From the NCBI GenBank assembly GCA_010015585.1, contig ML975174.1: a DNA stretch of 64,000 nt; one strand, given 5' to 3'. Both the position numbers and the translations under genes were made by a program. A model generated the notes under the pieces. The model did not search any database. It was given only the letters and a program-made list of their open reading frames with translations, and had not been told where the DNA came from. Positions 1-64,000 of this stretch are shown here, one piece after another. Each line of letters begins with the position of its first letter. The first letter of the stretch is position 1. The DNA is from Eremomyces bilateralis CBS 781.70. Taxonomy: Eukaryota.

Positions 1-270
1 CAAGCAAACGGACAGGTCAAGGAGGCGGTCAAGCTGCTGGAGCGTGTTGTCGCGATACAAGCGGAAGTGCTCGCAGAAGACCATCCCGATCGACTACTAT
101 CAGAGAGGGTACTTGCTGCTTTCTACAAAGATCTGCCGAAGAGGCCTGAAACAGGAGTGTATCTTTTGTCAGGTCAGCCATCAACAGATCAGGAACTAAA
201 GTCGAGCGGCACATCGAAAAGAAGACTTCTCGTAGGGCGGCTAAGAGGCCTTCTAAGAAAGGCCAAGTAA
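1..270 (+). CDS. 3' end of a TPR-repeat (kinesin-light-chain-like) protein, probably a fungal NLR (NB-ARC/NACHT-TPR); partial
   Basis: Frame 1 reads QANGQVKEAVKLLERVVAIQAEVLAEDHPDRLLSERVLAAFY, the typical fungal NLR TPR repeat unit (..GQ.KEA..LLE.VV.I....L.EDHPDRL.S...LA). Stop at 268-270. The nucleotide-binding domain would lie outside the window. Confidence 0.8.
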   Translation, partial: QANGQVKEAVKLLERVVAIQAEVLAEDHPDRLLSERVLAAFYKDLPKRPETGVYLLSGQPSTDQELKSSGTSKRRLLVGRLRGLLRKAK

Positions 271-725
271 TTAGCTACAGCGTTCCTATCGCAGTTTGTA
301 CCCTCGGACTCCTAGAGCTGATGCCTTGGCCTGCGACAGTTATCTATGTATATGATAGATGCATAATCCTTTTATGCTTGCCTGGATTGTTATCGTCTCG
401 ATGGGAAGTGTCTACCTGCGTGGCGAACTGCGCAAACTTGCACGCTATAGCGATTACACCGTTGAAAAGATTTCTAGCATCGTTATAGGACTCTAAGGCC
501 TAGATAAGGGCCTTTAGTGAGTTATAAAAGCAACAAGAGCTCGATGGTGGTGGTATAGTGGCGGAATTCAGTTAAGCTATGAAGAGAAAATCTCCGGAAA
601 TCAGGCGAGAACGCGGCACTCCAACGTAATTTTCGTGGGTGAAGGTTTTCGAACAGCAAGGAATGACTACAGCACACAATTTATATACAACTAACTAGTT
701 AGTTAAGTTAGGGATGTTTCATATA

Positions 726-2804
726 TTAACCGAAAGTCCCTATTCGGTGTTGCCATTGCCGTCCCACTCCTTGCATCATTTCCCTCTGTCCCTGGTCGAG
801 ATTGCGTATGACCGGGTCCTCCAAGTCCCAGAACATGAGTCCCTGACGCTTCCATTCGGTGACTGGCGTAGCATCTGCTGAAGGAGAGAGCAGCAAGCAC
901 ACTGCTGTTGTAGGCCTGCTTCCTTGACTGCAGATACCAAGAAGCAAAGCCTCGATTTTAGAACCGTCTTGCGACATATCGAACGGACTGAGCTCATCAA
1001 ATTCAAATGAGGCATCGATCTTTGGCCCAAATCCGATCAAGGTCTGATGGAGAGCCGTCATATTGCAGGTAGGACCTGAGAAGTATCCGACGACAGTGCG
1101 GCCGACGACAGTGTCGCCGACGATAGTACCGCCGACTGTCGTCACGGACACTTCTGTTCTCGAGTCGATTCTAGCACCAATGTCTGCCTCGTCTGTCAAG
1201 AATGCGTCCATCCTGGATGCTAATTTCGGAATACCCACATGAGGGCCTATCCTCCATCCTTTCCCAGGTGGTACCGGCTTCGTATGGAAGAACATTTGGC
1301 TCATGATTGGAGATTTTGCTATGAGTGCAGCTCCAAGTTGGTCCTGCAAATCATTGAGATCAAACTCGCGGTCCGGAGGACAGTCTGGGGCTGATCTCCC
1401 CAGCTTGAGATTGAAGACTTGCATGATACCGTAGACGCGATCATTCGCGCGCTTTGTCTTCACCGTACGCTTCTGTGACGCTCGGAGAAGGATTGTTGGA
1501 AGTCGAGCGCGGAGTTCCATGCATCCTGAATTCTCGAGACATGTCCGAAGGGCTTGTGCTGGTCGTACGTCTCGGAAAAAGGACGCATCGAGGGTTTGCC
1601 CGACCTCGTCAATAAAGTCCGTGAAATCGGAGAGCACGGTGAAGTCGGACCATTTACTGATTCTCTTAATCCATGGTTGTCCATCACGGTCCCTTAAGTG
1701 CGCATCGCTCCGTAAGTATGCTTCCTGAAGAGTCCACAGCGATGAGAACCAAGGCTCCTTTGCAAAGCTCTCCATGGATTCAATCATCGTGCAGATGCAC
1801 TGTTTCAAGTCTCGGGCAAGGTCTAACAGATCCACTAAGTCGTCTACTGTCGGTTTCGGTTCCTGCACCTTCTTCGGCGGCTTTCCAGAACGAGTGAACA
1901 TCCCACTCTGCTTTGTCAAGTTTTTGACCATCTCATTCATCGTAGCTAGTTGTGGGTCGTGAGCAATGGTTTCTGGCAGTATTGCTGCTGGAACGTCTGG
2001 TTCGAAGCTCAACCCCCTCCAGTCTGCCATCGCGCGAGCTTTTCGTAAGTCGAAGCCCCAATCCGGGGCGTCTAGTTCTTCCAACACAGCTGCTTTCCCA
2101 GATTTCTGCAGTCCAGAAGAGAGACCTTTCACGTAGTCTTCGCTCGCTGACAGAAAACGGTATCCTTTGCAGAATTGTGCAAAGATCTTCTCAACCTCAG
2201 CATTTTCAAACTCATGCAGCCATGCATAAACGGAGTGCGCTCCTTTGAAAATTGCAGCCTGGCGTCCAACTTCCAATTCTTTCTCGCGCGATCCGTTCCG
2301 TTGGTCGATACATGCGACGTCAAGCCACACAAATTCCACTGGCACATCATAATAAGCGCCCGACATGCCTTTTCTGTGGGAGCTCGGCAGGCTCCGGATC
2401 AGGTTGACGAACTGCTCCTTGGTGAAGCGAGCTGGATCCACCCGGGGTATCTTCCAAGGAGTGCCAAAGTCCAACGCTGTGATGGAAGGATGTGAATCAG
2501 GAGAGAGTTGCCATCTTCCCCAAGTATATGTGATAGCATGGTACTGTGGCTGTTCCTTGCCCCCGTAGATGTTTCCTGGTCGCCAGGGGTATGAAGTCAG
2601 TGTTGATATATGAAGAAGTCGCCGCGGCCAAGCGCACTCGTCGTCGAAGGCCGGATCCACTCGCGTATGTTCGGGATCCAAGTTTAGTTGGGACTGGGAA
2701 CTGGAGGGTTGGAGACCGGAAGGTTGGGGATTGGAGGGTTCATGTTGGAGATTGGAGGTGGGCTTCCGCCATCCATGGGGTAGTAGTTTTGCTTTCAAAC
2801 TCAT
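726..2804 (-). CDS. HET-domain (heterokaryon incompatibility) protein
   Basis: Single long ORF with HET motifs PRRLL, YHAITYTWG, WLDVACIDQ, EVGRQAAIFKGA and PWFSSLWTLQE. First in-frame ATG (MSLKAK) is at 2804. Confidence 0.88.
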   Translation of the reverse strand: MSLKAKLLPHGWRKPTSNLQHEPSNPQPSGLQPSSSQSQLNLDPEHTRVDPAFDDECAWPRRLLHISTLTSYPWRPGNIYGGKEQPQYHAITYTWGRWQLSPDSHPSITALDFGTPWKIPRVDPARFTKEQFVNLIRSLPSSHRKGMSGAYYDVPVEFVWLDVACIDQRNGSREKELEVGRQAAIFKGAHSVYAWLHEFENAEVEKIFAQFCKGYRFLSASEDYVKGLSSGLQKSGKAAVLEELDAPDWGFDLRKARAMADWRGLSFEPDVPAAILPETIAHDPQLATMNEMVKNLTKQSGMFTRSGKPPKKVQEPKPTVDDLVDLLDLARDLKQCICTMIESMESFAKEPWFSSLWTLQEAYLRSDAHLRDRDGQPWIKRISKWSDFTVLSDFTDFIDEVGQTLDASFFRDVRPAQALRTCLENSGCMELRARLPTILLRASQKRTVKTKRANDRVYGIMQVFNLKLGRSAPDCPPDREFDLNDLQDQLGAALIAKSPIMSQMFFHTKPVPPGKGWRIGPHVGIPKLASRMDAFLTDEADIGARIDSRTEVSVTTVGGTIVGDTVVGRTVVGYFSGPTCNMTALHQTLIGFGPKIDASFEFDELSPFDMSQDGSKIEALLLGICSQGSRPTTAVCLLLSPSADATPVTEWKRQGLMFWDLEDPVIRNLDQGQREMMQGVGRQWQHRIGTFG

Positions 2805-4306
2805 CTGGACTGGACTGGACTGTTGCTCGATGCCAGGTTGCAAATATGATCGACCAACGCAATCTTTGGAATTGATAAGTGTTCTGAGGTCAAGTTAAGA
2901 GCAAACCTGAAGGATTGGCCGACTTTTGTTCCCCACCTCCGTCCCTACACCAGCTTTATCAGATTTCCCTATCTCAACGAGACCCTCCAATATGCACGAT
3001 ATCAGCGCCACAACGCCTTGGAAGTCAATAATAGTATCACAATGGCAGTTACCCCTCTCTTGGCGAGAGTTTTGGTCTCCGGAATCCTTGATCTCAGCTG
3101 CAATAAGCTATGTTTAATAACGCCACAGAAGTCGGTGCTAAATTAACAAGCAAGCCGGTTGAATCCTTCTCATCCGTGATGTGCAGACGCCAAAATACTG
3201 ATGCTGAATAGGGAGTTCGATAAGTTGCAACCTGCAAATTGGGTTCCGGCGTTCAGCCCGTCCGTCGTTCGCCCGTTATGTATTACTGCGTATTAGTAGT
3301 GTTTAGCATGTGGGCATCCTACTTCCTAGGAGAGCGAAACAAGTTGGAAGGAACGGGCCGCAAGCGAGCTCTACATACTCCGCACAGTACGTACCATAAT
3401 AAACCCCTGAAGAGAAACGAGACTGCCAAGCACCAACTGCCGGCTCTGTCCTGCTTCCTGATCTCCTGATTTACTCATCGGGTAGAAAATATAACATGGA
3501 CACTTCTACACGCCAGTTGCATAATCAGCGCCGTTGCTGCTGCGTTCTAACAAAATACTATTCTCTTTCTTTTGTGCGGGCGCTCTATATCTCGCTTGCG
3601 CCACAGGCTTTGGGTCGTCCATGGCACCGGAAGGCGGGTATCATGAACATATCCTGTGCTCATGTTGATTGCGTACATAATAATGTGCGTTAGACTGGGG
3701 ATGAGTCCCGTGTTGACAATCCCCTGGATATTATGGTGTTTATGGGTGGGAAGAGAAGGTATTTGTATTGGAGCACTTCTATGACACTGGCCACAGTTTC
3801 GGAGCGCTTTGATGACCATAAATCTTCTCTTGGTCATATCGAGTATTTCCAAATCTTTGCGCGCGCAATCATCTCCATCAATCTATTCCATCTCCTTTTC
3901 CATTTTCTCTCTAAGCTGTTATTCGCCCACAGCCTGGAGCGGAAGCGATCACGCCTTGGGCCTCATTCTGCCACCTGTACGCTTCATGTCTACCAAACTC
4001 TTTCCGAAGAGAAGTGGTCTCAAAACCCATACGCATCTATTTCCTTAAATGGCTCAGTCACCTTTCTAAGACCACTTTTTGGCATCAATTTGATTCCGAA
4101 TGCGGTCCTTGGCCATGTCGGGATCTGGGTCGATTTGCACCTACCCTGTGCGAATTTTTCAGCACACCCCGCAAGCGGTTTTGTCAACGAAAATGGATGT
4201 CTCCCTTGAAGTACTCCGCATTATTTAAGGTATCTTCAAAGAAGTGGTACTGGCGTCTTCTTCATCAGTCACCGGTCCAGCGATGGCAACTTCAACAATC
4301 ACCACC

Positions 4307-4424
4307 TATCGCAAGATGCCCCTATTGGTTTCTACTGCCCTAACATTCCTTTCACTGCCCATTACCCCTAGGCTAAGCCTATTTCGGACTGCTTAGTCTC
4401 TTCTCATGTATTTAGTTATCTTCA
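4307..4424 (+). repeat. Partial, RIP-like mutated copy of the putative LTR at 23409-23645
   Basis: Shares TCGCAAGATGCCCCT(A/G)TTGGTTTCTACTGCCCT...ATGTATTTA(A)GTTATCTTCA with 23409-23511. Differences include several TG>TA and CA>TA changes. Confidence 0.75.
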
Positions 4425-4934
4425 ACTGCCCCCGAAGTCCAACTGTACGCGTCCACGTCGCCGCGGGTGGAAACATTGATGGAGAAGAGTTCTCTATTGA
4501 TGGCTAAGTACAGTGGCGATGAGAGAGACGCACGCGTCGCGCGTGCAGGTCGCAGGTGTTGAGCGTGGTATCGCCATACCACCAACACCAGCACGACTGT
4601 GTCTACTGCCTCCGCTTAGACATGGTGTCCTTTCATCAAGGGAGGCCTCTTGAGGGATACAAAGGGATACGAAAACCATCCGATAGGGGTCTATCTAGCT
4701 CGCAGCTGGATCCGGAAGCCTGACTTATCATTAGGTGGATGAGGACGCGTCCTAGGCCTCTAACAGGACACCCTCAGGCTCGCCTACTCTGGGGTTACGC
4801 GTAGCGAGGGTTTGGAACAATCCTAATTCTAAAGAACTTGTTAAGGCTAACTTGTATAAATCTAGGCGAACTCTGTTAAGGCCGGAGGGCCTCTTCGCAA
4901 CGGGAGCGCTTGTTAAGGCCCCTCTATCGGAACC

Positions 4935-5618
4935 TGTTAATATCACAACGACACGAGCTTACCGGGCGTAACAAGCACGACAGCTTACGGAACTGGAGTC
5001 ACAGGCCAGTCGATAGAGGGGAAACATAGGTATGCTCCTGGTGGAGGCTTGATGGGGACACAGACCCGTCGCTTGGATCTATACAATGGGAGAATTACGG
5101 GCCAACTTAAGATGATGGAGACACGAGCTTGGTTAGTAGGATAAGGCTGCTTGCGTTGCCCGGAGCGGAACGAATGCGTACTGCCTTATCCTGCAAGACA
5201 CGGTCGGCCCATCAGAGGGAGACCTCTATGGGCAACGCGAAACGGCTACTGTTTACCGTAGTCGCGGGGCGTAGTGCGTGGTAGCCACTGCTGGCTCCAA
5301 GGACCTCATCCCTTCAATGGGCTCTGACCCTTGGTGAATCTGAAAGCAGACGGGATCAGACCCCGGCCGGAGAGACTACCACGTGGCTCGAGAGAACGGA
5401 TGCGCGTGTCGGCATACAGAGAGACAGGACCAGTCGTAATTAGACTGGAACGCTGGTGTTGTATGCTTAGGGAGCAAGCAGGCGTTACACAGGCAGAGAC
5501 CCTTTTGGTCCGGGGGCGACTGTAGAAGAGTAAAGTACAGATGGTACAGCTCAGAAAACTGTGGCAGGAGTCTGGATAGGCAGACTGGTGAAACCTGCGA
5601 TTGTATACAAACACAACA
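4935..5618 (-). mobile_element. Probable LTR of a gypsy/Tf1-like retrotransposon, with a truncated internal region to its left
   Basis: TGTT...AACA termini, non-coding, and abuts a LINE fragment. An 11-bp inverted match links 4919-4929 and 5011-5021 (self-priming-like geometry). No TSD was found. Confidence 0.45.
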
Positions 5619-5623
5619 TAATG

Positions 5624-6915
5624 TCCTGCCCTCTCATGGAAGGACCATATCCTCCGGGCAACACAGAGGGGACTTAAGGCCTTCGATTCCCTGGCGAGGG
5701 TAACTTCATCGGTATGGGGGCCATCCGTCCGGAAATCGAGGCTGCTCTACACAGCGGTTGCACGACCCATTATGACATACGGCGCCCCTATTTGGGGAGT
5801 CTGTCAGCAGGGTGAGCCAATCTCTGAAGGCAAAATGAAGGACCTAGCCAAGGTTCAGAACAAGTGTCTACGAAAGATCCTAGGGGCTTACAAACGGACA
5901 CCAATCGCCGCGCTTGAGAGAGAGGCGGACGTTCCCCCAATCGAACTCTACGTCCAAGAACGGGCTGCCCAAAGAGCAGCATCGACGAACTCCCACAAGG
6001 TCACTACCCAGATTGAGGGAGCCCTGACGCAAGTCTGGGATGCTGCGTCTGCTCCTCCGAGACGAACTCGAGGCCGACCCCGCCGTATCCGGTCTAAACC
6101 TGAACCCGCGATGTGTACACTTCGGACCCAGTATGACAGACTTCTGTTCCCCCGGCCCGAACCAGTTAGGGGATATCAGACACAACAGCGAAAAGGCCCG
6201 CACCGGACGATCCAGGACGAGTATCGAGCGAAATGGAGGGAGAGATGGCAAGTCGAAGCGGCCAGACCAGGAAGGAGAGCAAGGACATGGAAGGACCCGT
6301 GGGAAACCCAGTGCCTTAACCGGTACGACGGCCTTCAGAAACACGAGGCCTCGGCGCTCATGGCACTACGGACTGAGGTAGTTTGAGTTAAAGGATGGCT
6401 CGCAAAAATTGGTGTCCCTGGAATCCACCCAGCGTGTGAGTGCGGTGCCCCCCGACAGTCTCTCTACCATCTCCTTGCATTTTGCCCGCAGCGGACCGAC
6501 CAGAGGATCGCGCTCCTCCAACGAGCTGGAACAACGGACTTTAAGAGGATATTGCATGACAGGGACAAGGTGCGCCACGCAGCAAGGTGGCTGATCGATG
6601 CGGGAGGCCTAGAGCAATACCGGGTGGCCAAGGAAGTTGAGGAGGAGGTAATAGAGGACTGGAAACCGTTCCAGCTCCTCCACGACGTGCCAGAATAAGC
6701 TCTCCGCGTAGGCGGAAACACCGACTCGTACGGATAGATGATAAACGTTTGAGATAGTCTACTAAAGGGAGGAGGGGGGGTTTATGTATCCGCAGCCTCA
6801 GGGCTACGGGGAAATTTTTGCCCTCGGCAGACCAGATAGAATGCCGTGCTCATAGACCCGAAAGGGATCCAGATAGTACGTTAAATTGATTCTTATTATT
6901 ATTAATAGACATACA
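5624..6915 (+). mobile_element. 5'-truncated, degenerate LINE (Tad1-like) retrotransposon: end of ORF2 plus 3' UTR
   Basis: PALSWKDHI...LARVTSSVWGPSVRKSRLLYTAVARPIMTYGAPIW...VQNKCLRKILGAYKRTPIAALEREADVPPIE is the region C-terminal to RT. A CCHC finger CECGAPRQSLYHLLAFCP follows. Frameshifts are present, and a (TTA)n-like tail lies near 6892-6904. Confidence 0.85.
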
Positions 6916-7817
6916 AAGCCAACTGACATTAGCCCCAAATGCCGCAGCTGCCAAGATAATATTCGGTATTATCAATCAACTCCAACTGCAGTGTCAGCAG
7001 GCACTCTGGTTTGTAATGGATTGCCGTAGTGTGTAAAGTCAATGGACATTATATAGCCCCAAGGGAGATCGCTGAGCACTGGACAAACCAATTCAAAATA
7101 GCCAAGTTCACAACAGGTTTGACAAATCACCCGGCTGTCCCTCACATAGAATCTCAAAAGCGCAATTTAGGGAGTTTCATACACATTTCGCAGGGATCGG
7201 TGAGACGGCACTTAGGAATGGAATAGTTGAGGTGACCACAAAAATAAGCGTCTCTTATCACCCATAGTGATTCCCTAGGATGTCCATCAAGTCAGCGAAA
7301 GCAAGTAACTTGGAATGGAACATGGCTGGAGATCAAACTAACTGTTCTTTACGTCACCCAAGACAGATGAGCGGACCCAGTCGTGTCCGTTCCGTCATCT
7401 CTTCAGATCTGAGTTCCTTTTGCAGACTTCCATTCGAAGGAACTGGCCGACATACGATAATCATATGGAACAGGACTTGACGCGCCAAACCACTCAACTC
7501 TGTTGCCAAGTGGAGGATTGTGAGTCTATAAGTTCATCGATCGATTGAGGCAAGTCTGCTGTCTTGAACAGCCTTAGAGAAGGCCTTTTGACGCTATCTG
7601 CGCCAATGGTATTCCGGCCTTGGGGGTATCAAGAAGCTGATGATGACTTAAATTAGTAAGATAACAGTCGAAGCTGGAAGAGCTTGACTCATTAAGTAAC
7701 TACAATTAAAAGAACGTGATTACCAACACTTCATATAAGTGAATGCTAAGTAGGTACATCCCCTGTAGGGTGATCGAATGTATATGGGGTCTCCAATTCT
7801 CGCGGTACATGAAACTC

Positions 7818-9077
7818 CTATACCGTCGTTTTTCCACTGCTAGAATCCTCACAATCCCTACCATTCGTCACTCTCGACATCATGACGGTCTTGATAATAC
7901 CATCACCATGATATGGCTTACACTCTGCTGAGCGCATATCATCCTCCATCTTTCCACAAGTAATATTTGTATCAATCCCAACTGAGCCAGGAAAGTATTG
8001 CGATTGCTGCCTGACTGATCTGCCGTTCGTGCGGGTAGCAAGCGGGGTACCGGATACGTGATCGGTATCGGAATTTGACATGTCGACGCGATGGGCATTT
8101 CGGACGATTTTTGAAATCAGCTCTGACATGGTGAGTTCGATGTGGAGTTTGGCCATGTAAGCGACTGGAGCAAACTGGATATAGCTGAGTTCATGTTAGT
8201 TCCTGATATGCACAAATATATAGAGCGCCCCATGGAGTTGTAGAGAACCACTCCGGACAGGTGCGAATCAATAATTGAGACATACTCATAGTTGTTTGGC
8301 AGGCTCTGCAAACCAAGAAGCAAAATGTCCATGGACGTGGAAACGAGGACAACCGCCGCGTTGAACTTGAAAAGGGGCCAGTACTTCTTCAAGCCTTTTG
8401 CAATGAGGTTGGATCGTACCAGGTACAAGAAGTACAAATTGAGCCCGAGATCAATGACGAGGAAGATAGACTTTTCAACCCGTTCCCAAATATGGTTTAG
8501 ATGGATGTAGGTCGGACTAACTTTTAGGTTTCCAGGAATCCATAGGCAGAAAACGGAGACGTTGACAAGGCCGACGAAAATAAAAAGACCCCATTTGATC
8601 ATTCGGGATTTCCGCCTGTTTACCATGATCAAACTGACACGGTTGGCGACGATTTGCAACAACAATTGGGTTATGATGGTCCATATAAGCACTGCTTTTA
8701 GTCAGAACCAAAAAAATACCTTCGTTGCAAAATTGTGCATGACCTACCAATACCAAAGAAGTATGCCAAACTAGAGCACCTGATGTTAGTACTCCGATCA
8801 GCCAGCGCAGGAACGGCGCTGAAAACACAGAATTCAGGGCAACGCACCTTGGCGGGATAGTCCCACGTAAGAATAGGTACGTGACAAGAGCGAATATGAA
8901 ATTCGCTATCACCTCCACCCATATCATGAAAAGGTACCAGTTCAGAAGGCTTCGCGTCCGTTTCCAGATGCTCCAGGACTGTCGCATTGCTTTGGTCGTA
9001 GTAAAGAAAAACAGTGCAATAAAAGTGCCGAAGAAGATGGAAGCGAATTCCGTAGCGAGGGTAGATGATTCGCCCAT
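7818..9077 (-). CDS. Conserved fungal multi-pass (about 7 TM) integral membrane protein, multi-exon
   Basis: ORF pieces 8517-9113, 8117-8692 and 7818-8156 join across apparent introns into a hydrophobic protein (MGESSTLATEFASIFFG...QLLLQIVANRV...IWERVEKSIFLVIDLGLNLYFLYLV...AKLHIELTMSELI). Confidence 0.75.
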
Positions 9078-10628
9078 GGTGACAGTGTAACGAATGTGAA
9101 TAGGTTTGGTCAATCGCTAATGAAGTGTAAGCAAGTTATCACTTTGGTACGAACAGGATCATAGAGAAGTACAACGGACACGCGGGAGGTGACACACCTT
9201 AGCAAATTGAATCTGTTTGAGAGACGCTCATCTCGACCCTATAGGCAAGGCGTTGCAGACGGAGGATTTAAGAACTTTCCAAGGTATCAAAAGGAGAGAA
9301 TGAGGCCGGTGTGGGATTCAGTCTCTCGCGGAAGGCCTGACGATCGCAAGCCTTCTGACACTCTCAATTACCTTAAGGAATCCAAACAGTATCTCTCAAG
9401 AGGGTGGTTTTGATGCCTCTTGCCCTGATCTTCGACTGTTTCGCTAACAACGCTCATCAGCTGAGTTACTGTCATAGCGCTCGAGGACGCCGACTGAAAG
9501 CCATGTCCTGGTTGCAGGCTCGTATAAACACCAGTACGAGCAGCGTCTACACTCCACAATCCAATGGCAGGCATGGACGGGCTCTGAAGGAGGAACCTGC
9601 ACTTCCGTTGGGATTGAGGAAGCCGATCTCTGGATGAATATTGAGTTATTGACGGCAGCACTAACAGCACTGAGTCGTAGGCAGTGCGGTATTCCTTCGG
9701 AGGGAGCCAATCAGCTGCCGGCAGTTTTTGATCACCTAGAAAGGCCAGAACTTAGAAAGGTTTTTTCCGCCCAATTGATTGCGATTTGCGGATTGGAGGT
9801 TCGGGCCAAAATGATTACCCCCCAACCCCCATAGGCCATAACTCATAAAGGCTTGACTTGGGGAAATTACCTGACTCCTTTCCTTGAGAATGCATGACAT
9901 GTCGATTGGAATTTGGAACGAGTCGGAGAGGCTGAATAAGTAGTTACACCAACCAAGCCGTGTGGGGAAATCTTCTACAATCAACGCCGATCATTATTGA
10001 CGATCGGGCCAAATAGCGCCGTAAGTAGCGCGAAGTCAGAAGCTGCACAGATCGTTCGGGATCCCCTGGTGGGCCTGACCCCGCATTCTCTCGTGTTGTG
10101 CCCAATCGACTGCAGTCTCCAGGTGTGTTGATATTGGACTCGGCAGCTGTGGCGGTGAATGTCGCAATGCGATCAAGGGAAGTTCCCAAGGTCTCGGAAT
10201 CTGTCACCGATCATAGGTGAGGATCTTGATAGGGAGGCTGTCGCCGCTCTGTAGTGCCGGACATCGGTATATGAGCTTATTGGCTCTATCATATCGCCGC
10301 TTCTACGAGTCTGTGATGTGCTCATAACGAGATATTCCTATGGAGTTTACCATCTTGGCATTATTTAGTATGTCCATACTTAGAGGGCTGTGATTAGGAC
10401 CCATAATTACAATTACACGTGACTAGAAACCATTACCGATAACTACCGACTCCTCCCTGCAAAATACTAGGAAAATGTTATGGTCCCAGGCCTGCGGCCT
10501 GTTCTCTTGGTTGTGGCTGAAGACGTGGCTGGTGGATTATATCAGAGAAGCAAACAAACATGGTAACACAGCATTAGGGCATTGGAGAGGAGAGTTGCTA
10601 TCTCGCGCACAAAGGTGCCGGGAGATTT

Positions 10629-10650
10629 CTTCTCTCTCTCTCTCTCTCTT
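10629..10650. repeat. (CT)n microsatellite
   Basis: A CT dinucleotide run directly upstream of the transposase remnant. Confidence 0.8.
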
Positions 10651-10659
10651 CAGTTTAGA

Positions 10660-11821
10660 TTAATGGAACTTGGTAATCGCAGACCTTGCGCATCCAGACC
10701 GTGTCAGAAAATACCAAATCCTATAGACACTCGCTGGGCATATGCATGGTTCAAACGAGAGCCAGAGGTCTATGCACGGAAAGCACGTGTACTTGATCTT
10801 AATCGTAAAGCTGCTCATGATATCCAGGCTCTCGAGAGATGGTTTGAGCAGCTATACCATATTAAGATCCGATACGGAATCGCGACCGAGGACATGTGGA
10901 ATTTCGACGAGACTGGCTTCCGCGTCGGTGTAGGCAAAGACCAATGGATTATTTCGTTCTACCCGAGTAAAAAGCAGTATGTTCCTCGAGATACTCGAAG
11001 CCCACCACGTTATACCATTTCGTCTTCCTCCTCATACAAGCCACATCCTCCAGCCGCTTGATGTCGGCCCATTTCAGCCTTATAAACACTGGCATGCAGA
11101 GGCCATCGATGCAGCCACTCGCACTGGCTGCACGCAATTTAATCGAGTGGAATTTCTGGCCGCACTCGAGTCGATCCGTACGAACACTTTCAAGACGCGA
11201 ACAACTATAAAGGGATGGAAAGAAACAGGCCTTATTCCTCACAATCCTGAGCGGATTTTACGCCAACTCCGTGAGGATAAAATGGCAATCGATGTCGTGT
11301 TTACAGCATACGATCATGGTGCTAGAATTCGAGATCAAACGCCACCGACAGACACCGATATTCAGCGGCGACTTTCCCCAACGAAAGACTATGCCACGCC
11401 ACGCAACCATGTACGATGGTGCTTAGCCAACATTGAGAAACTAAATTTACCACCACTTCTTGTGCAAAACTTCGATAACAGCCTCAACGGTAGCCTCCAA
11501 TTCGCCCTCCAAGCCGAGCAATTGTCACACACGATACAGGCCAACATGGCGGAATCCCAAGCACGTGCAGCACGACAACGAGGCAACAAACGTGTCCTCC
11601 CGTCCGAAATGGGATATATTACTTCACAACAAGCTAGATCTATGATAAAGGAGCGCACGGCGCGCGAGAAACAGGCCGAATTGGACAAATGGGTTAGGGG
11701 CTGGAAGACACGCCAAATCAACCACCGGAAGGCGTTCAAGGGCATACATGTAGAGATTTCGCGCTTAATCGGAAGCATGAGGCTTGATCCTATCTGGCGA
11801 TGTCGATTTGGAGATGAATAG
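10660..11821 (+). pseudogene. Internally deleted, frameshifted Pogo/Fot1 (DDE_1) transposase remnant
   Basis: WNFDETGFRVG and LPPHTSHILQPLDVGPFQPYKH lie in different frames. The central catalytic segment (DGH.SH) is missing near 10975, and no TIR pair was found. Confidence 0.85.
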
Positions 11822-11910
11822 TAGTGTTGGTGATGGAATTTTGGCATCTATAAACTTCATAGCGCGGAGTATGTATTAAGTTATCGTTTAGACGACATTA
11901 TCGTTTAGAG

Positions 11911-13584
11911 TGTAGGCGCTAGATTAAGGATCTAGCGTCCACAGTGTGGATGAGGTAAGCTTCAGCTGACGAACCAGGGGCGCGGATAAACTACTTCTGA
12001 CTGAATACAAGCATCTCACTGCCTCTGTCAGGTAACCTATTGCTTCCGTGATTGATTGATACGCCTAAACTATCAATACTTATGAACTTAATTTGCGTTG
12101 AAGTTCGATCTCTATATCAACTTTCCGATTGATCTCAACACGGACCGTTGTTCCGTAAAGCAACATCCCCTTCCGTCCCTTGACGCGTCCCGCGAGTCTC
12201 GATTCCTACATACGCCTAGGAACCGTCCTCCCATAACACCTTTCACTATGTCTTCCTCTACCGACTCCAATCACACGGTCACCATCAAGAACCCGTTGAA
12301 GGATATCGCCAATTGGATCGACTGGTATGAAGAGATCAAGAACTACGCCCAACGCATCAAAGTTTGGGACTACGTTAACCCAACCTTCGTCGAAATCCCT
12401 GCCTCTGAAGGAAAGGAAGCGGTAACGCAACCTATCCATGAGTCTCCTACTCCTCCTCGTTGCCCAGCCGCAAACGAGACGATTCCCAACTTAAAATGGC
12501 TCTGGAAATCCTTCGACTACGAGAAAAGGGAGTACGATCTCCGTGAGGCTGAACTCAGGAACCTCACGAACGCTATCACCGCTTCCGTCAGTGGTGATAT
12601 GACCCGATATATCAAGGACAAATACCTTGCCAAGGACATGTTGGAGTCGCTCCATCGTTACGCGGCTCCACAGTCCGACCAATCAGCGCCTCACCTGGAA
12701 GAAGAGTTCAACCGTTCGAAGAAGGGCAAATACCTTGCCATGGATATGTTGGAGTCACTCCACCGTTACGCGGCTCCACAGTCGATCCAATTGGCGTCTC
12801 ACCTTGAAGAAGAGCTCAACCGTTTGAAGAAGGGCAAGAAGGACCGGAATCAGTCTAATCTAGACTATGCCCATGATTGGCTTAGGTTACAAGAGAAGAT
12901 TAAGTCTGTCCGTGATCTTGTTGATCATCTCACTGACCGTTATATTTGCCGCGCTTTTATAGCCGCAGCTAATTCTATTGAGAGGGGATTTCGGCTACTT
13001 GTCTTTGACCGCATCGCTGGAAATCTGCTCAGCCCTACTCTTGCCGACCTTCCTACACTTGTCGATTGGTTTCTCAACTTTGGAAGCTTTATCAATAGCC
13101 AAGACTCTGTACAGAAGTTCGCTAAAACAACCCTCGGAGCTGCCGAACGGCAACCGCAAAGAGAACAACGTAATGCGAAGGGTCCATTCAAAGACTGCAT
13201 CTGTGGAGTGAAGCATTGGTTTGGGGAATGCCCTCACGTCAATTCGTCTAGGCGATCCAAGGATCATTGCGAAGACCCTGCTATTATCGAACGATTTAAG
13301 AGGCTCCCTCCAAGACCGCTTGAGAAAATCTATAAGCAACTCCAACACGACAAGGTCACGGCACCGGCATGGCTTCCTCCTAATCCAAGTGCCTAGCTCG
13401 TCGTTCCTCCGGCACTGCAGATTCCAATGGAGGCGAGCACCATCATTATCGCGTCAACCGAACGCCGGTCTTATGCCCCTAATCGATTCATCTTCGATTC
13501 TGGCGCAAACGTCCATGTCTGCCACGATTTCCACCTGATCGGTCATCCACAACTGGTACCCTTCGTGCAGCCGGGATCATACTG
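11911..13584 (+). mobile_element. Truncated Ty1/copia-like LTR retrotransposon (gag plus start of protease)
   Basis: Gag-like ORF (MSSSTD at ~12248; NWIDWYEEIKNYA..VWDYVNP; knuckle CICGVKHWFGEC). After a single in-frame TAG (13394-13396) comes the copia protease motif FIFDSGANVHVCHD. A degenerate PBS-like CTTATGAAC lies near 12079. Boundaries are approximate. Confidence 0.75.
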
Positions 13585-13912
13585 AATTTCGCGATCATCA
13601 GATCCACAGGACTTTACCAACCAGACTAATCGAATCTGGACTTAATGAAAACTCGCCACTTCGACTTGTCGAAGCCAACAATTGTGGTTTCGACGCAAGT
13701 ACAATCTCCTATACCACTTGAGAGGGTCACAACTATAGCATCTTCGAGGTATTTTAGATTCCTATTGATCATATAGGATTAGCATGGTACCAGCAACATA
13801 TAGAGCCCTGATTCACGAAAGGCGTCATTCCATTTCAGGTGCTGGATTGTTGCAGTACCAATATATTTCTATGTCGCAAGCAGGGACCGGAAAGTAACCA
13901 TGTTGCTCTACC

Positions 13913-15626
13913 TCACAGTGTATATTTGAAAAAGGGGCTCTTGTCCCCATCGTCCTTTGTCTCCTCGTGGAACCTCTCCAACTCTGCTGGAGACAGTGAT
14001 TTGAGGGACTTAGCATCCTTCCTATTAGCCGAGACGAGAACGAACAGGTTGGTGATTGTTGTCAAGATACCAACGGAGAAAATGCTCGCGAGAACAAGAT
14101 ATGCAGAGCGGAATTCGGGAGACTCTCCGCTGAGGAAGATGTTCGAGCCAACCACACCACCAATGAGATTACCCAAGGTAAACTCCAGCGCCATACCAAT
14201 AGATCGTTTCCATTGACCAGCGAGATTGTTCGAAATCCAGCAGACGATGCCTGGCACTGTAGGAAACAACCCACTGGCCACCAGGAACATAGCAAAGTAG
14301 ATAACACCCGGCTTTTCGGTTGGCGAAACCGTTAGACATATGATGAATCCACACAGGCCAAGAAGGAACGGTATAATGATTGACTGGAAGCGTCTTTGGA
14401 GCTTGTCGGCGACGACGGCGTTGACAACGCAAACAACGCACGCGAAGGCGTAGATAGGAACCGTCAGGAGCTGTGCATTTGCGGCCGAGTATCCAAGGAG
14501 CTTAATGGTTGTTGGAAGACTATATGAGAGCGAGTATGTCCCCGTGCAACAAGTAGTGAACAGTATCTGAGCAAAGCATTGTCAGAGATCGATGTTCTGT
14601 CGACATGTCAGACGAGACTTACACAGCCAAGGTAGACCTTAAGGTCCAGGAAAGCTTGTTTCAGATACTTCGGTTTGTATCGCGTCTCAGTGTAGCCACG
14701 TTCATGGCCGTCAAACTGGAGCCGCAACTGCACGAACCTCTTCTCCTCGTCCGTAAGCCATCCGACGGCGTCAGGGGCATCGCAGATGAATGGAATGGAG
14801 ACCAAAGCGACGACAATGGTCAAGAGGCCTTCGAGGATGAAAAGCCATCGCCAGCCACCGTATCCACGGATTCCTGTAGCCTGTCAGGATTTGCCATTTC
14901 TGGTTGACGACAAGGTCACCATACCCTCCATGAAACCAATTCCGTACGCGAGAAGACCCGAAAAGGATCCCGCAAGACTGGCAGCAGTGTAGAACAGGGC
15001 GATGCGGAACTGGAGCTCCTTGCGAAGGTACCATGTAGAGCAAAGATACGTCGCGCCAGGAAAGAGCCCAGCTTCGGCAACGCCCAAGAAGAACCGTGCA
15101 GAGAGGAGGCCAGCGTAGTTGTGCACCCATCCCATGCACATCATCCTAGTACCGGGTTAGACTCGCTTGGAACGGAGAAGAAACCGCTTGGCTTACACAA
15201 GACCCCACGATGCCATGAGAAAAGGCAGCCAGAAAGAAGGTTTCGTAAACTTGAGAGCCAGGTTGCTTGGAACCTCAAAGAGACCATAGGGGATGAAGAA
15301 GATGGTCAAGCAGCTGCGCTCATTAGCATTGTCACGGCTATCAGACGCAAGGTTCCGAGTTACAGATTGTATTGAGTGGGAGTCATCTGGAGGTCTCTTT
15401 CAAGCCCCTGGAGCCTTGCATTGCCCATGTTGGACCTGTCCATGAATGATAAGAGGTAAAAGACTGTAAGCAAAGGCAAGAGGCGCCAATCGATTTTTCG
15501 CAGCAGTTCTTTCTGGCGTTTGGCATCAAATCTAGTAAGGAGTTCCGTATACTCTTCGTGGTCCGAAGAGATGGCGACGTTTTCCTGGCGATCCTCAAAG
15601 CCTTTCTCAACGGAAATTTCGGTCAT
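13913..15626 (-). CDS. MFS transporter, anion:cation symporter (Dal5/Tna1 allantoate/nicotinate permease) family, multi-exon
   Basis: LLRKIDWRLLPLLTVFYLLSFMDRSNMGNARLQG, RFFLGVAEAGLFPG..Y..STWY...ELQFRIALFY, GYGGWRWLFILEG and C-terminal GDKSPFFKYTL. GT-AG introns are present. Confidence 0.93.
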
Positions 15627-15804
15627 GATGGGCGAAATGAAGGAAGCGCAAGAGATTTTTCAGTCCAGTGAATGACCCATTTCTAAAAGAGTACAAGATT
15701 TGACTATATACCTGCACTCAACTCTCCACACTATGCTAAGGGAGGCATTACCCCGTGTTCAGCCACCCCCGCATGAAATTCCACAATCCGGGGTGGCCCA
15801 AAAT

Positions 15805-15821
15805 CGGGAAATCGAGGTCCG
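15805..15821. promoter_or_regulatory. Zn2Cys6 (Gal4-type) site CGG-N11-CCG near the MFS gene start
   Basis: CGGGAAATCGAGGTCCG. Confidence 0.6.
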
Positions 15822-16205
15822 AAAATTACGAAGTAGAGAATATTTTTAAAGACAGCTTTCTACGGCGAAGTAACTGTCATATCGTTGTTGGCTACACACT
15901 CCGAGGCATAGGATCCACTTCAAGGTCTAAATGTACATTTTCCCAGACTTGTTTACAACCAAAACCCACATCTTCGTCGCTAGTGGACCTTAGGCTCAGC
16001 CTCGGTATGGGAGATACGAGCTACTATCTTCACTAAGCTAATGAAATGACCAGCACAAAATATGCTTCGTCAAACTCTTCATGCAGATCTAAATGTAGAC
16101 TATCGGAGATACTTGATATCGGCATGGCAGGGCATAAAATCGGATTGCAACAATGCCCCGATAGTTGGAAAATTTGAGCTTAGGGAATTATCATTGTAGA
16201 TAAAT

Positions 16206-16467
16206 CGGGAGAGATCGTCCCGTCCTCTTCAAACTCCAGTACACTACCAACTACCACTCTAAAAAACAATGACTATCATGTCGGCGCTGAGCCATGGTTT
16301 GGGATTTGAACGGGAGGACTACTCCCATGGCGTATGACCGTTCGGAGGATGAGTCGCCGATAGCCCCTATTGTTCCGAGTGCAGCAATAGATGGCGGGGC
16401 GTTAGATGCCGAAATCAGTCTTACCTATACGAAGTGGAAAAAGTGGGTTCCGGAGCATAACACGCCG
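16206..16467. promoter_or_regulatory. Four CGG-N11-CCG sites in the divergent MFS/carrier promoter
   Basis: 16206 CGGGAGAGATCGTCCCG; 16343 CGGAGGATGAGTCGCCG; 16395 CGGGGCGTTAGATGCCG; 16451 CGGAGCATAACACGCCG. Confidence 0.7.
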
Positions 16468-16763
16468 AATGACACTAGCCGTGTCATGCATAGGTGTGGG
16501 CGCTAAACCTAGACTAGTAGAACGGCCTCAAACTTTAAATTTGAATCATAGGTCGACGGAGCATTTCTTTGCAAAGAAAATGAGAATAATATTGATACTA
16601 TGAATGTCTCAAACTGACACAACCTGCTGAGCGGAGCGCTTGACTCCAATCACATTTCATCAAAGGTAAATGGAGTATATTAAATCGAATCACTCGTCGA
16701 TATCATCTTTGAAAGTGACCTAAGTATATTCAACTGGGCCGTTATAATTCGAGGCCGACTACT

Positions 16764-17830
16764 ATGGATCAGTTAGTGCACGGCGCTGCTGCCGAGCATT
16801 GTAATACTATCCAGCTACAAGCTGAAGAGGTACCGCGGATTTACCAACGAGGCATACGGTTAGATATTGACACTATGAGCTAGACAAAACAGCAGAAAAA
16901 GGCTAAGACTTCTTCACCCGCTGTAGCCTTTGCGTCAGGTGCTATTGCAGGAGGTGTAGAATGCTTCGTCACAGTACGCCCTCGAGCAAGCAACTACAAC
17001 TTTAAGAAGTGCTGACCGCTACCTAGTATCCCTTCGAATTCACAAAGACAAGCGTCCAGCTACGTGGCGGCAATGTATCCAAGAATCCCTTCGTGGTCGC
17101 CCATCGCATCGTGCGAACGCAGGGCGTCAGCGCCTTATACACGGGATGTAATGCTCTCGTGACGGGCACCATGGCCAAGTGCGGCGTGCGCTTCTTCGTC
17201 TACGATGGCCTTAAAGAGCAGTTAGCATCATCGTACCTGAAATGTTCCAACTTGCTCCAAGGGGTCGTGGCGGGCATGGGCGCCGGCATTGCCGAAAGCG
17301 TCCTGGTGGTCACTCCCATCGAGCGCATCAAGACCGCACTTATCGACGATGCAAAATCCGGCAAAAAGCAGCTGGGTGGCGGCTTGCACGCCATGCAGGT
17401 CATTGTTCGGACGCGGGGCATCGCAGACTTGTACAAAGGCCTGATGCCAACCATGCTGAAGCAGGCAATGACATCGGGCGTACGGATGGGGAGCTACAAT
17501 ATACTGAAGGAGCTGGGTAGGAAGTTTAAGCTTAACGATGGTTCGGTGACGATATTCATGACTGGCGCACTTGCTGGCACTATTACGGTGTATGCGACTC
17601 AGCCGTTTGACTCGATCAAGACTCGGTCCCAGGCGCTGACATCTATGAGTATGAGAAGCGCAACGAGAAGTATCATCCTAGAATATGGCATGCGTGGTCT
17701 TTGGCAAGGTAGCACAATGCGGCTCGGGAGATTGCTGTTTAGCGGTGGTATTGTGTTCACAGTGTATGAGAAGTCAGTGCAGATCATTGAGTCGCGACTC
17801 CACTTAGAGGCGCAACACCAGATAAAATAG
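16764..17830 (+). CDS. Mitochondrial carrier, citrate/tricarboxylate transporter (CTP1-like), 3 exons
   Basis: Spliced start MDQLV...AFASGAIAGGVECFVT|YPFEFTKTSVQL. Three carrier signatures: PFEFTK, PIERIK and PFDSIK. KCGVRF, KQAMTSGVRM and RLGRLLFSGGIVFTVYE are typical of citrate carriers. Confidence 0.88.
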
Positions 17831-18177
17831 AATTGCAAAATTTTGGCCCTGCCTAGCCAGTGTTGCGAAGAATCAAGAAATCGCCGAGTTAGGGCCACTC
17901 CAGCTAGGTATATACCTGGGTAAAATAAATCTGGCTGGTGAGATTTCTCCTTCCTGCTAGTAACGGTGGAAATTAATTGCTTAACTGGGCCTAGCGCGCA
18001 ATTTCCTTCGGCTTCGCCTAGGGACAACTTCAATTATCAATGTTCAACAGTTCAATCTATTCCTTCTCTCACAGACCTCAAAATGTTGGAGACAAATCTC
18101 ACCAGCCAAATCCCAAAAACGGGTGGGAAAACCTCACCAGCCATTCTAGTATCCATGTGCCTAACCAATGTGTAATA

Positions 18178-20050
18178 AGTCGGCCGCCCCCCTTGTCGGC
18201 CACCTCATCAAGAATTCAATTGACAACGTACAGGTAGACAGATTTATCAATATGAACTCTCTACATACATTTTTGCCTAATTAAATTTGAAATTCATAAA
18301 GAAATGACTCGTAAGTAGCCTTCGAAAAAATTTCAGCCTGACAGCCTCTTCTTGAGCATTGAAGATCGGGTTTAGAGGCGCCTTGTTCGGCAGTCTTGCC
18401 CGCTCAGTCTCTTTGGCTGTCTCATCCATCTTCGCAACGATTTGCTCAATATTAGCAAATCTTTCGTTCTGATCTACAGGTATTCTCTTTCGCCTTTTCG
18501 TGTGTGCCCCACCCATATCTTCAATGGTTTTGTTGAGGCGTTGAACCTCAGCTCTAAGGGCGGCGATTTCGGCGTTCTTTTCCCCAAGTCCCTTTGCAAT
18601 CTTCCCTTTCCACCCCCGGAACCCCCTTTCCGTCAGTTCTTCGAATTTTTGGTCCGGAACGTCTTTCGGGCCTTTGGTAGTATGGAAAATAGGTATATCA
18701 ATTGGTTCAGGTGTAGTGGGACGTGCAATGGTGGTAGAAGAATGGTTGGTGTTTAACTGGGAGCTATGTAATACTTTATATTTATTGAAGGGGTACATTC
18801 CGGTGGCACGAAATCCTGCACGAATATTCTGTGCAGTCAAGCCTTCTACTCTTGCTTTACTATATATCAATAAAATTATGCTTCTTAATAGGGGTATTAT
18901 CGTCAAGGGAACTTAGGAGGGACAGTGCTTGTCGATACTTGGTCTTCAGAGGGGAGAAACATGCGACGTCAAGAGGCTGGAGTATATGTGAGCAATGAGA
19001 AGGGAGGAGAAGGAGGAAGACGCGGTTACCTTTACAGGTCTTCATGATCTCAATGGTAGCATGAGATCCGTGGCCATCGCATGCTAGTAAACGCCACTCA
19101 TCGTGTCCGTTACTGTCAGGAATGGTTTCAGGCCTCAGGGAGGAACTTCTTCTCCAGCCATTTAAGGCCAATCTCGTTAGAAGTCCACGCATTCTCTGAT
19201 GTCGTGAAGTGCAATCGGTCAGGTCCTTGATTGAAGAAGGGAACCACGTAGTCTGGAGGTTTTGGCATTTGAAGATGATAAGGGGAGAGACTTTTCGACC
19301 TTCCGCGGAAACTGCCTCGATAATGGAAACCCATTCGCGATCACCAGGGAATTTAACGTAGGTACGTTTGCGTTTTCCGTTCGTTGAGGCCCCTATAACT
19401 CTCCCATTCGTTCCTATACCAAGCATTATCCCGTGTTCATCGAAATTGCACCTATTCGCGGGCTTGGTCTTGTACTGGTCGCAGATCTTCTTGTATAGGT
19501 CCAGGAATTCCGAGATGACCTCTTTTGTTGCGCCATTTGCTCGAGGCGCTTCGAGAGCCGTTCTGACCATAGAGTTTACCTGCGGGTTACGACGAAGGAA
19601 GCCTTGAGTCCAATGTTGACCGCAAGGGGTCGTATCCCCATTTTCCCGGGCAATGCATTCTGCCATTTGGACCACTCTTGCGTGAGAAGGGGCCCGATTG
19701 GCGCGGTCTTCTTCGATAATCCATTCCGCAAGGTATCTCTCTTGAACAGGGGATAGATTCTGTGTAATCTGGGCGCTCTCTTTGCGAGTTGGACGGCCTG
19801 CGAGTCTACTCTGAAGTGTAGACCTTGGGATTTGATATAGCTCCGAAACCTTGCGCAAAGAGGGGATTTTCCGGGTCGGAAAATCATCTAGAGCACTTTG
19901 CAGAGCCTCTTCTGTATATTCAGGCATTTTGGCAAGAACAATAGTCCTTGCATTGATTGTTTCATTGATTCAAAACTATCTACAGATCTACGTACAACCC
20001 GATTTAGGGTGGCTGACAAGGGGGGTGGCCGACAAGGGGGTCTGCTGACT
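18178..20050 (-). mobile_element. Pogo/Fot1 DNA transposon, full length (~1.87 kb) with a frameshifted transposase
   Basis: Imperfect TIRs (AGTCGGCCGCCCCCCTTGTCGGCCACC at left; GGTGGCCGACAAGGGGGTCTGCTGACT at right) flanked by TA. Transposase runs 19927 to 18277 (NFDEHG, DGHGSH, SHILQPLDVACF), split over three frames. Confidence 0.93.
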
Positions 20051-20738
20051 TAATATGGGGGATGAAGATCTATTTTGGGATTTCGGGGCTGCTGCCAGGA
20101 ACAGTGGGGGGGGAGAGGCTGTGGTTTGTTGGATGTTGGTTGGTGTTGATTGGTCCAATTCTTCAAACATCCCATTTTCAACTTCTCGGCTTCTTCGACG
20201 GAAACACCAACTTCTCTTGACTTTTTAGTATCGAATCATCTTCCTATTTTGGATCAAGAGATGGATATGCCTGAATTGTTACCAACCCAGGAATAGAATT
20301 AAACCTTGAGCAGATCGAACACGGCCCCAATTTCTCGGATCATTCAACAGCCGAGATACAGGTTATGGCTGTACTTGCACTGCCTTTGTACGTTCTAGAC
20401 TTTAATTAAAGATTAAAGTTTAAGCTCGGAAAATAAGCATACTTTGGCCCCATGTGGACTCTTATAGAGTGGCGCTGTCATACTACCGCCTGCTTATTTC
20501 TATCTTAGAATTCAGTGTCGAACATAGCACAAGCGCGGAGACGGCCTTGTGCCTGACGATCCGCCTGGTATAGTGAGATTGGATGACATCTCAGACAAGA
20601 CAGTGAGCTATATAAGAGTGCTCTCTCTACGTCTAGATGGTTTGAATTCATTATCACTAAGTAGATCTACCAGATACAAGACATTCACCAGTCTTCTCTC
20701 ACTCATCTACTCTTACAACTCTATAATCAGTCAATAAT

Positions 20739-21533
20739 ATGTCTTTTACCATCATTAAACTCCTCATCGCTGCACTTGCAGCTAGTGCGACTGCCGCTCC
20801 GCAACCAATCGGTCTTCGACAACCCCGTTCTGCCTCCGGAATCTCCCCTATCCCTCCAGCGCCTTCAGTCGACTTCACCAAGCTCCTAACACAACCAACT
20901 CTTGTCGATCGCTTCAAGCAACTTGTCACTCGGGACGGCAAACTTCTTCCTGAGGACGAACTACGTAGCGTCGTTTCTTTCGATTTTAACACTCCTCTAC
21001 CTGCACCAGAAGGGAAGGGAGGTGCCGTCAACCTCGCCAATACCAAGAACTGGCCCATTCTCGCCGAATCGGGACTTGCTGTTACTGTTGGCTTCCTCGG
21101 TCCTTGTGGCATCAACACTCCTCATGTCCATCCACGAGCTACCGAACTTCTTACCGTCGCCAGTGGTAGTGAGGTAGACTTCGGTTATATCCTTGAGAAC
21201 GGACTTGTCGATCCCGGTGAAAAATCGGAAATCGCTGGCAAACTTGGTCCACTTCAAGCCACTTTGTTTCCTATGGGTAGCATCCACTTTGAAGTCAATC
21301 CAACCTGTGATGATGCTACTTTCATTTCTGCCCTCAACAATGACGATCCCGGTGTATCTCAGGTTGCACAGAACTTTTTCGGTTTGGATGGCGAGACAAT
21401 CGAGGCTGTTCTCGGTTTCCCGGAACAATTCGATGGAGACCGTATTGAAGAATTCCGCAGCAAGATTCCTGCCAATGTTGCCCGTGGCATTGAGCAATGT
21501 TTGGAGCACTGCAAGATTCCCAAGAGGAAGTAA
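20739..21533 (+). CDS. Secreted germin/spherulin-1-like cupin protein
   Basis: Signal peptide MSFTIIKLLIAALAASATA, germin box GINTPHVHPRATE and FPMGSIHFEVN. Intronless, 264 aa. Confidence 0.9.
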   Translation: MSFTIIKLLIAALAASATAAPQPIGLRQPRSASGISPIPPAPSVDFTKLLTQPTLVDRFKQLVTRDGKLLPEDELRSVVSFDFNTPLPAPEGKGGAVNLANTKNWPILAESGLAVTVGFLGPCGINTPHVHPRATELLTVASGSEVDFGYILENGLVDPGEKSEIAGKLGPLQATLFPMGSIHFEVNPTCDDATFISALNNDDPGVSQVAQNFFGLDGETIEAVLGFPEQFDGDRIEEFRSKIPANVARGIEQCLEHCKIPKRK

Positions 21534-22177
21534 TGCCACCGTGTGAGAAGATCTTGATTTTTGGAGCATCATGTCCCTATTAGCGAGCATCGTCCCGGCG
21601 TTCCAATTTCGATGGGTTTTTGTTTATTTACCGAGTCATTTACAACTGTATTTACTAGAGTCCGGAGTCTAAGCTCTCTATTAAAATATCTTTTCAATTT
21701 TAGAGAATTCCGTCCACTTTTCTCATTTCTGTCCTGTGTACAACATTACAAGTCAGATTCTATGTAACTACGTACATATGAACTGACCAATATGGTAGTT
21801 AGAGGAAACCCGACAGAATTGGTAGGTGGCCGAGGCACGCCAAGGCTTTAAACCCTCACATAATATATCCTGTCTGCTCTGCTCAGTACAACGACCCGCA
21901 GTGCCATCGTCTTCATTTCAACGACAGGCAGTTGATCAATGCTCAATATTACCACTTTCTATGTCAACGCCTCCATCTTCCACCTCGCACTCATTGTCGC
22001 GTAAATTCTGTACCAGGTCCACGAAGTGTGCTGGACTACACTATGACTATACCTTGGATCGTGGCCGGCCTTGCCAGGTACTTCCTCCTGAACTCGTTGG
22101 AACCACCTTGTCAAAATCATCGCTCAAGAAAGCATCACCTCAAGACTGAAACAGAGTCCGCTCTCTACTTGACGATC

Positions 22178-23206
22178 ATGGCCATTCTCAGAGGCCGCAA
22201 GTTTCCACGTGGGCCAGCATCTGTTCCCAACTATGGTGCCCAGAGTCACCCTCCCCCCCTCCGGATCACAACAGATGAAGATGGTACGGAGATCGTCGAG
22301 GAAATGCCGCTGGCATCCTCTAATGAACCTTCTCGGCCGTACGAGGACTTCAAATCCCACTTCCTTGGACACGTTTATCCATCGATTGACTCGCTCCGGA
22401 TCCGATGGCCCGTTTTTGGTGAACTGAGCGACATTCTAGTTGTTGACGACGCTACGGATCCTTTTGCCCCAACTAAGCCCTTCCAGCTCCCCGATAGCAG
22501 CCTACATCCGGTCGCAAACCCTCGTGTTTCAGATATTAGCTCCATCAAAGTTGGCATCGACTGCCTTGGCGAATTAAGTTCTTACACTTTCAGAGAATGT
22601 GAATGCGAAGATATTGAGAATGACGATGGAACTGTTCAGAAAGATTGCCATTGTGGGATATATTACCGCAAGCCTGATCCTGTTCTGGTTGTTGGAGATA
22701 ACGAGGGGAGCGCTATCGCGATGGAAAATCTCATCCTCACACTATGTCACAGAATATCTGTGTTTCTTGGCGTTTCCCCACGGCTTCATTCCGCATTCGA
22801 TTCTATACCCCTATTCTTTCCCTTTTTAGGGAAAAGATCACCATTGTAAACCATATAAAATAGCTGCAGGAACAGCCTGTTTTCGTAGGATCCGGCTTTT
22901 CAGGATCAAGTTGAATCTATCTACGCTCTTTTGGAATCTAACGGAGTTTTCCCACCGTGTCGCTGCATTAATCACCTGATTGAGCGAAACCGCTATTTAT
23001 CTCACACATTACACCCATATATAAATTCGTTCAAGGACGACATTCTCCGGGCAAAATCATATTATTCCCCCTCTCCGCTGCCACCGGATACGCAGTTTTT
23101 GCGACATCAGCCTTTCCCGGGCCTTTTGTATATTTTATCGAGGACTATGGGCCGGAGGATAACCAATTTATATGGGAAAAGAATGCTCATATGGCTGCTA
23201 ATTTGA
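22178..23206 (+). pseudogene. Fungal hypothetical protein gene disrupted by a solo-LTR insertion
   Basis: MAILRGRKF...ENLILTL continues in frame as HPYINSFKDDILRAK... once 22745-23011 is removed. Confidence 0.65.
22745..23006. mobile_element. Solo LTR with a near-perfect 5-bp TSD
   Basis: TG...CA termini (TGTCACA...TCTCACA), flanked by CACTA (22740-22744) and CATTA (23007-23011). Excision restores the reading frame. Confidence 0.72.
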
Positions 23207-23408
23207 GAAACACTTCTATGGCATCAAGGAGATAGGACACTGTGGTCCTAAATAAGGGACATAGATCAAGCAGCGTAATTCTGCATGGGAAGAACGGGGT
23301 GGGATTCATTTTTGTCTGTGTCATTGCTCACTCATTTTGTTAGGTATTCTAGTTAATAATAGTAAAAGAGACGACAGCAAGTTGACCGCTGTTTTTGGTG
23401 GCTCCCTC

Positions 23409-23645
23409 TGTCGCAAGATGCCCCTGTTGGTTTCTACTGCCCTCTACCCCTGGGCTAGGCCTAATTAGGACTCCTCAGTCTTCTCCTAGTTATGTATTTA
23501 AGTTATCTTCATCTGGCTTACTGGCTAGACCACCTTTTCTAGGCAATGGGAATCGTTAATACCAATTTGCGTTATGACTACAGTAACTGAGCTTCAGGCC
23601 TTCAGCAGCGATCGTGCTTAATCATCACCCCGGCGAAATGCGACA
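23409..23645. mobile_element. Probable solo LTR (237 bp)
   Basis: Perfect 7-bp inverted termini TGTCGCA...TGCGACA, with a partial second copy at 4307-4424. Flanks CCCTC/CGTGC do not form a clear TSD. Confidence 0.65.
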
Positions 23646-23936
23646 CGTGCAGTCGCGGACCAACGCCAAGATCTACGATATCAACAACCCCGCGCATCGG
23701 CTATCCGTACATGTACCGATGAAGCGCCCTCTTAGCGGGAGTCGTCAAGACTCCTGGTAACAAGGTTGCTAAGGCTCACAGAATTTTAGCAGTCTCTTTT
23801 GTATACCGTACAGTATGTCGGTGGCGGACTATGTTATCCCAGTACCTAGGTCGAAGACCGCAGCCCAAACTTTTTCATTCTGTATCTCCTTAAGTCAGAG
23901 TTCTATTCCATTTGGCAGACATAAGACGACGTTGTC

Positions 23937-26279
23937 ATGTCAGGCAAAGGCGACACTGCCTCGCATCAAAGCACCACTCGGAGTTGCGAATACTGTCGCA
24001 CCCGCAAGGTGCGATGTGATACGCAGAGGCCATCATGTGGATCATGTTTCCGCCAGAATCGCAAATGCGTCTATGTGTTTCAACCGCGAAAAGCAAGGTT
24101 GGATCTTCACTCATTTATCCAACTCTCTTGGTTTCTTCCTGACTTGTGCCGTAGACCCACGCTGGCGATGCTAGAGGAGCTACGGACGGAGAATGCAAGA
24201 TTGTGTGCCATGATCCAGAGAATGGGAGGGATGAGATCCCCTGATGCGGGTAGCAACGTCGCCGATGCTTTACAGGCGGATGACAGCCAATCACTAATCC
24301 AGCAGCAACAGCGACAGCAACAAGTGTCTCATCCCGCATCAGGTGAGCTCGAGGTAGCCAGCAGTGTCATTGGGGAAGTGCAACCATCTGCATCTCAGAA
24401 TCAAGCCGACTCTGGAGGAATATCTCATGAACTGTTCGACTCAACAGATCGCAGCAATGATGCGAGCATGCCCGGCGAAGCAAGGACCAACGAAGGTGGA
24501 CCAGCGACCGTGGAGTCAACGCCGGACGTGTCCCCATACCTATGGACAGACGAAAAAGGAAAGGTCAACGCTTTTGGGCCTTCATCGGCGCTCCAATCCC
24601 GACCGAACACCGCCCGCCAGGAGGATCGGGTAGTCTCGGTCCATATGCAAAACGCACTCCTAGCAAATGCCGTCATATCACGACAGAACGAGCACAAACT
24701 GAGAGAGCTGGTTTCGCTAGACGGCGTGCCGATCGACCTTGCAATCCACTTACTAGATCTCCACTGGAACCGGCAGCACCATACGTTTCTCTTGACGTAC
24801 AGACCGGCGATCATGCGGGATATACTACGCGGTGGCCGTTTCGCGTCCAAGTTGCTCATCAATGCCATCTTTGCCTGCGCAAGCAAGTTTTCACAGCGAG
24901 CGGCTGTCATGGACGATCCTCAAAATCCCAGCACTGCCGGAGGCCGCTTCTTCCGCCGATGCGACGAGCTGATGGAGGAGAAGCAGCTCCTGCTAACCCC
25001 AAGCATCCCAACCATAGCCGGCCTGCTTCTTTTGGGCTCCTCCTATATCGCCAAGGGGTCAACATCCAAGGGCTGGATGCTTACGGGATCAGCACTACGC
25101 ATGATATTCGACCTTGGCCTGCATCTGGACCACAAGATCACAGACGAAAATGCGGAAGAAGTTGAAATGTATCGACGAGTCTTTTGGGGCGCCTTCATCT
25201 GTGACAAACTGCAGAGCCTCTATCTGGGACGGCCGGTGGGCATTCGGCTCCGCGATGCATATGTTTCCCATGAGCTTAACGACCATCTAGAGGAGAACGA
25301 GCTCTGGGCCCCATATATTGACCCTTCAATTCCTGAAGACCGCCTGCGGTTGGGTTCCGCTCCGCAGGGCCTCATCTATTCAGTATCCTACTTTCAGCAA
25401 ATCTGCCTTCTCTTCAAAATCGTCGACCGGATTATCGACATCTTCTATGTCGTGGGAGCAACTCCAGCTGAGGCTCAGGCGAGTCTCAAGGGAATTGATA
25501 ACGCTCTCGAGAAGTGGGAGGCCGACCTCCCCGGATTTATCCGGCTCGATCCTATATCCGCCACTCTCGAAGGTGGTCGCATACCGGCGCCCAACATGCT
25601 GGCTCTACACATACTCTACCACGCTGTTATAATTCTCCTGCACCGGCCGCTGGTCGCTGAAGGGCACCTGAACTGGGCAACCACTGTACCTGCGACATCT
25701 TGGAAGCGGTGCTCTGTCGCCGCGCGAAACATCACCAGTCTTGCCATCGCGTACCAATCTCGGTATACGCTGCGCGCCGCCCCATACCTCATCGCCTACG
25801 GTCTTTACGTGGCCAGCACGATCCACGTACGCAACACTGCGGCCGCGCCGAACCCGACCGGCGATCACTCCGTCTTGCTGGCATGGAGTCTGCGCTGCCT
25901 ACGGGACCTTTCCGTTCCTAATCCCGGGGTATCGCATCTTACTTCCATCATCGAAAAGCTCATGGTCACCAAGGGTGTAGAAATAGCTGCTGATCCTACC
26001 AGTGGCCCAGAAGCTGCACCAAATGCTGCGAGTGAGCATATTGCCGGATTGCATTGCGAGTACGCATCGGCGGTTCGGTTTGATTCTGGCGTGCAGTCGA
26101 CGAGCTTATCCATAGGAGAAGCGGAGTTTGATTGGAGTAACTGGCATGAGTCGTTTGAAGATGATGTGCTGTTTGGGTTCATGGGCTGGCAATCATATCA
26201 GCTAGGCGATTCGGCCCCTCAACCCATGGGTGGCACGACTTCATGTTTGGACCCATTTGAGTCCCCAGTGATGCAATAA
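23937..26279 (+). CDS. Zn(II)2Cys6 transcription factor with fungal-specific middle homology domain
   Basis: CEYCRTRKVRCDTQRPSCGSCFRQNRKC; 57-nt in-frame intron 24098-24154 (GT..CTGAC..AG); GSALRMIFDLGLHLD and RRVFWGAFICDKLQSLYLGRP. Confidence 0.95.
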   Translation: MSGKGDTASHQSTTRSCEYCRTRKVRCDTQRPSCGSCFRQNRKCVYVFQPRKARLDLHSFIQLSWFLPDLCRRPTLAMLEELRTENARLCAMIQRMGGMRSPDAGSNVADALQADDSQSLIQQQQRQQQVSHPASGELEVASSVIGEVQPSASQNQADSGGISHELFDSTDRSNDASMPGEARTNEGGPATVESTPDVSPYLWTDEKGKVNAFGPSSALQSRPNTARQEDRVVSVHMQNALLANAVISRQNEHKLRELVSLDGVPIDLAIHLLDLHWNRQHHTFLLTYRPAIMRDILRGGRFASKLLINAIFACASKFSQRAAVMDDPQNPSTAGGRFFRRCDELMEEKQLLLTPSIPTIAGLLLLGSSYIAKGSTSKGWMLTGSALRMIFDLGLHLDHKITDENAEEVEMYRRVFWGAFICDKLQSLYLGRPVGIRLRDAYVSHELNDHLEENELWAPYIDPSIPEDRLRLGSAPQGLIYSVSYFQQICLLFKIVDRIIDIFYVVGATPAEAQASLKGIDNALEKWEADLPGFIRLDPISATLEGGRIPAPNMLALHILYHAVIILLHRPLVAEGHLNWATTVPATSWKRCSVAARNITSLAIAYQSRYTLRAAPYLIAYGLYVASTIHVRNTAAAPNPTGDHSVLLAWSLRCLRDLSVPNPGVSHLTSIIEKLMVTKGVEIAADPTSGPEAAPNAASEHIAGLHCEYASAVRFDSGVQSTSLSIGEAEFDWSNWHESFEDDVLFGFMGWQSYQLGDSAPQPMGGTTSCLDPFESPVMQ

Positions 26280-26633
26280 ATGCAGGTTCGTCCATGGTTC
26301 TAAAGCACCGTATATAACGTTTGCCTTGTGATGCACCGAAGGAACTCAAGGTGAAAGCCAAGTAGTTGAAGTCACCTCCAGAAGTTTTACCATATAGAAC
26401 AGGAAGACTAGTCAGGCCGCATGAACAAAGAACCAGCCGTTAGCTGTAAGCATATTTTTATCCAACATTATGCAGAATGAGTAATTGGTGAGATCTAGGC
26501 GGTCACGTATTTCCAACATTCAAGCATGCTTGGATGACAAATTGGAAAGATTGGGAATAGGGGTGGAACCATGTATTATCGCAGAACGGCGCTGTACTCT
26601 ATTAAATATACTTCTCAGTGATAGTAAAGTTAA

Positions 26634-28306
26634 TCAAAGCCCGACAGTGATACTCTTGACATTCGTATAATCCTCCACACCAAACTTGGATCCCTCCCTG
26701 CCAATACCGCTCTCCTTGATACCACCAAAGGGCTGCTCGCAGGCGCTGATGAGCCCAACGCGAACACCCACCATACCAGTATCCAAAGCCTCGGCGACTC
26801 TCCATAGCCTGGAAATGTTTTCCGTGTAAAAGTATGCAGCAAGCCCGCTCTGGTACGTGTTGGCCAACTTGAGAACCTCCTCCTCGGTGTCAAACGGCAC
26901 CAGTGGAGCCACCGGTCCAAACGTCTCCTCACTACCGAACTTCATCGTGTCCGGTTTCGCGTCGAGCAGGATCGTTGGGACGTAAAAATTCGGCCCGAGG
27001 TCTTCTTTAATGAAGCCCCCGTTGAACAACTTTGCCCCGTTGGAAACGGCATCCTCGACGTGCTGCTGGACTTTGGTGACGCCCTTGGGCGAGTACAGAG
27101 GGCCGAAGTTGACTTTGGAGTCCCAAACCGAGCCGTAGATAAACGTCGTTTCTAGCGAGGCTTTCAGCTTTTGGGCGAAGTTTTCAATAATGGAACGATG
27201 GACGAAAATGCGGTTCGCGCATACACATGTCTGGCCGGACGATCGAAACTTGGATGCGATCAAACCTAAATGGTTACCATATGGCGTGAAGAAGGTATGG
27301 ACGACATTTACCGTCGACTGCCTTTTGAATATCCGCATCCTCAAAGACGATAAAGGGCGCGTTGCCACCAAGTTCCATGCTCGTCTTCTTCAATGTCTTG
27401 GCACATTCGGCATTCAAGAATTTGCCTACCGCTGTGGAACCGGTGAAGCTCAGATGGCGAACAAAGATGCTCTCGCACATCTCTGCTCCGATTGATGCCG
27501 CTCCAGAGATATCGCCAGTCACCACGTTCAGAGTACCAGGCGGATATCCGTCGCCCACTCGCTCAAAGAGCTTTGCAATGGCAATCGCGCACATTGGCGT
27601 CTCCGGTGCTGGCTTCAGCACAACGGTACAACCCGCGGCAATCGCCGCGCCCACCTTGCGTAGAATCATAGCAACAGGTGAGTTCCAAGGTGTAATGGCT
27701 GCTACAACGCCTTGCGGCTCGCGAGTGGTAAAGATGCGGTTGTCACCCTTCGCCGCAGGGATGGTCTCACCATAAAGGCGCTCGACTTCGCCCTGGAACC
27801 ATTCAAGAAAGCTGATTCCATAGTCGACGGTGACGAGCGATTCCGCGATGGGTTTGCCTAGCTCCAGGGTACAAATGGCTGCCAGATCATCGCGGTTAGC
27901 ACGGATGATGTCAGTCCATTTTCTAAGGAGCTCTTTGCGTTTGCGAGCAGTGAACTTCTTATATGTCTGGAAGGCGGATTGTGCAGCGTCAATTGCACCT
28001 CGAACTTCTTCACGAGAAAGGTTCGCGACCTGGAAGACGGGTTGATTGTCCACGGGGTCTATGTACCGAATACTTTAGTCAGCATACGAGTGCAAGGGGT
28101 GAACCTAATTACCGAATACGGAACAAGTGCTGCTATTCTTGGCGGATACCCATTGGCCTCCAACGTAGGCTCGTGCGTCCAACAGTGAGGGATCTTTGAA
28201 CTACAATGCTGTCAGATAAGGTAGTTCTCTTACAACGAGTAGTGATGGTGTTTACCTGGTAAGGGACAGGCTTGGAAAGGATTTCGATGCCTGAAACTGC
28301 TGCCAT
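26634..28306 (-). CDS. Succinate-semialdehyde dehydrogenase-like aldehyde dehydrogenase (cluster copy), multi-exon
   Basis: ITPWNSP, KPAPETP, FTGSTAVG, MELGGNAP, catalytic FRSSGQTCVCANR, EETFGP and PFGGIKESGIGREGSK. Start MAAVSG at 28306. Confidence 0.92.
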
Positions 28307-28557
28307 GTTTGAAGATATTAGACTTGGTGATGGGTAGATTGATAGTAATGAAACACGATGAGATTTTTCAGCAAACTCGAATCTTACCGGGTCGGGCTAA
28401 CTAATGACTCTACAGTAACAGCAGCACTGCAGAGTGATTAAAAAGGGCGACCAGCAAAAATAGCCGGCACGCCTGAACGGAGCCACTGCGATGCAGTCGT
28501 ATTGAGCAAGAGTGCGAGGCGAGGCTAGCGGCCAGCGGGCCAGCGTGGAGCCGGGGG

Positions 28558-28574
28558 CGGAGGATGATCCTCCG
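28558..28574. promoter_or_regulatory. Palindromic CGG-N11-CCG site in the divergent ALDH/lactonase promoter
   Basis: CGGAGGATGATCCTCCG is a perfect palindrome around the central base and close to the Gal4 consensus CGGAGGACTGTCCTCCG. Confidence 0.72.
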
Positions 28575-28919
28575 CAAGTGGATAGCCTAGGGAAACTGTT
28601 CCGACCAGTTCTAGTCATCCCTGGATCATCACGAACAACATCAGATATGTCCGACTTGATCCAAGCCCGACCAACTCTCCCAACCATCGGAGACGTCATA
28701 ACCCATTGCTCGTACTTCAGTACTCGGAGTGAAGGATAGTCTTTGCCGAATTTTGATCGTCATCTACGTCATGGTTCATATGGAATCAAGGCCGAGAGAA
28801 CTATAAATCATGCCATCTACATACATATTGTAGTTCCAGAAAGAAGCATAAAAAAGCTTTTTATTACAACAGACAAACTCCTCTCTATGTTTCGATACAT
28901 CCAATTGATCATCGCAATC

Positions 28920-29825
28920 ATGGTTGCACCTCTTTCTAGCGTCCTGGCCGTGCCAGGAACCGCCGTGAATTTACATCGTCTCGAAGCAGGTTTTCTTTAT
29001 CTCCCAATGGACCTATTCGTTCAGGGGTCCGCTCCAGATGACATCCGCCGGGTCCCTTCGATGTCCTGGTTGATTGAGCACCAGGTCACAAAACGGAAAG
29101 TGGTTTTCGATTTGGGTATCAGGAGGGATATTGAAAACTATCCACCCACAGTCTACGAAAGACTGCAGACTGTCGTCAAGACGGAGGTGCCTCAGGATGT
29201 CTTTGAAAGCCTCAATAAACTTCACATCGACCCGCAGAACGATGTTGATACTGTTATCATTTCACATCTGCATTACGATCACGTTGGAGACCCATCGAAA
29301 TTTGGGCCAAACGTCACTTTTCTGCTTGGACCAGGCGCAGAAGAATTGATTCTCGGCCCAAAAACTTATCCAACCGACCCAGAATCTAATTACGATTCGA
29401 ACCTGATACCCCAAGGGAACAAGCTTTCCTTCCTACCGGTGCCCTCAACCGACACCAGCGGGTTCTGGGAGCCGTTAGGGCCATTTCCGCAAACGCACGA
29501 CTTCTTCGGCGACAAGTCGCTCTTCATCATTAACGCGCCAGGTCACTGCATCGGTCACCTTAATGCTCTCGTCAGAGTGGATAATCAGAAGTGGCTCTAT
29601 TTGGCTGCCGATACTACTCACAATGCCAGAATTCTGCATGGCACGGCACAGACTGCAATATACACAGACGAAGCCACGGGTCTCCGCTGCAAGTCCGCTC
29701 ACAGTGACTTAGAGGCAGCCGAAGCACACTTGCAGCGGGTTCAGGAGTTTGCGCGGGAAACGGGAGTGGAGATTATCCTGGCCCATGATGCGGATTGGTA
29801 TGAAGCAAACTTGAAAAATTATTGA
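28920..29825 (+). CDS. Metallo-beta-lactamase-fold hydrolase (AHL-lactonase/gamma-lactamase-like)
   Basis: VVFDLG, zinc motif SHLHYDHVGD, APGHCIGH, LAADTTH and LAHD. Likely start MVAPLSS; intronless. Confidence 0.9.
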   Translation: MVAPLSSVLAVPGTAVNLHRLEAGFLYLPMDLFVQGSAPDDIRRVPSMSWLIEHQVTKRKVVFDLGIRRDIENYPPTVYERLQTVVKTEVPQDVFESLNKLHIDPQNDVDTVIISHLHYDHVGDPSKFGPNVTFLLGPGAEELILGPKTYPTDPESNYDSNLIPQGNKLSFLPVPSTDTSGFWEPLGPFPQTHDFFGDKSLFIINAPGHCIGHLNALVRVDNQKWLYLAADTTHNARILHGTAQTAIYTDEATGLRCKSAHSDLEAAEAHLQRVQEFARETGVEIILAHDADWYEANLKNY

Positions 29826-30240
29826 TTGTACTCGGTCAAATGAAGGACTTTGGATGAACAATGGACAACAGAGGAATCCCGACTTATGATGCGCGTTGGT
29901 ATGACGCGAAGTTGAACAGACAATAGTTGAACGCGCTATGGATATAGGAAATTGAAACTTCTTTACACTTTAGCTAGGGCAATGATCTGTTCATGCATCT
30001 ATACCCTTCTCAGTGTGTTAATCCGAGCGCCAGACTTCGGCCAGTTGCCCAGCTCCCTGGTGCTCGTGTTTTACGTACTCGATGAGCTGCCCACGCTTAC
30101 ATGTCACACTGATGGTCGTTATATTGCGCTTATCGGCACACTGCATGTTTCCGGGCCTTGCTCCACAGTTCAAAGGATCATGACCGGCCGGTCATATCAG
30201 CCGCGGGCACTATTATCTCCCAGGCCCGATGTGGATCTTT

Positions 30241-30257
30241 CGGAGACAAAATGTCCG
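30241..30257. promoter_or_regulatory. CGG-N11-CCG site upstream of the SDR
   Basis: CGGAGACAAAATGTCCG. Confidence 0.65.
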
Positions 30258-30523
30258 CTCCGCAGCCAGTATCAGCAACCACCACTTTCATGCTCATGTT
30301 TGCTTTGACTCTTTTATCCCTTTGCTCCGTACTAGAGTAGTAGTCGGATCCAAGTGGAGCCGTCCAGTCCTTGTCTCATCGCGACGACTTCCATAAATGC
30401 AGCGCAGCATCCAAAGATACTGCAGACATGGCATTCCAATCACGACCCTCCCCAATGACTTGAATCAAACTGATAGTTTCAAATCCAATCGAAGACTCCA
30501 GAAACTTGGTCATCAGCTCTAGA

Positions 30524-31352
30524 ATGGGCCGCTTGCAAGGAAAGGTTGCCCTCATTACTGGTGCAGGCTCTGGCTTTGGCGAAGCCATTGCCAAGTTCTA
30601 CTCCAGGGAGGGCGCTCATGTCCTCATTGCGGACATTGCCACCGAGAACGGCGAGCGGGTCACAAATGGAATCAACTCGGACCGCAGCGGTGAGCAAGGC
30701 GAGGCCATATTCGTGCAGTTCGACTGCACTAAGAGCGAGGCATGGAAGGAGGGCCTCAAGATTGCTCAAGACAAGTTCGGCAAGCTCGATATCGTCGTCA
30801 ATAACGCCGGCACGACGTACAACAAGAAGCCTAGCACCGAGGTAACGGAGGCGGAGTTTGATAAGCTGGTCATGGTCAACACGAAGAGCATATATCACAG
30901 CGTCGTCACTGTCATGCCGTATTTTGCGGAGCGGAAGCAGGGTGTTTTCCTTAATACCTCCTCTGTCGCTGGCATGAAAGTGCGACCGGGACAAGTTTTC
31001 TACGGAGGCACTAAGGGCTTCCTCAACACAGTAAGCAACAATTTCTTCCAGTCCTCCAACTCCGCTAACCATGAACCACTAGGTCACTCAAGGATTGGCC
31101 GCCGAATGGGGTCCGCACGGCGTTCGCGTCAACTCCATTTGCCCGCTACGAAGCCCCACTGGATTGCTGGAGAAGTTCTCAGGGGTTCCCGACACGGCAG
31201 AGGAGCGCGAGAGGTTCGCGCAGACCGTTCCCTTGAGACGGATGGGCGATGCCGATAGCATTGCGCATGCGGCTGTCTATCTTGCGAGCGACGAGGCCAA
31301 CTTCGTGTCCGGTGTCAACTTTCCAGTTGACGGAGGAAGATTGGCAGCTTAA
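30524..31352 (+). CDS. Classical short-chain dehydrogenase/reductase (likely NAD-dependent), 2 exons
   Basis: TGAGSGFG, IADI (acidic, NAD preference), NNAG, YGGTK (YxxxK), VRVNSICP and FPVDGG. Intron ~31031-31082. Confidence 0.93.
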
Positions 31353-31838
31353 GTCAATCCAATTGATTCATGGATTACTGTAAATATGTTGAATCCCGCT
31401 TGTTGTAAAGATATCATGAGTATGACTAGTTATATGTGTGTGCCTGTGGCTTAGTTAATATCATGCATCCACGGTTAGCGCCTTTTATCGAAGCGGATGT
31501 ATACAGGATGAGTGATAACGCCTAGGCCTACAGTCATTCTGGAAGGAGCGTGCACTATAGTATTGTGAAAGGAGACCTTGAAGTGTTAGACTTGACAAAT
31601 GCAATCTTCATAACGTGGTGCTGATTTATTTCGGACCGCGGCTACACGTTGTCCATAGATACTTGATTGATCTAGCCAGAAGTTGCCGCTCACACCAGGT
31701 ATAAATGGAGCCATAATATGACTTAATATTGCAAACACATGACTAGACGTTGATTCATTGTTTAGCTCTATTGTTGAATCCGCTTCAGATACTCTATTGA
31801 CTGCCTCCGTGATACAACCACATCTCGTAAGCAACATA

Positions 31839-33449
31839 TTACAACCTTGCTGGAAGAAAAGTACTCTGGCTGGCCCTTTCTGCTGCTGCTTTTCCTGCCC
31901 GGCGTCCAAACACAGCTCCAGAGGTGAGACCACTGCCTCCTGGGTAGTTGTCGTAGAATAGACCTCCCAGCATTTCTCCAGCGCAGTACAGGCCTGGGAC
32001 AACAGTGTTGGTTGCCGCTGAAATGACGCCAGCCGTTTCTGGGTCGACCGCAAGACCGCCAAATGTGAACGTGACACCGCAAGTGACCTTGACCGCTAGA
32101 AACGGACCCTGAGTGAGCGACAAAGCCCAGTTGGACTTGGCAAGCGGAAGGCGTTGCTTGCTGGACTGTGTCGACAGACCGTCTCTGATAGGTGGATCCC
32201 ACTTGAGGTCGGGATTTTCAGCCCTGAAGGCTTCGACAGCATTATTATAGGTCCGAATGGTTTCGAGAAACTTGTCCGGGTTCCTGAGGCCTTTTTCGGC
32301 GCACTTGCGCGCCAACTCCTCAATCGTCTGGCCCACAATCCTCTCCACACGCTCGTCACGGTACTCCTCATCACGGAGCCACGGGGTGGTTTGCGCGTCC
32401 CAAACCTGAAAGGCGGCATTATCGGGTTGTGCAAGAATAGCTTTTCCGAAAATGGCGTAAGTATAGTTGCGGAGATCGACGCCTTCATCGACAAAGCGCT
32501 CGCCGTGAGTGTTAAGCATCAAGCCAAGTGGATATCCTGATTTGGTGAATTCATTTGAGATTTGACGATCTCCTGCATGAGCTGGAGCGTTGGCATCCCA
32601 TGCGACAGAGTGGCAGCCAGACCAGTTGCCGACCTGCTTCGCGTGGGCATCGCGCATGGCCAATTCCAGGACTGCGCCGGTATTGTACGGCGTGCCACGC
32701 ACTTTGGCAATGTCCCAGTTGGGACCCAGGTACTGCGCCCTCATCCTCGGGTTGGCTTCGAAACCTCCAGCGGCTAAAATGACGGACCCGGTGCTGATCT
32801 CCCGCTCCAGGCCATTCGACGCCTGTACTACGACAAACCTGACAGCACCGGTTTTGTGGTCGAGGACGAGACGCTTGGCTGGGGTGGAGAAGAGGACCTT
32901 AATGCCGAGTGCACGGGCGGCCCTGAGATGATCTTGAATGAGGCCTTTCCCGCCGTCCTGTGTCTTGAGCGACATGCCGCCCCAGAACTTGAATCTACCG
33001 TCGACTTCGTATGCTTGACGGTTGAACGAGAGCTGGAATCGGACACCATTCTTGGCTAGCCACTTGACTGCGTCGTTGGACTCGTTGATAAGAAGATTGG
33101 CGAGTTTTGGATCTGAGCGACCGTTGCAGATTCGATCAATGTCGGCATTGAAGTCGGCCGTCGTATAAGGTTGCATGTCAATCTTTTTCGCTGTGGCCTC
33201 GTCGACATTGTTTACAATTGGAAGTAGGTCTTGCAAGCCATGGTAGACAGTTCTGAAAGCTCCCGCGGTAAAGTATGAGTTGCCTCCAGCCCAGTTCTCA
33301 GGACACGCGTCGATGAGTAGGACACGCTTGGCTCCAGACTCTGCTGCCGATATGGCACTGCAGAATCCAGCGTTGCCGCCTCCAATGACCAGAACATCAA
33401 CATCTGGCGATGCAGGTAGATCGAGACCGTCGTCTGCTTGTGGTGTCAT
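31839..33449 (-). CDS. tcuA: FAD-dependent tricarballylate dehydrogenase TcuA/CobZ-like flavoprotein (fumarate-reductase flavoprotein superfamily), with a PTS1-like C-terminal ARL
   Basis: VLVIGGGNAG, GGNSYFTAGAFR, LAAGGFEANPRMRAQYLGPNWDIAKVRGTPYNTG, GNWSGCHS, YPLGLMLN..GERFVDEG and GGLFYDNYPGGSGLTSGAVFGRRAG. Intronless, 536 aa. Confidence 0.85.
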   Translation of the reverse strand: MTPQADDGLDLPASPDVDVLVIGGGNAGFCSAISAAESGAKRVLLIDACPENWAGGNSYFTAGAFRTVYHGLQDLLPIVNNVDEATAKKIDMQPYTTADFNADIDRICNGRSDPKLANLLINESNDAVKWLAKNGVRFQLSFNRQAYEVDGRFKFWGGMSLKTQDGGKGLIQDHLRAARALGIKVLFSTPAKRLVLDHKTGAVRFVVVQASNGLEREISTGSVILAAGGFEANPRMRAQYLGPNWDIAKVRGTPYNTGAVLELAMRDAHAKQVGNWSGCHSVAWDANAPAHAGDRQISNEFTKSGYPLGLMLNTHGERFVDEGVDLRNYTYAIFGKAILAQPDNAAFQVWDAQTTPWLRDEEYRDERVERIVGQTIEELARKCAEKGLRNPDKFLETIRTYNNAVEAFRAENPDLKWDPPIRDGLSTQSSKQRLPLAKSNWALSLTQGPFLAVKVTCGVTFTFGGLAVDPETAGVISAATNTVVPGLYCAGEMLGGLFYDNYPGGSGLTSGAVFGRRAGKAAAERASQSTFLPARL

Positions 33450-33663
33450 GAGGAATGTTTGGAGATTCGGAGTTGGTATGAATGGATGGTAAGATTATTG
33501 TGACTGACCCTATACAGTTTGGATTAAGTGGTAATGTCTTCCACAGCGGATGGCTTACGCTTCTTTCACTTTCTCTTTTTATCCAGTCGCGGATCTTCCT
33601 CTTGGTGGAGAGCTGATATCGCGACGCGACCCAAGAGCTACTCAGTAGGACCAGAGCCATACT

Positions 33664-33889
33664 CGGGCTCTGAAGCCCCGTGGGCTTTCGTGCAGCATGA
33701 TGCCACAACGGAAGGTGACCACCCGGGCAGACTCATTTCGTCCGACCTTATGGAGCAAAATCCAAAGACTACCGTATTTGGCCATTGGGGTGCGGAACAG
33801 GGGAGATCATACTGGATCTCATTCGTTGATCGCCGATAAGATTTTTGCCAGTATCCAAACTCAAGACTGCGACGGAGGGAGACCGTCCG
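33664..33889. promoter_or_regulatory. Two CGG-N11-CCG sites upstream of the tcuA-like gene
   Basis: 33664 CGGGCTCTGAAGCCCCG; 33873 CGGAGGGAGACCGTCCG. Confidence 0.65.
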
Positions 33890-35146
33890 ACCTGGCGCCA
33901 CAAGTGGGAGTGGACTGCTGCCGATGGCTTTTGGTCAACAGGAACCCTGCGTCATTTCCGAAGTGCAGTGCCAGGGATACCTGGGTCCATGTGCCGCCAG
34001 GAAATGGCGGCAAACCCCTTCAAAAAAAAAGAGGTGGATGTCTCAGGAGAGTAATGGAAAACGCGTTACTTAGGCACGTTAGGTAGTTAGTTAAAAGTTA
34101 GGAGTAATTAAGGCAAGTCGAGATCCTTGACCGATATAGTCATGTGATATATGGATAATGCCCCTCCTCTCTCCTGGATCTTCCCAGCTTAATTGGAGTC
34201 ACCTACTCTAATTACCCAAACTTTGCGCAGCGCTCCTACGACCATATCTTGACTTACACTGTGACGTCCTTTGGGTTGTTTGGTCTTGTCTTCCTATCTT
34301 TCCAGTTGTACTACCGAAACTCGTATCACAATCTAGGTCCTCAGGTTTTCGGCATTGCCATCTCTAAACGACTTGGCCTCAATGGCTCGATCCAAGCCTG
34401 CTCCAATGTAAGATTTTGATTAACGACCAATAAGAAGTGGTTACAGTGAGGTGCATTCAATATAACATCTACACCCACACCATTTTGTATTCTTGTATGA
34501 ACCGCTAGACTTCTAGCGGATATGCGATCAGTATCACTGTATCAGAGTATAGCTAAGTACTCTAACGTCTCCAGCGGTGCCGACGTTGGAGAAGTTGGTA
34601 ACTGTGCAGCTTACCTCCAGGCATACATGAATCGAAGCTTAATTTATCCGGGTGTGGGGTGTCCGAACGTCATCCCTTCATCTACAACTCTTCTAGATGG
34701 GAACTTGTGAGTCGTGCACTGAAGTCCTGCATCAAGGGGGTTGAACCATTGAATGCTACCACCACGAATGGCATTGCGGCTCGCACTAGGAAATTCCATC
34801 GCTGGGTATAGCCGCATTCCAAATTGTTGTGGGAGATTCATAAACCATTCAGCAGGCGGTAAATTACTTTGTGAGGATAAAACGACTTCATTCTGTGTTG
34901 TCTGGGCCGCTTAGTGTTCGGTATGCCGACAGCCAGGGTAGCAAGTACGGATATACAAATACGAGAAACTATATAACATTTGTATTAAACATCGAAAACC
35001 AAGGTCAGTAGAGTATTTCTATGAGTGCGTCCTAATCTAAGCAGATTTGTATGGGATATAAATAATGGCAGCATACCGGTAATCTCGAAGCAAGTTTATC
35101 CCATTGTTTCTACCACAGTACGATAATTTGAGGACACCTGTTGAAG

Positions 35147-35619
35147 ATGAAGTTGACTGCTTACCTAGCCGGCCTTCTGGCAACCACTATTTTAGCGCAG
35201 AATTCATGCCGGAATGCTGTATGTCATTACCAATGCCCATTTACTTGGAGAGTCCACTCTTCTCACTAGAATCCAGGCGACTGGTTTGACTGGCGTGTGC
35301 ACCACCACGCAGCACTGTGCGAACGGCCTCAATTCACCCTTGCGAGGATACTACACGAATGGTGATTGTCCAAATGGTATGGCGATCTATCCTCGTTCAG
35401 TGAAGACCCAGAGGCAGGCAGTCCTCTGGCTCATCGAGGCGGCCATGCTGACGAGATGACATAGACCCAGCCAATATCAAATGCTGCTTCGTTGTCGGAT
35501 GTTCTGTCCCGAAGGTAGTTGGGTATGGGTTCTGCAGGAATACTGGAGAGGGATGTAAGAATCCCCGTGGGTTCACTAGCGGACGATGCCCAGGTCCGTC
35601 GAATGTTAAATGCTGTTGA
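35147..35619 (+). CDS. Small secreted cysteine-rich protein (108 aa, 12 Cys, two 6-Cys repeats), 3 exons
   Basis: Exons 35147-35218, 35277-35376 and 35465-35619 give MKLTAYLAGLLATTILAQNSCRNAATGLTGVCTTTQHCANGLNSPLRGYYTNGDCPNDPANIKCCFVVGCSVPKVVGYGFCRNTGEGCKNPRGFTSGRCPGPSNVKCC*. Confidence 0.8.
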
Positions 35620-35923
35620 AGCAGCAGATCGATATGGATGTATGGAGTGAACCGAATATATTCTTGACTGAGCCGAAATCGTTCCGCTTGTGGATCTCTA
35701 GTTGTGTTGAGGGTAGGCTTTGAAACGCCTATGTAGCAATCAAAGTTGACTCTTGTCTGAATGATCTGAATGACTCAAAATAAAAGGAGTCCATGTATCT
35801 ACTGCGCTTGAATTTTGAGAAGCCGATGCTTGGTAACCATACTTAATATTAGATAGTAGGAGTGAAGATGGCAGGAGTGGATTCTGGAGATGGCGGGAAA
35901 TATCACTATGTCATACCCAGATA

Positions 35924-37735
35924 AGTTCAACCCCCTGTCAAGTAGCCAACCACTCGAGTAGCCAGTATCACCACCTCTATCACCATCTCTCTAACCGCGA
36001 TATCTCCACCACCGTACAATATCATGATACCAAACTCGGAAGACCCGGTCCAACAGGCTATTGATGCCTTACAGACCGGTCAATGCAAATCACAAAACGA
36101 AGCTGCGGCGCTATTCAAGGTCAACCGACGCACCCTTCAAACCCGCCTAAAAGGCCGCCTACCACGCGTAGTAGCTCAACAATCTCGCCAACGCCTTACA
36201 CCGGACCAAGAATCCTTTTTAGTCGACTGGATACTTGAAAATGACGCTCAAGGATTCCCCCCTACTCACGCACGGCTTCGCGAAATGGCATCTCGAGTTC
36301 TACGCCTCCAAGGAGACTCAACGCCCCTCGGGAAGAACTGGGTAACGCGTTTCCTACACCGTAATCCACGCGTTGCGACCTGTATCGGGCGTAGTCTTGA
36401 TGTTGCCCGACGTCAGGCTGCAACTAAGGATACAATCGACGCGTTCTACACGTATTTTCACCAAGTTCAAACTCAGTACGATGTCCACCCCTCTGATACC
36501 TGGAATATGGATGAGGTTGGCATAGGACTAGGGATTTGCGCTAATTCTACGGTTATCGCAGACTCGCAGAAGTCAACGGCCTATATCACTAGTCCTATGG
36601 GCCGCGAATGGATTAGTATCGTTGAAACTGTCTCCGCGACCGGCCAGTACATCAGACCAGCGATTATACAGAAAGGCGCCACGTTACAGTCTTCTTGGTT
36701 CCCTGAACAACCTCCAGACTTCCATTATACGGTATCAGAGAACGGCTGGACTTCAAATCAACACGCGTTGGTTTGGCTCCGTACGGTTTTCCTGCCTGAA
36801 ACCGCTACACAGCGGCAGTACCGGATTCTGCTAATGGACGGGCACGGTAGTCACGCAACCATCGATTTCTTGTACGAATGCAAGATAAACAACGTAATCG
36901 TGGTCTTCCTACCTGCACATACCTCCCATATCCTTCAACCTCTGGATCTCGCCTGTTTTTCGCCTCTAAAACGCTTTTACAAGACCCTCCTCCGCCAAAG
37001 CGCGTATATCGACGAGGCCCTACCGATTAAACGACGGAGATTCATTGTCCTCTATGCAGAGGCACGTCAGGCACGCCTAACCGACCGTACAATCAGATCT
37101 GGGTGGAAGGCTGCAGGACTTGTGCCGCTTGACCGGTCAAAGGGCCTCAGTAACCGCTTCGTTGTACCGTCACCGCCTACCGTAACCGCACCACCAATTC
37201 CACCACCAAACACGCCTCCACGCACCCCCATACCAGTCCCCTCCGTTCTCCAGACGACGCCCTACAAGCCAAAACAGGTACAGAGTGCATTACGCGTTCT
37301 TAGCAAGAATACACGCGTGGCAAAGACGACGAAGTCGTATATAGAGAAGGCAGCCAAGGCGATCGGAGTGCTACAGGCGCGTCAGGCCTCATCAGATCTG
37401 AAAATCGCGGGCTTACAGGCACGCCTTGATGCTGCTACAGCACCAAAACGTAAAAAGAAAGTTCAGATAGATCTTAATCAGAGGTTTGCGCAAGTTCGGG
37501 AGATCAAATTGGCACAAGAAGCTGTACGAGCGGTAGAGGAAGATTACCAACGAAGACATCCAATTTCGGAGGCCAAATCTACATCAGAGTCTCTCCAAGC
37601 TGTATCTTTTGAATCATGCTGTATAGATTTCCAAATATAATATGTTTTAGTAGAGATATTGCTGTCTGACCGATGGAGGTTGAGATGGTGATACTGGCTA
37701 CTCGAGTGGTTGGCTACTTGACAGGGGGTTGAACT
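35924..37735 (+). mobile_element. Intact Pogo/Fot1 DNA transposon (1812 bp)
   Basis: Perfect 50-bp TIRs (35924-35973 and 37686-37735) with a TA target duplication on both sides. Confidence 0.97.
36024..37640 (+). CDS. Pogo/Fot1 transposase (HTH_psq, CENP-B-type HTH, DDE_1), 538 aa, uninterrupted
   Basis: Catalytic motifs WNMDEVG, LLMDGHGSH and HTSHILQPLDLACF, plus an N-terminal HTH. Confidence 0.95.
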   Translation: MIPNSEDPVQQAIDALQTGQCKSQNEAAALFKVNRRTLQTRLKGRLPRVVAQQSRQRLTPDQESFLVDWILENDAQGFPPTHARLREMASRVLRLQGDSTPLGKNWVTRFLHRNPRVATCIGRSLDVARRQAATKDTIDAFYTYFHQVQTQYDVHPSDTWNMDEVGIGLGICANSTVIADSQKSTAYITSPMGREWISIVETVSATGQYIRPAIIQKGATLQSSWFPEQPPDFHYTVSENGWTSNQHALVWLRTVFLPETATQRQYRILLMDGHGSHATIDFLYECKINNVIVVFLPAHTSHILQPLDLACFSPLKRFYKTLLRQSAYIDEALPIKRRRFIVLYAEARQARLTDRTIRSGWKAAGLVPLDRSKGLSNRFVVPSPPTVTAPPIPPPNTPPRTPIPVPSVLQTTPYKPKQVQSALRVLSKNTRVAKTTKSYIEKAAKAIGVLQARQASSDLKIAGLQARLDAATAPKRKKKVQIDLNQRFAQVREIKLAQEAVRAVEEDYQRRHPISEAKSTSESLQAVSFESCCIDFQI

Positions 37736-37965
37736 TACCCTAGACAATCTGATGGCGCCATACCTGCTTTGGTGAAGCGCTCCGCTAGAAGACCAGTAAA
37801 AACTAGCCGATATTCAAACGTGGAGAGGGCTGAGATGGACTAAAAAGTGTCCGAAATTCGGAAGATCCAGGCCTGAAACGATGTTGCGATCGCGTTGTAT
37901 CTTCCATAGGACGGAATAAAAGTCCTCTCGCCACCAGCTGGGTATCGTCCTTCACTCAACTCAAA

Positions 37966-39014
37966 ATGTCCGAAGAAGTCGCATCTACATACGACGGTAT
38001 CTCTCTTTCCCCTAGAAGCAAAGATGCCAATTTCTAACGAGCAAATATCTAGGTGCTGTCCGTATCGCCGTCATTGGCGGCACAGGTCTCCAACAACTCC
38101 CCCACTTCACCCGCGTCGCATCCATCGAGACCACCACGCCATGGGGAACTCCCTCCTCTCCGATCACCATTCTCCACCATCCTTCTCCCTCCAACGGCGA
38201 GCCGATTCCGATCGCATTTATCTCGCGGCACGGCCTACACCATGAACTGGCGCCCCACGAAGTCCCCGCGCGCGCGAACATCGCCGCGCTACGGAAGCTC
38301 GGCGTGCGAACCATCATCGCCTTCAGCGCCGTCGGAAGCTTGCAGGAAGAGTTCAAGCCCCGCGACTTCCTCGTGCCGGACCAGGTGATCGATCGCACCA
38401 AGGGGATCCGACCGTTTACGTTCTTCGAAGGGGGCATGGTGGGACATGTTGGCTTTGCGGACCCGTTCGACGAGAGCTTAGCGAAGGTGGTCAGGAAATG
38501 CGGACATACCTTGCAAGGAGACGGGGTAGTGCTTCATGACCGCGGGACGTTGATCTGCATGGGTGAGTGCTGTGCGACGCCATTCGATTGAAGGCATTAT
38601 GCTGATTCTACTGTAGAGGGACCGCAATTCTCGACTCGAGCGGAAAGCAACCTCTACCGATCATGGGGCGCTCATGTCATCAACATGTCCGCGCTTCCCG
38701 AAGCGAAGCTCGCCAAAGAGGCTGAGATCGGATATGTTATGATCTGCATGGCGACAGACTACGATTGCTGGCGAGGCCACGAGGACGTCAATGTTGAGAT
38801 GGTCATGGCCCACATGAGGGCGAACTCCACGAACGCGAGGCACTTCGTCAGCGCGGTCCTCGACGAGCTCTCGAAATCCGAGCACACAGATCTGGTCGCA
38901 GCCAAGCATCTGGAGGGTATGATGAAGGGAGCTGGTAGCATCACGGCGAAGGAAGGGCGGAAATTTGACGCTGCAGAGAAACTTGGCTGGCTATTTCCAG
39001 GATACTTTGACTGA
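37966..39014 (+). CDS. MEU1: S-methyl-5'-thioadenosine phosphorylase (MTAP), 3 exons
   Basis: IAVIGGTG, ETTTPWG.PSSPI, AFISRHG.HH, RANIAALRKLG, AVGSLQEE, MEGPQFSTRAES, INMSALPEAKLAKEAE and MATDYDCW. Confidence 0.95.
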
Positions 39015-39347
39015 GCCAGTGGGTAGTTTCGCCCTCCCAGCAAAGTGCGGTAAGTGGCAGCATAGTCAACACGGCATTGCAGTCTTTGATTTGCAAATTC
39101 AACATCGGTAGGTTTTTGCCGCTTGGAAATAGACTAGAGAAATGATGTGTCCATGCTCCTTCGTTGCTCTTTCAGCCTTGTGTCAATTTGGTCCATTATC
39201 TTTCACTTTCATTGCGCACCCTGTCCAGTCGTCCACGAGAATGAGTTACGCCGATTACAATTTGCTAGTCGATTGGTATCTGATCTATGTATCCTTAAGT
39301 CAAGACCTCACGCCAGGAACGCATGTCTGAAGGGAGAGAAAACGAGG

Positions 39348-41010
39348 TCATACGTTCGTATTCCCAATCGTCACACTCTTGATGTTCTGGTATTCCGCCA
39401 GACCATAGTGCGACCCCTCCCTACCATAACCGCTCTCCTTGATTCCACCGAAGGGAGCCTCTGCGGCGCTGATCTTGCCGGTGTTGACCCCGATCATGCC
39501 GCACTCTAGCCTCCTCGCAACCCTCATCACGCGGCCGACGTCTTTCGAGAAAAAGTATCCCGCGAGGCCAAACTCAGTGTCGTTGGCCAGCTTCACGGCA
39601 TCGTCCTCGTTGTCGAATGTGAAGATCGGAGCAAGAGGTCCGAAGGTTTCATCGTAGGCGACTAGCATCTCGCGGGTGACGCCAGACAGCACAGTGGGTT
39701 CATGGAAGAACCCGGGGTGGTCGGGAGCGGCTCCGCCAAACTCGAGCTTAGCGCCTTTGGAAACTGCATCTTTAATGTGCTCCTTGACTTTGTCGACCCC
39801 GCCGCGGTTGACAAGGGGGCCTTGTGTGGTGGACGGATCCATACCCGGGCCCAACTTCAGTGCGGCCACCTTTTCAACAAGCTTGGCCGTGAACGCAGGG
39901 GCAATGCCCTTCTGAACGATGAGACGATTGGCACTGAGAAACGGTTAGTTATGAGAAGCATTACAACCACCGAAAATACCACGCACCAGACACAGGTCTG
40001 ACCCGTGCATCGGAACTTGCAGAACATGGCACCCTCCACAGCAAGGTCAACATCCGCGTCATCAAAGACGATGAACGGAGCGTTTCCACCCAGCTCAAGA
40101 CTGCACTTCTTCAAAGTGTCAGCAGCCAGCTTCGCGAGCATCTTGCCCACTCCGGTCGAACCCGTAAAGCTAATCTTCTTCACGATCGGGTTCGTGCAGA
40201 GTTCCGTTGCCGCCTGCCGATCCTTCGTCGGACAGACCTGGAGACATTTCGGAGGGATCCCCGCCTCCACGGCCAGTTTCGTGAGCGCCAGGCAAGTGAA
40301 GGGCGTCTCCGACGGCGGCTTGATGACGACGGCGCAGCCCGCCGCGAACGCGGGCGCGATCTTCCGGGTGATCATGGCGGCAGGGAAGTTCCACGGCGTG
40401 ATGATTCCACAAACTCCTACCGGCTCCTTGAAGGTCATGAGCGTGGTATGGGGCGTTTGCGAGGGAATCGTCTCGCCATACGCTCGGGTACCTTCTTCGG
40501 AGAACCAGCTAATGAAGCTGGCGGCATAGGCGACTTCCCCCTTGGCTTCGGCGAAGGTTTTGCCGTTCTCGAGACACAGAATTTGGGCGATGTCGTCCTG
40601 GTTGGCCATGATCAGGTTGTACCACGTTCGCAGCGCCGCACCCCGCTGGAGAGCGGTGGTGGAGAGCCAATATTCCCGCTGCGCGACATCGGCGCTAGAA
40701 ATGGCTTTCTTGAAGTCTTCAAGGTCACAGTTGGCGACTTCGCCAAGAACTGTCTCAGAGGAGGGTTCTAAGGATTTATCAGCACCAGATCGGAGATGTA
40801 GCTCCAGGTGGAAAACCCACCATAGACCGGAAATTTCTTGGACTTGCTGACCCATTCACCGTCAATGAAAGCATCTTGGACGAAGAGGCTGGAATCCTTC
40901 AACTGCATGCAATTAATAGTCAGTGCCTTTTCCCTGCCAATGAGTTGGAACACACTCACGTTGAGCGTCCGGACGCTGTCGCCATTGGCATCTCCGTTTG
41001 TCAGCCCCAT
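39348..41010 (-). CDS. Succinate-semialdehyde dehydrogenase-like aldehyde dehydrogenase (second paralog), multi-exon
   Basis: ITPWNFPAAMITRK, KPPSETP, FTGSTGVG, LELGGNAP, KFRCTGQTCV, ETFGPLAP and PFGGIKESGYGREGS. Confidence 0.92.
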
Positions 41011-42435
41011 GTTTGTGTGGGTAATCCTTTTTCTTCAGGGTCGTCGGGCCGTGATCCCAGTTGGCTTATCTCTCGCGCGATGCCGCTTTTCACGTCGTCT
41101 TGGAGGTTCAAGTTCGAAGGAACACCCGCCCATCTCGCCGGGGAATTGGCCCGCCATATATATCACTCAGCGGCGTCCACCGGTCCACGCCATACGTCGT
41201 CGCAGGGAAGTCCATTCTTAGCCTGCGGGGCAGCTTTCTCGTTCCCCGCTTCCATGATGCTATAGTCTATAGCTGATTCGCTAGATCCATGATTCCGGGG
41301 TGAAGCGTCGAATATCTTTAATATCACATTTGTTCGACACCCTCTTCACGGAATTTCGATGGGGGGGCAGGATTCCATCCTTTGGCCCGATTTCGAGGCT
41401 ATTACCTTGAAATATATATACTGTTGGTGGTAAAACCCGGACTTTCCCTTCATCGTGTGTTTCCGGACCATCTGGACAGTCCCTGTCACGAGAGTCTGTG
41501 AGAATGCCTGTCCTGCAGCCTCCCCCCAATTAATTCTAGCGTCTGATCTCGGCGCGCTCAGTTCTAGAGCACAGAACTTGTCACATTGCCGTTTCAAATC
41601 CATGTCAGCGGCATGAGCCCTTGTTGGAATCAATAAATCCAATGTGAGAGGAGCCCGATCACACCCGTGTGGCTTCTAGTCGCGTCGGGTCTAGAACATA
41701 CGCCACATCTGGCTCTCAAGAACGAACACGATGCACACTGGCGCTCGGAACTACAAGCACTGAGGACGGGGCAATAGGATTTCAATAGAGACCTGGTACT
41801 CGGAAGACGAAAACTTTCAAGGCTACTTCTCCCAGTTCCGTAAACGAGAGTACACTGGGCTGGCCGACCACTACCGCGTCGCTTTCCACGCCGCAGCAGT
41901 TGGTGGCTTGAAAACCTTTGCGTCGTTGGCACAACCCACGGCCTACACCGTGCAAACACAGACTTCGACATCAAGACGGGATTAGAGTCTTCTGCCTTGT
42001 ATACTGAAGCCTTGCGTCGAGGTATGGCGATTTGAATTCCATCCTCCGGCCGAACGTCTTGATCGCCGCGTTCAAGTATTGCCAGACAGTTCGGAGCGAT
42101 GTTGCTCTCTTAACAACCAACGCGGTCCCTTATGAACGACCTTGACGGTAGATACTGCGGCCACATTTCTAACAAATCATCGTGTGGGCTCTATTCGCTC
42201 CATTTGACGAGGCTCTAGAGACACGTCGATGGCGGACCGCAGAGCCTCAATATCTCGCCGCCGCCAGGGGCTTCGAGCCTTCAGCCTCAGCCTTGTCTTC
42301 CAGTAACACAGTCGATGATTCTTCTCGACCCGATGTATTTCTTAACTCGTCCCCGCTCAATCCCAGTTCATGTTATTTCGTTCCTTTCTGTATGTTGACC
42401 TTGTCTGTCGTTCGGTGCTTTCCAAAAGTCTCGCA

Positions 42436-43608
42436 ATGCATGCTCCATTATATCTCCAAGCGACCACTCGATATTCTATAGTAGCCAGCCTTGCCCTTCT
42501 AATCGCATCAGCAAATGCACATCCTAGAATTGAGGACAAAATCAATTCGGTTCTCCCGCATCGAAACGAGACAGCCGGAATCGAGGGAGAGATCAAGTGC
42601 TATGCCCTTCCCTATGGTTGTATCGGACTCCTATCACATCTACTCTTCTACTGGACGGTAGCGTGGATTGCATACGGCGGGCGCGCACCATTTTGGCCAT
42701 GGCACAAACTGGACTCTTGGAAATTCGATACAGTCCTTGCGATCGCTCCTCTGCTCGCCACCTTACCGATCGGTGCGATCTCGATCTATCGTTGCAAGCA
42801 GACCTGGCCGTTTATCCTGATGGCAGTATGGAAGATGATGATGTCCGTCACTTTGAGTCTGGTGACGATCCATCGTGCGCTCATCGTGAGGCGCGCGATT
42901 CAGATGTCAAGGGCCCGAGAACAGGACGGAATTCTTCTACGAAACCAATCGCCATCGCCATCGCCCTCGCCGTACACGCCGCCGGATGCACGTTTTGGCT
43001 TCACTCCAGCTAGTGAACGATTTTCATACTTTTCATCCTCGACAAGCCCTTATCTAAGTCCTAAAGGTATGCGAACCTGATCCTCGCCCTTCCGAATCCA
43101 CTGACAGGCGCAAATAGCCCCAAGTCCAAGCTATCGACCAGTCCCGTCCCACGAATCCCTTGTGCCGGTATCGAGACCCAATACTAGTAAAAGCCCCTCT
43201 GGATGGGTTATCCTGCATCTTCTTGGAACGTTCGTTGGCTTGACCGGTCTTATTGCCGTCATACGCGCCGACTTTGGAAACAACCGCGAGCTTCGGAATC
43301 TTACATATGGCTTCGTAATCACCACGATTGTGATCACTATCGGAGCAGCCTCGGCGTTCTATATGAAGGGTTGGGATAAATGGATGGCGAACGAGCGTGG
43401 TGGTCGGCTGTGCTTCAATACTGGCATGAAAGCAGGCGGGGCTGCTCTCGGTGCATTTCTCGCAAGCTTGGGCGTTTTAGGCGCGTTGTACAGCGATCTT
43501 GTTCTGGGTGCGGTGGCACACAATTGGACGGGTATGCCGAATGAGGACAATGCGCTGCTTTATTGGTCCTGGTTCATCTCCAAGAGGATTCCTCTGTTTG
43601 CATATTAA
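42436..43608 (+). CDS. Hypothetical multi-pass membrane protein with an N-terminal signal-like segment, 2 exons
   Basis: ORFs 42370-43080 and 43162-43608 join via an intron at ~43067. Motifs include IKCYALPYG.IG.LSH, PFWPW, LYSDLVLGAVA.NW.GMP and LYWSWFISKRIP. Confidence 0.7.
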
Positions 43609-43693
43609 ATCGCAGAAAGGCCAAACTGGTACTGATATCTTGAATAGCGCTTGCATATAGGAGAGTGCAATTTCAGCCTCCCCTGGTTTGAGT

Positions 43694-46600
43694 TCATTTG
43701 CCTTTGGGTTTGGTGTTAGTCCTAGGTGCCCCACCTTGCGTAGAACCGGACTGAGTGGCAGACTGTCCATGGTCACTAGCACTTGCAGTTGGAGGAGAGG
43801 CTCTTGCTGGACCTTGTGAAGCCCCAGGTTGTGTCTGAGTTTGAGAACCCGAAGGTTGTCCCTGCGGCTTTGCACCCGGTTTCTTTCTTAAGGTCGTCGT
43901 GTTGCCGTCTTGGTACTTCTCCCACCCATGTTTCTCAAGGATTTCGGTCGGAATATTCTGCGCTTGCAGCCGGTGCACGACTTCCAGGTTCCGCGGGTTC
44001 TGCTCCATCAAGAAACGTAGGCAAACGACGGCGTGCTCACGAATATATGGGTTGTGCTCGTCGGGCCGGCAGCAGGAGAGAATCGGCTCGATGCCATCGA
44101 ACTCGCGGATCTGGTCTTGCACGGGTCGGCATTTGTAGACGAGAGAGGACAGAACAAGCACGGCAAGCTTCTTCAAGTTCTTCCATTCAAAGTCTGCTGG
44201 TTCTGTCGGCGTAACAGGAGCGTAGTTTGGATCAACTGGGGGCTGCTCTCCAGGACCGGCTTCTTGTGAGACATCGTATGGTCGTTCCACTGCAACCGCT
44301 TGTGCCCCTGAGTCGGTGTCCGGGCGGGAATCCTTCGGTGCTGGTCGGTACTTCCCAAGGGGAATGGCGCGGTCGAGCTCTTTGAGAAGTGTGATAAATT
44401 CGCTTACCAACTCCCAGTCGGCCATCATCTTCTGCCAGAACTTATGTTCGGTCAAGATGGCGAAGAACTCCATGAATTGGTAGAGGCCCTCGTACATCCT
44501 CTCCATATCCCATTGATTCATAGGGAATTCGTCGGGTGATGCAAGGCCAGCTTTGATCTGACCTTGAAGGAAGATCAAGGAGCAGACTTGGGGAATAATC
44601 TCACTTCTGAACTCTTCCATCATGCGGCCTACAACGAATACATCGACTTGGGATGGATAAACAGATGGTTGCTTTGGCATCTCGACATTCCCTTCGGCAG
44701 CCGCTTCTTCCGTGAGTTGGCGGGATCGGAAAACCGTTGTCAACAACTTCATGATGACCGCTTGTGCCGGCGAAATCAAGTCCTTTTTCCTGTTTAAAGT
44801 TAGCGATGTGAAGATGTCATTTTTTATAAATCGATGCATACTCTTTCAAAGTTTGGTAGGCATATACCAACAGCCCACGTTTCAAGATGGCCTCAACGAT
44901 TCTCACCATGAACTTGTAGTATAGGTCCTCCTCGCGGCAATCCCAAGCGGCGACAAAGATCAGCAGTTCGCGCATCAAATTCCTGCCATTGGGTTGCCCG
45001 AGGAAAATGTTGCAACGAACGGTATATAAGTTCTCAATTAGCTCATCCCAAAGCTCTTCGTTGGCGCAGTCAGGGCATCCCTCGTTACGTTTTGGCGGCA
45101 CGATGCCATTTAGGACGATCATCGGTAAGACTGTGATCTCGGCAGGGTCGAGTACGAGAGGAACACCGGTCAAAAGTCCGCGTCCTTCCTCCCCCGAAAT
45201 CGGATAGTCGTCGTCGTCGCTGCGGTCTCCATCACTGTCGTCGTCGGATACCACGGCTTTGATCGAAGAGGAATCGTAATCCGCTACGGGTGAGCTGACA
45301 GATTGCTCATCCTCTTCTGTTTCGGTCTGCAAATGTCGGTCGTCATGAAGCACCCCCTCTTCAGATTGCGGGTTCAACCTGCTCATCAGATCGGCTTTGC
45401 CTCTGCGAAGCATTTCCGCGCCTTCCCGCGCATCATAACCGGTACGGCAATCTCCCTCGGTTGGAGCCGTCTGGTGCATCGGTTTCGAACCCCAGGAATT
45501 TCGAACCATTTCTCCAAACCAGGCTCGACTCAGCCCTTCATATCCTCCAACGAACTTTTCCTGTCTGGGTTCGGCCGCTGTGTTTGAATCCATATCTCCC
45601 GGAAGTTGCATTTCCAGAACGCGGCCATCGTCGCATTTCTCGGCCAGATATAAGAGATCCGATAACGTTCTAGACTCGCGGATGACCGTTCCGTCCTTGG
45701 ATGGTTTTGGCTTCTCGCAAACGATGTAGTTAACCAGGACTGTATGATATGTGGTACACCAGCTTAGCATTTCTATCTCGGAGAGCGCCCGCCACTCCGA
45801 CATGCACATTTCAGTAATTTCGCGGGGCCCGGCGGGTTTGCCTTCATCGATCAATCGCTCGCGGATCTTCGGGGTGTTTGTAGCGAGGAAAACAACAAAT
45901 GCAGATCCGTTGCGGCTATCCCAGGGCGATGAGGACGTTAGCTTCACAGGTTCAGGAGGGATGTGTCTTGGAATTGACGGAGGGTTAATCCGGAGGAGCT
46001 TTTCTCTTGTCAATCGATCTTCATCGGAGAGCCCTCGGTCGAAGGACATGTCAAATAGATCGAGCCACAACATTAATTTGCGTTGCTCGTTCTGGATCAT
46101 CAGGTTATTCAGAAACTGAAGACATGTGTACAACAGTTCCTTATCTACACCATGGTCAATAACTGCAATTAAGAACCGAAGGTGGAGAACCGGCTTACAT
46201 TCATCAACAACCTTCTGAAACTCTTGCTCATCTTGACTGCCCGTCTTTCCTTCGAATCCTTGAGTGGTCACACTTACGTCTACGCTGATGACTTTAAGGA
46301 CCGCCTGGTCCACCAGTGCTTCCGCGGCCAAGTTCTGCGCCGCAGCTCCACAGGCGAGAATGTTCCGAGCGATACTAACAAGATTGATGAGAATTCTAAT
46401 GTCTTTCACTAGCAACTTGGCGTTTGCAACGATCGTTTGACTGGATGGTGACTCCGTGTCCGAGTCTGCCTTGTCGATGGAGAAGCATCGATGCCGAAGT
46501 GTCGGAACAGCGGCATCGAGGGCCTCTGCCAGAGACTCCCAGACAAGTCTAGACAACCCCAGCTCTTTCCTAAAGATCCGATCATCAGCATTTGAAGATA

Positions 46601-46815
46601 GTAGCAAGGTTTAGAATTTCATGATACCTTAAATCCGGGTTCTTAACCGTCTTTGTGAGGGTCGTCTGGATGGTCTTGTTGTCCCATGTTGACCAGAATT
46701 TGTCGCAAATATATATTCCGTCGGACTTGAAATACACAACAAGAGCCTGTAATGCAAGCCTAAAGAGGGTTGCATGAGGATTTGGCCCATCTATCGCCTC
46801 TGCGCTCTCCTCCAT
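43694..46815 (-). CDS. CTR86: Ataxin-10 / Ctr86 family protein, multi-exon
   Basis: C-terminal ataxin-10 domain FEWKNLKKLAVLVLSSLVYK...VQDQIREFDG..IL.CC..DEHNPYIREHAVVCLRFLME.N..N. Start MEESA at 46815. Confidence 0.85.
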
Positions 46816-47405
46816 GGTGCCTCCAATTCTGGGTTGTAATATGACGTTGACTTGGAACTGCTCGGGGCGAGGCGGGATGCAAATGTTGTTACGACACCCA
46901 AGACACCAACAACACACGCAGTGTTGTTTCCGCTTAATAGAGAAATTTAAGAGCAAATGTCGGCGAGATGTGATTATGCAAGCAATATCTCCGAGCACAG
47001 GTTTGTCGAAATTTCGCATTCAGGCACATTGATGTTGTGGCGATGGATTGCTGATGCCTGAGGCCAACGAAGGATTTCATCCGCATGGACTTTGGCATCT
47101 GCTTGGCATAGCGTAAATCATCCGACTTTTTCGTGGTTTACTGTACATAAGGTAAGTAACCTTGAGATTCAGATTAATGAATTCGAATATTAAGCTTGAT
47201 TCTTAGTATATGTTTTGTTGTTGATCTCATGCATGATGTTTGATATTGCCTCATTACAAAGAGAGGATGTTTTTCACCTCATTCATACCGACTCCCCTTA
47301 GCTCACCCGCTCGTCACCTTTCCAGCAAGTGTGCTCTAGCGTTCTAAGCGGTCATATTTCTAAACCCTCTAGCAGAAAGATGTCTTCGAGCTCTAATTCC
47401 CCCGT

Positions 47406-48895
47406 TTATTCCAGGGCCAACTGCCCCTTGGCGAAGGGATGATAGTCGGCTTCAGTCTCCCATTGAGCCTCATACAGGCTCTCATCCATTTGGGAAGCAT
47501 CCATGCCCATAATTACATCTCTATAGCACGTAGGTTAGCATCCAATAGCCACAACAGACTCTCAACGTGGTTCCTGAATATCGAAGGGACTTACTCGTCT
47601 TCAGCCAGCACCTCTAGGCCCGGAATACAGTCAATCAAGGCAAAAATCAGGTAGGATCCCACAAACGACCAGGTAAACCCGATGACGGCCTCGACAATCT
47701 GGATCCACAGCTGCTTGAGGTTCCCATCAATGAATACCCCTCCATCGATGAAGGTGGCTCCGTCATATGCCGCCACTTGTTTCTGCGCGAACAGCCCAGT
47801 CGCGATCGTCCCAACGAACCCGCCCACGCAATGCGTCGCAAACGTATCCCCATTGTCAACCCATCTGACCCGCCTGGCGAAGTCGGTGGACTTGATCCGC
47901 AGTGCCTGCCTGCAGATCAACGCGCCCGCCATCCCGAAGAAGAAGCTTGTGATCATGTCGATGAACCCCGCGGACGGGGTGATGAGGACCAGTCCGGAAA
48001 TCGCGCCCATAAACGTCGAATCCAAGCTCCATTTCCCGGTCTCGAAGTAGGTCAAGCCGGCCCATGTCATCGCACCGGCGGAGGCGCAGAGGTTCGTCAC
48101 GCAGAACGCCATGACCGACTTGAAGTTCAGTGCTAAGGTCGTGCCCGCGTCAAATGCAAGCCAGCTGCCCCAGATGATCACCATTGCCAGGAGCTGGCAC
48201 ATTGAGTTGTGCGGCCGGTGTAGGGCGAGGTGGGATGGTGTGCGTGTCGCTGACTTGCGCGACCGGGCGATTGGATGGGAGAGGTGGAGTGACAGCGCAG
48301 TCGCGGTGGCTCCAGAGCAGATATGGACCGGTGTCCCGCCTGCAAAATCCAATGCGCCGAGTTTGGCAAGGAAGCCATTGTCTGACCACACCATGTGTGC
48401 CAATGGACAATAAATGAATGTTGCCCAAAGCTAGACAATGCAATTAGCTTTGATACTGACGCGTAGCGATCAACCCACGAATATAAATGGAATCAGAGGC
48501 AGCAGCCTGCCTCGCTCACACACGCCTCCAATAGCAATTGCACAAACAGTCGCGCAAAAGATCAGTTGAAACTCGCTGAACAAGATCGCCGGTATGGTCC
48601 CAACTGGCTCAGCCAAGACTCCAATGTGCAACGCGTACTTGAGGTCTCCGATGATACTTGATCCTTCGCTATATGCCAGACTGTATCCAACGAGCGTCCA
48701 TTGTATCGTACAGCACCCGACGGAGAGGATAGCAGGCATGAAAGAAGCAAGCCCGCTACGTCGCGTGGAGTATCCGGAGTAACCCAGGCCGACGGCGGGG
48801 ACAATGGTCCAGCAAAAGACGCTGCACACGAGGATGAAGGCAGTGTCGGTTTTATCGCAGGCCTCCCAGGCCTGGACGACTTCGGAGGCGATCAT
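47406..48895 (-). CDS. Ammonium transporter (Amt/Mep family), 3 exons
   Basis: DTAFIL, GALDFAGGTPVHICSG, WLAFDAG, GLVLITPSAGF and DTFATHCVGG. Last exon ends ...HPFAKGQLALE*. Confidence 0.93.
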
Positions 48896-49136
48896 GATCG
48901 CGGGAGCGGAAGGATCAAAGCTATCGCAACCTCATATACCTCACTGGCCTGGCCTTGTATACAATCGAATGCGAGGGAATCGACGCTTCGACTAACTTGA
49001 ATAAAAAGCAAAGAATGACAGGACAGCAATTGACAATGACCGACATTAAGTAAATAAGCATTCCCGCTCTTAATCCCGTCTTGGGCCATCTTAAATGTAC
49101 CTAATACCATATCGTTCATAACTTACTTGAAGCTCG

Positions 49137-49358
49137 TTATCTTATCAGTAACTCCCTTCGTGTCGCCTACTCGACTTGGCATAGATGCGGCTAAGATCTA
49201 CTCCTGGTATCCTGAGTACCCGCTAGTGGAGTAGATTGTTGGCTACTCCAGGTCGGTAGTACTACCTGAGAAGTGAGAACGCATGAAGATCTTATGCTGT
49301 CGGATCGCATTACCGTTTTGAGCTTGATAGGCCAAAAGTTGTTTATTTGTTTGATAAG
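49137..49358. promoter_or_regulatory. GATA (AreA-type) sites upstream of the ammonium transporter
   Basis: Tandem TTATCTTATC at 49137-49146 and TGATAAG near 49352, consistent with nitrogen-metabolite regulation. Confidence 0.4.
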
Positions 49359-50808
49359 TGGAGTTACGGGGGAGATATTGTCGAAGACCACACGGAAAGG
49401 CAAGCCCTGCTAAAGCCAGGGTCCGTCATCTAATCTAGTGCCCCCAAAGCCGCTCCTCTTGAAAGAGGAACCGCCATCGAGAGCGAGCCTATCCGCTCTC
49501 GCGTCGCTCCGCTTAGGATATGTTTCAGCGTTTTCGAAGTACTTGCTGCTCTAAGGCACAACGATGGCGGGGAAGAGAGATTGTCCATTCCATCCTCTGG
49601 GCCAAAGTTTCTTACGCCATCACCAGCCAAAACCTACGGGTTATGTCTTAAACACAAATATACCGCAAACGGGGAGGATATCGTTGAACCGGGACTGGGG
49701 AGTCTCGTTAACTTAGACGGCGAGGGACGCGAATTGGCTCGACCGGCGTTCCGAGGAGTAGAAAGCGGTAATCGATTGCTTGCGTCGTTGTTGATGGGAT
49801 ACCGCTCAATTATGGAGACGTCGTGCTCGATAATGGTTGTTAATAACTCGCGAAGGTGGCGGGCTCCGCTCATCAGGGGGCTTCAGTCTCGACGATATCG
49901 CGAGGGAAATCGGGGTCAGAGAGGGAACGAGTTCATCTTAGTTTCATCATCTCTAAGGGTGAAGAGATGATTACTAGACCCAGAAACCGCGATGAGGTGT
50001 AAGCTCCTGTCTGGGGTATTCCCGTGTTGATGCAAGTGAGAAAGTGTGTAAGATCCGAAGATGAGCTCCATTCTGCTATTAGTGGCTCAAGAACTTACCT
50101 AGCCCAAGAGTGTGTGGCTGGTTATCATAGCTGCCAGACGAGACGGAACTACGTATATCGTCGACTGATGCATCCTGAATCGGTGAAAGTATTGCAAACT
50201 TTCAATAGACTGGTCGAAGACTCCTATTACCTGTAGAATAGACACCATCAAGGAAGCGATTGAATTCGGCTCCCGGGCGCATGGCATCTTCCTGTGGAGA
50301 TGGCAACTAAATCCTGCGGCTAGACAGTTCCCCCGCCTCTTAGATCATCACAGGCATGGGGCAATTTACTAGGAACGGCTGGCCATGGATTATAGTCAAT
50401 GGAATATTCCCCAATATCCCAAGCCACTCCATTGGTGATTGGGGTTGCACCCCGCTCGCTTCTGTCGAGTCAAGGCTCAAGAGTGCGGAGGTCTAGAGAT
50501 ACACAGGATCGTATTAGAAGCATGGGGTTAGCGGAAAGATCGGGCGACCGAGGCCCGTCTGCTTCTGACGTCGAACATCCCCGTCAGGAAGCACATGAAA
50601 GTCCACCTCTGCCCAAAACAAGAGGATTTATTATTGCACCAAGTACTTGCTTATGATTATGTGATCTCATCTTACTCCCTCCTGATCTTGCTCTCTCTTC
50701 TAAGATCCTTTCCGCCCGGTCGTTTTGTCGTAACGTGTAATTCGACCCTCATCAGAATCACCAAACAGCTCCGAGATCCCCAAATACGAAAAGTACACCT
50801 TCACCAAC

Positions 50809-52549
50809 ATGGCGCCCAAGATCCCAGCGTTCAAGCATACGCCCGCTGAGGCAATCCCTGGGATTGTGGAGAGAGTGAGGAAGACCTTCTTGGCTGGCAA
50901 GACCAGACCCGTGGAGTTCCGCCTTGTGCAGTTGAGGAAGCTATACTGGGGGTAAGTCGATTCGAAAGCCGCGAAGTATCACAAGCTCATGAACGGTTGT
51001 CTCTAGAATCAAGGACAATACCGACCTCCTCACCGAAGCATGCAAGCGCGATCTCGGAAAGCCAGCATACGAGACCTACCTCTCGGAGGTAGGATGGGTG
51101 ATGAACGATATCGTCTTCATGCAGAACAACTTGGAGAAATGGGCGAAGGATGAATCTCCACCGGATATCCCCTTGATGAACAAGGGCCTCAAGCCTCGAA
51201 TTCGAAAAGATCCTCTGGGAACAACGCTTGTCATCGGGTATGTGGTGCGCCGTTCTTCGGTGGATCTATACTGACCTCCCTTCCCCTTCTAGGGCGTACA
51301 ACTTCCCCGTCCAACTCTCCATCGGTCCTCTCATCGGTGCCATCGCCGCAGGCTGCACCGCCATCCTCAAGCCCAGCGAAAGCGCCCCGAACGCCGCTGC
51401 CGTGATGGAGATGATCATCAAGAAATACCTCGACCCCTCCTGCTACCAGGTCATCCAGGGCGCCGTTCCGGAGACCACCGCCCTGCTCGACGAGAAATGG
51501 GACAAGATCTTCTACACCGGCGGCGAGAAGGTCGGCACCATCGTCGCGAAGAAGGCCGCGGAGACGCTAACCCCAGTGACCCTGGAGCTGGGCGGCCGCA
51601 ACCCGGCCATTATCACGAAGAGCGCCGATCCCCGCCTGGCGGCGCGACGGCTGCTATGGGCGAAGGTCCACAATGCCGGGCAGGTCTGCGTCAGCCAGAA
51701 CTGGATCTTGATCGATAAGGAGGTCCTACCAGCGTTCATCAAGGAGCTGGAGAAGGCGTTGAAGGAGTTCTACCCGAAGGGCGTGAAGGCGTCCGAGGAC
51801 TATGCGCGCATTGTCAATCAGCGGCAATTTTTGCGCCTCAAGGGCATGTTGGACAACAGTCGGGGACGGATTCTGCTTGGCGGGACCATGGACGAGTCAG
51901 AGCTCTTCCTGGAGCCGACGGTCGTTCAGGTGGATGACGTCAATGATCCCCTTGTCGTCGAAGAAAGCTTCGGGCCGTTGATTCCTGTCTTCCCGGTCAA
52001 TGATTTGGACGAGGCGATTCGCCTGGCGAACTCCGTCCATGACACTCCTCTGGGTCTCTATCCCTTCGGAAACAAGCAAGAAACCGACAAAGGTATATAC
52101 ACATCCCGTCTCCACCGTTTCCTTCGCTAATGTTCCCAGTGCTTGCCAACGTTCGCTCCGGCGGCGCCTCCGTCAACGACGGCTTCTTCCACGCCTCCAT
52201 CCCCACCCTCCAATTCGGCGGCGTCGGCACCTCCGGCTCTGGCTCCTACCGCGGCCGCGCCTCCTTCGAGGCGTTCACCCACCGCCGCAGCATTACCACC
52301 ACGCCCGGCTGGCTCGAAAGCCTCCTGAGCATCCGCTACCCGCCCTACCACGGCAAGCTGGCGCAGTTCAAGCGGATGCAGGACCTATCCCCGAACTTCG
52401 ATCGCGGTGGAAACCGGAAGGTGGGGATTGTGGGGTGGTTGCTGAGGCTCGGTGCGGGGGATGCGAGCGGAGCGTTGAGGCGATACATCTTGGTGGCGTT
52501 GATCGCGTTTGGATATCAGAAGTATCAGCAGAGACAGGCGAAATTGTAA
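50809..52549 (+). CDS. Class-3 (fatty/apocarotenal) aldehyde dehydrogenase, HFD1/CarD-like, multi-exon
   Basis: AYNFPVQL, LKPSE, IFYTGG, LELGGRNP, NAGQVCVS, EESFGP and FGGVGTSGSGSYRG, with a C-terminal hydrophobic tail. Confidence 0.92.
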
Positions 52550-53050
52550 AGGGTCCTGGCGTCGTAATGTTGAGGGGTGCCAGCGCTTCAGGTCGGGTTT
52601 TCATGATAGGACTTAAATCCGTTAGTTTGAAATAACGGTTCAGGTACACTGTGTACAATATTTGCTCGCTTTTATTTTCTGATGGGTATTTCGGTATGTC
52701 TGTCAAATGGAACGAAACTTGGAAGTTCAACCGCCGTTATATATCCTGATACGTACGGAGAGGAACTCCACCATCGCCTGCGTCTTGTTTGGACCTGCTC
52801 CTGGATTTAATTCTGCTCGAAGAGAGTTGCCACTTATCACAATTGCTTCGAGCATTCTTCTTAGCATTGCTGGCTGATATATGTTCTTATGTAGAATCCA
52901 TCATTGTCTAAGCTATCATGTTCTCAAAGATCTCGCCTGTGTACAGAGAAGTAAAACGAAAACCCGATGGATTCATGGTGTGGGGGTGGTGGAGAAAACA
53001 ATGGTGGATAATTACAAGTGCAAAAAAGGCGAAAAGGACAAAAAAGAAAG

Positions 53051-53122
53051 TGACCTATGTCGGGCTCGAACCGACAATCTCCTGATTCGTAGTCAGACGC
53101 CTTGCCATTGGGCCAATAGGCC
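53051..53122 (-). tRNA. tRNA-Arg (anticodon ACG)
   Basis: GGCCTATTGGCCCAATGGCAAGGCGTCTGACT-ACG-AATCAGGAGATTGTCGGTTCGAGCCCGACATAGGTCA forms a cloverleaf with GGTTCGA T-loop and a downstream T-run terminator. Confidence 0.95.
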
Positions 53123-53897
53123 AATGTTGGAAGTATATTAATAATTTTGAAATATGTACCACATTTCATTCTTCAGCCAACCCGCCAAACCCTTCAAACC
53201 TGATCACCCAACAAATAACCTCCATTTTTGACCAGCCAGATTTTCTCATTGCCTTATTCCTCAACCATCCATCAAAGTTTTCATTTTGCGTTATTCTCAT
53301 TTTTTGTTATAGTTACCACGTTTTGCAAAAGTATATTCTATTTATGCGTTCATGTTTTATGTCTAAATGCGGTTACTGAATGTCAATATCTTGGAGTTGG
53401 AGTCTTTTGTTGGCTCTGGCATCCTCCCTACGCGATTCTCAGCCACAGGTTGGAAGATGAGAAGTATTATATGAAAATGTTGTCAAAAAGTCGATGCGCA
53501 GCAAAAAGGGGTTCCGAAAACTAGTAGGATGCTGCAGCAAGGCGAAAGAGGGTGGGTTTGAATGGGTTCAGGTTGATGCATGTTGCTCATATTCGAACGT
53601 CCACCATGCAATACCTCAGAAATTGGGGAGGTTTGGTTCCATAAGTCGATTGTGACTTTTTGATCCCAGCCTTCAGATGCGCTGGCGCCGCTTACTAGTA
53701 CATGTATACAGGTTGTAGAACTCAGCCAAGAACATTCTCAGAGCCTTCCGGTCAAGGCTCGCAGCCTTGCAATCCGTCCACAAGTTATCTCGACAGTTGG
53801 AAGTGACGGTTCGTATTGCTCTATTTAGTCTCTCTTTCCCGTTGATTTTCACCGTGTTTCAATCGTCAATCTATTGCAATGATCGTCTCATGTCGCC

Positions 53898-56800
53898 ATG
53901 GACCCGGAAGATGATGGCTTGGTCCCCTTCGGAGCCAACCCGTTTGATCCGCATTTTGCATCCAACAGTCCATTTTCTTTTGGCGCTCATTCGATAACAT
54001 CCCCACAACATGATCCTCCGAATTTCTATACGAAGCCTTGGGCTCCTTATGGCTTCCCTCCTCCTGCGGGCCTCCCTCCTCATCGATTCCCTCCTCCCCC
54101 TCCTCCCCCTCCTCCTCAAGGCTTCATGTCCCCTCCGGGGGGTTTCTCAACCCCTGACCTCCAGTCATATACCGGGCCGCCATATCCTCCCTATTACGCA
54201 CACAACTACGGAAACGTCGATGCCTTCACATCCGTACCGGATGGCTACTTCAGGTCAAGTCCGGCGTTGTATCCGTATCCGAGACCGACAAGAGCGCCAT
54301 CCCCGCCTCTAGAACCACCACGGTCCCCGTCCCTCCCACGAGCACCACCGACAGTGCGTTTTGCCTCTCCTCCAGAATATCCGCAATTGCGTGGGTTCCC
54401 TAGGCCGTTGTCATTGTCGCCGCCCCCGCCCCCCCGGCCGCGTGATCGTTCGAGAAGCTCGCCCTTATTCCGCCGAGAGAGATCACTCGAGCGCTCGTCA
54501 CGAAGTCGAAGTACCTCACTGCCGTCTACGCTCACCTCGGATGAATGGGAGGAGTACCCAGGGAGTACTCCTGCAAAATCGCAAGCGCAGTCGCGGAACG
54601 AATCCAGGCCATCATGGCTCTCATCAACGTCGTTGATCACGCCCTCAGTCCCACGGCCGGTGCCAGCGCGCCAGCCTCCTTCATACCCAATTGCACACCC
54701 CGTTCCGCCTTCCCGGGTGAGCAGCTTTCCACTGCCCCAGGTAGCCGGGTTTCAGCGACCGCAACGAGCGGATCTTGATTGGCATCAGTTTAACCGGGTG
54801 GTTCCTTTGTCTGGTGGCCGGAATGGCCGGAAATCAAAGGGCGCGAAAAAGTCGGACGGAAATGGCTCGCCAACATGGAGAAAAGACAAGTTCCCGAAGC
54901 ATCGGAATTTAGTGTGGAACCCGACAAGCTCGTACGGCCACCCTGGCCAATGGCCGGATACGGAGAGCACAACTCGTGAAGGACGGAATCAAGCGCTCTA
55001 CGTCCTGGAGTCCAAGTGCTACACCGATCATAATGGTGACCAAACCACTGATTTGACGTGTGCTGCAACTGGCCCAGAGCTCGGAGAAATGGGTGACGAG
55101 ATCCAGTTTCAGTGGCTGTACGTTTAATGTCCCCATCCGCCAGTCAGCCTGCTCACCCGCATATAGACACCTTCAGCGACAGACGATGAGTCTCGACGAA
55201 ATGCAGGTATGTGATTATACTGTGGGAAATTATTATCAGGGGGCTGATATTTCTCCTAGCGCTTCGTTCAAGGAGCTCGAGGACTCACCAGGACCATGAA
55301 GGCGCTAGGAACCTCAATTCTCGACGAAATTAATAGAGTCTACGTGAAGCAGTCGACGCATGGACGATATGTGGAACCAGGAACAGTGCTGAGACATGTC
55401 GGTCAAAACCAAGGTCCAAACAGCCCTGCGGTTGTCTTTGCGTCATTTCCATACTTTGCAATATCAGATCGGCCTATGGCCGCTCCATCTGCCTATCCAG
55501 ATGTCTGCCCCACACGGAGTCTGATGGAAACGTTATATCTCTTCGAATCAGTTGAGGACCGGGACGAGAATCAAGCACTCCATCGGTATCTTAAGTGGTC
55601 AAAATCGAATCTATTGTTAGTCCCACAAATCTGGGTGATCCTCTTGGGTTCAGGTAAGCCGTAGTTATCAGACCATTTGAGTCGTTTGTTAATTCAACAA
55701 TGAAAAGATACGATGATCACCTGCTCCCAGTCCTCCAGGGACGATCTGTTAGGTCAGGACGTACGAATCAGCCCAACGCACAACGTCCGACGGATTCGAA
55801 TCCAGATGCTACCCGATCTCAACTTCAGTGTTTTGGTGGGAACGTCCATGTCTTTCTACGGCTTCATCGAGCAAATAGAACTACATTGTGCGAACGTTGG
55901 CATCCCATGGAGCGACTGCATACTCAGAACAGAAAACGGCGAGGAACTAACTGCCGAAAAGTGGCTCCAAATTTCGAAAGAGCGGGTGCTACCGCATCTG
56001 AGAATTTACCTCCGCCGGGACGAGGCAACCACGACTCGCGGAGAGGCTGCTCCAGTACCTATAGCAGCGCCAACCGTTCCCAAGTATCCAGCGAAATCCT
56101 ATGCTGAGAAGACATCTTCCCCGTCCTGGGCATTATCCCCACTGAGCTCCCGTCTCATGGCCCGACGTCAATCCATTACCGATGCGAAGAACGAAATTAC
56201 TCGGCTACCAATGCCTCTCCCGATATCGGGAATACATAACGAAGTCGTCACACCTCCATTATTCCCCAAACGGCGCCCTTTAGCTGCGATAGAGACCGTG
56301 CCAGCTATGGCACCTGGCCTAGATCAGCGGTATGCACACTTGCGGAGGCAGTCAATCTCCCACGTGGAGAGCGAGAGCACGCAACTCCTTCGCCGCCATG
56401 TAATGGGCATCGCCAGTTCCATGTCAGTAGATCGATCGAGGGAGCCAGAAATCTTTCTTCTTCCTTGGAAAGAGGGAAATGAGGCACAAGAGACGTTTAA
56501 TAGAGACATGGCAGTGCAGCGATACAATGGAATCTCGCAACCGAACGATGGTGACGTGCTGGGAGAGGGCGAAAAGCATGGGAGGCCAAGCAACAAGAAG
56601 TTCCGTGGCCACAATCCAAATCTACGAACAGATCCTCATATGGAGAAAAATAGATCGAGTGAGATCCAGAGAATGGGCAGCGCCTGGTTACAGCCGCGTT
56701 GCTGTATTTGCCGATCGCCTAGTGCTCCGCAGATTCCAGATTGGGAGTGCCCGTGGGGCTGTGAGAGTCAAATGCTCTGGAACACCATTCTGCGTGCCGA

Positions 56801-59800
56801 ACAGAATGCGATCCGACGATTTGGGCCCTCTCGAAAGGGTGTCAATCTCAATAATGTACAGTACGTTAATGGTATGAGTGCGTGGGGTTGACGCGCTAAT
56901 GATCGCTAATGCGAACAGGAATGACGTGGCACTCCAATGCGTGAAGGAAATCACGGACCGGTATCGCGACGCTCTGGAGCCGAGCCTTCGACATGCCATG
57001 GATACGCTAAAAGGCATTCCATACTATGCAATTTATATAGCATATCAGGGGAATCCTCCTCTATCCCCGGATCTACTGTATAACATCCGTTACCGTATTG
57101 CCCTGCTCAGAGAAGAGCATCAAGCGATCTGCGACCACATATGGGACCAGCATGCGAAACTATACCCGGAGGTAGCAAATCGCATATACATGGAGACGAT
57201 CCGAAACACAGAGGCCGAAAGCCATGAGCCGAAGTCTGACTCTCACAGCGCGAGCACGTTCCAGGCTGGGGCTAATTCAAAAATGGCTGTTCCGGGGCCT
57301 CCGATGGGGACTCCACGCAATGAGAGGCTCGATTTGGAACAAGATGGAACGATTTCGTGGTTGATGCAAAATCTCTATCGCCTGTTATTTCTCCTTCCTC
57401 CTAGTATACCCAGCGGACATAGCGTAGATCATCGTCCATTTGAGGACAGACCATCATCCGATACGGCGGCACTATCGACAGGTCGAGCAGCAGATCAAGG
57501 TGCGGCGGTGCACTTTCATGACATTGGCCGGGAAGGAGCCAGTCAGAACGAGGCTGACGGACAGCTCGATGGAAAGCATGCGGCAGAATCAGAGAACGAA
57601 AGAGGCCTGCCTGCAGCAGTCAGTCTTGTTCAATCCGCGCCAATATCGCCGGAGCAGGACGTTGGTGACGATCCCTTCAAAGTTGGACCTTCGACAAGTT
57701 CGAGGGGGGATGAAGCACTTCAAAGGAAGCCTCCAATCTGTTTGGATTTTGTTCTGTTTCATGGCAACATTGTCATTTCTTCCGCCGACAGTGGGTCGAA
57801 GTCGGAGCCAGGCTCACCGAGTACTGAAAACCGATCGAAGCCTCAACTGACTGAAACCACGAATGAGGCGAGTATAAGTGAGCCTACTAGGGAAGGAGAC
57901 CACTCTATTTCGGATTTGGACGATCCTTACCCGAGGTCGACTTCCAGAAACAAAGGGAAGCAAATCCAAGGGCAGTTCGCATTTCGGGAATATGATAAGG
58001 CCGCGGTCAGCGAGAGCAACCAGAGACATCGTAAAATTAGTCCAAGTGAAGATAGCGAAGGAAGTCCCAGGGGACGGCGGTCCGCTGGGAAAAGTACAAG
58101 GCGCACTGGCAAACGACATTCCAGCCCAGGAAGCAGGAGCTCAACAGAGAATCGGATACTAGAAGCCAGCAGGGAGACTCCTCCCAGCCCAGTAACCAGG
58201 AAAATATCGCGTAACATTCACGCAACAGTCGAATCGGCTGATGAGGAATCCTTGTCTCACGTGTCAAGGGACTCCCCTCGTTCGCTGGATACTCAGACAT
58301 CGGCAGGGAATCCGTTCGACGACGTACGCGCGGAGGCTGGGTCTACAAGCGGCCTAAATGACCTGTGGGAATCTGACACCGACATGGAACCGTGGACGCA
58401 TGTGGAGCCGCGGAGGCACATGGGGCGTTCCTATGAACGTCCTGTGTTTCAGTCGCGTCACTCATATCATGGCCAGCTTCCATGGTCGAATGTGAGTTCA
58501 GATGCGCCATCTGTCGCACATGAGACTAATATCAGAGCTCCTCGTATCAGGGCTCCTCGTGTGGCGACGCCCAGAAGACCTCCAACTTCTCGTGTCAGCT
58601 CCAGATTAGCTTCTCTAGATCTGGAGAGCGTGCCCATCCCACCGTTCTTTAGCTGGGCAACAGAATCAGAGCGGTTTAATGAGAAGACCACAGCTGATCC
58701 CTGGAAAGAGGAGATGGACATGGTCCAAACCATTCACAGAATCCTGTCCAACATCTACGAAAACCTCTGTGGAGACCCGCAAAATCGGGACGGCACCAAT
58801 TTCAATCGAACAAAGGAATCAACCTTACAGGATTTGGAGCAGAGATACTTTTCTCCTCAACTAGCCAGAGTTTCACCGGCTTCGTCTGCTGGTTCGTCTC
58901 GAAATGTTGACCAACCTGAGAATGGGACCCCTTCGCAGTCCAGGCCCCTGAGTCCCGAACTCGGAGGGCCGAGTCAGTCATCTATGGGCAGACCAACTGG
59001 TAAAACGAGCAAAGCATACGAGACTGCGGTCCCCGGTGGTGTCCTTTACCCCGTACGCCAGCTGCTAGTACTCCAGCGGCAGTTCATAAATCTATACCTT
59101 CCAGTAGCCCATGATCACCGGCTTGTCCAGAAAGTTTGGGGTGCATTTGATAGCATTTGCGAGGTAAGGCCTTAGCAACCGAAATGATGATCACGATGAT
59201 TAACATGAAGCAGATTCTATATGGTACGTACGAGATTTGTGTACAAGCGAAGAACGCGGGACAGAGGTCGCGAACTGGATCCTGGATGGTAGTGGAGACC
59301 TCCGTCAAGGATTTCTCGCAATCAGAGGACGAACTCATGTGGTCGAAATCCACAAAGCCCCTTTGGAAATGCGAATCCTGCATGGCCGCGACTGTCTATA
59401 AGACCAGATCGGATGTGATTACGCATTTAGGTCACGCACATAGGGACCTAGCGTGGTCGGAGAATTCCAAGACCAGTGAGCGAATCGTCCATCATCTCTT
59501 GATCCGAGAAGATGCCGATGTGCGGAATATCTGGAAACTAGAAGAGATGGTCTCCCTCATGAACTACAGCATTACCCTGTTTGAATCGTTGTTTATCAAA
59601 GCCAAGAGTTTACAGGACGGCGTGACGGACACGCATCTGGGGAAACCGGACCGTTATCAACTCCCGCCGAAGGTCGTACAATCCTTCGAACGGAACGTTC
59701 TATTCGTCGCCGAATTAGCACGATGTCTAAAAAATATCCGTGGGAGCTACCGAAAATGGCATCCCAAATTATGGAAACGCCCGGGCCAAATTCTCAACGA

Positions 59801-60916
59801 ACTATGGCCACAGGTCTACAATCGAGCGGCAGAAATTCGATATTTGCTTGACGGAGCCGAGACAGACTTGGTCTTGATGAATCGGACAGATGCGGATCGA
59901 AATAGTGTAAGCCTAGCATCAGTTGGACCAGAGTTTATTATCGGAATCATTTTCCGAACCTTGCGGTCACAAGTGTTGTACGAAGACAAAGATGTCATGG
60001 ACGTGTATCGTTCGTTTGCAGAAAAACTGGTCAAAGGCTCCTGTGCCTATTTCTTCATCCCAGCACCTGGCTGACAAGCAGTACAGAACATCGAAGTCAA
60101 CCAGCGCCCTCGAAAGAAACTTCTTCTCGATGTCAACAGGCTGCAAGAAGAGTTCGAGGCCGTGAAGAAAACGACCGAGGGACAGTCGATCGCGCTAGAA
60201 AAGCTCGCCATGCTGCTGACCCAAATAACGATTGGGCTCCCATTTGCCGATAGAACACGAAGCCATCGCTTCCAATATGAGAACGCGCTTCTCAACAAAG
60301 AAGGCGACGAGCTCTGGAATTGGCTGCAGGAATTACAAGCCTGGGATGCGAGAATGTGTCGCCTTCGAAATCAAATCCGCCAAAGTATTGAGATTCTCGA
60401 AGAAGGGCATGGAAAAGCCATTCTAGTCTTCACTACAGTGACTATTGTGTTCCTTCCGCTGTAAGTGCGCGTTCCACGTCGGGATGCTTCGACATGAATG
60501 CTGATCGTGCGACGAATAGGTCGTTCATTTCCAGCTTTTTCGGGATGAATACTGCCGACATTCGGAATCTTGACAATTCGCAGACAATCTTCTAGATGAC
60601 CGCCGTTCCTATTACGCTGATTATTGTTCTAATTTCTCTCATTATAGCGTTCAAAGGTGATGCGATTGGGGAGCGGCTTGGACAAACATCGACCTCGGCC
60701 GGGAAGTGTCTTCGGCGTCAAAGGTATGCCGCCTCCCAATGGATCAAGTCGAGATGGACGGCGAAAAGACGGAATTTGAGAGAGTTTGGCGGGGAATTAC
60801 CGATGTACTCAGAGAACGACGATCCGCTGCCGCCTGCCCGACGGGCAACCGACCTTTCGGCACACTCGACGATCAATGTGTTTGACTATGAAGTATTAGA
60901 CGTTGAAAATGAGTGA
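53898..60916 (+). CDS. Very large multi-exon protein: Pro/Ser-rich N-terminus and C-terminal CorA-like (GMN) membrane domain; contains an in-frame TAG at 60593-60595
   Basis: Same-strand ORFs linked by GT-AG introns. Motifs include VFASFPYF, LLLVPQIWV, PPFFSW and GKAILVFTTVTIVFLPL|SFISSFFGMNTADIRNLDNSQTIF*MTAVPITLII. The exon structure is partly inferred. Confidence 0.7.
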
Positions 60917-61313
60917 TAGACGGATCGGCAAACACGTCAGAAGCCCCGCCGGCCCGAGCCTTTAGCCTTTGCTGCGCACCTGCCAAGCCCCCGGGTTGCT
61001 TGCCAACCTTTCAATTTCCTGGGATATTTCCGGGTTTGCTCCTGGACTGCTTCACAGCCATCCCATTGGTAGCGGAACCCTTTGCGGCTCGGAGGGGTTG
61101 CTTAAAATAGTGGTAGCCCGAAGTAGCTCTAATGCCTAGATTTCAGTGGCAACCTCAAGCAATCGCCAACTTCCACTCAGGAGCATGAGCAGCAGTGTGC
61201 AGTTCGACATAGAGGCGGTACCGTAACTGTTGCGGGTGAAATGATTCATCATCGCAGCGTAGTGTATAGTTACTCACTACGAGTTTATTCTGACTTGACT
61301 TGTTCGGACTCCA

Positions 61314-62867
61314 GGGCTTCGAAACGACAAACAACTAGGGAAGAAGATTTCGCGTACTGCCTCCTGGGACTCTTTGATGTAAACATGCCCAAGCTATACG
61401 GGGAAGGGTCAAAGGCTCTCATGAGGTTACAAAAAGAGATATTCAAGAAGGAAGAAGACTACCGATTTGACCGGGTTGTTCGCACCCTCACCGGTCGCCT
61501 TTTCTGGAGACTTCACGGAAGATAGAATGTTATATTTGGAACGTGGAGATCTTGATCGATGTATCCTCGATTGATCTGTAGCTGCAGAATACTGCTCCGT
61601 TCTCGGTCTCCATCCCATCCCTCACTAGGTTACAACAGTCTAGGGACGTCAAGAGACGGATATAAGTGTACTTGGTCATCACAAGCTGGAGATACTCCTA
61701 GTAAAGAGCAGTTCAAACCCCCAGGAATTTCGAACCGCGGTTTGCGCATGACCCTCTTCGTTAAAAGGTCAAAGCAATTGAATTAGTGGCTTGCATACTT
61801 TGCGAATCTGATCGCGGAGGACGATTTTGCATAATGCTCGAGAAGGTTAGGGGTTCCGGTTCGTCCAGGCCATGGGCGAGATCTGGAGGTTCCTACCTCT
61901 TTACTATCGACTCCGACCAGCTCGTTGAGTTTGAGCCCGAAGAGTTCTTCATTGATTCAACTCTGAGCAACACAGTCCCCGTTGTAACGGATAGCGCAGT
62001 TGGAATCATCAGAATCGAGACCGAGGATGGTGAAGCGCATCCCAATAGACATTTCGAGGTTTTAACATGTCCAATACGCCAGTGGAACTATTTTACAACT
62101 TCCGAAATCCGATCATTGGGTCCATTCTGTTTGAAAACGTTGTCTCCAAAACACTCGGACTTGCTAGACGCGGATACCAGAAACCTGTACGCTTGCGAAT
62201 ATAATGTTCCGGACTTCCTCGTTGCGCTTTGCTGGATCACCTCCAGAGCGAGATATATGCATGGATATCCTGGATGGTCGTGGCTCGCTTGGAACGGGCC
62301 AGATCCGGTAACTTTGGACCTTCGGGATGTCTCTCAACTAACTCAATACGCCGCCAAGATTAACCAGCAATGGGACGACAAGACCGGACAGTTTTCCGCG
62401 GCGTTTGAACATGAAACTAAGACTGATCCGGATGCGCTGTCCACCCAAGCAACCCTAGTACCCTGGGAGACGTTCCAGCTAGAATACGGGAATGGCATTA
62501 CTCAATCGATACTGTCTGACTATCTCCATATCTACGCCTGGATGGTAGACCTGCGCATCCTGTCCGCTCCGTTCAAGACGGACGACTGGAAGGGAGAGGT
62601 GAGGATCGTGGCCGAGGACGATGTTACTGGGATCCCTATCGATGTATGACTCCCCGGGATATCGAAAATGGAGTCGGTCGGTTTTATATTTATCGGTATT
62701 CTAGCGTGCCGATACGACTTCCACATCAGAAATTTTAGCCCTGCACTTCTGATCTTTGCTCGAAGCGAGCATTCTTCAAGCGTGTAGGGGTTGAAATTCT
62801 GGGAACGGACGACATGAGAGATGATGTACTAGATCATGCAACAAATCGAAGTATTCGGGTAGGATGA
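61314..62867 (+). pseudogene. Fragmented HET-domain-family gene remnant
   Basis: ASKRQTTREEDFAYCLLGLFDVNMPKLYGEGSKALMRLQKEI is the segment that follows HET domains. Later come YPGWSWLAW and terminal RSIRVG*. The HET core is missing and the frames are broken. Confidence 0.7.
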
Positions 62868-63220
62868 AGCCGATCCCACTGGACGGAGGGTAGTCTATAG
62901 GTAGATCTCAAGGTTATAAAATGCGTAGTTATTGGTAACTTTCTAGCCAGCGTTCTCAACACGTACGACAGTAATACGGGACAGGCACAGGGGTGGCACA
63001 GGATACCTCAGTTATTCTTGCACGTGACACTCTATCATGTTTATGCCAAGACCGGAGATATCCGTCTCCTCACAATATTCGACTCAAAGCTCTTGCGTCG
63101 ACGACATCCACATCCCCAAGTTCAACCAATTCCAAGCAAGATGGTCGCCCGTTTAAGATAACTGCCTCAGGCGGCTGATGGGTAGCAGTTAGACGATTCC
63201 AAAGAGGCTATATCGCCAAT

Positions 63221-64000
63221 ATGTCCCACATAAAGGCGTCGCCGACGGCGCGACTGCTTCGCTCTTCGAGGCTCTTCTCCCTCCCACCTCCACTCCCAGC
63301 GCCATCGATGTTACGAACTACGTCAATGGGCCTTCCGCGAGAATCAGACACCGCGACGCTACCCTACCCGACCATACAAGCCATAGCTACGCCGGCATCA
63401 TCCCGCGCTCGTGGAGACTGGGGCCTTAAGAGACCCTTGCCGCTGCAGTCCACGACCGTGAGCAGCACACCCGAGATCAAAGTCACGGCAATGGATACAT
63501 TGGAACATGTCACGGATTTCCAGGGCGCCACGGATCATACCCAGACCTTGCGAAAATTTCAGCAGATGAGTGTGCCAATGTTGGGGTACAATCGGACACC
63601 GCGGTTTTTGACGGAGCGGTCAGCGGCTCGGCCCAGCTTCCGCAGTGCCTTTGAAGAGGAGGACGACAATACCTATATTGAGAATACAACCGAACAATCA
63701 ACAGAATCAGGCCAAGAAGGAGGAAATTCATCGGGTCCCGCAAATACGTCCACGGGGTTGCAGGCATTGCAGGCTCGAAAGAAGTGGAAATATCAAGGCC
63801 CATGGCTCGGCGGAATGACCCCAAGCGACTTCAATCTATGGGTGAAGGACATGCTGAAATACAAGAAGGATGGATTCCAACAGCTGCTCCGCGAACACAT
63901 CGTCGACAAAATGTGGACGGATCGGGTGGACAATGCCCGCAAGGCCGCGGTCGAAGCACACTCCGACGACCCCCTGTTCGACGTTAGTTCCGTTAACTTG
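63221..64000 (+). CDS. MRP51: Mitochondrial ribosomal protein MRP51 (bS1m)-like, partial
   Basis: Open frame to the window end: MSHIKASPTARLLRSSRLFSLPPPL...SDTATLPYPTIQAIATPASSRARGDWGLKRPLP...WKYQGPWLGGMT. Confidence 0.85.
   Translation, partial: MSHIKASPTARLLRSSRLFSLPPPLPAPSMLRTTSMGLPRESDTATLPYPTIQAIATPASSRARGDWGLKRPLPLQSTTVSSTPEIKVTAMDTLEHVTDFQGATDHTQTLRKFQQMSVPMLGYNRTPRFLTERSAARPSFRSAFEEEDDNTYIENTTEQSTESGQEGGNSSGPANTSTGLQALQARKKWKYQGPWLGGMTPSDFNLWVKDMLKYKKDGFQQLLREHIVDKMWTDRVDNARKAAVEAHSDDPLFDVSSVNL

Follow-up and report, generated by a model that had tools for sequence, protein, structure and literature searches.

The window analysed here is a 64,000-nt stretch of contig ML975174.1 of Eremomyces bilateralis CBS 781.70. 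All seven genes listed in a preliminary description of this DNA were found by Pfam and NCBIfam searches where that description had placed them, within 19,977 bp. It had not mentioned four features that lie between them (a transposase gene, a cupin gene, a gene of unknown function and a repeat). The features are arranged as follows.

13913..15626, (−) strand: MFS transporter gene with several introns (Pfam MFS_1/Sugar_tr on exon pieces)
16764..17830, (+) strand: mitochondrial carrier gene (Pfam Mito_carr, three repeats)
18277..19969, (−) strand: pogo/Tc5-type DDE transposase gene (Pfam DDE_1, HTH_Tnp_Tc5, HTH_psq; intron 18977-19029 seen in RNA)
20739..21533, (+) strand: secreted cupin gene, germin/spherulin-like (Pfam Cupin_1; N-terminal hydrophobic leader)
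about 21900-22770, strand not given: unknown expressed gene (RNA)
22745..23440, no strand: high-copy dispersed repeat (DNA word depth, loose ends)
23937..26279, (+) strand: Zn2Cys6 transcription factor (TF) gene, candidate regulator (Pfam Zn_clus and Fungal_trans)
26634..28306, (−) strand: SSADH-subfamily aldehyde dehydrogenase (ALDH) gene (Pfam Aldedh, TIGR01780)
28920..29825, (+) strand: MBL-fold hydrolase gene, lactonase-like clade (Pfam Lactamase_B)
30524..31352, (+) strand: classical SDR gene (Pfam adh_short)
31839..33449, (−) strand: TcuA-family FAD flavoprotein gene, 536 aa, C-terminal ARL (Pfam FAD_binding_2, NF006130)

The two divergent pairs described earlier, MFS/carrier and ALDH/MBL, were recovered. 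The pogo transposon, the secreted cupin gene, the unknown gene and the repeat split the set into two blocks. DNA word depth in the repeat is about 6,300 versus 164 around it (~40-fold), with many loose ends. The transposase gene is expressed and spliced; it is an interruption and lies outside the regulon proposed below. The cupin gene is also outside it, and a search of its promoter for CGG-N11-CCG found no site. Transposons occur both within and beside the gene set.

Spliced transcripts were present in RNA run X3 for five of the seven genes (MFS, carrier, TF, ALDH and flavoprotein), and the MBL gene was covered by an unspliced RNA contig. RNA supports the MFS introns 14567-14622 and 15314-15363, the ALDH introns 27264-27309, 28059-28112 and 28201-28255, an in-frame intron at about 24098-24154 in the TF gene, and the intron 33504-33558 in the 5'-UTR of the flavoprotein gene. 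The carrier gene consists of exons 16764-16829, 16884-16973 and 17027-17830; RNA contigs support both its introns, and splicing of the first takes out an in-frame TAG. The single SDR intron (31031-31082) was predicted from GT..AG and the reading frame, with no RNA support in run X3. An alternative upstream ATG of the MBL gene is found at 28887; orthologues align from 28920. RNA contig depth ranged from 2.7 (SDR) to 151 (flavoprotein) in this one run, and such depths cannot rank genes.

Atlas clusters called allantoate permease match the MFS protein at 0.98, and an ACS/Dal5 type is taken as a lead for this transporter. The closest Atlas cluster of the mitochondrial carrier, 'Tricarboxylate transport protein' (0.96), suggests a tricarboxylate-carrier-like protein. 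The ALDH scores 309 and 253 bits with TIGR01780 on its two halves; two further ALDH genes are located elsewhere in the window. In the MBL protein the HxHxDH motif is intact, and the other metal ligands are also invariant. The MBL family profile is matched by 20 PDB sequences, mostly named lactonases, the rest being annotated only as hydrolases or similar. The family is patchy (43 matches, top identity 58%).

The flavoprotein scores 502 bits with NF006130 (cut-off 369) and 246 bits with TIGR02485, below the cut-off of 372.55. It is 31–33% identical to the TcuB-linked TcuA proteins of loci L045 and L052, both of which pass both models, and the window showed no TcuB. The protein belongs to the TcuA family, as the earlier term TcuA-like implies, and is not TcuA in the strict sense. 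Judged by these comparisons, the protein is a putative TcuB-independent sister of true TcuA. Its best PDB matches are fumarate and urocanate reductases, with a further match to a vinyl phenol reductase model; two of the four fumarate-reductase substrate ligands are replaced. The ARL end is of predicted peroxisomal type (PTS1). Fifty of 120 orthologues end in [SAC][KRH][LMI], the commonest ending being ARL (30). The flavoprotein is near-universal in Pezizomycotina. Bacterial relatives from the same subfamily adjoin PrpD/MmgE, aconitase, isocitrate-lyase-family, ETF and GntR/FCD genes, a neighbourhood that reads as organic-acid metabolism.

The promoters of the set have a common element, CGG-N11-CCG, with the core palindrome CGGAG-N7-CTCCG. 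Its sites are located between RNA contig ends or just upstream of them.

15805..16648, no strand: MFS/carrier divergent promoter, CGG-N11-CCG at 15805, 16206, 16343, 16395 and 16451, and a one-mismatch palindrome at 16632
28558..28574, no strand: perfect palindrome CGGAGGATGATCCTCCG in the intergenic stretch of the divergent ALDH/MBL pair (motif scan)
30241..30257, no strand: CGG-N11-CCG site CGGAGACAAAATGTCCG in front of the SDR gene, 283 bp from its start (motif scan)
33664..33889, no strand: flavoprotein promoter, CGG-N11-CCG at 33664, 33709 and 33873

Together the four promoter regions span 3,448 bp; their limits were set after the motif had been seen. They contain ten CGG-N11-CCG sites versus 0.47 in dinucleotide shuffles, ten being reached in none of 2000. 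Palindromes with at most one mismatch number six versus 0.08 (again 0/2000). The shared promoter motif of the preliminary description is thus borne out. The whole window contains 24 CGG-N11-CCG sites versus 14.5 expected; 14 of them, and three palindromes with at most one mismatch, lie outside the four promoters. The best palindrome copy, CGGAGGATGATCCTCCG, falls between the ends of the ALDH and MBL RNA contigs. Upstream of the TF gene itself the scan found no site. In other fungi, six distinct loci (L009/L015, L010, L012, L018, L020/L034 and L021) have the palindrome 88–663 bp upstream of the TcuA-like orthologue, and it is present wherever a TF orthologue adjoins the flavoprotein gene (five loci of five). 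Of about 22 distinct fungal loci, 16 showed no palindrome within 1.2 kb upstream of the TcuA-like gene.

Orthologues of the factor, called NirA-like in source names, neighbour TcuA-like genes in Venustampulla (BP5553_09780/09782) and Dactylonectria macrodidyma (KAH7175274/KAH7175275), and lie seven genes from MBL genes in Cladophialophora carrionii (OCT51762/OCT51769) and Aspergillus nanangensis (FE257_007856/007849). Contigs of equal size, shorter than 60 kb, suggest six further TF–TcuA pairs, three TF–MBL pairs and one MBL–TcuA pair. A single clade of 28 rows (support 99) contains the factor from the window, all five MBL-linked factors and five TcuA-linked ones. In one Fusarium gene model, a factor of this family and a carrier form a single fused protein, the carrier part being 44% identical to that of the window. 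Since the motif count is far above chance and the motif lies upstream of TcuA-like orthologues with an adjoining TF orthologue, a single regulator plausibly controls the whole set.

Near the flavoprotein gene in 28 fungal metagenome loci (59–70% identity), tblastn (E≤1e-5) detected no homologue of the ALDH, MBL, SDR, MFS, carrier or cupin gene (0/28); flanks of at least 5 kb on one side were available in 15 of these loci. The neighbours there are housekeeping genes. The co-occurrence of the full set that had been put forward as a check was not found in these loci, and the set of seven is not conserved as a unit. The earlier proposal of a cluster with its own regulator is partly supported, by the gene identities, the motif and the recurrent TF–TcuA and TF–MBL linkage. 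Linkage of the factor with SDR or ALDH genes was shown in no other fungus. We found no paper on this enzyme set.

Taken together, the seven genes probably form one uncharacterised pathway for the breakdown of an organic acid or a lactone, and probably a regulator-controlled catabolic regulon. Tentatively, and with slightly less than an even chance of being right, we favour a pathway-specific regulon of a filamentous ascomycete, in which the in-cluster factor drives six genes through the palindrome for acid or lactone breakdown. The Zn2Cys6 factor would bind the Gal4-type palindrome CGGAG-N7-CTCCG and switch on an anion-type MFS importer, the carrier, the ALDH, the MBL, an NAD-type SDR and the flavoprotein. 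A carboxylated lactone or hydroxy-acid would be imported, and its ring would be opened by the MBL. The SDR and ALDH would then convert the freed alcohol via the aldehyde to a carboxylate, yielding a substituted succinate that may or may not be tricarballylate. The flavoprotein would desaturate this product in the peroxisome, with O2 as the likely electron acceptor given that no TcuB was seen. Finally, the carrier would take the unsaturated di- or tricarboxylate into mitochondria. We infer the order of steps, the substrate, factor–motif binding, the function of the carrier and an oxidase mode in the peroxisome; the lactone-to-tricarballylate chemistry is conjecture. In another possible order the SDR would turn a lactol into the lactone, which the MBL would then open. 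This order is suggested by the adjoining SDR gene and by 4-pyridoxolactonase, one of the best-matching relatives of the MBL with a solved structure.

Several known systems resemble parts of the set. In Salmonella, tcuRABC provides for tricarballylate use with the dehydrogenase TcuA, the Fe-S electron shuttle TcuB, the transporter TcuC and the LysR-type regulator TcuR. The window likewise has a dedicated regulator and an importer alongside an NF006130-family flavoprotein, and the aconitase and PrpD genes beside bacterial relatives fit that setting. Unlike TcuA, the flavoprotein fails TIGR02485, has the peroxisomal-type C-terminus and is seen without TcuB; the regulator is a Zn2Cys6 factor instead of a LysR-type one. 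Agrobacterium blcABC/attKLM acts on gamma-butyrolactone with an MBL lactonase, an Fe-alcohol dehydrogenase and SSADH. Here too an MBL of the lactonase clade stands next to an alcohol dehydrogenase and an ALDH of the SSADH subfamily, but the dehydrogenase is an SDR, the MBL scores 55.5 bits with the AttM model (cut-off 390), and the set is eukaryotic with an extra flavoprotein and two transporters. In pyridoxine degradation by Mesorhizobium loti, the SDR pyridoxal 4-dehydrogenase is followed by the MBL 4-pyridoxolactonase. The SDR–MBL adjacency is shared, whereas other genes of that pathway are lacking from the set; the MBL scores 54.9 bits with the pyridoxolactonase model (cut-off 325). The fungal quinate (qa/qut), nicotinate (hxn) and proline (prn) clusters have an in-cluster Zn2Cys6 activator. 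Like them, the set combines such a factor with transporters and enzymes, divergent promoters and a CGG-type operator in several copies; it differs in which enzymes it has and in that only the TF–TcuA and TF–MBL parts recur in other fungi.

Two separate units with a common regulator family or motif type are an unlikely alternative to the single regulon. The TF and TcuA-like pair would act on some di- or tricarboxylate, while the MBL, SDR and ALDH would form an independent blc-like route from a lactone via a 4-hydroxy-acid and semialdehyde to succinate, an ordinary TCA intermediate, with no need for the flavoprotein. MBL-linked and TcuA-linked factors often lack the other partner, the ALDH is of the SSADH subfamily, and the MBL family is patchy where the flavoprotein is near-universal. 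Against this division, one palindrome type occurs at all four promoters with its best copy at ALDH/MBL, the clade of the TcuA-linked factors takes in every MBL-linked one, and an MBL gene appears to share one 10,299-base contig with a TcuA-like gene. It is quite unlikely that unrelated genes meet by chance in a transposon-rich region and the pathway was fitted to common enzyme families. The absence of the full set from the 28 fungal loci and the transposons and repeat would agree with this, and the two further ALDH genes make a nearby ALDH unremarkable; the motif count unmatched in shuffles, its retention upstream of orthologues and the recurrent linkages argue against it. Detoxification of an unsaturated plant lactone, already an alternative in the preliminary description, is very unlikely. 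The flavoprotein would reduce the C=C bond of a butenolide or alpha-methylene-lactone, either with the ring still closed or once it has been opened, as the C=C reductases of the FAD_binding_2 family and the top PDB matches might suggest. The PTS1-type end and the lack of a reductant-supplying partner would better fit an oxidase or dehydrogenase, the closest curated model is a dehydrogenase, and many fungi keep the flavoprotein with no lactonase nearby. As a secondary-metabolite cluster, the set would comprise a thioesterase of MBL type, an SDR and a flavoenzyme for tailoring, an MFS exporter and a cluster factor. The mix of TF, MFS, SDR, FAD enzyme and MBL is reminiscent of the accessory genes of polyketide clusters, but this reading is extremely improbable given that PKS, NRPS and terpene synthase domains are absent among the scanned window ORFs, the named PDB matches of the MBL profile are lactonases, and the flavoprotein and factor are conserved elsewhere in fungi among housekeeping genes.

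In the single-regulon reading, the factor together with the flavoprotein is the conserved core. The lactonase would be a lineage-specific addition that feeds this core, and so, probably, would the transporters and the two dehydrogenases.

Short GT..AG introns and fungal-only domains mark the window as filamentous ascomycete DNA. A seven-gene catabolic cluster had been proposed between 13913 and 33889, and all seven of the named families were found there in reading frames.

Genes of the proposed cluster (window coordinates)
13913-15626, minus strand, MFS transporter (reading-frame family match)
16764-17830, plus strand, mitochondrial carrier (PF00153, three stretches, E 9.8e-47)
23937-26279, plus strand, Zn2Cys6 factor (Zn_clus plus Fungal_trans)
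26634-28306, minus strand, SSADH-subfamily aldehyde dehydrogenase, ALDH (family match)
28920 or 28887 to 29825, plus strand, MBL-fold hydrolase (two candidate start codons)
30524-31352, plus strand, classical SDR (PF00106)
31839-33449, minus strand, flavoprotein of 536 residues, FAD_binding_2 (PF00890)

The MFS and carrier genes are set apart from the other five by four features that the preliminary description did not mention.

Features between the two gene blocks
18277-19969, minus strand, pogo/Tc5 transposase gene, expressed
20739-21533, cupin gene with a secretion-type leader
about 21900-22770, expressed gene without a family match
about 22745-23440, dispersed repeat with DNA depth about 40 times that of its surroundings

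The repeat shows many loose ends in both sequencing runs. One contig of the DNA run X1 joins 17950 to 22745; it was set aside as a probable repeat artefact, with 28 letters on one side of the joint and a high-copy repeat adjoining it. A second, apparently complete pogo/Fot1-like element lies at 35922-37737; its terminal inverted repeats span 88 bases and are 87.5% alike, and its open frame has 564 codons. The two pogo copies have no mutual nucleotide similarity, and therefore the gene block is not a composite transposon. The region is flanked by a HET-domain gene (729-2894, minus strand) and a methylthioadenosine-phosphorylase-like gene (38016-39011, plus strand); long open frames without a family match occupy 53.9-62.6 kb.

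When aligned to the window, the contigs of run X3 skip short GT..AG segments, and therefore they are transcripts. X3 is a single public run, and its contig depths are unsuited to ranking genes.

Introns read from X3 transcripts
MFS transporter: 14567-14622, 15314-15363
carrier: 16830-16883, 16974-17026
Zn2Cys6 factor: about 24098-24154
ALDH: 27264-27309, 28059-28112, 28201-28255
flavoprotein, 5' leader: 33504-33558

In the carrier gene, the ATG just before the conserved N-terminus runs into an in-frame TAG. The transcript splices this TAG out and adds an upstream 22-codon exon, and therefore the gene is intact. The MBL gene is covered by an unspliced contig. Since the SDR stretch has low cover and no intron-skipping joint, its intron (31031-31082) is only predicted. 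A minor ALDH splice form (at 28300-28387; depth 7.6 vs 30.5) lacks the start codon and is possibly a non-coding or regulatory isoform.

The promoter motif said to be shared by these genes was upheld. The window has 24 copies of the sequence CGG-N11-CCG where 14.5 are expected, and 10 of these sites fall within four promoter regions (3,448 bp in total, with limits that were set by start codons after the motif was seen). Dinucleotide shuffles of these regions gave a mean of 0.47 sites and a maximum of 4, and none of the 2000 shuffles reached 10.

CGG-N11-CCG sites in the four promoter regions
MFS/carrier: 15805, 16206, 16343, 16395, 16451
ALDH/MBL: 28558, a perfect palindrome, CGGAGGATGATCCTCCG
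SDR: 30241
flavoprotein: 33664, 33709, 33873

The core of the motif is the palindrome CGGAG-N7-CTCCG. With at most one mismatch it is found six times in the four regions, vs 0.08 in shuffles, and three times in the other 60.5 kb. With respect to the RNA contigs, the CGG-N11-CCG sites fall between contig ends or shortly upstream of them. The motif is absent from the cupin promoter and from the factor's own promoter. No exact 8- to 10-mer is common to three or four of the promoters; the gapped CGG is the sole common pattern.

The flavoprotein matches PF00890 over residues 33-521 of the frame (E 3.6e-37), and its N-terminal VIGGGNAG agrees with GxGxxG. Its description as TcuA-like, after the Salmonella tricarballylate dehydrogenase, held in part. 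The fold and the family model NF006130 (PRK08274; 502.2 bits, cut-off 369) are shared with the TcuA system, but the protein falls below the stricter equivalog TIGR02485 (246.1 bits, cut-off 372.55) and has no adjacent TcuB, the Fe-S partner of TcuA: no Fe-S or CCG-domain frame was found among the window ORFs scanned. Two proteins from metagenome loci around flavoprotein relatives (L045 and L052) pass both models, with 596 and 583 bits for TIGR02485, and have TcuB directly downstream (TIGR02484, 374 and 425 bits); the flavoprotein is 31-33% identical to them. Passing NF006130 only, without TcuB, is a pattern common to the fungal proteins and to a bacterial group 42-47% identical, whose neighbours include GntR/FCD regulators, PrpD/MmgE, aconitase, an isocitrate-lyase-family gene and ETF or acyl-CoA dehydrogenase. 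Because of this pattern, the lack of TcuB and the organic-acid neighbours of the bacterial group, we place the flavoprotein in a sister subfamily that is independent of TcuB and tied to organic-acid metabolism; any role as a tricarballylate dehydrogenase is putative.

The flavoprotein was also compared with flavocytochrome c3 fumarate reductase at the substrate ligands His365, Arg402, His504 and Arg545. Counterparts of the first two are kept as H280 and R327, neither of which varies among 21 fungal orthologues; at the positions of His504 and Arg545 the protein has other residues. The protein ends in ARL. Peroxisomal PTS1 tripeptides follow the consensus [SAC][KRH][LM], which ARL fits, and an ending of the type [SAC][KRH][LMI] is present in 50 of 120 orthologues, ARL being the commonest (30). 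The C-terminus thus points to a putative peroxisomal location.

The nearest relatives of the flavoprotein are Sordariomycete and Eurotiomycete proteins (76-78% identity), and the same holds for the factor (52-57%); a source name assigns that factor to a Dothideomycete whose placement is uncertain. In the flavoprotein tree the window sequence stands apart from six Dothideomycete sequences, and forced grouping was rejected (p-AU 0.0029, for a group named only after the tree was seen). Horizontal transfer or old paralogy are possible origins of this position.

The MBL retains HxHxDH and further metal ligands. Its family profile matched 20 PDB sequences, most of them named lactonases (AHL lactonases, 4-pyridoxolactonase, AiiA, GcL) and the rest annotated just as hydrolases or similar. 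It scores far under the cut-off of every curated lactonase model tried. A signal peptide starting at the first ATG was rejected as unconserved, since orthologues align from the second ATG. The ALDH, a candidate counterpart of the Agrobacterium SSADH AttK/BlcA, scores 309.4 and 253.3 bits with TIGR01780 on separate halves of the ORF, the cut-off of 646 applying to the whole protein. A second SSADH-subfamily gene (39351-40855, minus strand; 361 and 246 bits) probably encodes the housekeeping enzyme; the cluster ALDH is 46% identical to this better-scoring protein and is thus a diverged paralogue. A third, benzaldehyde-dehydrogenase-like ALDH lies at about 51180-52127 on the plus strand. In the SDR, the Ser/YxxxK motif is present, and the second strand is followed by an Asp of the kind that usually accompanies NAD. 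The nearest cluster to the carrier in the Atlas of named protein clusters is 'Tricarboxylate transport protein' (0.96, 225/256 features), and the MFS transporter resembles allantoate-permease-type clusters; both matches are leads. The carrier resembles named tricarboxylate carriers of the Ctp1/SLC25A1 type, and its transport specificity is putative.

The set differs from the Agrobacterium gamma-butyrolactone pathway (blcABC/attKLM). The MBL fails the AttM/BlcC model NF045700 (55.5 bits, cut-off 390) and belongs just to the wider lactonase-like MBL clade, and the neighbour is a classical SDR instead of the iron-type alcohol dehydrogenase AttL/BlcB, no Fe-ADH being found among the window ORFs scanned. 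With fungal catabolic clusters that have a Zn2Cys6 activator, the window set has in common an in-cluster factor gene and a CGG-type operator shared by member promoters.

Metagenome contigs were scanned with a profile of 21 fungal orthologues of the flavoprotein, yielding 80 loci. Twenty-eight are fungal (59-70% identity), and 15 of these extend 5 kb or more beyond the gene on one side. Of the expected co-occurrences, that of the factor with the flavoprotein and that of the factor with the MBL recur in other fungi; the full set was seen in none of the 28 loci: tblastn at E<=1e-5 gave no ALDH, MBL, SDR, MFS, carrier or cupin homologue in any of them. The flavoprotein neighbours in the fungal loci are housekeeping genes (for example adaptin, gamma-tubulin complex component, Eaf7, Sec1, SNF2).

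A factor orthologue (39-55% identical) lies within 1.5-3 kb of the flavoprotein gene in L009, L015, L020, L021 and L034, which represent three or four distinct loci. In all five, the palindrome lies in the stretch that separates the flavoprotein gene from the factor or the factor's neighbour; L010, L012 and L018 have it as well, and the remaining 16 of about 22 distinct loci have none within 1.2 kb. Upstream examples at orthologues are CGGAGAATGAACCTCCG at -88 and CGGAGGACAAGTCTCCG at -281. The locus L009 contains an amidohydrolase_2 gene, a PIG3-type (quinone-reductase-like) reductase gene, the factor, a class II aldolase-family gene and the flavoprotein, and the palindrome also occurs between factor and reductase; different feeder enzymes here surround the same factor-flavoprotein core. 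Over the aligned part, the L021 factor does not differ from a Trichophyton rubrum protein, and the tree gives it zero branch length; therefore dermatophytes carry a divergently oriented pair of factor and flavoprotein genes, with the palindrome at 281 bp upstream.

Linkage in named genomes was read from locus tags or accession numbers. In Venustampulla echinocandica two genes separate the positions of factor and flavoprotein, and in Dactylonectria macrodidyma the two are consecutive. The numbers of factor and MBL differ by seven in Cladophialophora carrionii (OCT51762 and OCT51769) and in Aspergillus nanangensis (FE257_007856 and FE257_007849). Contigs of equal size, which is not proof of the same contig, point to further pairs on contigs below 60 kb: six of factor and flavoprotein, three of factor and MBL (one Penicillium-like clade) and one of MBL and flavoprotein. 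In the factor tree, all five MBL-linked and five flavoprotein-linked factors fall with the window's factor into a 28-row clade (support 99), and flavoprotein-linked factors are also found more widely. In a Fusarium gene model, a factor-family protein is fused to a carrier that shares 44% identity with that of the window. For Aspergillus nidulans, sltB is placed next to AN6133 (PMC4557415).

Judged from sequence comparison, the pairing of factor and flavoprotein appears to be conserved, together with its operator. The same operator type marks the MBL, ALDH, SDR and both transporter genes in the window fungus. Because one operator marks all of these together with the flavoprotein, the most economical reading would be a single regulon built around the flavoprotein's substrate. 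The feeder enzymes would convert a lactone or hydroxy-acid to this substrate, and the transporters would carry acids over the plasma and mitochondrial membranes. The lactone scheme of the preliminary description fits such a regulon, its specifics (tricarballylate, an aconitate product and a particular lactone) being conjectural; the failure of TIGR02485 makes tricarballylate itself a less likely candidate for the acid. Another order of steps would be equally open: in pyridoxine degradation an SDR makes a lactone from a lactol and an MBL then opens it, and by analogy the SDR and MBL of the window may act in this way.

The single regulon may be extended to a joint reading, which as a whole we consider rather unlikely. 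It would be an undescribed regulon, widespread in Pezizomycotina, whose NirA-like Zn2Cys6 factor binds CGGAG-N7-CTCCG and switches on an oxidase of the TcuA family. This oxidase would work in the peroxisome, without TcuB, and its substrate would be tricarballylate or some other substituted succinate; in the window fungus a lactone-opening and oxidising module and two transporters would have been recruited. If true, it would be the first pathway of the tricarballylate type in a eukaryote, with parts in cytosol, peroxisome and mitochondrion.

Literature searches gave no paper that deals with a TcuA-like pathway in fungi or with the regulator of one. Fungal catabolic clusters that include a Zn2Cys6 activator are well known, so that the kind of system is unsurprising, and no description of the present member was found; the flavoprotein is a clear and testable lead to a widespread unknown enzyme. 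Tricarballylate is an aconitase inhibitor and a building block of fumonisin-type toxins, and a fungal route would therefore be of interest to plant and rumen microbiologists. If true, the findings would assign a regulator, an operator and first target genes to a flavoprotein of most filamentous ascomycetes. They would also show a conserved two-gene core gaining feeder enzymes that differ between lineages: an MBL lactonase, an SDR and an ALDH in the window fungus, and an amidohydrolase, a quinone-reductase-like dehydrogenase and a class II aldolase in L009.

Follow-up and report, generated by a model that had tools for sequence, protein, structure and literature searches.

Eleven exact copies of the inverted motif CGG-N11-CCG stand in the promoters of a fungal gene cluster whose products include a Gal4-like regulator, and by virtue of this pairing they are most likely the on-switch of a pathway for degrading an acid or a lactone. 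We refer to the whole stretch of DNA that was analysed, 64,000 nucleotides in length, as the window. The regulator, a Zn2Cys6 transcription factor (TF), and its six proposed targets are placed within it as follows:

13913..15626, minus strand: MFS transporter gene, metabolite/H+ symporter-like; proposed target
16764..17830, plus strand: mitochondrial carrier gene, tricarboxylate-transport-protein-like, start codon inferred; proposed target
23937..26279, plus strand: Zn2Cys6 TF gene, Zn_clus and Fungal_trans (Pfam), in-frame 57-nt intron at 24098–24154; proposed reader of the sites
26634..28306, minus strand: SSADH-like aldehyde dehydrogenase (ALDH) gene, three exons; proposed target
28887..29825, plus strand: metallo-beta-lactamase-fold (MBL), lactonase-like gene, start at 28887, 28920 or 29007; proposed target
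30524..31352, plus strand: short-chain dehydrogenase (SDR) gene, one intron; proposed target
31839..33449, minus strand: TcuA-family FAD flavoprotein gene (P0002), 5'-UTR intron at 33504–33558; proposed target

Contigs of the X3 set cover the TF, ALDH, MBL and flavoprotein genes with the introns joined across, including the intron in the flavoprotein's 5' UTR. The flavoprotein scores 502.4 bits against the NCBIfam TcuA equivalog model NF006130 and passes its cut-off of 369; against the older model TIGR02485 it scores 246, under the cut-off of 372.6. The top NCBIfam matches of the MBL protein are AttM and 4-pyridoxolactonase, each below its own cut-off. Our full-text literature search returned no paper on fungal TcuA-type flavoproteins.

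A pattern scan of the window located the sites in the cluster promoters at the following positions:

15805..15821: CGG-N11-CCG site; MFS ATG (15626, minus strand) 179 bp downstream
16206..16222: CGG-N11-CCG site in the promoter shared by the divergent MFS and carrier genes; weak, central T-N-A absent, background-like score with the position weight matrix (PWM)
16343..16359: CGG-N11-CCG site CGGAGGATGAGTCGCCG in the MFS/carrier promoter; central T-N-A present
16395..16411: CGG-N11-CCG site in the MFS/carrier promoter; central T-N-A present
16451..16467: CGG-N11-CCG site; probable carrier ATG (16764) ~300 bp downstream; central T-N-A present
28558..28574: best-scoring site, a perfect 17-bp palindrome CGGAGGAT-G-ATCCTCCG, in the ALDH/MBL divergent promoter
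30241..30257: CGG-N11-CCG site; SDR ATG (30524) 267 bp downstream
33664..33680: CGG-N11-CCG site; flavoprotein ATG (33449, minus strand) 215 bp downstream; central T-N-A present
33709..33725: CGG-N11-CCG site; flavoprotein ATG 260 bp downstream; central T-N-A present; newly found
33873..33889: CGG-N11-CCG site CGGAGGGAGACCGTCCG; flavoprotein ATG 424 bp downstream
34649..34665: CGG-N11-CCG site; weak and distal, with the flavoprotein gene 1.2 kb downstream; newly found

The original prediction had listed nine such 17-mers; all nine are present at exactly the coordinates it gave, and its total has to be raised to 11 by the extra exact sites at 33709–33725 and 34649–34665. Five sites occupy the MFS/carrier promoter (four of these inside 262 bp), one each the ALDH/MBL and SDR promoters, and three, plus one that is doubtful, the flavoprotein promoter. 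The site nearest to each of the six target ATGs is 179–313 bp away, and none of the sites is farther off than 1.2 kb; the 28558 palindrome is 252 bp from the ALDH ATG (28306, minus strand) and 313 bp from the first MBL ATG (28887). The X3 contig that covers the MBL gene begins ~100 bp downstream of this palindrome. The window scan also agrees with the earlier statement that the cupin, TF, MTAP and second SSADH genes have no exact CGG-N11-CCG site upstream.

We compared four promoter regions (15628–16764, 28075–28886, 29823–30523 and 33450–34700; 3.7–3.9 kb in total), picked post hoc with the sites already seen, with the remaining 60 kb of the window and with dinucleotide shuffles. The regions hold 11 sites against 0.50 expected; 11 was reached in 0 of 5,000 shuffles, the maximum being 4. 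When inverted spacers from N0 to N20 are counted in these promoters, N11 gives 11 and each other spacer 0–2; everted and direct CGG arrangements give 0–6, without enrichment. CGG-N11-CCG also ranks first among 34,867 trinucleotide dyads (p = 1.7e-10 uncorrected, ~6e-6 after Bonferroni correction), and the dyads just below it are shifted versions of the same motif.

Across the whole window there are 24 sites, whereas dinucleotide shuffles contain 14.5 ± 3.2 and reached 24 once in 100; this excess is entirely local to the four promoters. The other 13 sites comprise nine within ORFs of at least 120 aa and four in 16–21 kb of other non-ORF DNA, in which other spacers give 0–6; N11 is not in excess outside the four promoters. 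Sites at 21200, 25840, 39464 and 40549 fall within coding ORFs. Site density is 3.0 per kb in the cluster promoters versus 0.19–0.25 per kb in the window's other non-ORF DNA, those 16–21 kb with their four sites being the sole gauge of N11 frequency in unrelated promoters of this fungus.

The cluster sites carry an inner signature, CGG-N4-T-N-A-N4-CCG, which is complete in just 6 of the 11 and absent from the window's other 13. At half-site position 8, T occupies 15/22 cluster half-sites versus 1/26 others (Fisher p = 2e-6). The sites at 16206 and 34649 score at background level with the PWM, although both were included in its training. The preferred full site would be approximately CGGRNNNT-N-ANNNYCCG, with the perfect palindrome at 28558 as its putative optimum.

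The TF itself contains the zinc cluster CX2CX6CX5-12CX2CX6-9C (Pfam Zn_clus, E = 2.5e-7), a pattern also found in 34 of the 35 relatives examined. Most of the relatives listed share one post-cluster arrangement; an insertion interrupts it in P0127, P0161 and P0213, and it is shorter in P0204 and P0241. Relatives of the TF are frequently labelled NirA-like. The PDB has 17 matching sequences at E ≤ 1, headed by Gal4 (1d66, 1.1e-5; also 3coq and 7uik) and Lac9 (1cld). With phmmer, TF residues 12–69 align without gaps to Gal4 6–63, and 13–63 to Lac9 8–58; the Gal4 alignment spans the zinc cluster, the linker and the start of the coiled coil, so that the distance from the last Cys to the coiled coil is that of Gal4. 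In Hap1 and Ppr1 only the zinc cluster is matched, and Put3 is reached at E ~0.8–0.95.

The cluster recurs elsewhere. In a related organism (run X4), one 90-kb contig contains pieces of the MFS, carrier, TF, ALDH, MBL, SDR and flavoprotein genes in the same order, and no piece of that contig is listed for the cupin or the transposon. All site-bearing genes are collinear with the TF gene in a related genome, which favours the earlier proposal that the motif marks cluster membership. Homologues of the TF and the flavoprotein lie on equal-sized contigs six times (36244, 29161, 38454, 27336, 12449 and 59148), and the locus tags of the two differ by 2 in Venustampulla; for MBL and TF homologues the equal-sized contigs are 7963, 11895, 17748, 6985, 12449 and 12565, and in Aspergillus nanangensis the locus tags are 7 apart.

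Four metagenome loci (L007, L010, L013 and L006) are partly syntenic with the cluster. In L007, two N11 sites lie in the 421 bp that separate the flavoprotein gene from the TF homologue; two more lie in the 417-bp SDR promoter of L013, and one in the ALDH promoter of L006, whose flavoprotein promoter has none. Pooled, the promoters of L006, L007 and L013 contain 5 N11 sites versus 0.48 expected (at least 5 in 0 of 5,000 shuffles) and 0–2 with other spacers; T is present in only 4/10 of their half-sites. Five flavoprotein orthologues with no adjoining TF gene (L001–L005) have no site in up to 1 kb of upstream DNA searched, in 5 of 5 cases, and the motif therefore goes with the cluster, not with the gene. 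The SDR promoters of the window and L013 do not align, which means that the motif is kept without positional conservation.

Could the sites be a by-product of chance or composition, for example of CpG-rich promoter DNA, and have no regulatory meaning? We consider this very improbable. The whole-window excess is modest (24 versus 14.5, with 1/100 shuffles reaching 24), the regions were selected post hoc, chance alone predicts about 0.5 of the 11 sites, and two of them (16206 and 34649) are background-like; indeed, the site at 34649 is possibly a chance match. Yet no shuffle of the promoters exceeded 4 sites, enrichment among 21 spacers and three orientations occurs only at 11 bp, the motif is the top dyad even after Bonferroni correction, and the same spacer recurs independently in other fungi. 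It is scarcely credible, too, that the sites are copies of a repeat or mobile sequence (a MITE, a transposon end or a segmental duplication) scattered into promoters. Two pogo/Tc5-type transposons (18172–20054 and 35922–37737) and a high-copy repeat (~22745–23645) do lie inside the region, and the first 10 bases of sites 16343 and 28558 are identical; however, a search of 9000–42000 returned three direct repeat families and two inverted pairs, none overlapping a site, the flanks of the sites are mutually unrelated, and the motif is absent from the transposon inverted repeats.

A different question is who reads the sites. They might be true Zn2Cys6 dimer sites that serve another factor encoded elsewhere in the genome, e.g., a Gal4/CLR-2-type orthologue, with the cluster TF having a different specificity or acting as a co-regulator; we judge this unlikely, while giving it some weight. 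Fungi have many Zn2Cys6 factors in their genomes, the cluster TF's own promoter lacks the site, and CGG-N11-CCG is common to Gal4 and Lac9. Neurospora CLR-2 shares it as well, according to a published study (PMC4620465), and therefore the motif alone does not name its reader. On the other hand, the cluster TF itself has a Gal4-length linker and best matches Gal4 and Lac9, the linkage of TF, flavoprotein and MBL is retained across many fungi, L007 has its two N11 sites in the very gap from TF homologue to flavoprotein, and the central T-N-A preference is limited to the cluster sites in the window.

We therefore favour the cluster TF as the reader. The sites are interpreted as upstream activating sequences, probably bound by a homodimer of this Zn2Cys6 protein (23937–26279) with its Gal4/Lac9-like DNA-binding architecture; binding, dimerization and activation are what we infer. 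Each zinc cluster would contact one CGG, and the 11-bp spacing would be set by the Gal4-length linker and the coiled coil. The original reading, Gal4-type dimer sites that mark co-regulated genes, is upheld by spacer specificity, dyad rank, inner signature, TF alignment, synteny and recurrence.

The arrangement resembles Gal4 and its UASg in Saccharomyces cerevisiae, and Lac9 in Kluyveromyces lactis, in several respects: inverted CGG triplets with an 11-bp gap, several sites in a divergent promoter (here four within 262 bp), and a Zn2Cys6 cluster followed by a linker of the same length and a coiled coil. The GAL1-GAL10 UAS likewise consists of multiple sites in a divergent promoter, which the MFS/carrier promoter resembles. 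Our best site, CGGAGGATGATCCTCCG, differs from the Gal4 consensus 17-mer only at the three central bases. In contrast to the yeast systems, the targets here are not galactose genes, the TF outside its DNA-binding domain is a Fungal_trans protein with often NirA-like-labelled relatives, the sites have a T-N-A central preference, and the regulator gene lies inside the cluster. The cellulase regulator CLR-2 of Neurospora crassa is also a Zn2Cys6 factor of a filamentous ascomycete; its ChIP-seq motif is reported to be CGGN11CCG, matching that of Gal4p, and to occur in ~60% of 114 bound regions (PMC4620465). CLR-2 governs a dispersed regulon of plant cell-wall enzymes, whereas here we find a compact six-gene catabolic cluster with its own regulator.

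The gene content has bacterial parallels. With tcuRABC, for tricarballylate use in Salmonella, the cluster shares a flavoprotein above the TcuA cut-off and a metabolite/H+ symporter-like MFS protein; TcuA reportedly converts tricarballylate to cis-aconitate. The attKLM logic of gamma-butyrolactone use in Agrobacterium is a lactonase, a dehydrogenase and an SSADH, and the cluster's set of lactonase-like MBL, dehydrogenase and SSADH-like ALDH is similar. Unlike tcuRABC, the eukaryotic cluster has a Zn2Cys6 regulator instead of the LysR-type TcuR, and no TcuB partner is seen in it; it differs from both bacterial systems in its extra mitochondrial carrier.

We propose that the sites co-induce a six-gene catabolic module: the MFS protein would mediate uptake, the lactonase-like MBL would open a lactone, the SDR and SSADH-like ALDH would oxidize alcohol and aldehyde, the TcuA-like flavoprotein would carry out FAD-dependent dehydrogenation of a saturated polycarboxylate, and the tricarboxylate-type carrier would provide exchange with mitochondria. 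More speculatively, these parts may together constitute an undescribed eukaryotic pathway, in a cluster conserved in Pezizomycotina, that uses the TcuA-type flavoprotein, lactonase, SDR and SSADH-like dehydrogenase to degrade tricarballylate or a related lactone or polycarboxylate, passes the product to mitochondria through a dedicated tricarboxylate-type carrier, and is controlled by a factor of Gal4 architecture that has a CGG-N4-TNA-N4-CCG code of its own, by which the regulon could be followed through other fungi; we put this forward tentatively, as a possibility rather than an expectation.

The outcome overturns none of the current views of Zn2Cys6 regulation; it is a precise and cheaply testable regulatory model for a conserved fungal cluster, which proposes a single regulator, picks out a 17-bp palindrome as the optimal site and predicts six targets. 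If the model is true, the TF would join CLR-2 as the second factor with Gal4 spacing in a filamentous fungus, and motif content could distinguish genuine members of the cluster from passenger genes and inserted transposons. Its confirmation would also aid in finding the inducer and the substrate of fungal TcuA-type flavoproteins.

The gene map, drawn from Pfam families and from reading of the sequence, is that of filamentous ascomycete DNA, with the following features in and around the cluster:

13913-15626, minus strand: MFS transporter
About 16764-17830, plus strand: mitochondrial carrier
18172-20054: pogo/Tc5 transposon with inverted ends
20739-21530: secreted germin-like cupin
21803-22846: ORF without a family
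About 22745-23645: apparent high-copy repeat
23937-26279, plus strand: Zn2Cys6 factor gene (TF); its intron (24098-24154, 57 nt) is in frame
26634-28306, minus strand: SSADH-like ALDH
28887-29825, plus strand: MBL-fold lactonase-like gene
30524-31352, plus strand: SDR
31839-33449, minus strand: TcuA-family flavoprotein gene
About 2.4 kb between the flavoprotein gene and the second transposon: stretch without any ORF of at least 150 aa
35922-37737: second transposon (pogo/Tc5-type), followed by MTAP and then by a second SSADH

The original prediction placed nine exact CGG-N11-CCG sites in front of these genes (15805, 16206, 16343, 16395, 16451, 28558, 30241, 33664 and 33873); all nine are present, and the total was short by two further exact sites, at 33709 and 34649. 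The estimate that fewer than one would arise by chance also holds: in the four intergenic stretches concerned (15628-16764, 28075-28886, 29823-30523 and 33450-34700), which were delimited after the sites were known, 11 sites compare with 0.50 expected from dinucleotide-preserving shuffles (maximum 4, none of 5000 at 11), the background being the rest of the window and the shuffles rather than the whole genome. The excess is limited to these promoters. The window as a whole contains 24 N11 sites (14.5 ± 3.2 expected), and the 13 that lie elsewhere, nine inside ORFs of at least 120 aa and four in the remaining 16-21 kb of non-ORF DNA, match the background level of other spacers. The strongest control is a spacer scan of the same promoters: every other inverted CGG/CCG spacer from 0 to 20 yields 0-2 pairs, and direct or everted CGG pairs show no excess. 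Furthermore, CGG-N11-CCG ranks first of 34,867 trinucleotide dyads with spacers of 0-20 (p = 1.7e-10), and the dyads ranked next are the same motif, frame-shifted. We regard a chance origin of the sites as essentially excluded; the same applies to an origin in repeats, which was rejected because no repeat family covers the sites.

Another distinguishing feature of the cluster sites is an inner signature. Position 8 of the half-site (CGG-N4-T) is T in 15 of 22 cluster half-sites versus 1 of 26 others in the window (Fisher p = 2e-6), position 4 is a purine in 19/22 versus 13/26, and the full central T-N-A is present in 6 of the 11 sites. The ALDH and MBL genes diverge on either side of site 28558 (252 bp to the ALDH ATG, 313 bp to the MBL ATG), whose 17 bp form a perfect palindrome, CGGAGGAT-G-ATCCTCCG. 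Sites 16206 and 34649 have none of the T, purine or T-N-A features and, with about 0.5 sites expected from chance alone, may be chance matches. Outside the cluster, a third aldehyde dehydrogenase gene (Pfam Aldedh; probable start near 50.8 kb by eye, ORF end 52127) is preceded, at a distance of roughly 270 bp, by a site at 50541-50557 that lacks the central T-N-A; this site is compatible with chance, because N11 is not in excess there.

It had also been noted, correctly, that no site lies upstream of the cupin, the TF, MTAP or the second SSADH. A PWM scan upstream of the TF and the cupin found no convincing additional site, and a one-mismatch scan (333 matches versus 296 expected) is too unspecific to support further sites at these two genes. 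Directly upstream of the TF gene, at about 22745-23645, contigs of sequencing run X1 have many loose ends and a depth about 23-37 times that of their neighbours (3860-6124 versus 164). This segment looks like an inserted high-copy repeat, about 290 bp ahead of the TF ATG, and such an insertion could account for the lack of a site in the TF promoter.

The spliced TF product (761 aa) is database protein P0123, listed under Eremomyces bilateralis CBS 781.70 as a hypothetical protein. Its best matches among solved structures are Gal4 (1d66, E = 1.1e-5; also 3coq and 7uik) and Lac9 (1cld): TF residues 12-69 align without gaps to Gal4 6-63, a stretch that takes in the zinc cluster, the linker and the start of the coiled coil. 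Hap1 and Ppr1 match over the zinc cluster only, and Put3 gives E values of about 0.8-0.95. Gal4 and Lac9 are classical CGG-N11-CCG binders, and in the Gal4-type family spacing is set by the linker and dimer element; the match therefore fits an 11-bp spacer. The zinc-cluster pattern occurs in 34 of 35 TF relatives examined, and the arrangement after it is the same in most of those listed, with an insertion in P0127, P0161 and P0213 and a shorter form in P0204 and P0241. A fold prediction for two copies of TF residues 1-100 scored 0.10 against a mark of 0.32, which counts neither for nor against a homodimer.

We also observed the motif at metagenome loci. Searching metagenome contigs with the flavoprotein alignment gave 80 loci, of which 13 looked fungal and four had a second cluster gene. 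In L007 the flavoprotein gene and a divergent TF homologue (38% identical) are 421 bp apart, and this spacer contains two N11 sites; two more lie in L013, within the 417 bp ahead of an SDR orthologue (79% identical), and L006 has one in its ALDH promoter and none in its flavoprotein promoter. The N11-specific excess recurs: there are five sites versus 0.48 expected in these promoters (0/5000 shuffles give at least five), and other spacers occur 0-2 times. Running against simple conservation, no N11 site occurs up to 1 kb upstream of the five flavoprotein orthologues that have no TF nearby (L001-L005), the window and L013 SDR promoters give no meaningful alignment, and the T signature is weak (4/10 half-sites).

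In a related organism, one 90-kb contig from run X4 carries pieces of the MFS, carrier, TF, ALDH, MBL, SDR and flavoprotein genes in the order seen in the window, at about 80-85% identity in exons; at 80% likeness the comparison covers exons only, and the four promoters, the cupin region and the transposon fall outside its coverage. The genes on this contig are the site-flanked genes plus the regulator, and this collinearity supports the proposal that the motif marks cluster genes despite interspersed transposons. In other fungi, homologues of the TF and the flavoprotein are on contigs of equal size, an indirect sign of two genes on one contig, in six cases, as are those of the MBL and TF in six and of the MBL and flavoprotein in three. 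Locus tags of the TF and flavoprotein are two apart in Venustampulla, and those of the MBL and TF seven apart in Aspergillus nanangensis. A 969-aa gene model of Fusarium nematophilum (P0222) combines Zn_clus, Fungal_trans and Mito_carr, in effect joining a TF to the domain of a mitochondrial carrier. The annotation has probably merged two neighbouring genes, one for the TF and one for the carrier; if so, the same neighbourhood exists in Fusarium.

The best-supported reading, and to us a likely one, is that the CGG-N11-CCG sites are bound by the cluster's own Gal4-like Zn2Cys6 factor and mark genes that are regulated together. The chief alternative, which we consider rather unlikely, is that they are read by a different Gal4-type factor. 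The likeness of the TF sequence to Gal4 and Lac9 fits the N11 sites and is no proof of binding. The proposed regulation by the in-cluster factor belongs to a well-known class, that of pathway-specific zinc-cluster regulators acting on CGG palindromes. For a filamentous fungus, PMC4620465 provides a precedent for a Gal4-like motif such as that of the cluster sites: CGGN11CCG, found for Neurospora CLR-2 by ChIP-seq.

Both transposons contain DDE_1 and HTH_Tnp_Tc5, with terminal inverted repeats of 32 and 88 nt; one (18172-20054) separates the carrier from the other cluster genes, and the other (35922-37737) lies 2.4 kb past the flavoprotein gene. Contigs of X1 and X3 link 18171 to 20055, omitting the 1883-nt transposon, with 5 extra letters at the junction. 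The short side there is just 29 letters and the depth far exceeds that of adjacent DNA; the junction is probably related sequence elsewhere, not an empty allele. An ORF at 10934-11818 has no Pfam match, and its translation appears, by eye, transposase-like. Within a 434-aa ORF of no Pfam family (12092-13393) there is a 108-nt tandem duplication (12614-12829; copies 87% identical). Unrelated genes encode HET-domain and ataxin-10-domain proteins, an ammonium transporter and mitochondrial ribosomal protein Mrp51 (729-2894, 43697-44845, 47594-48931 and 63179-64000).

Contigs of X3, a run guessed to be RNA whose contig depth is unable to rank genes, span the ALDH intron 27264-27309 and the flavoprotein 5'-UTR intron 33504-33558 (GT..AG, minus strand); these joins, together with coverage of the MBL gene from 28674, support the gene models. 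Three in-frame MBL start codons are possible (28887, 28920 and 29007), the Atlas record beginning at the third; the longer forms have a hydrophobic N-terminal stretch, a candidate signal peptide. A single 4365-nt X3 contig (window 24153-28058) traverses the TF gene as well as the ALDH gene that converges on it; in this assembly the two genes thus seem to abut or overlap at their 3' ends.

The flavoprotein scores above the curated TcuA equivalog cut-off (502 versus 369 bits) and shares about 45% identity with the bacterial matches from the metagenome scan. The ALDH and the second SSADH are both SSADH-like, and the MBL comes closest to lactonases of the AttM and 4-pyridoxolactonase types, below the cut-offs of both. 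The MFS protein is metabolite/H+ symporter-like; the carrier resembles tricarboxylate transport proteins (Atlas feature score 0.96). From these families we infer a catabolic route in which the cell would import a lactone or hydroxy-acid, open it and convert it by two oxidation steps into a polycarboxylate; the latter would be dehydrogenated by the TcuA-like enzyme and the product exchanged with the mitochondrion. Tricarballylate or a related lactone is our guess at the substrate. Literature, supplements aside, on AN6133, on tricarballylate with a Zn2Cys6 gene cluster and on fungal tricarballylate dehydrogenase or TcuA yielded no description of such a fungal cluster. The value of the finding is a clean, testable predicted regulon for an uncharacterised conserved fungal cluster.
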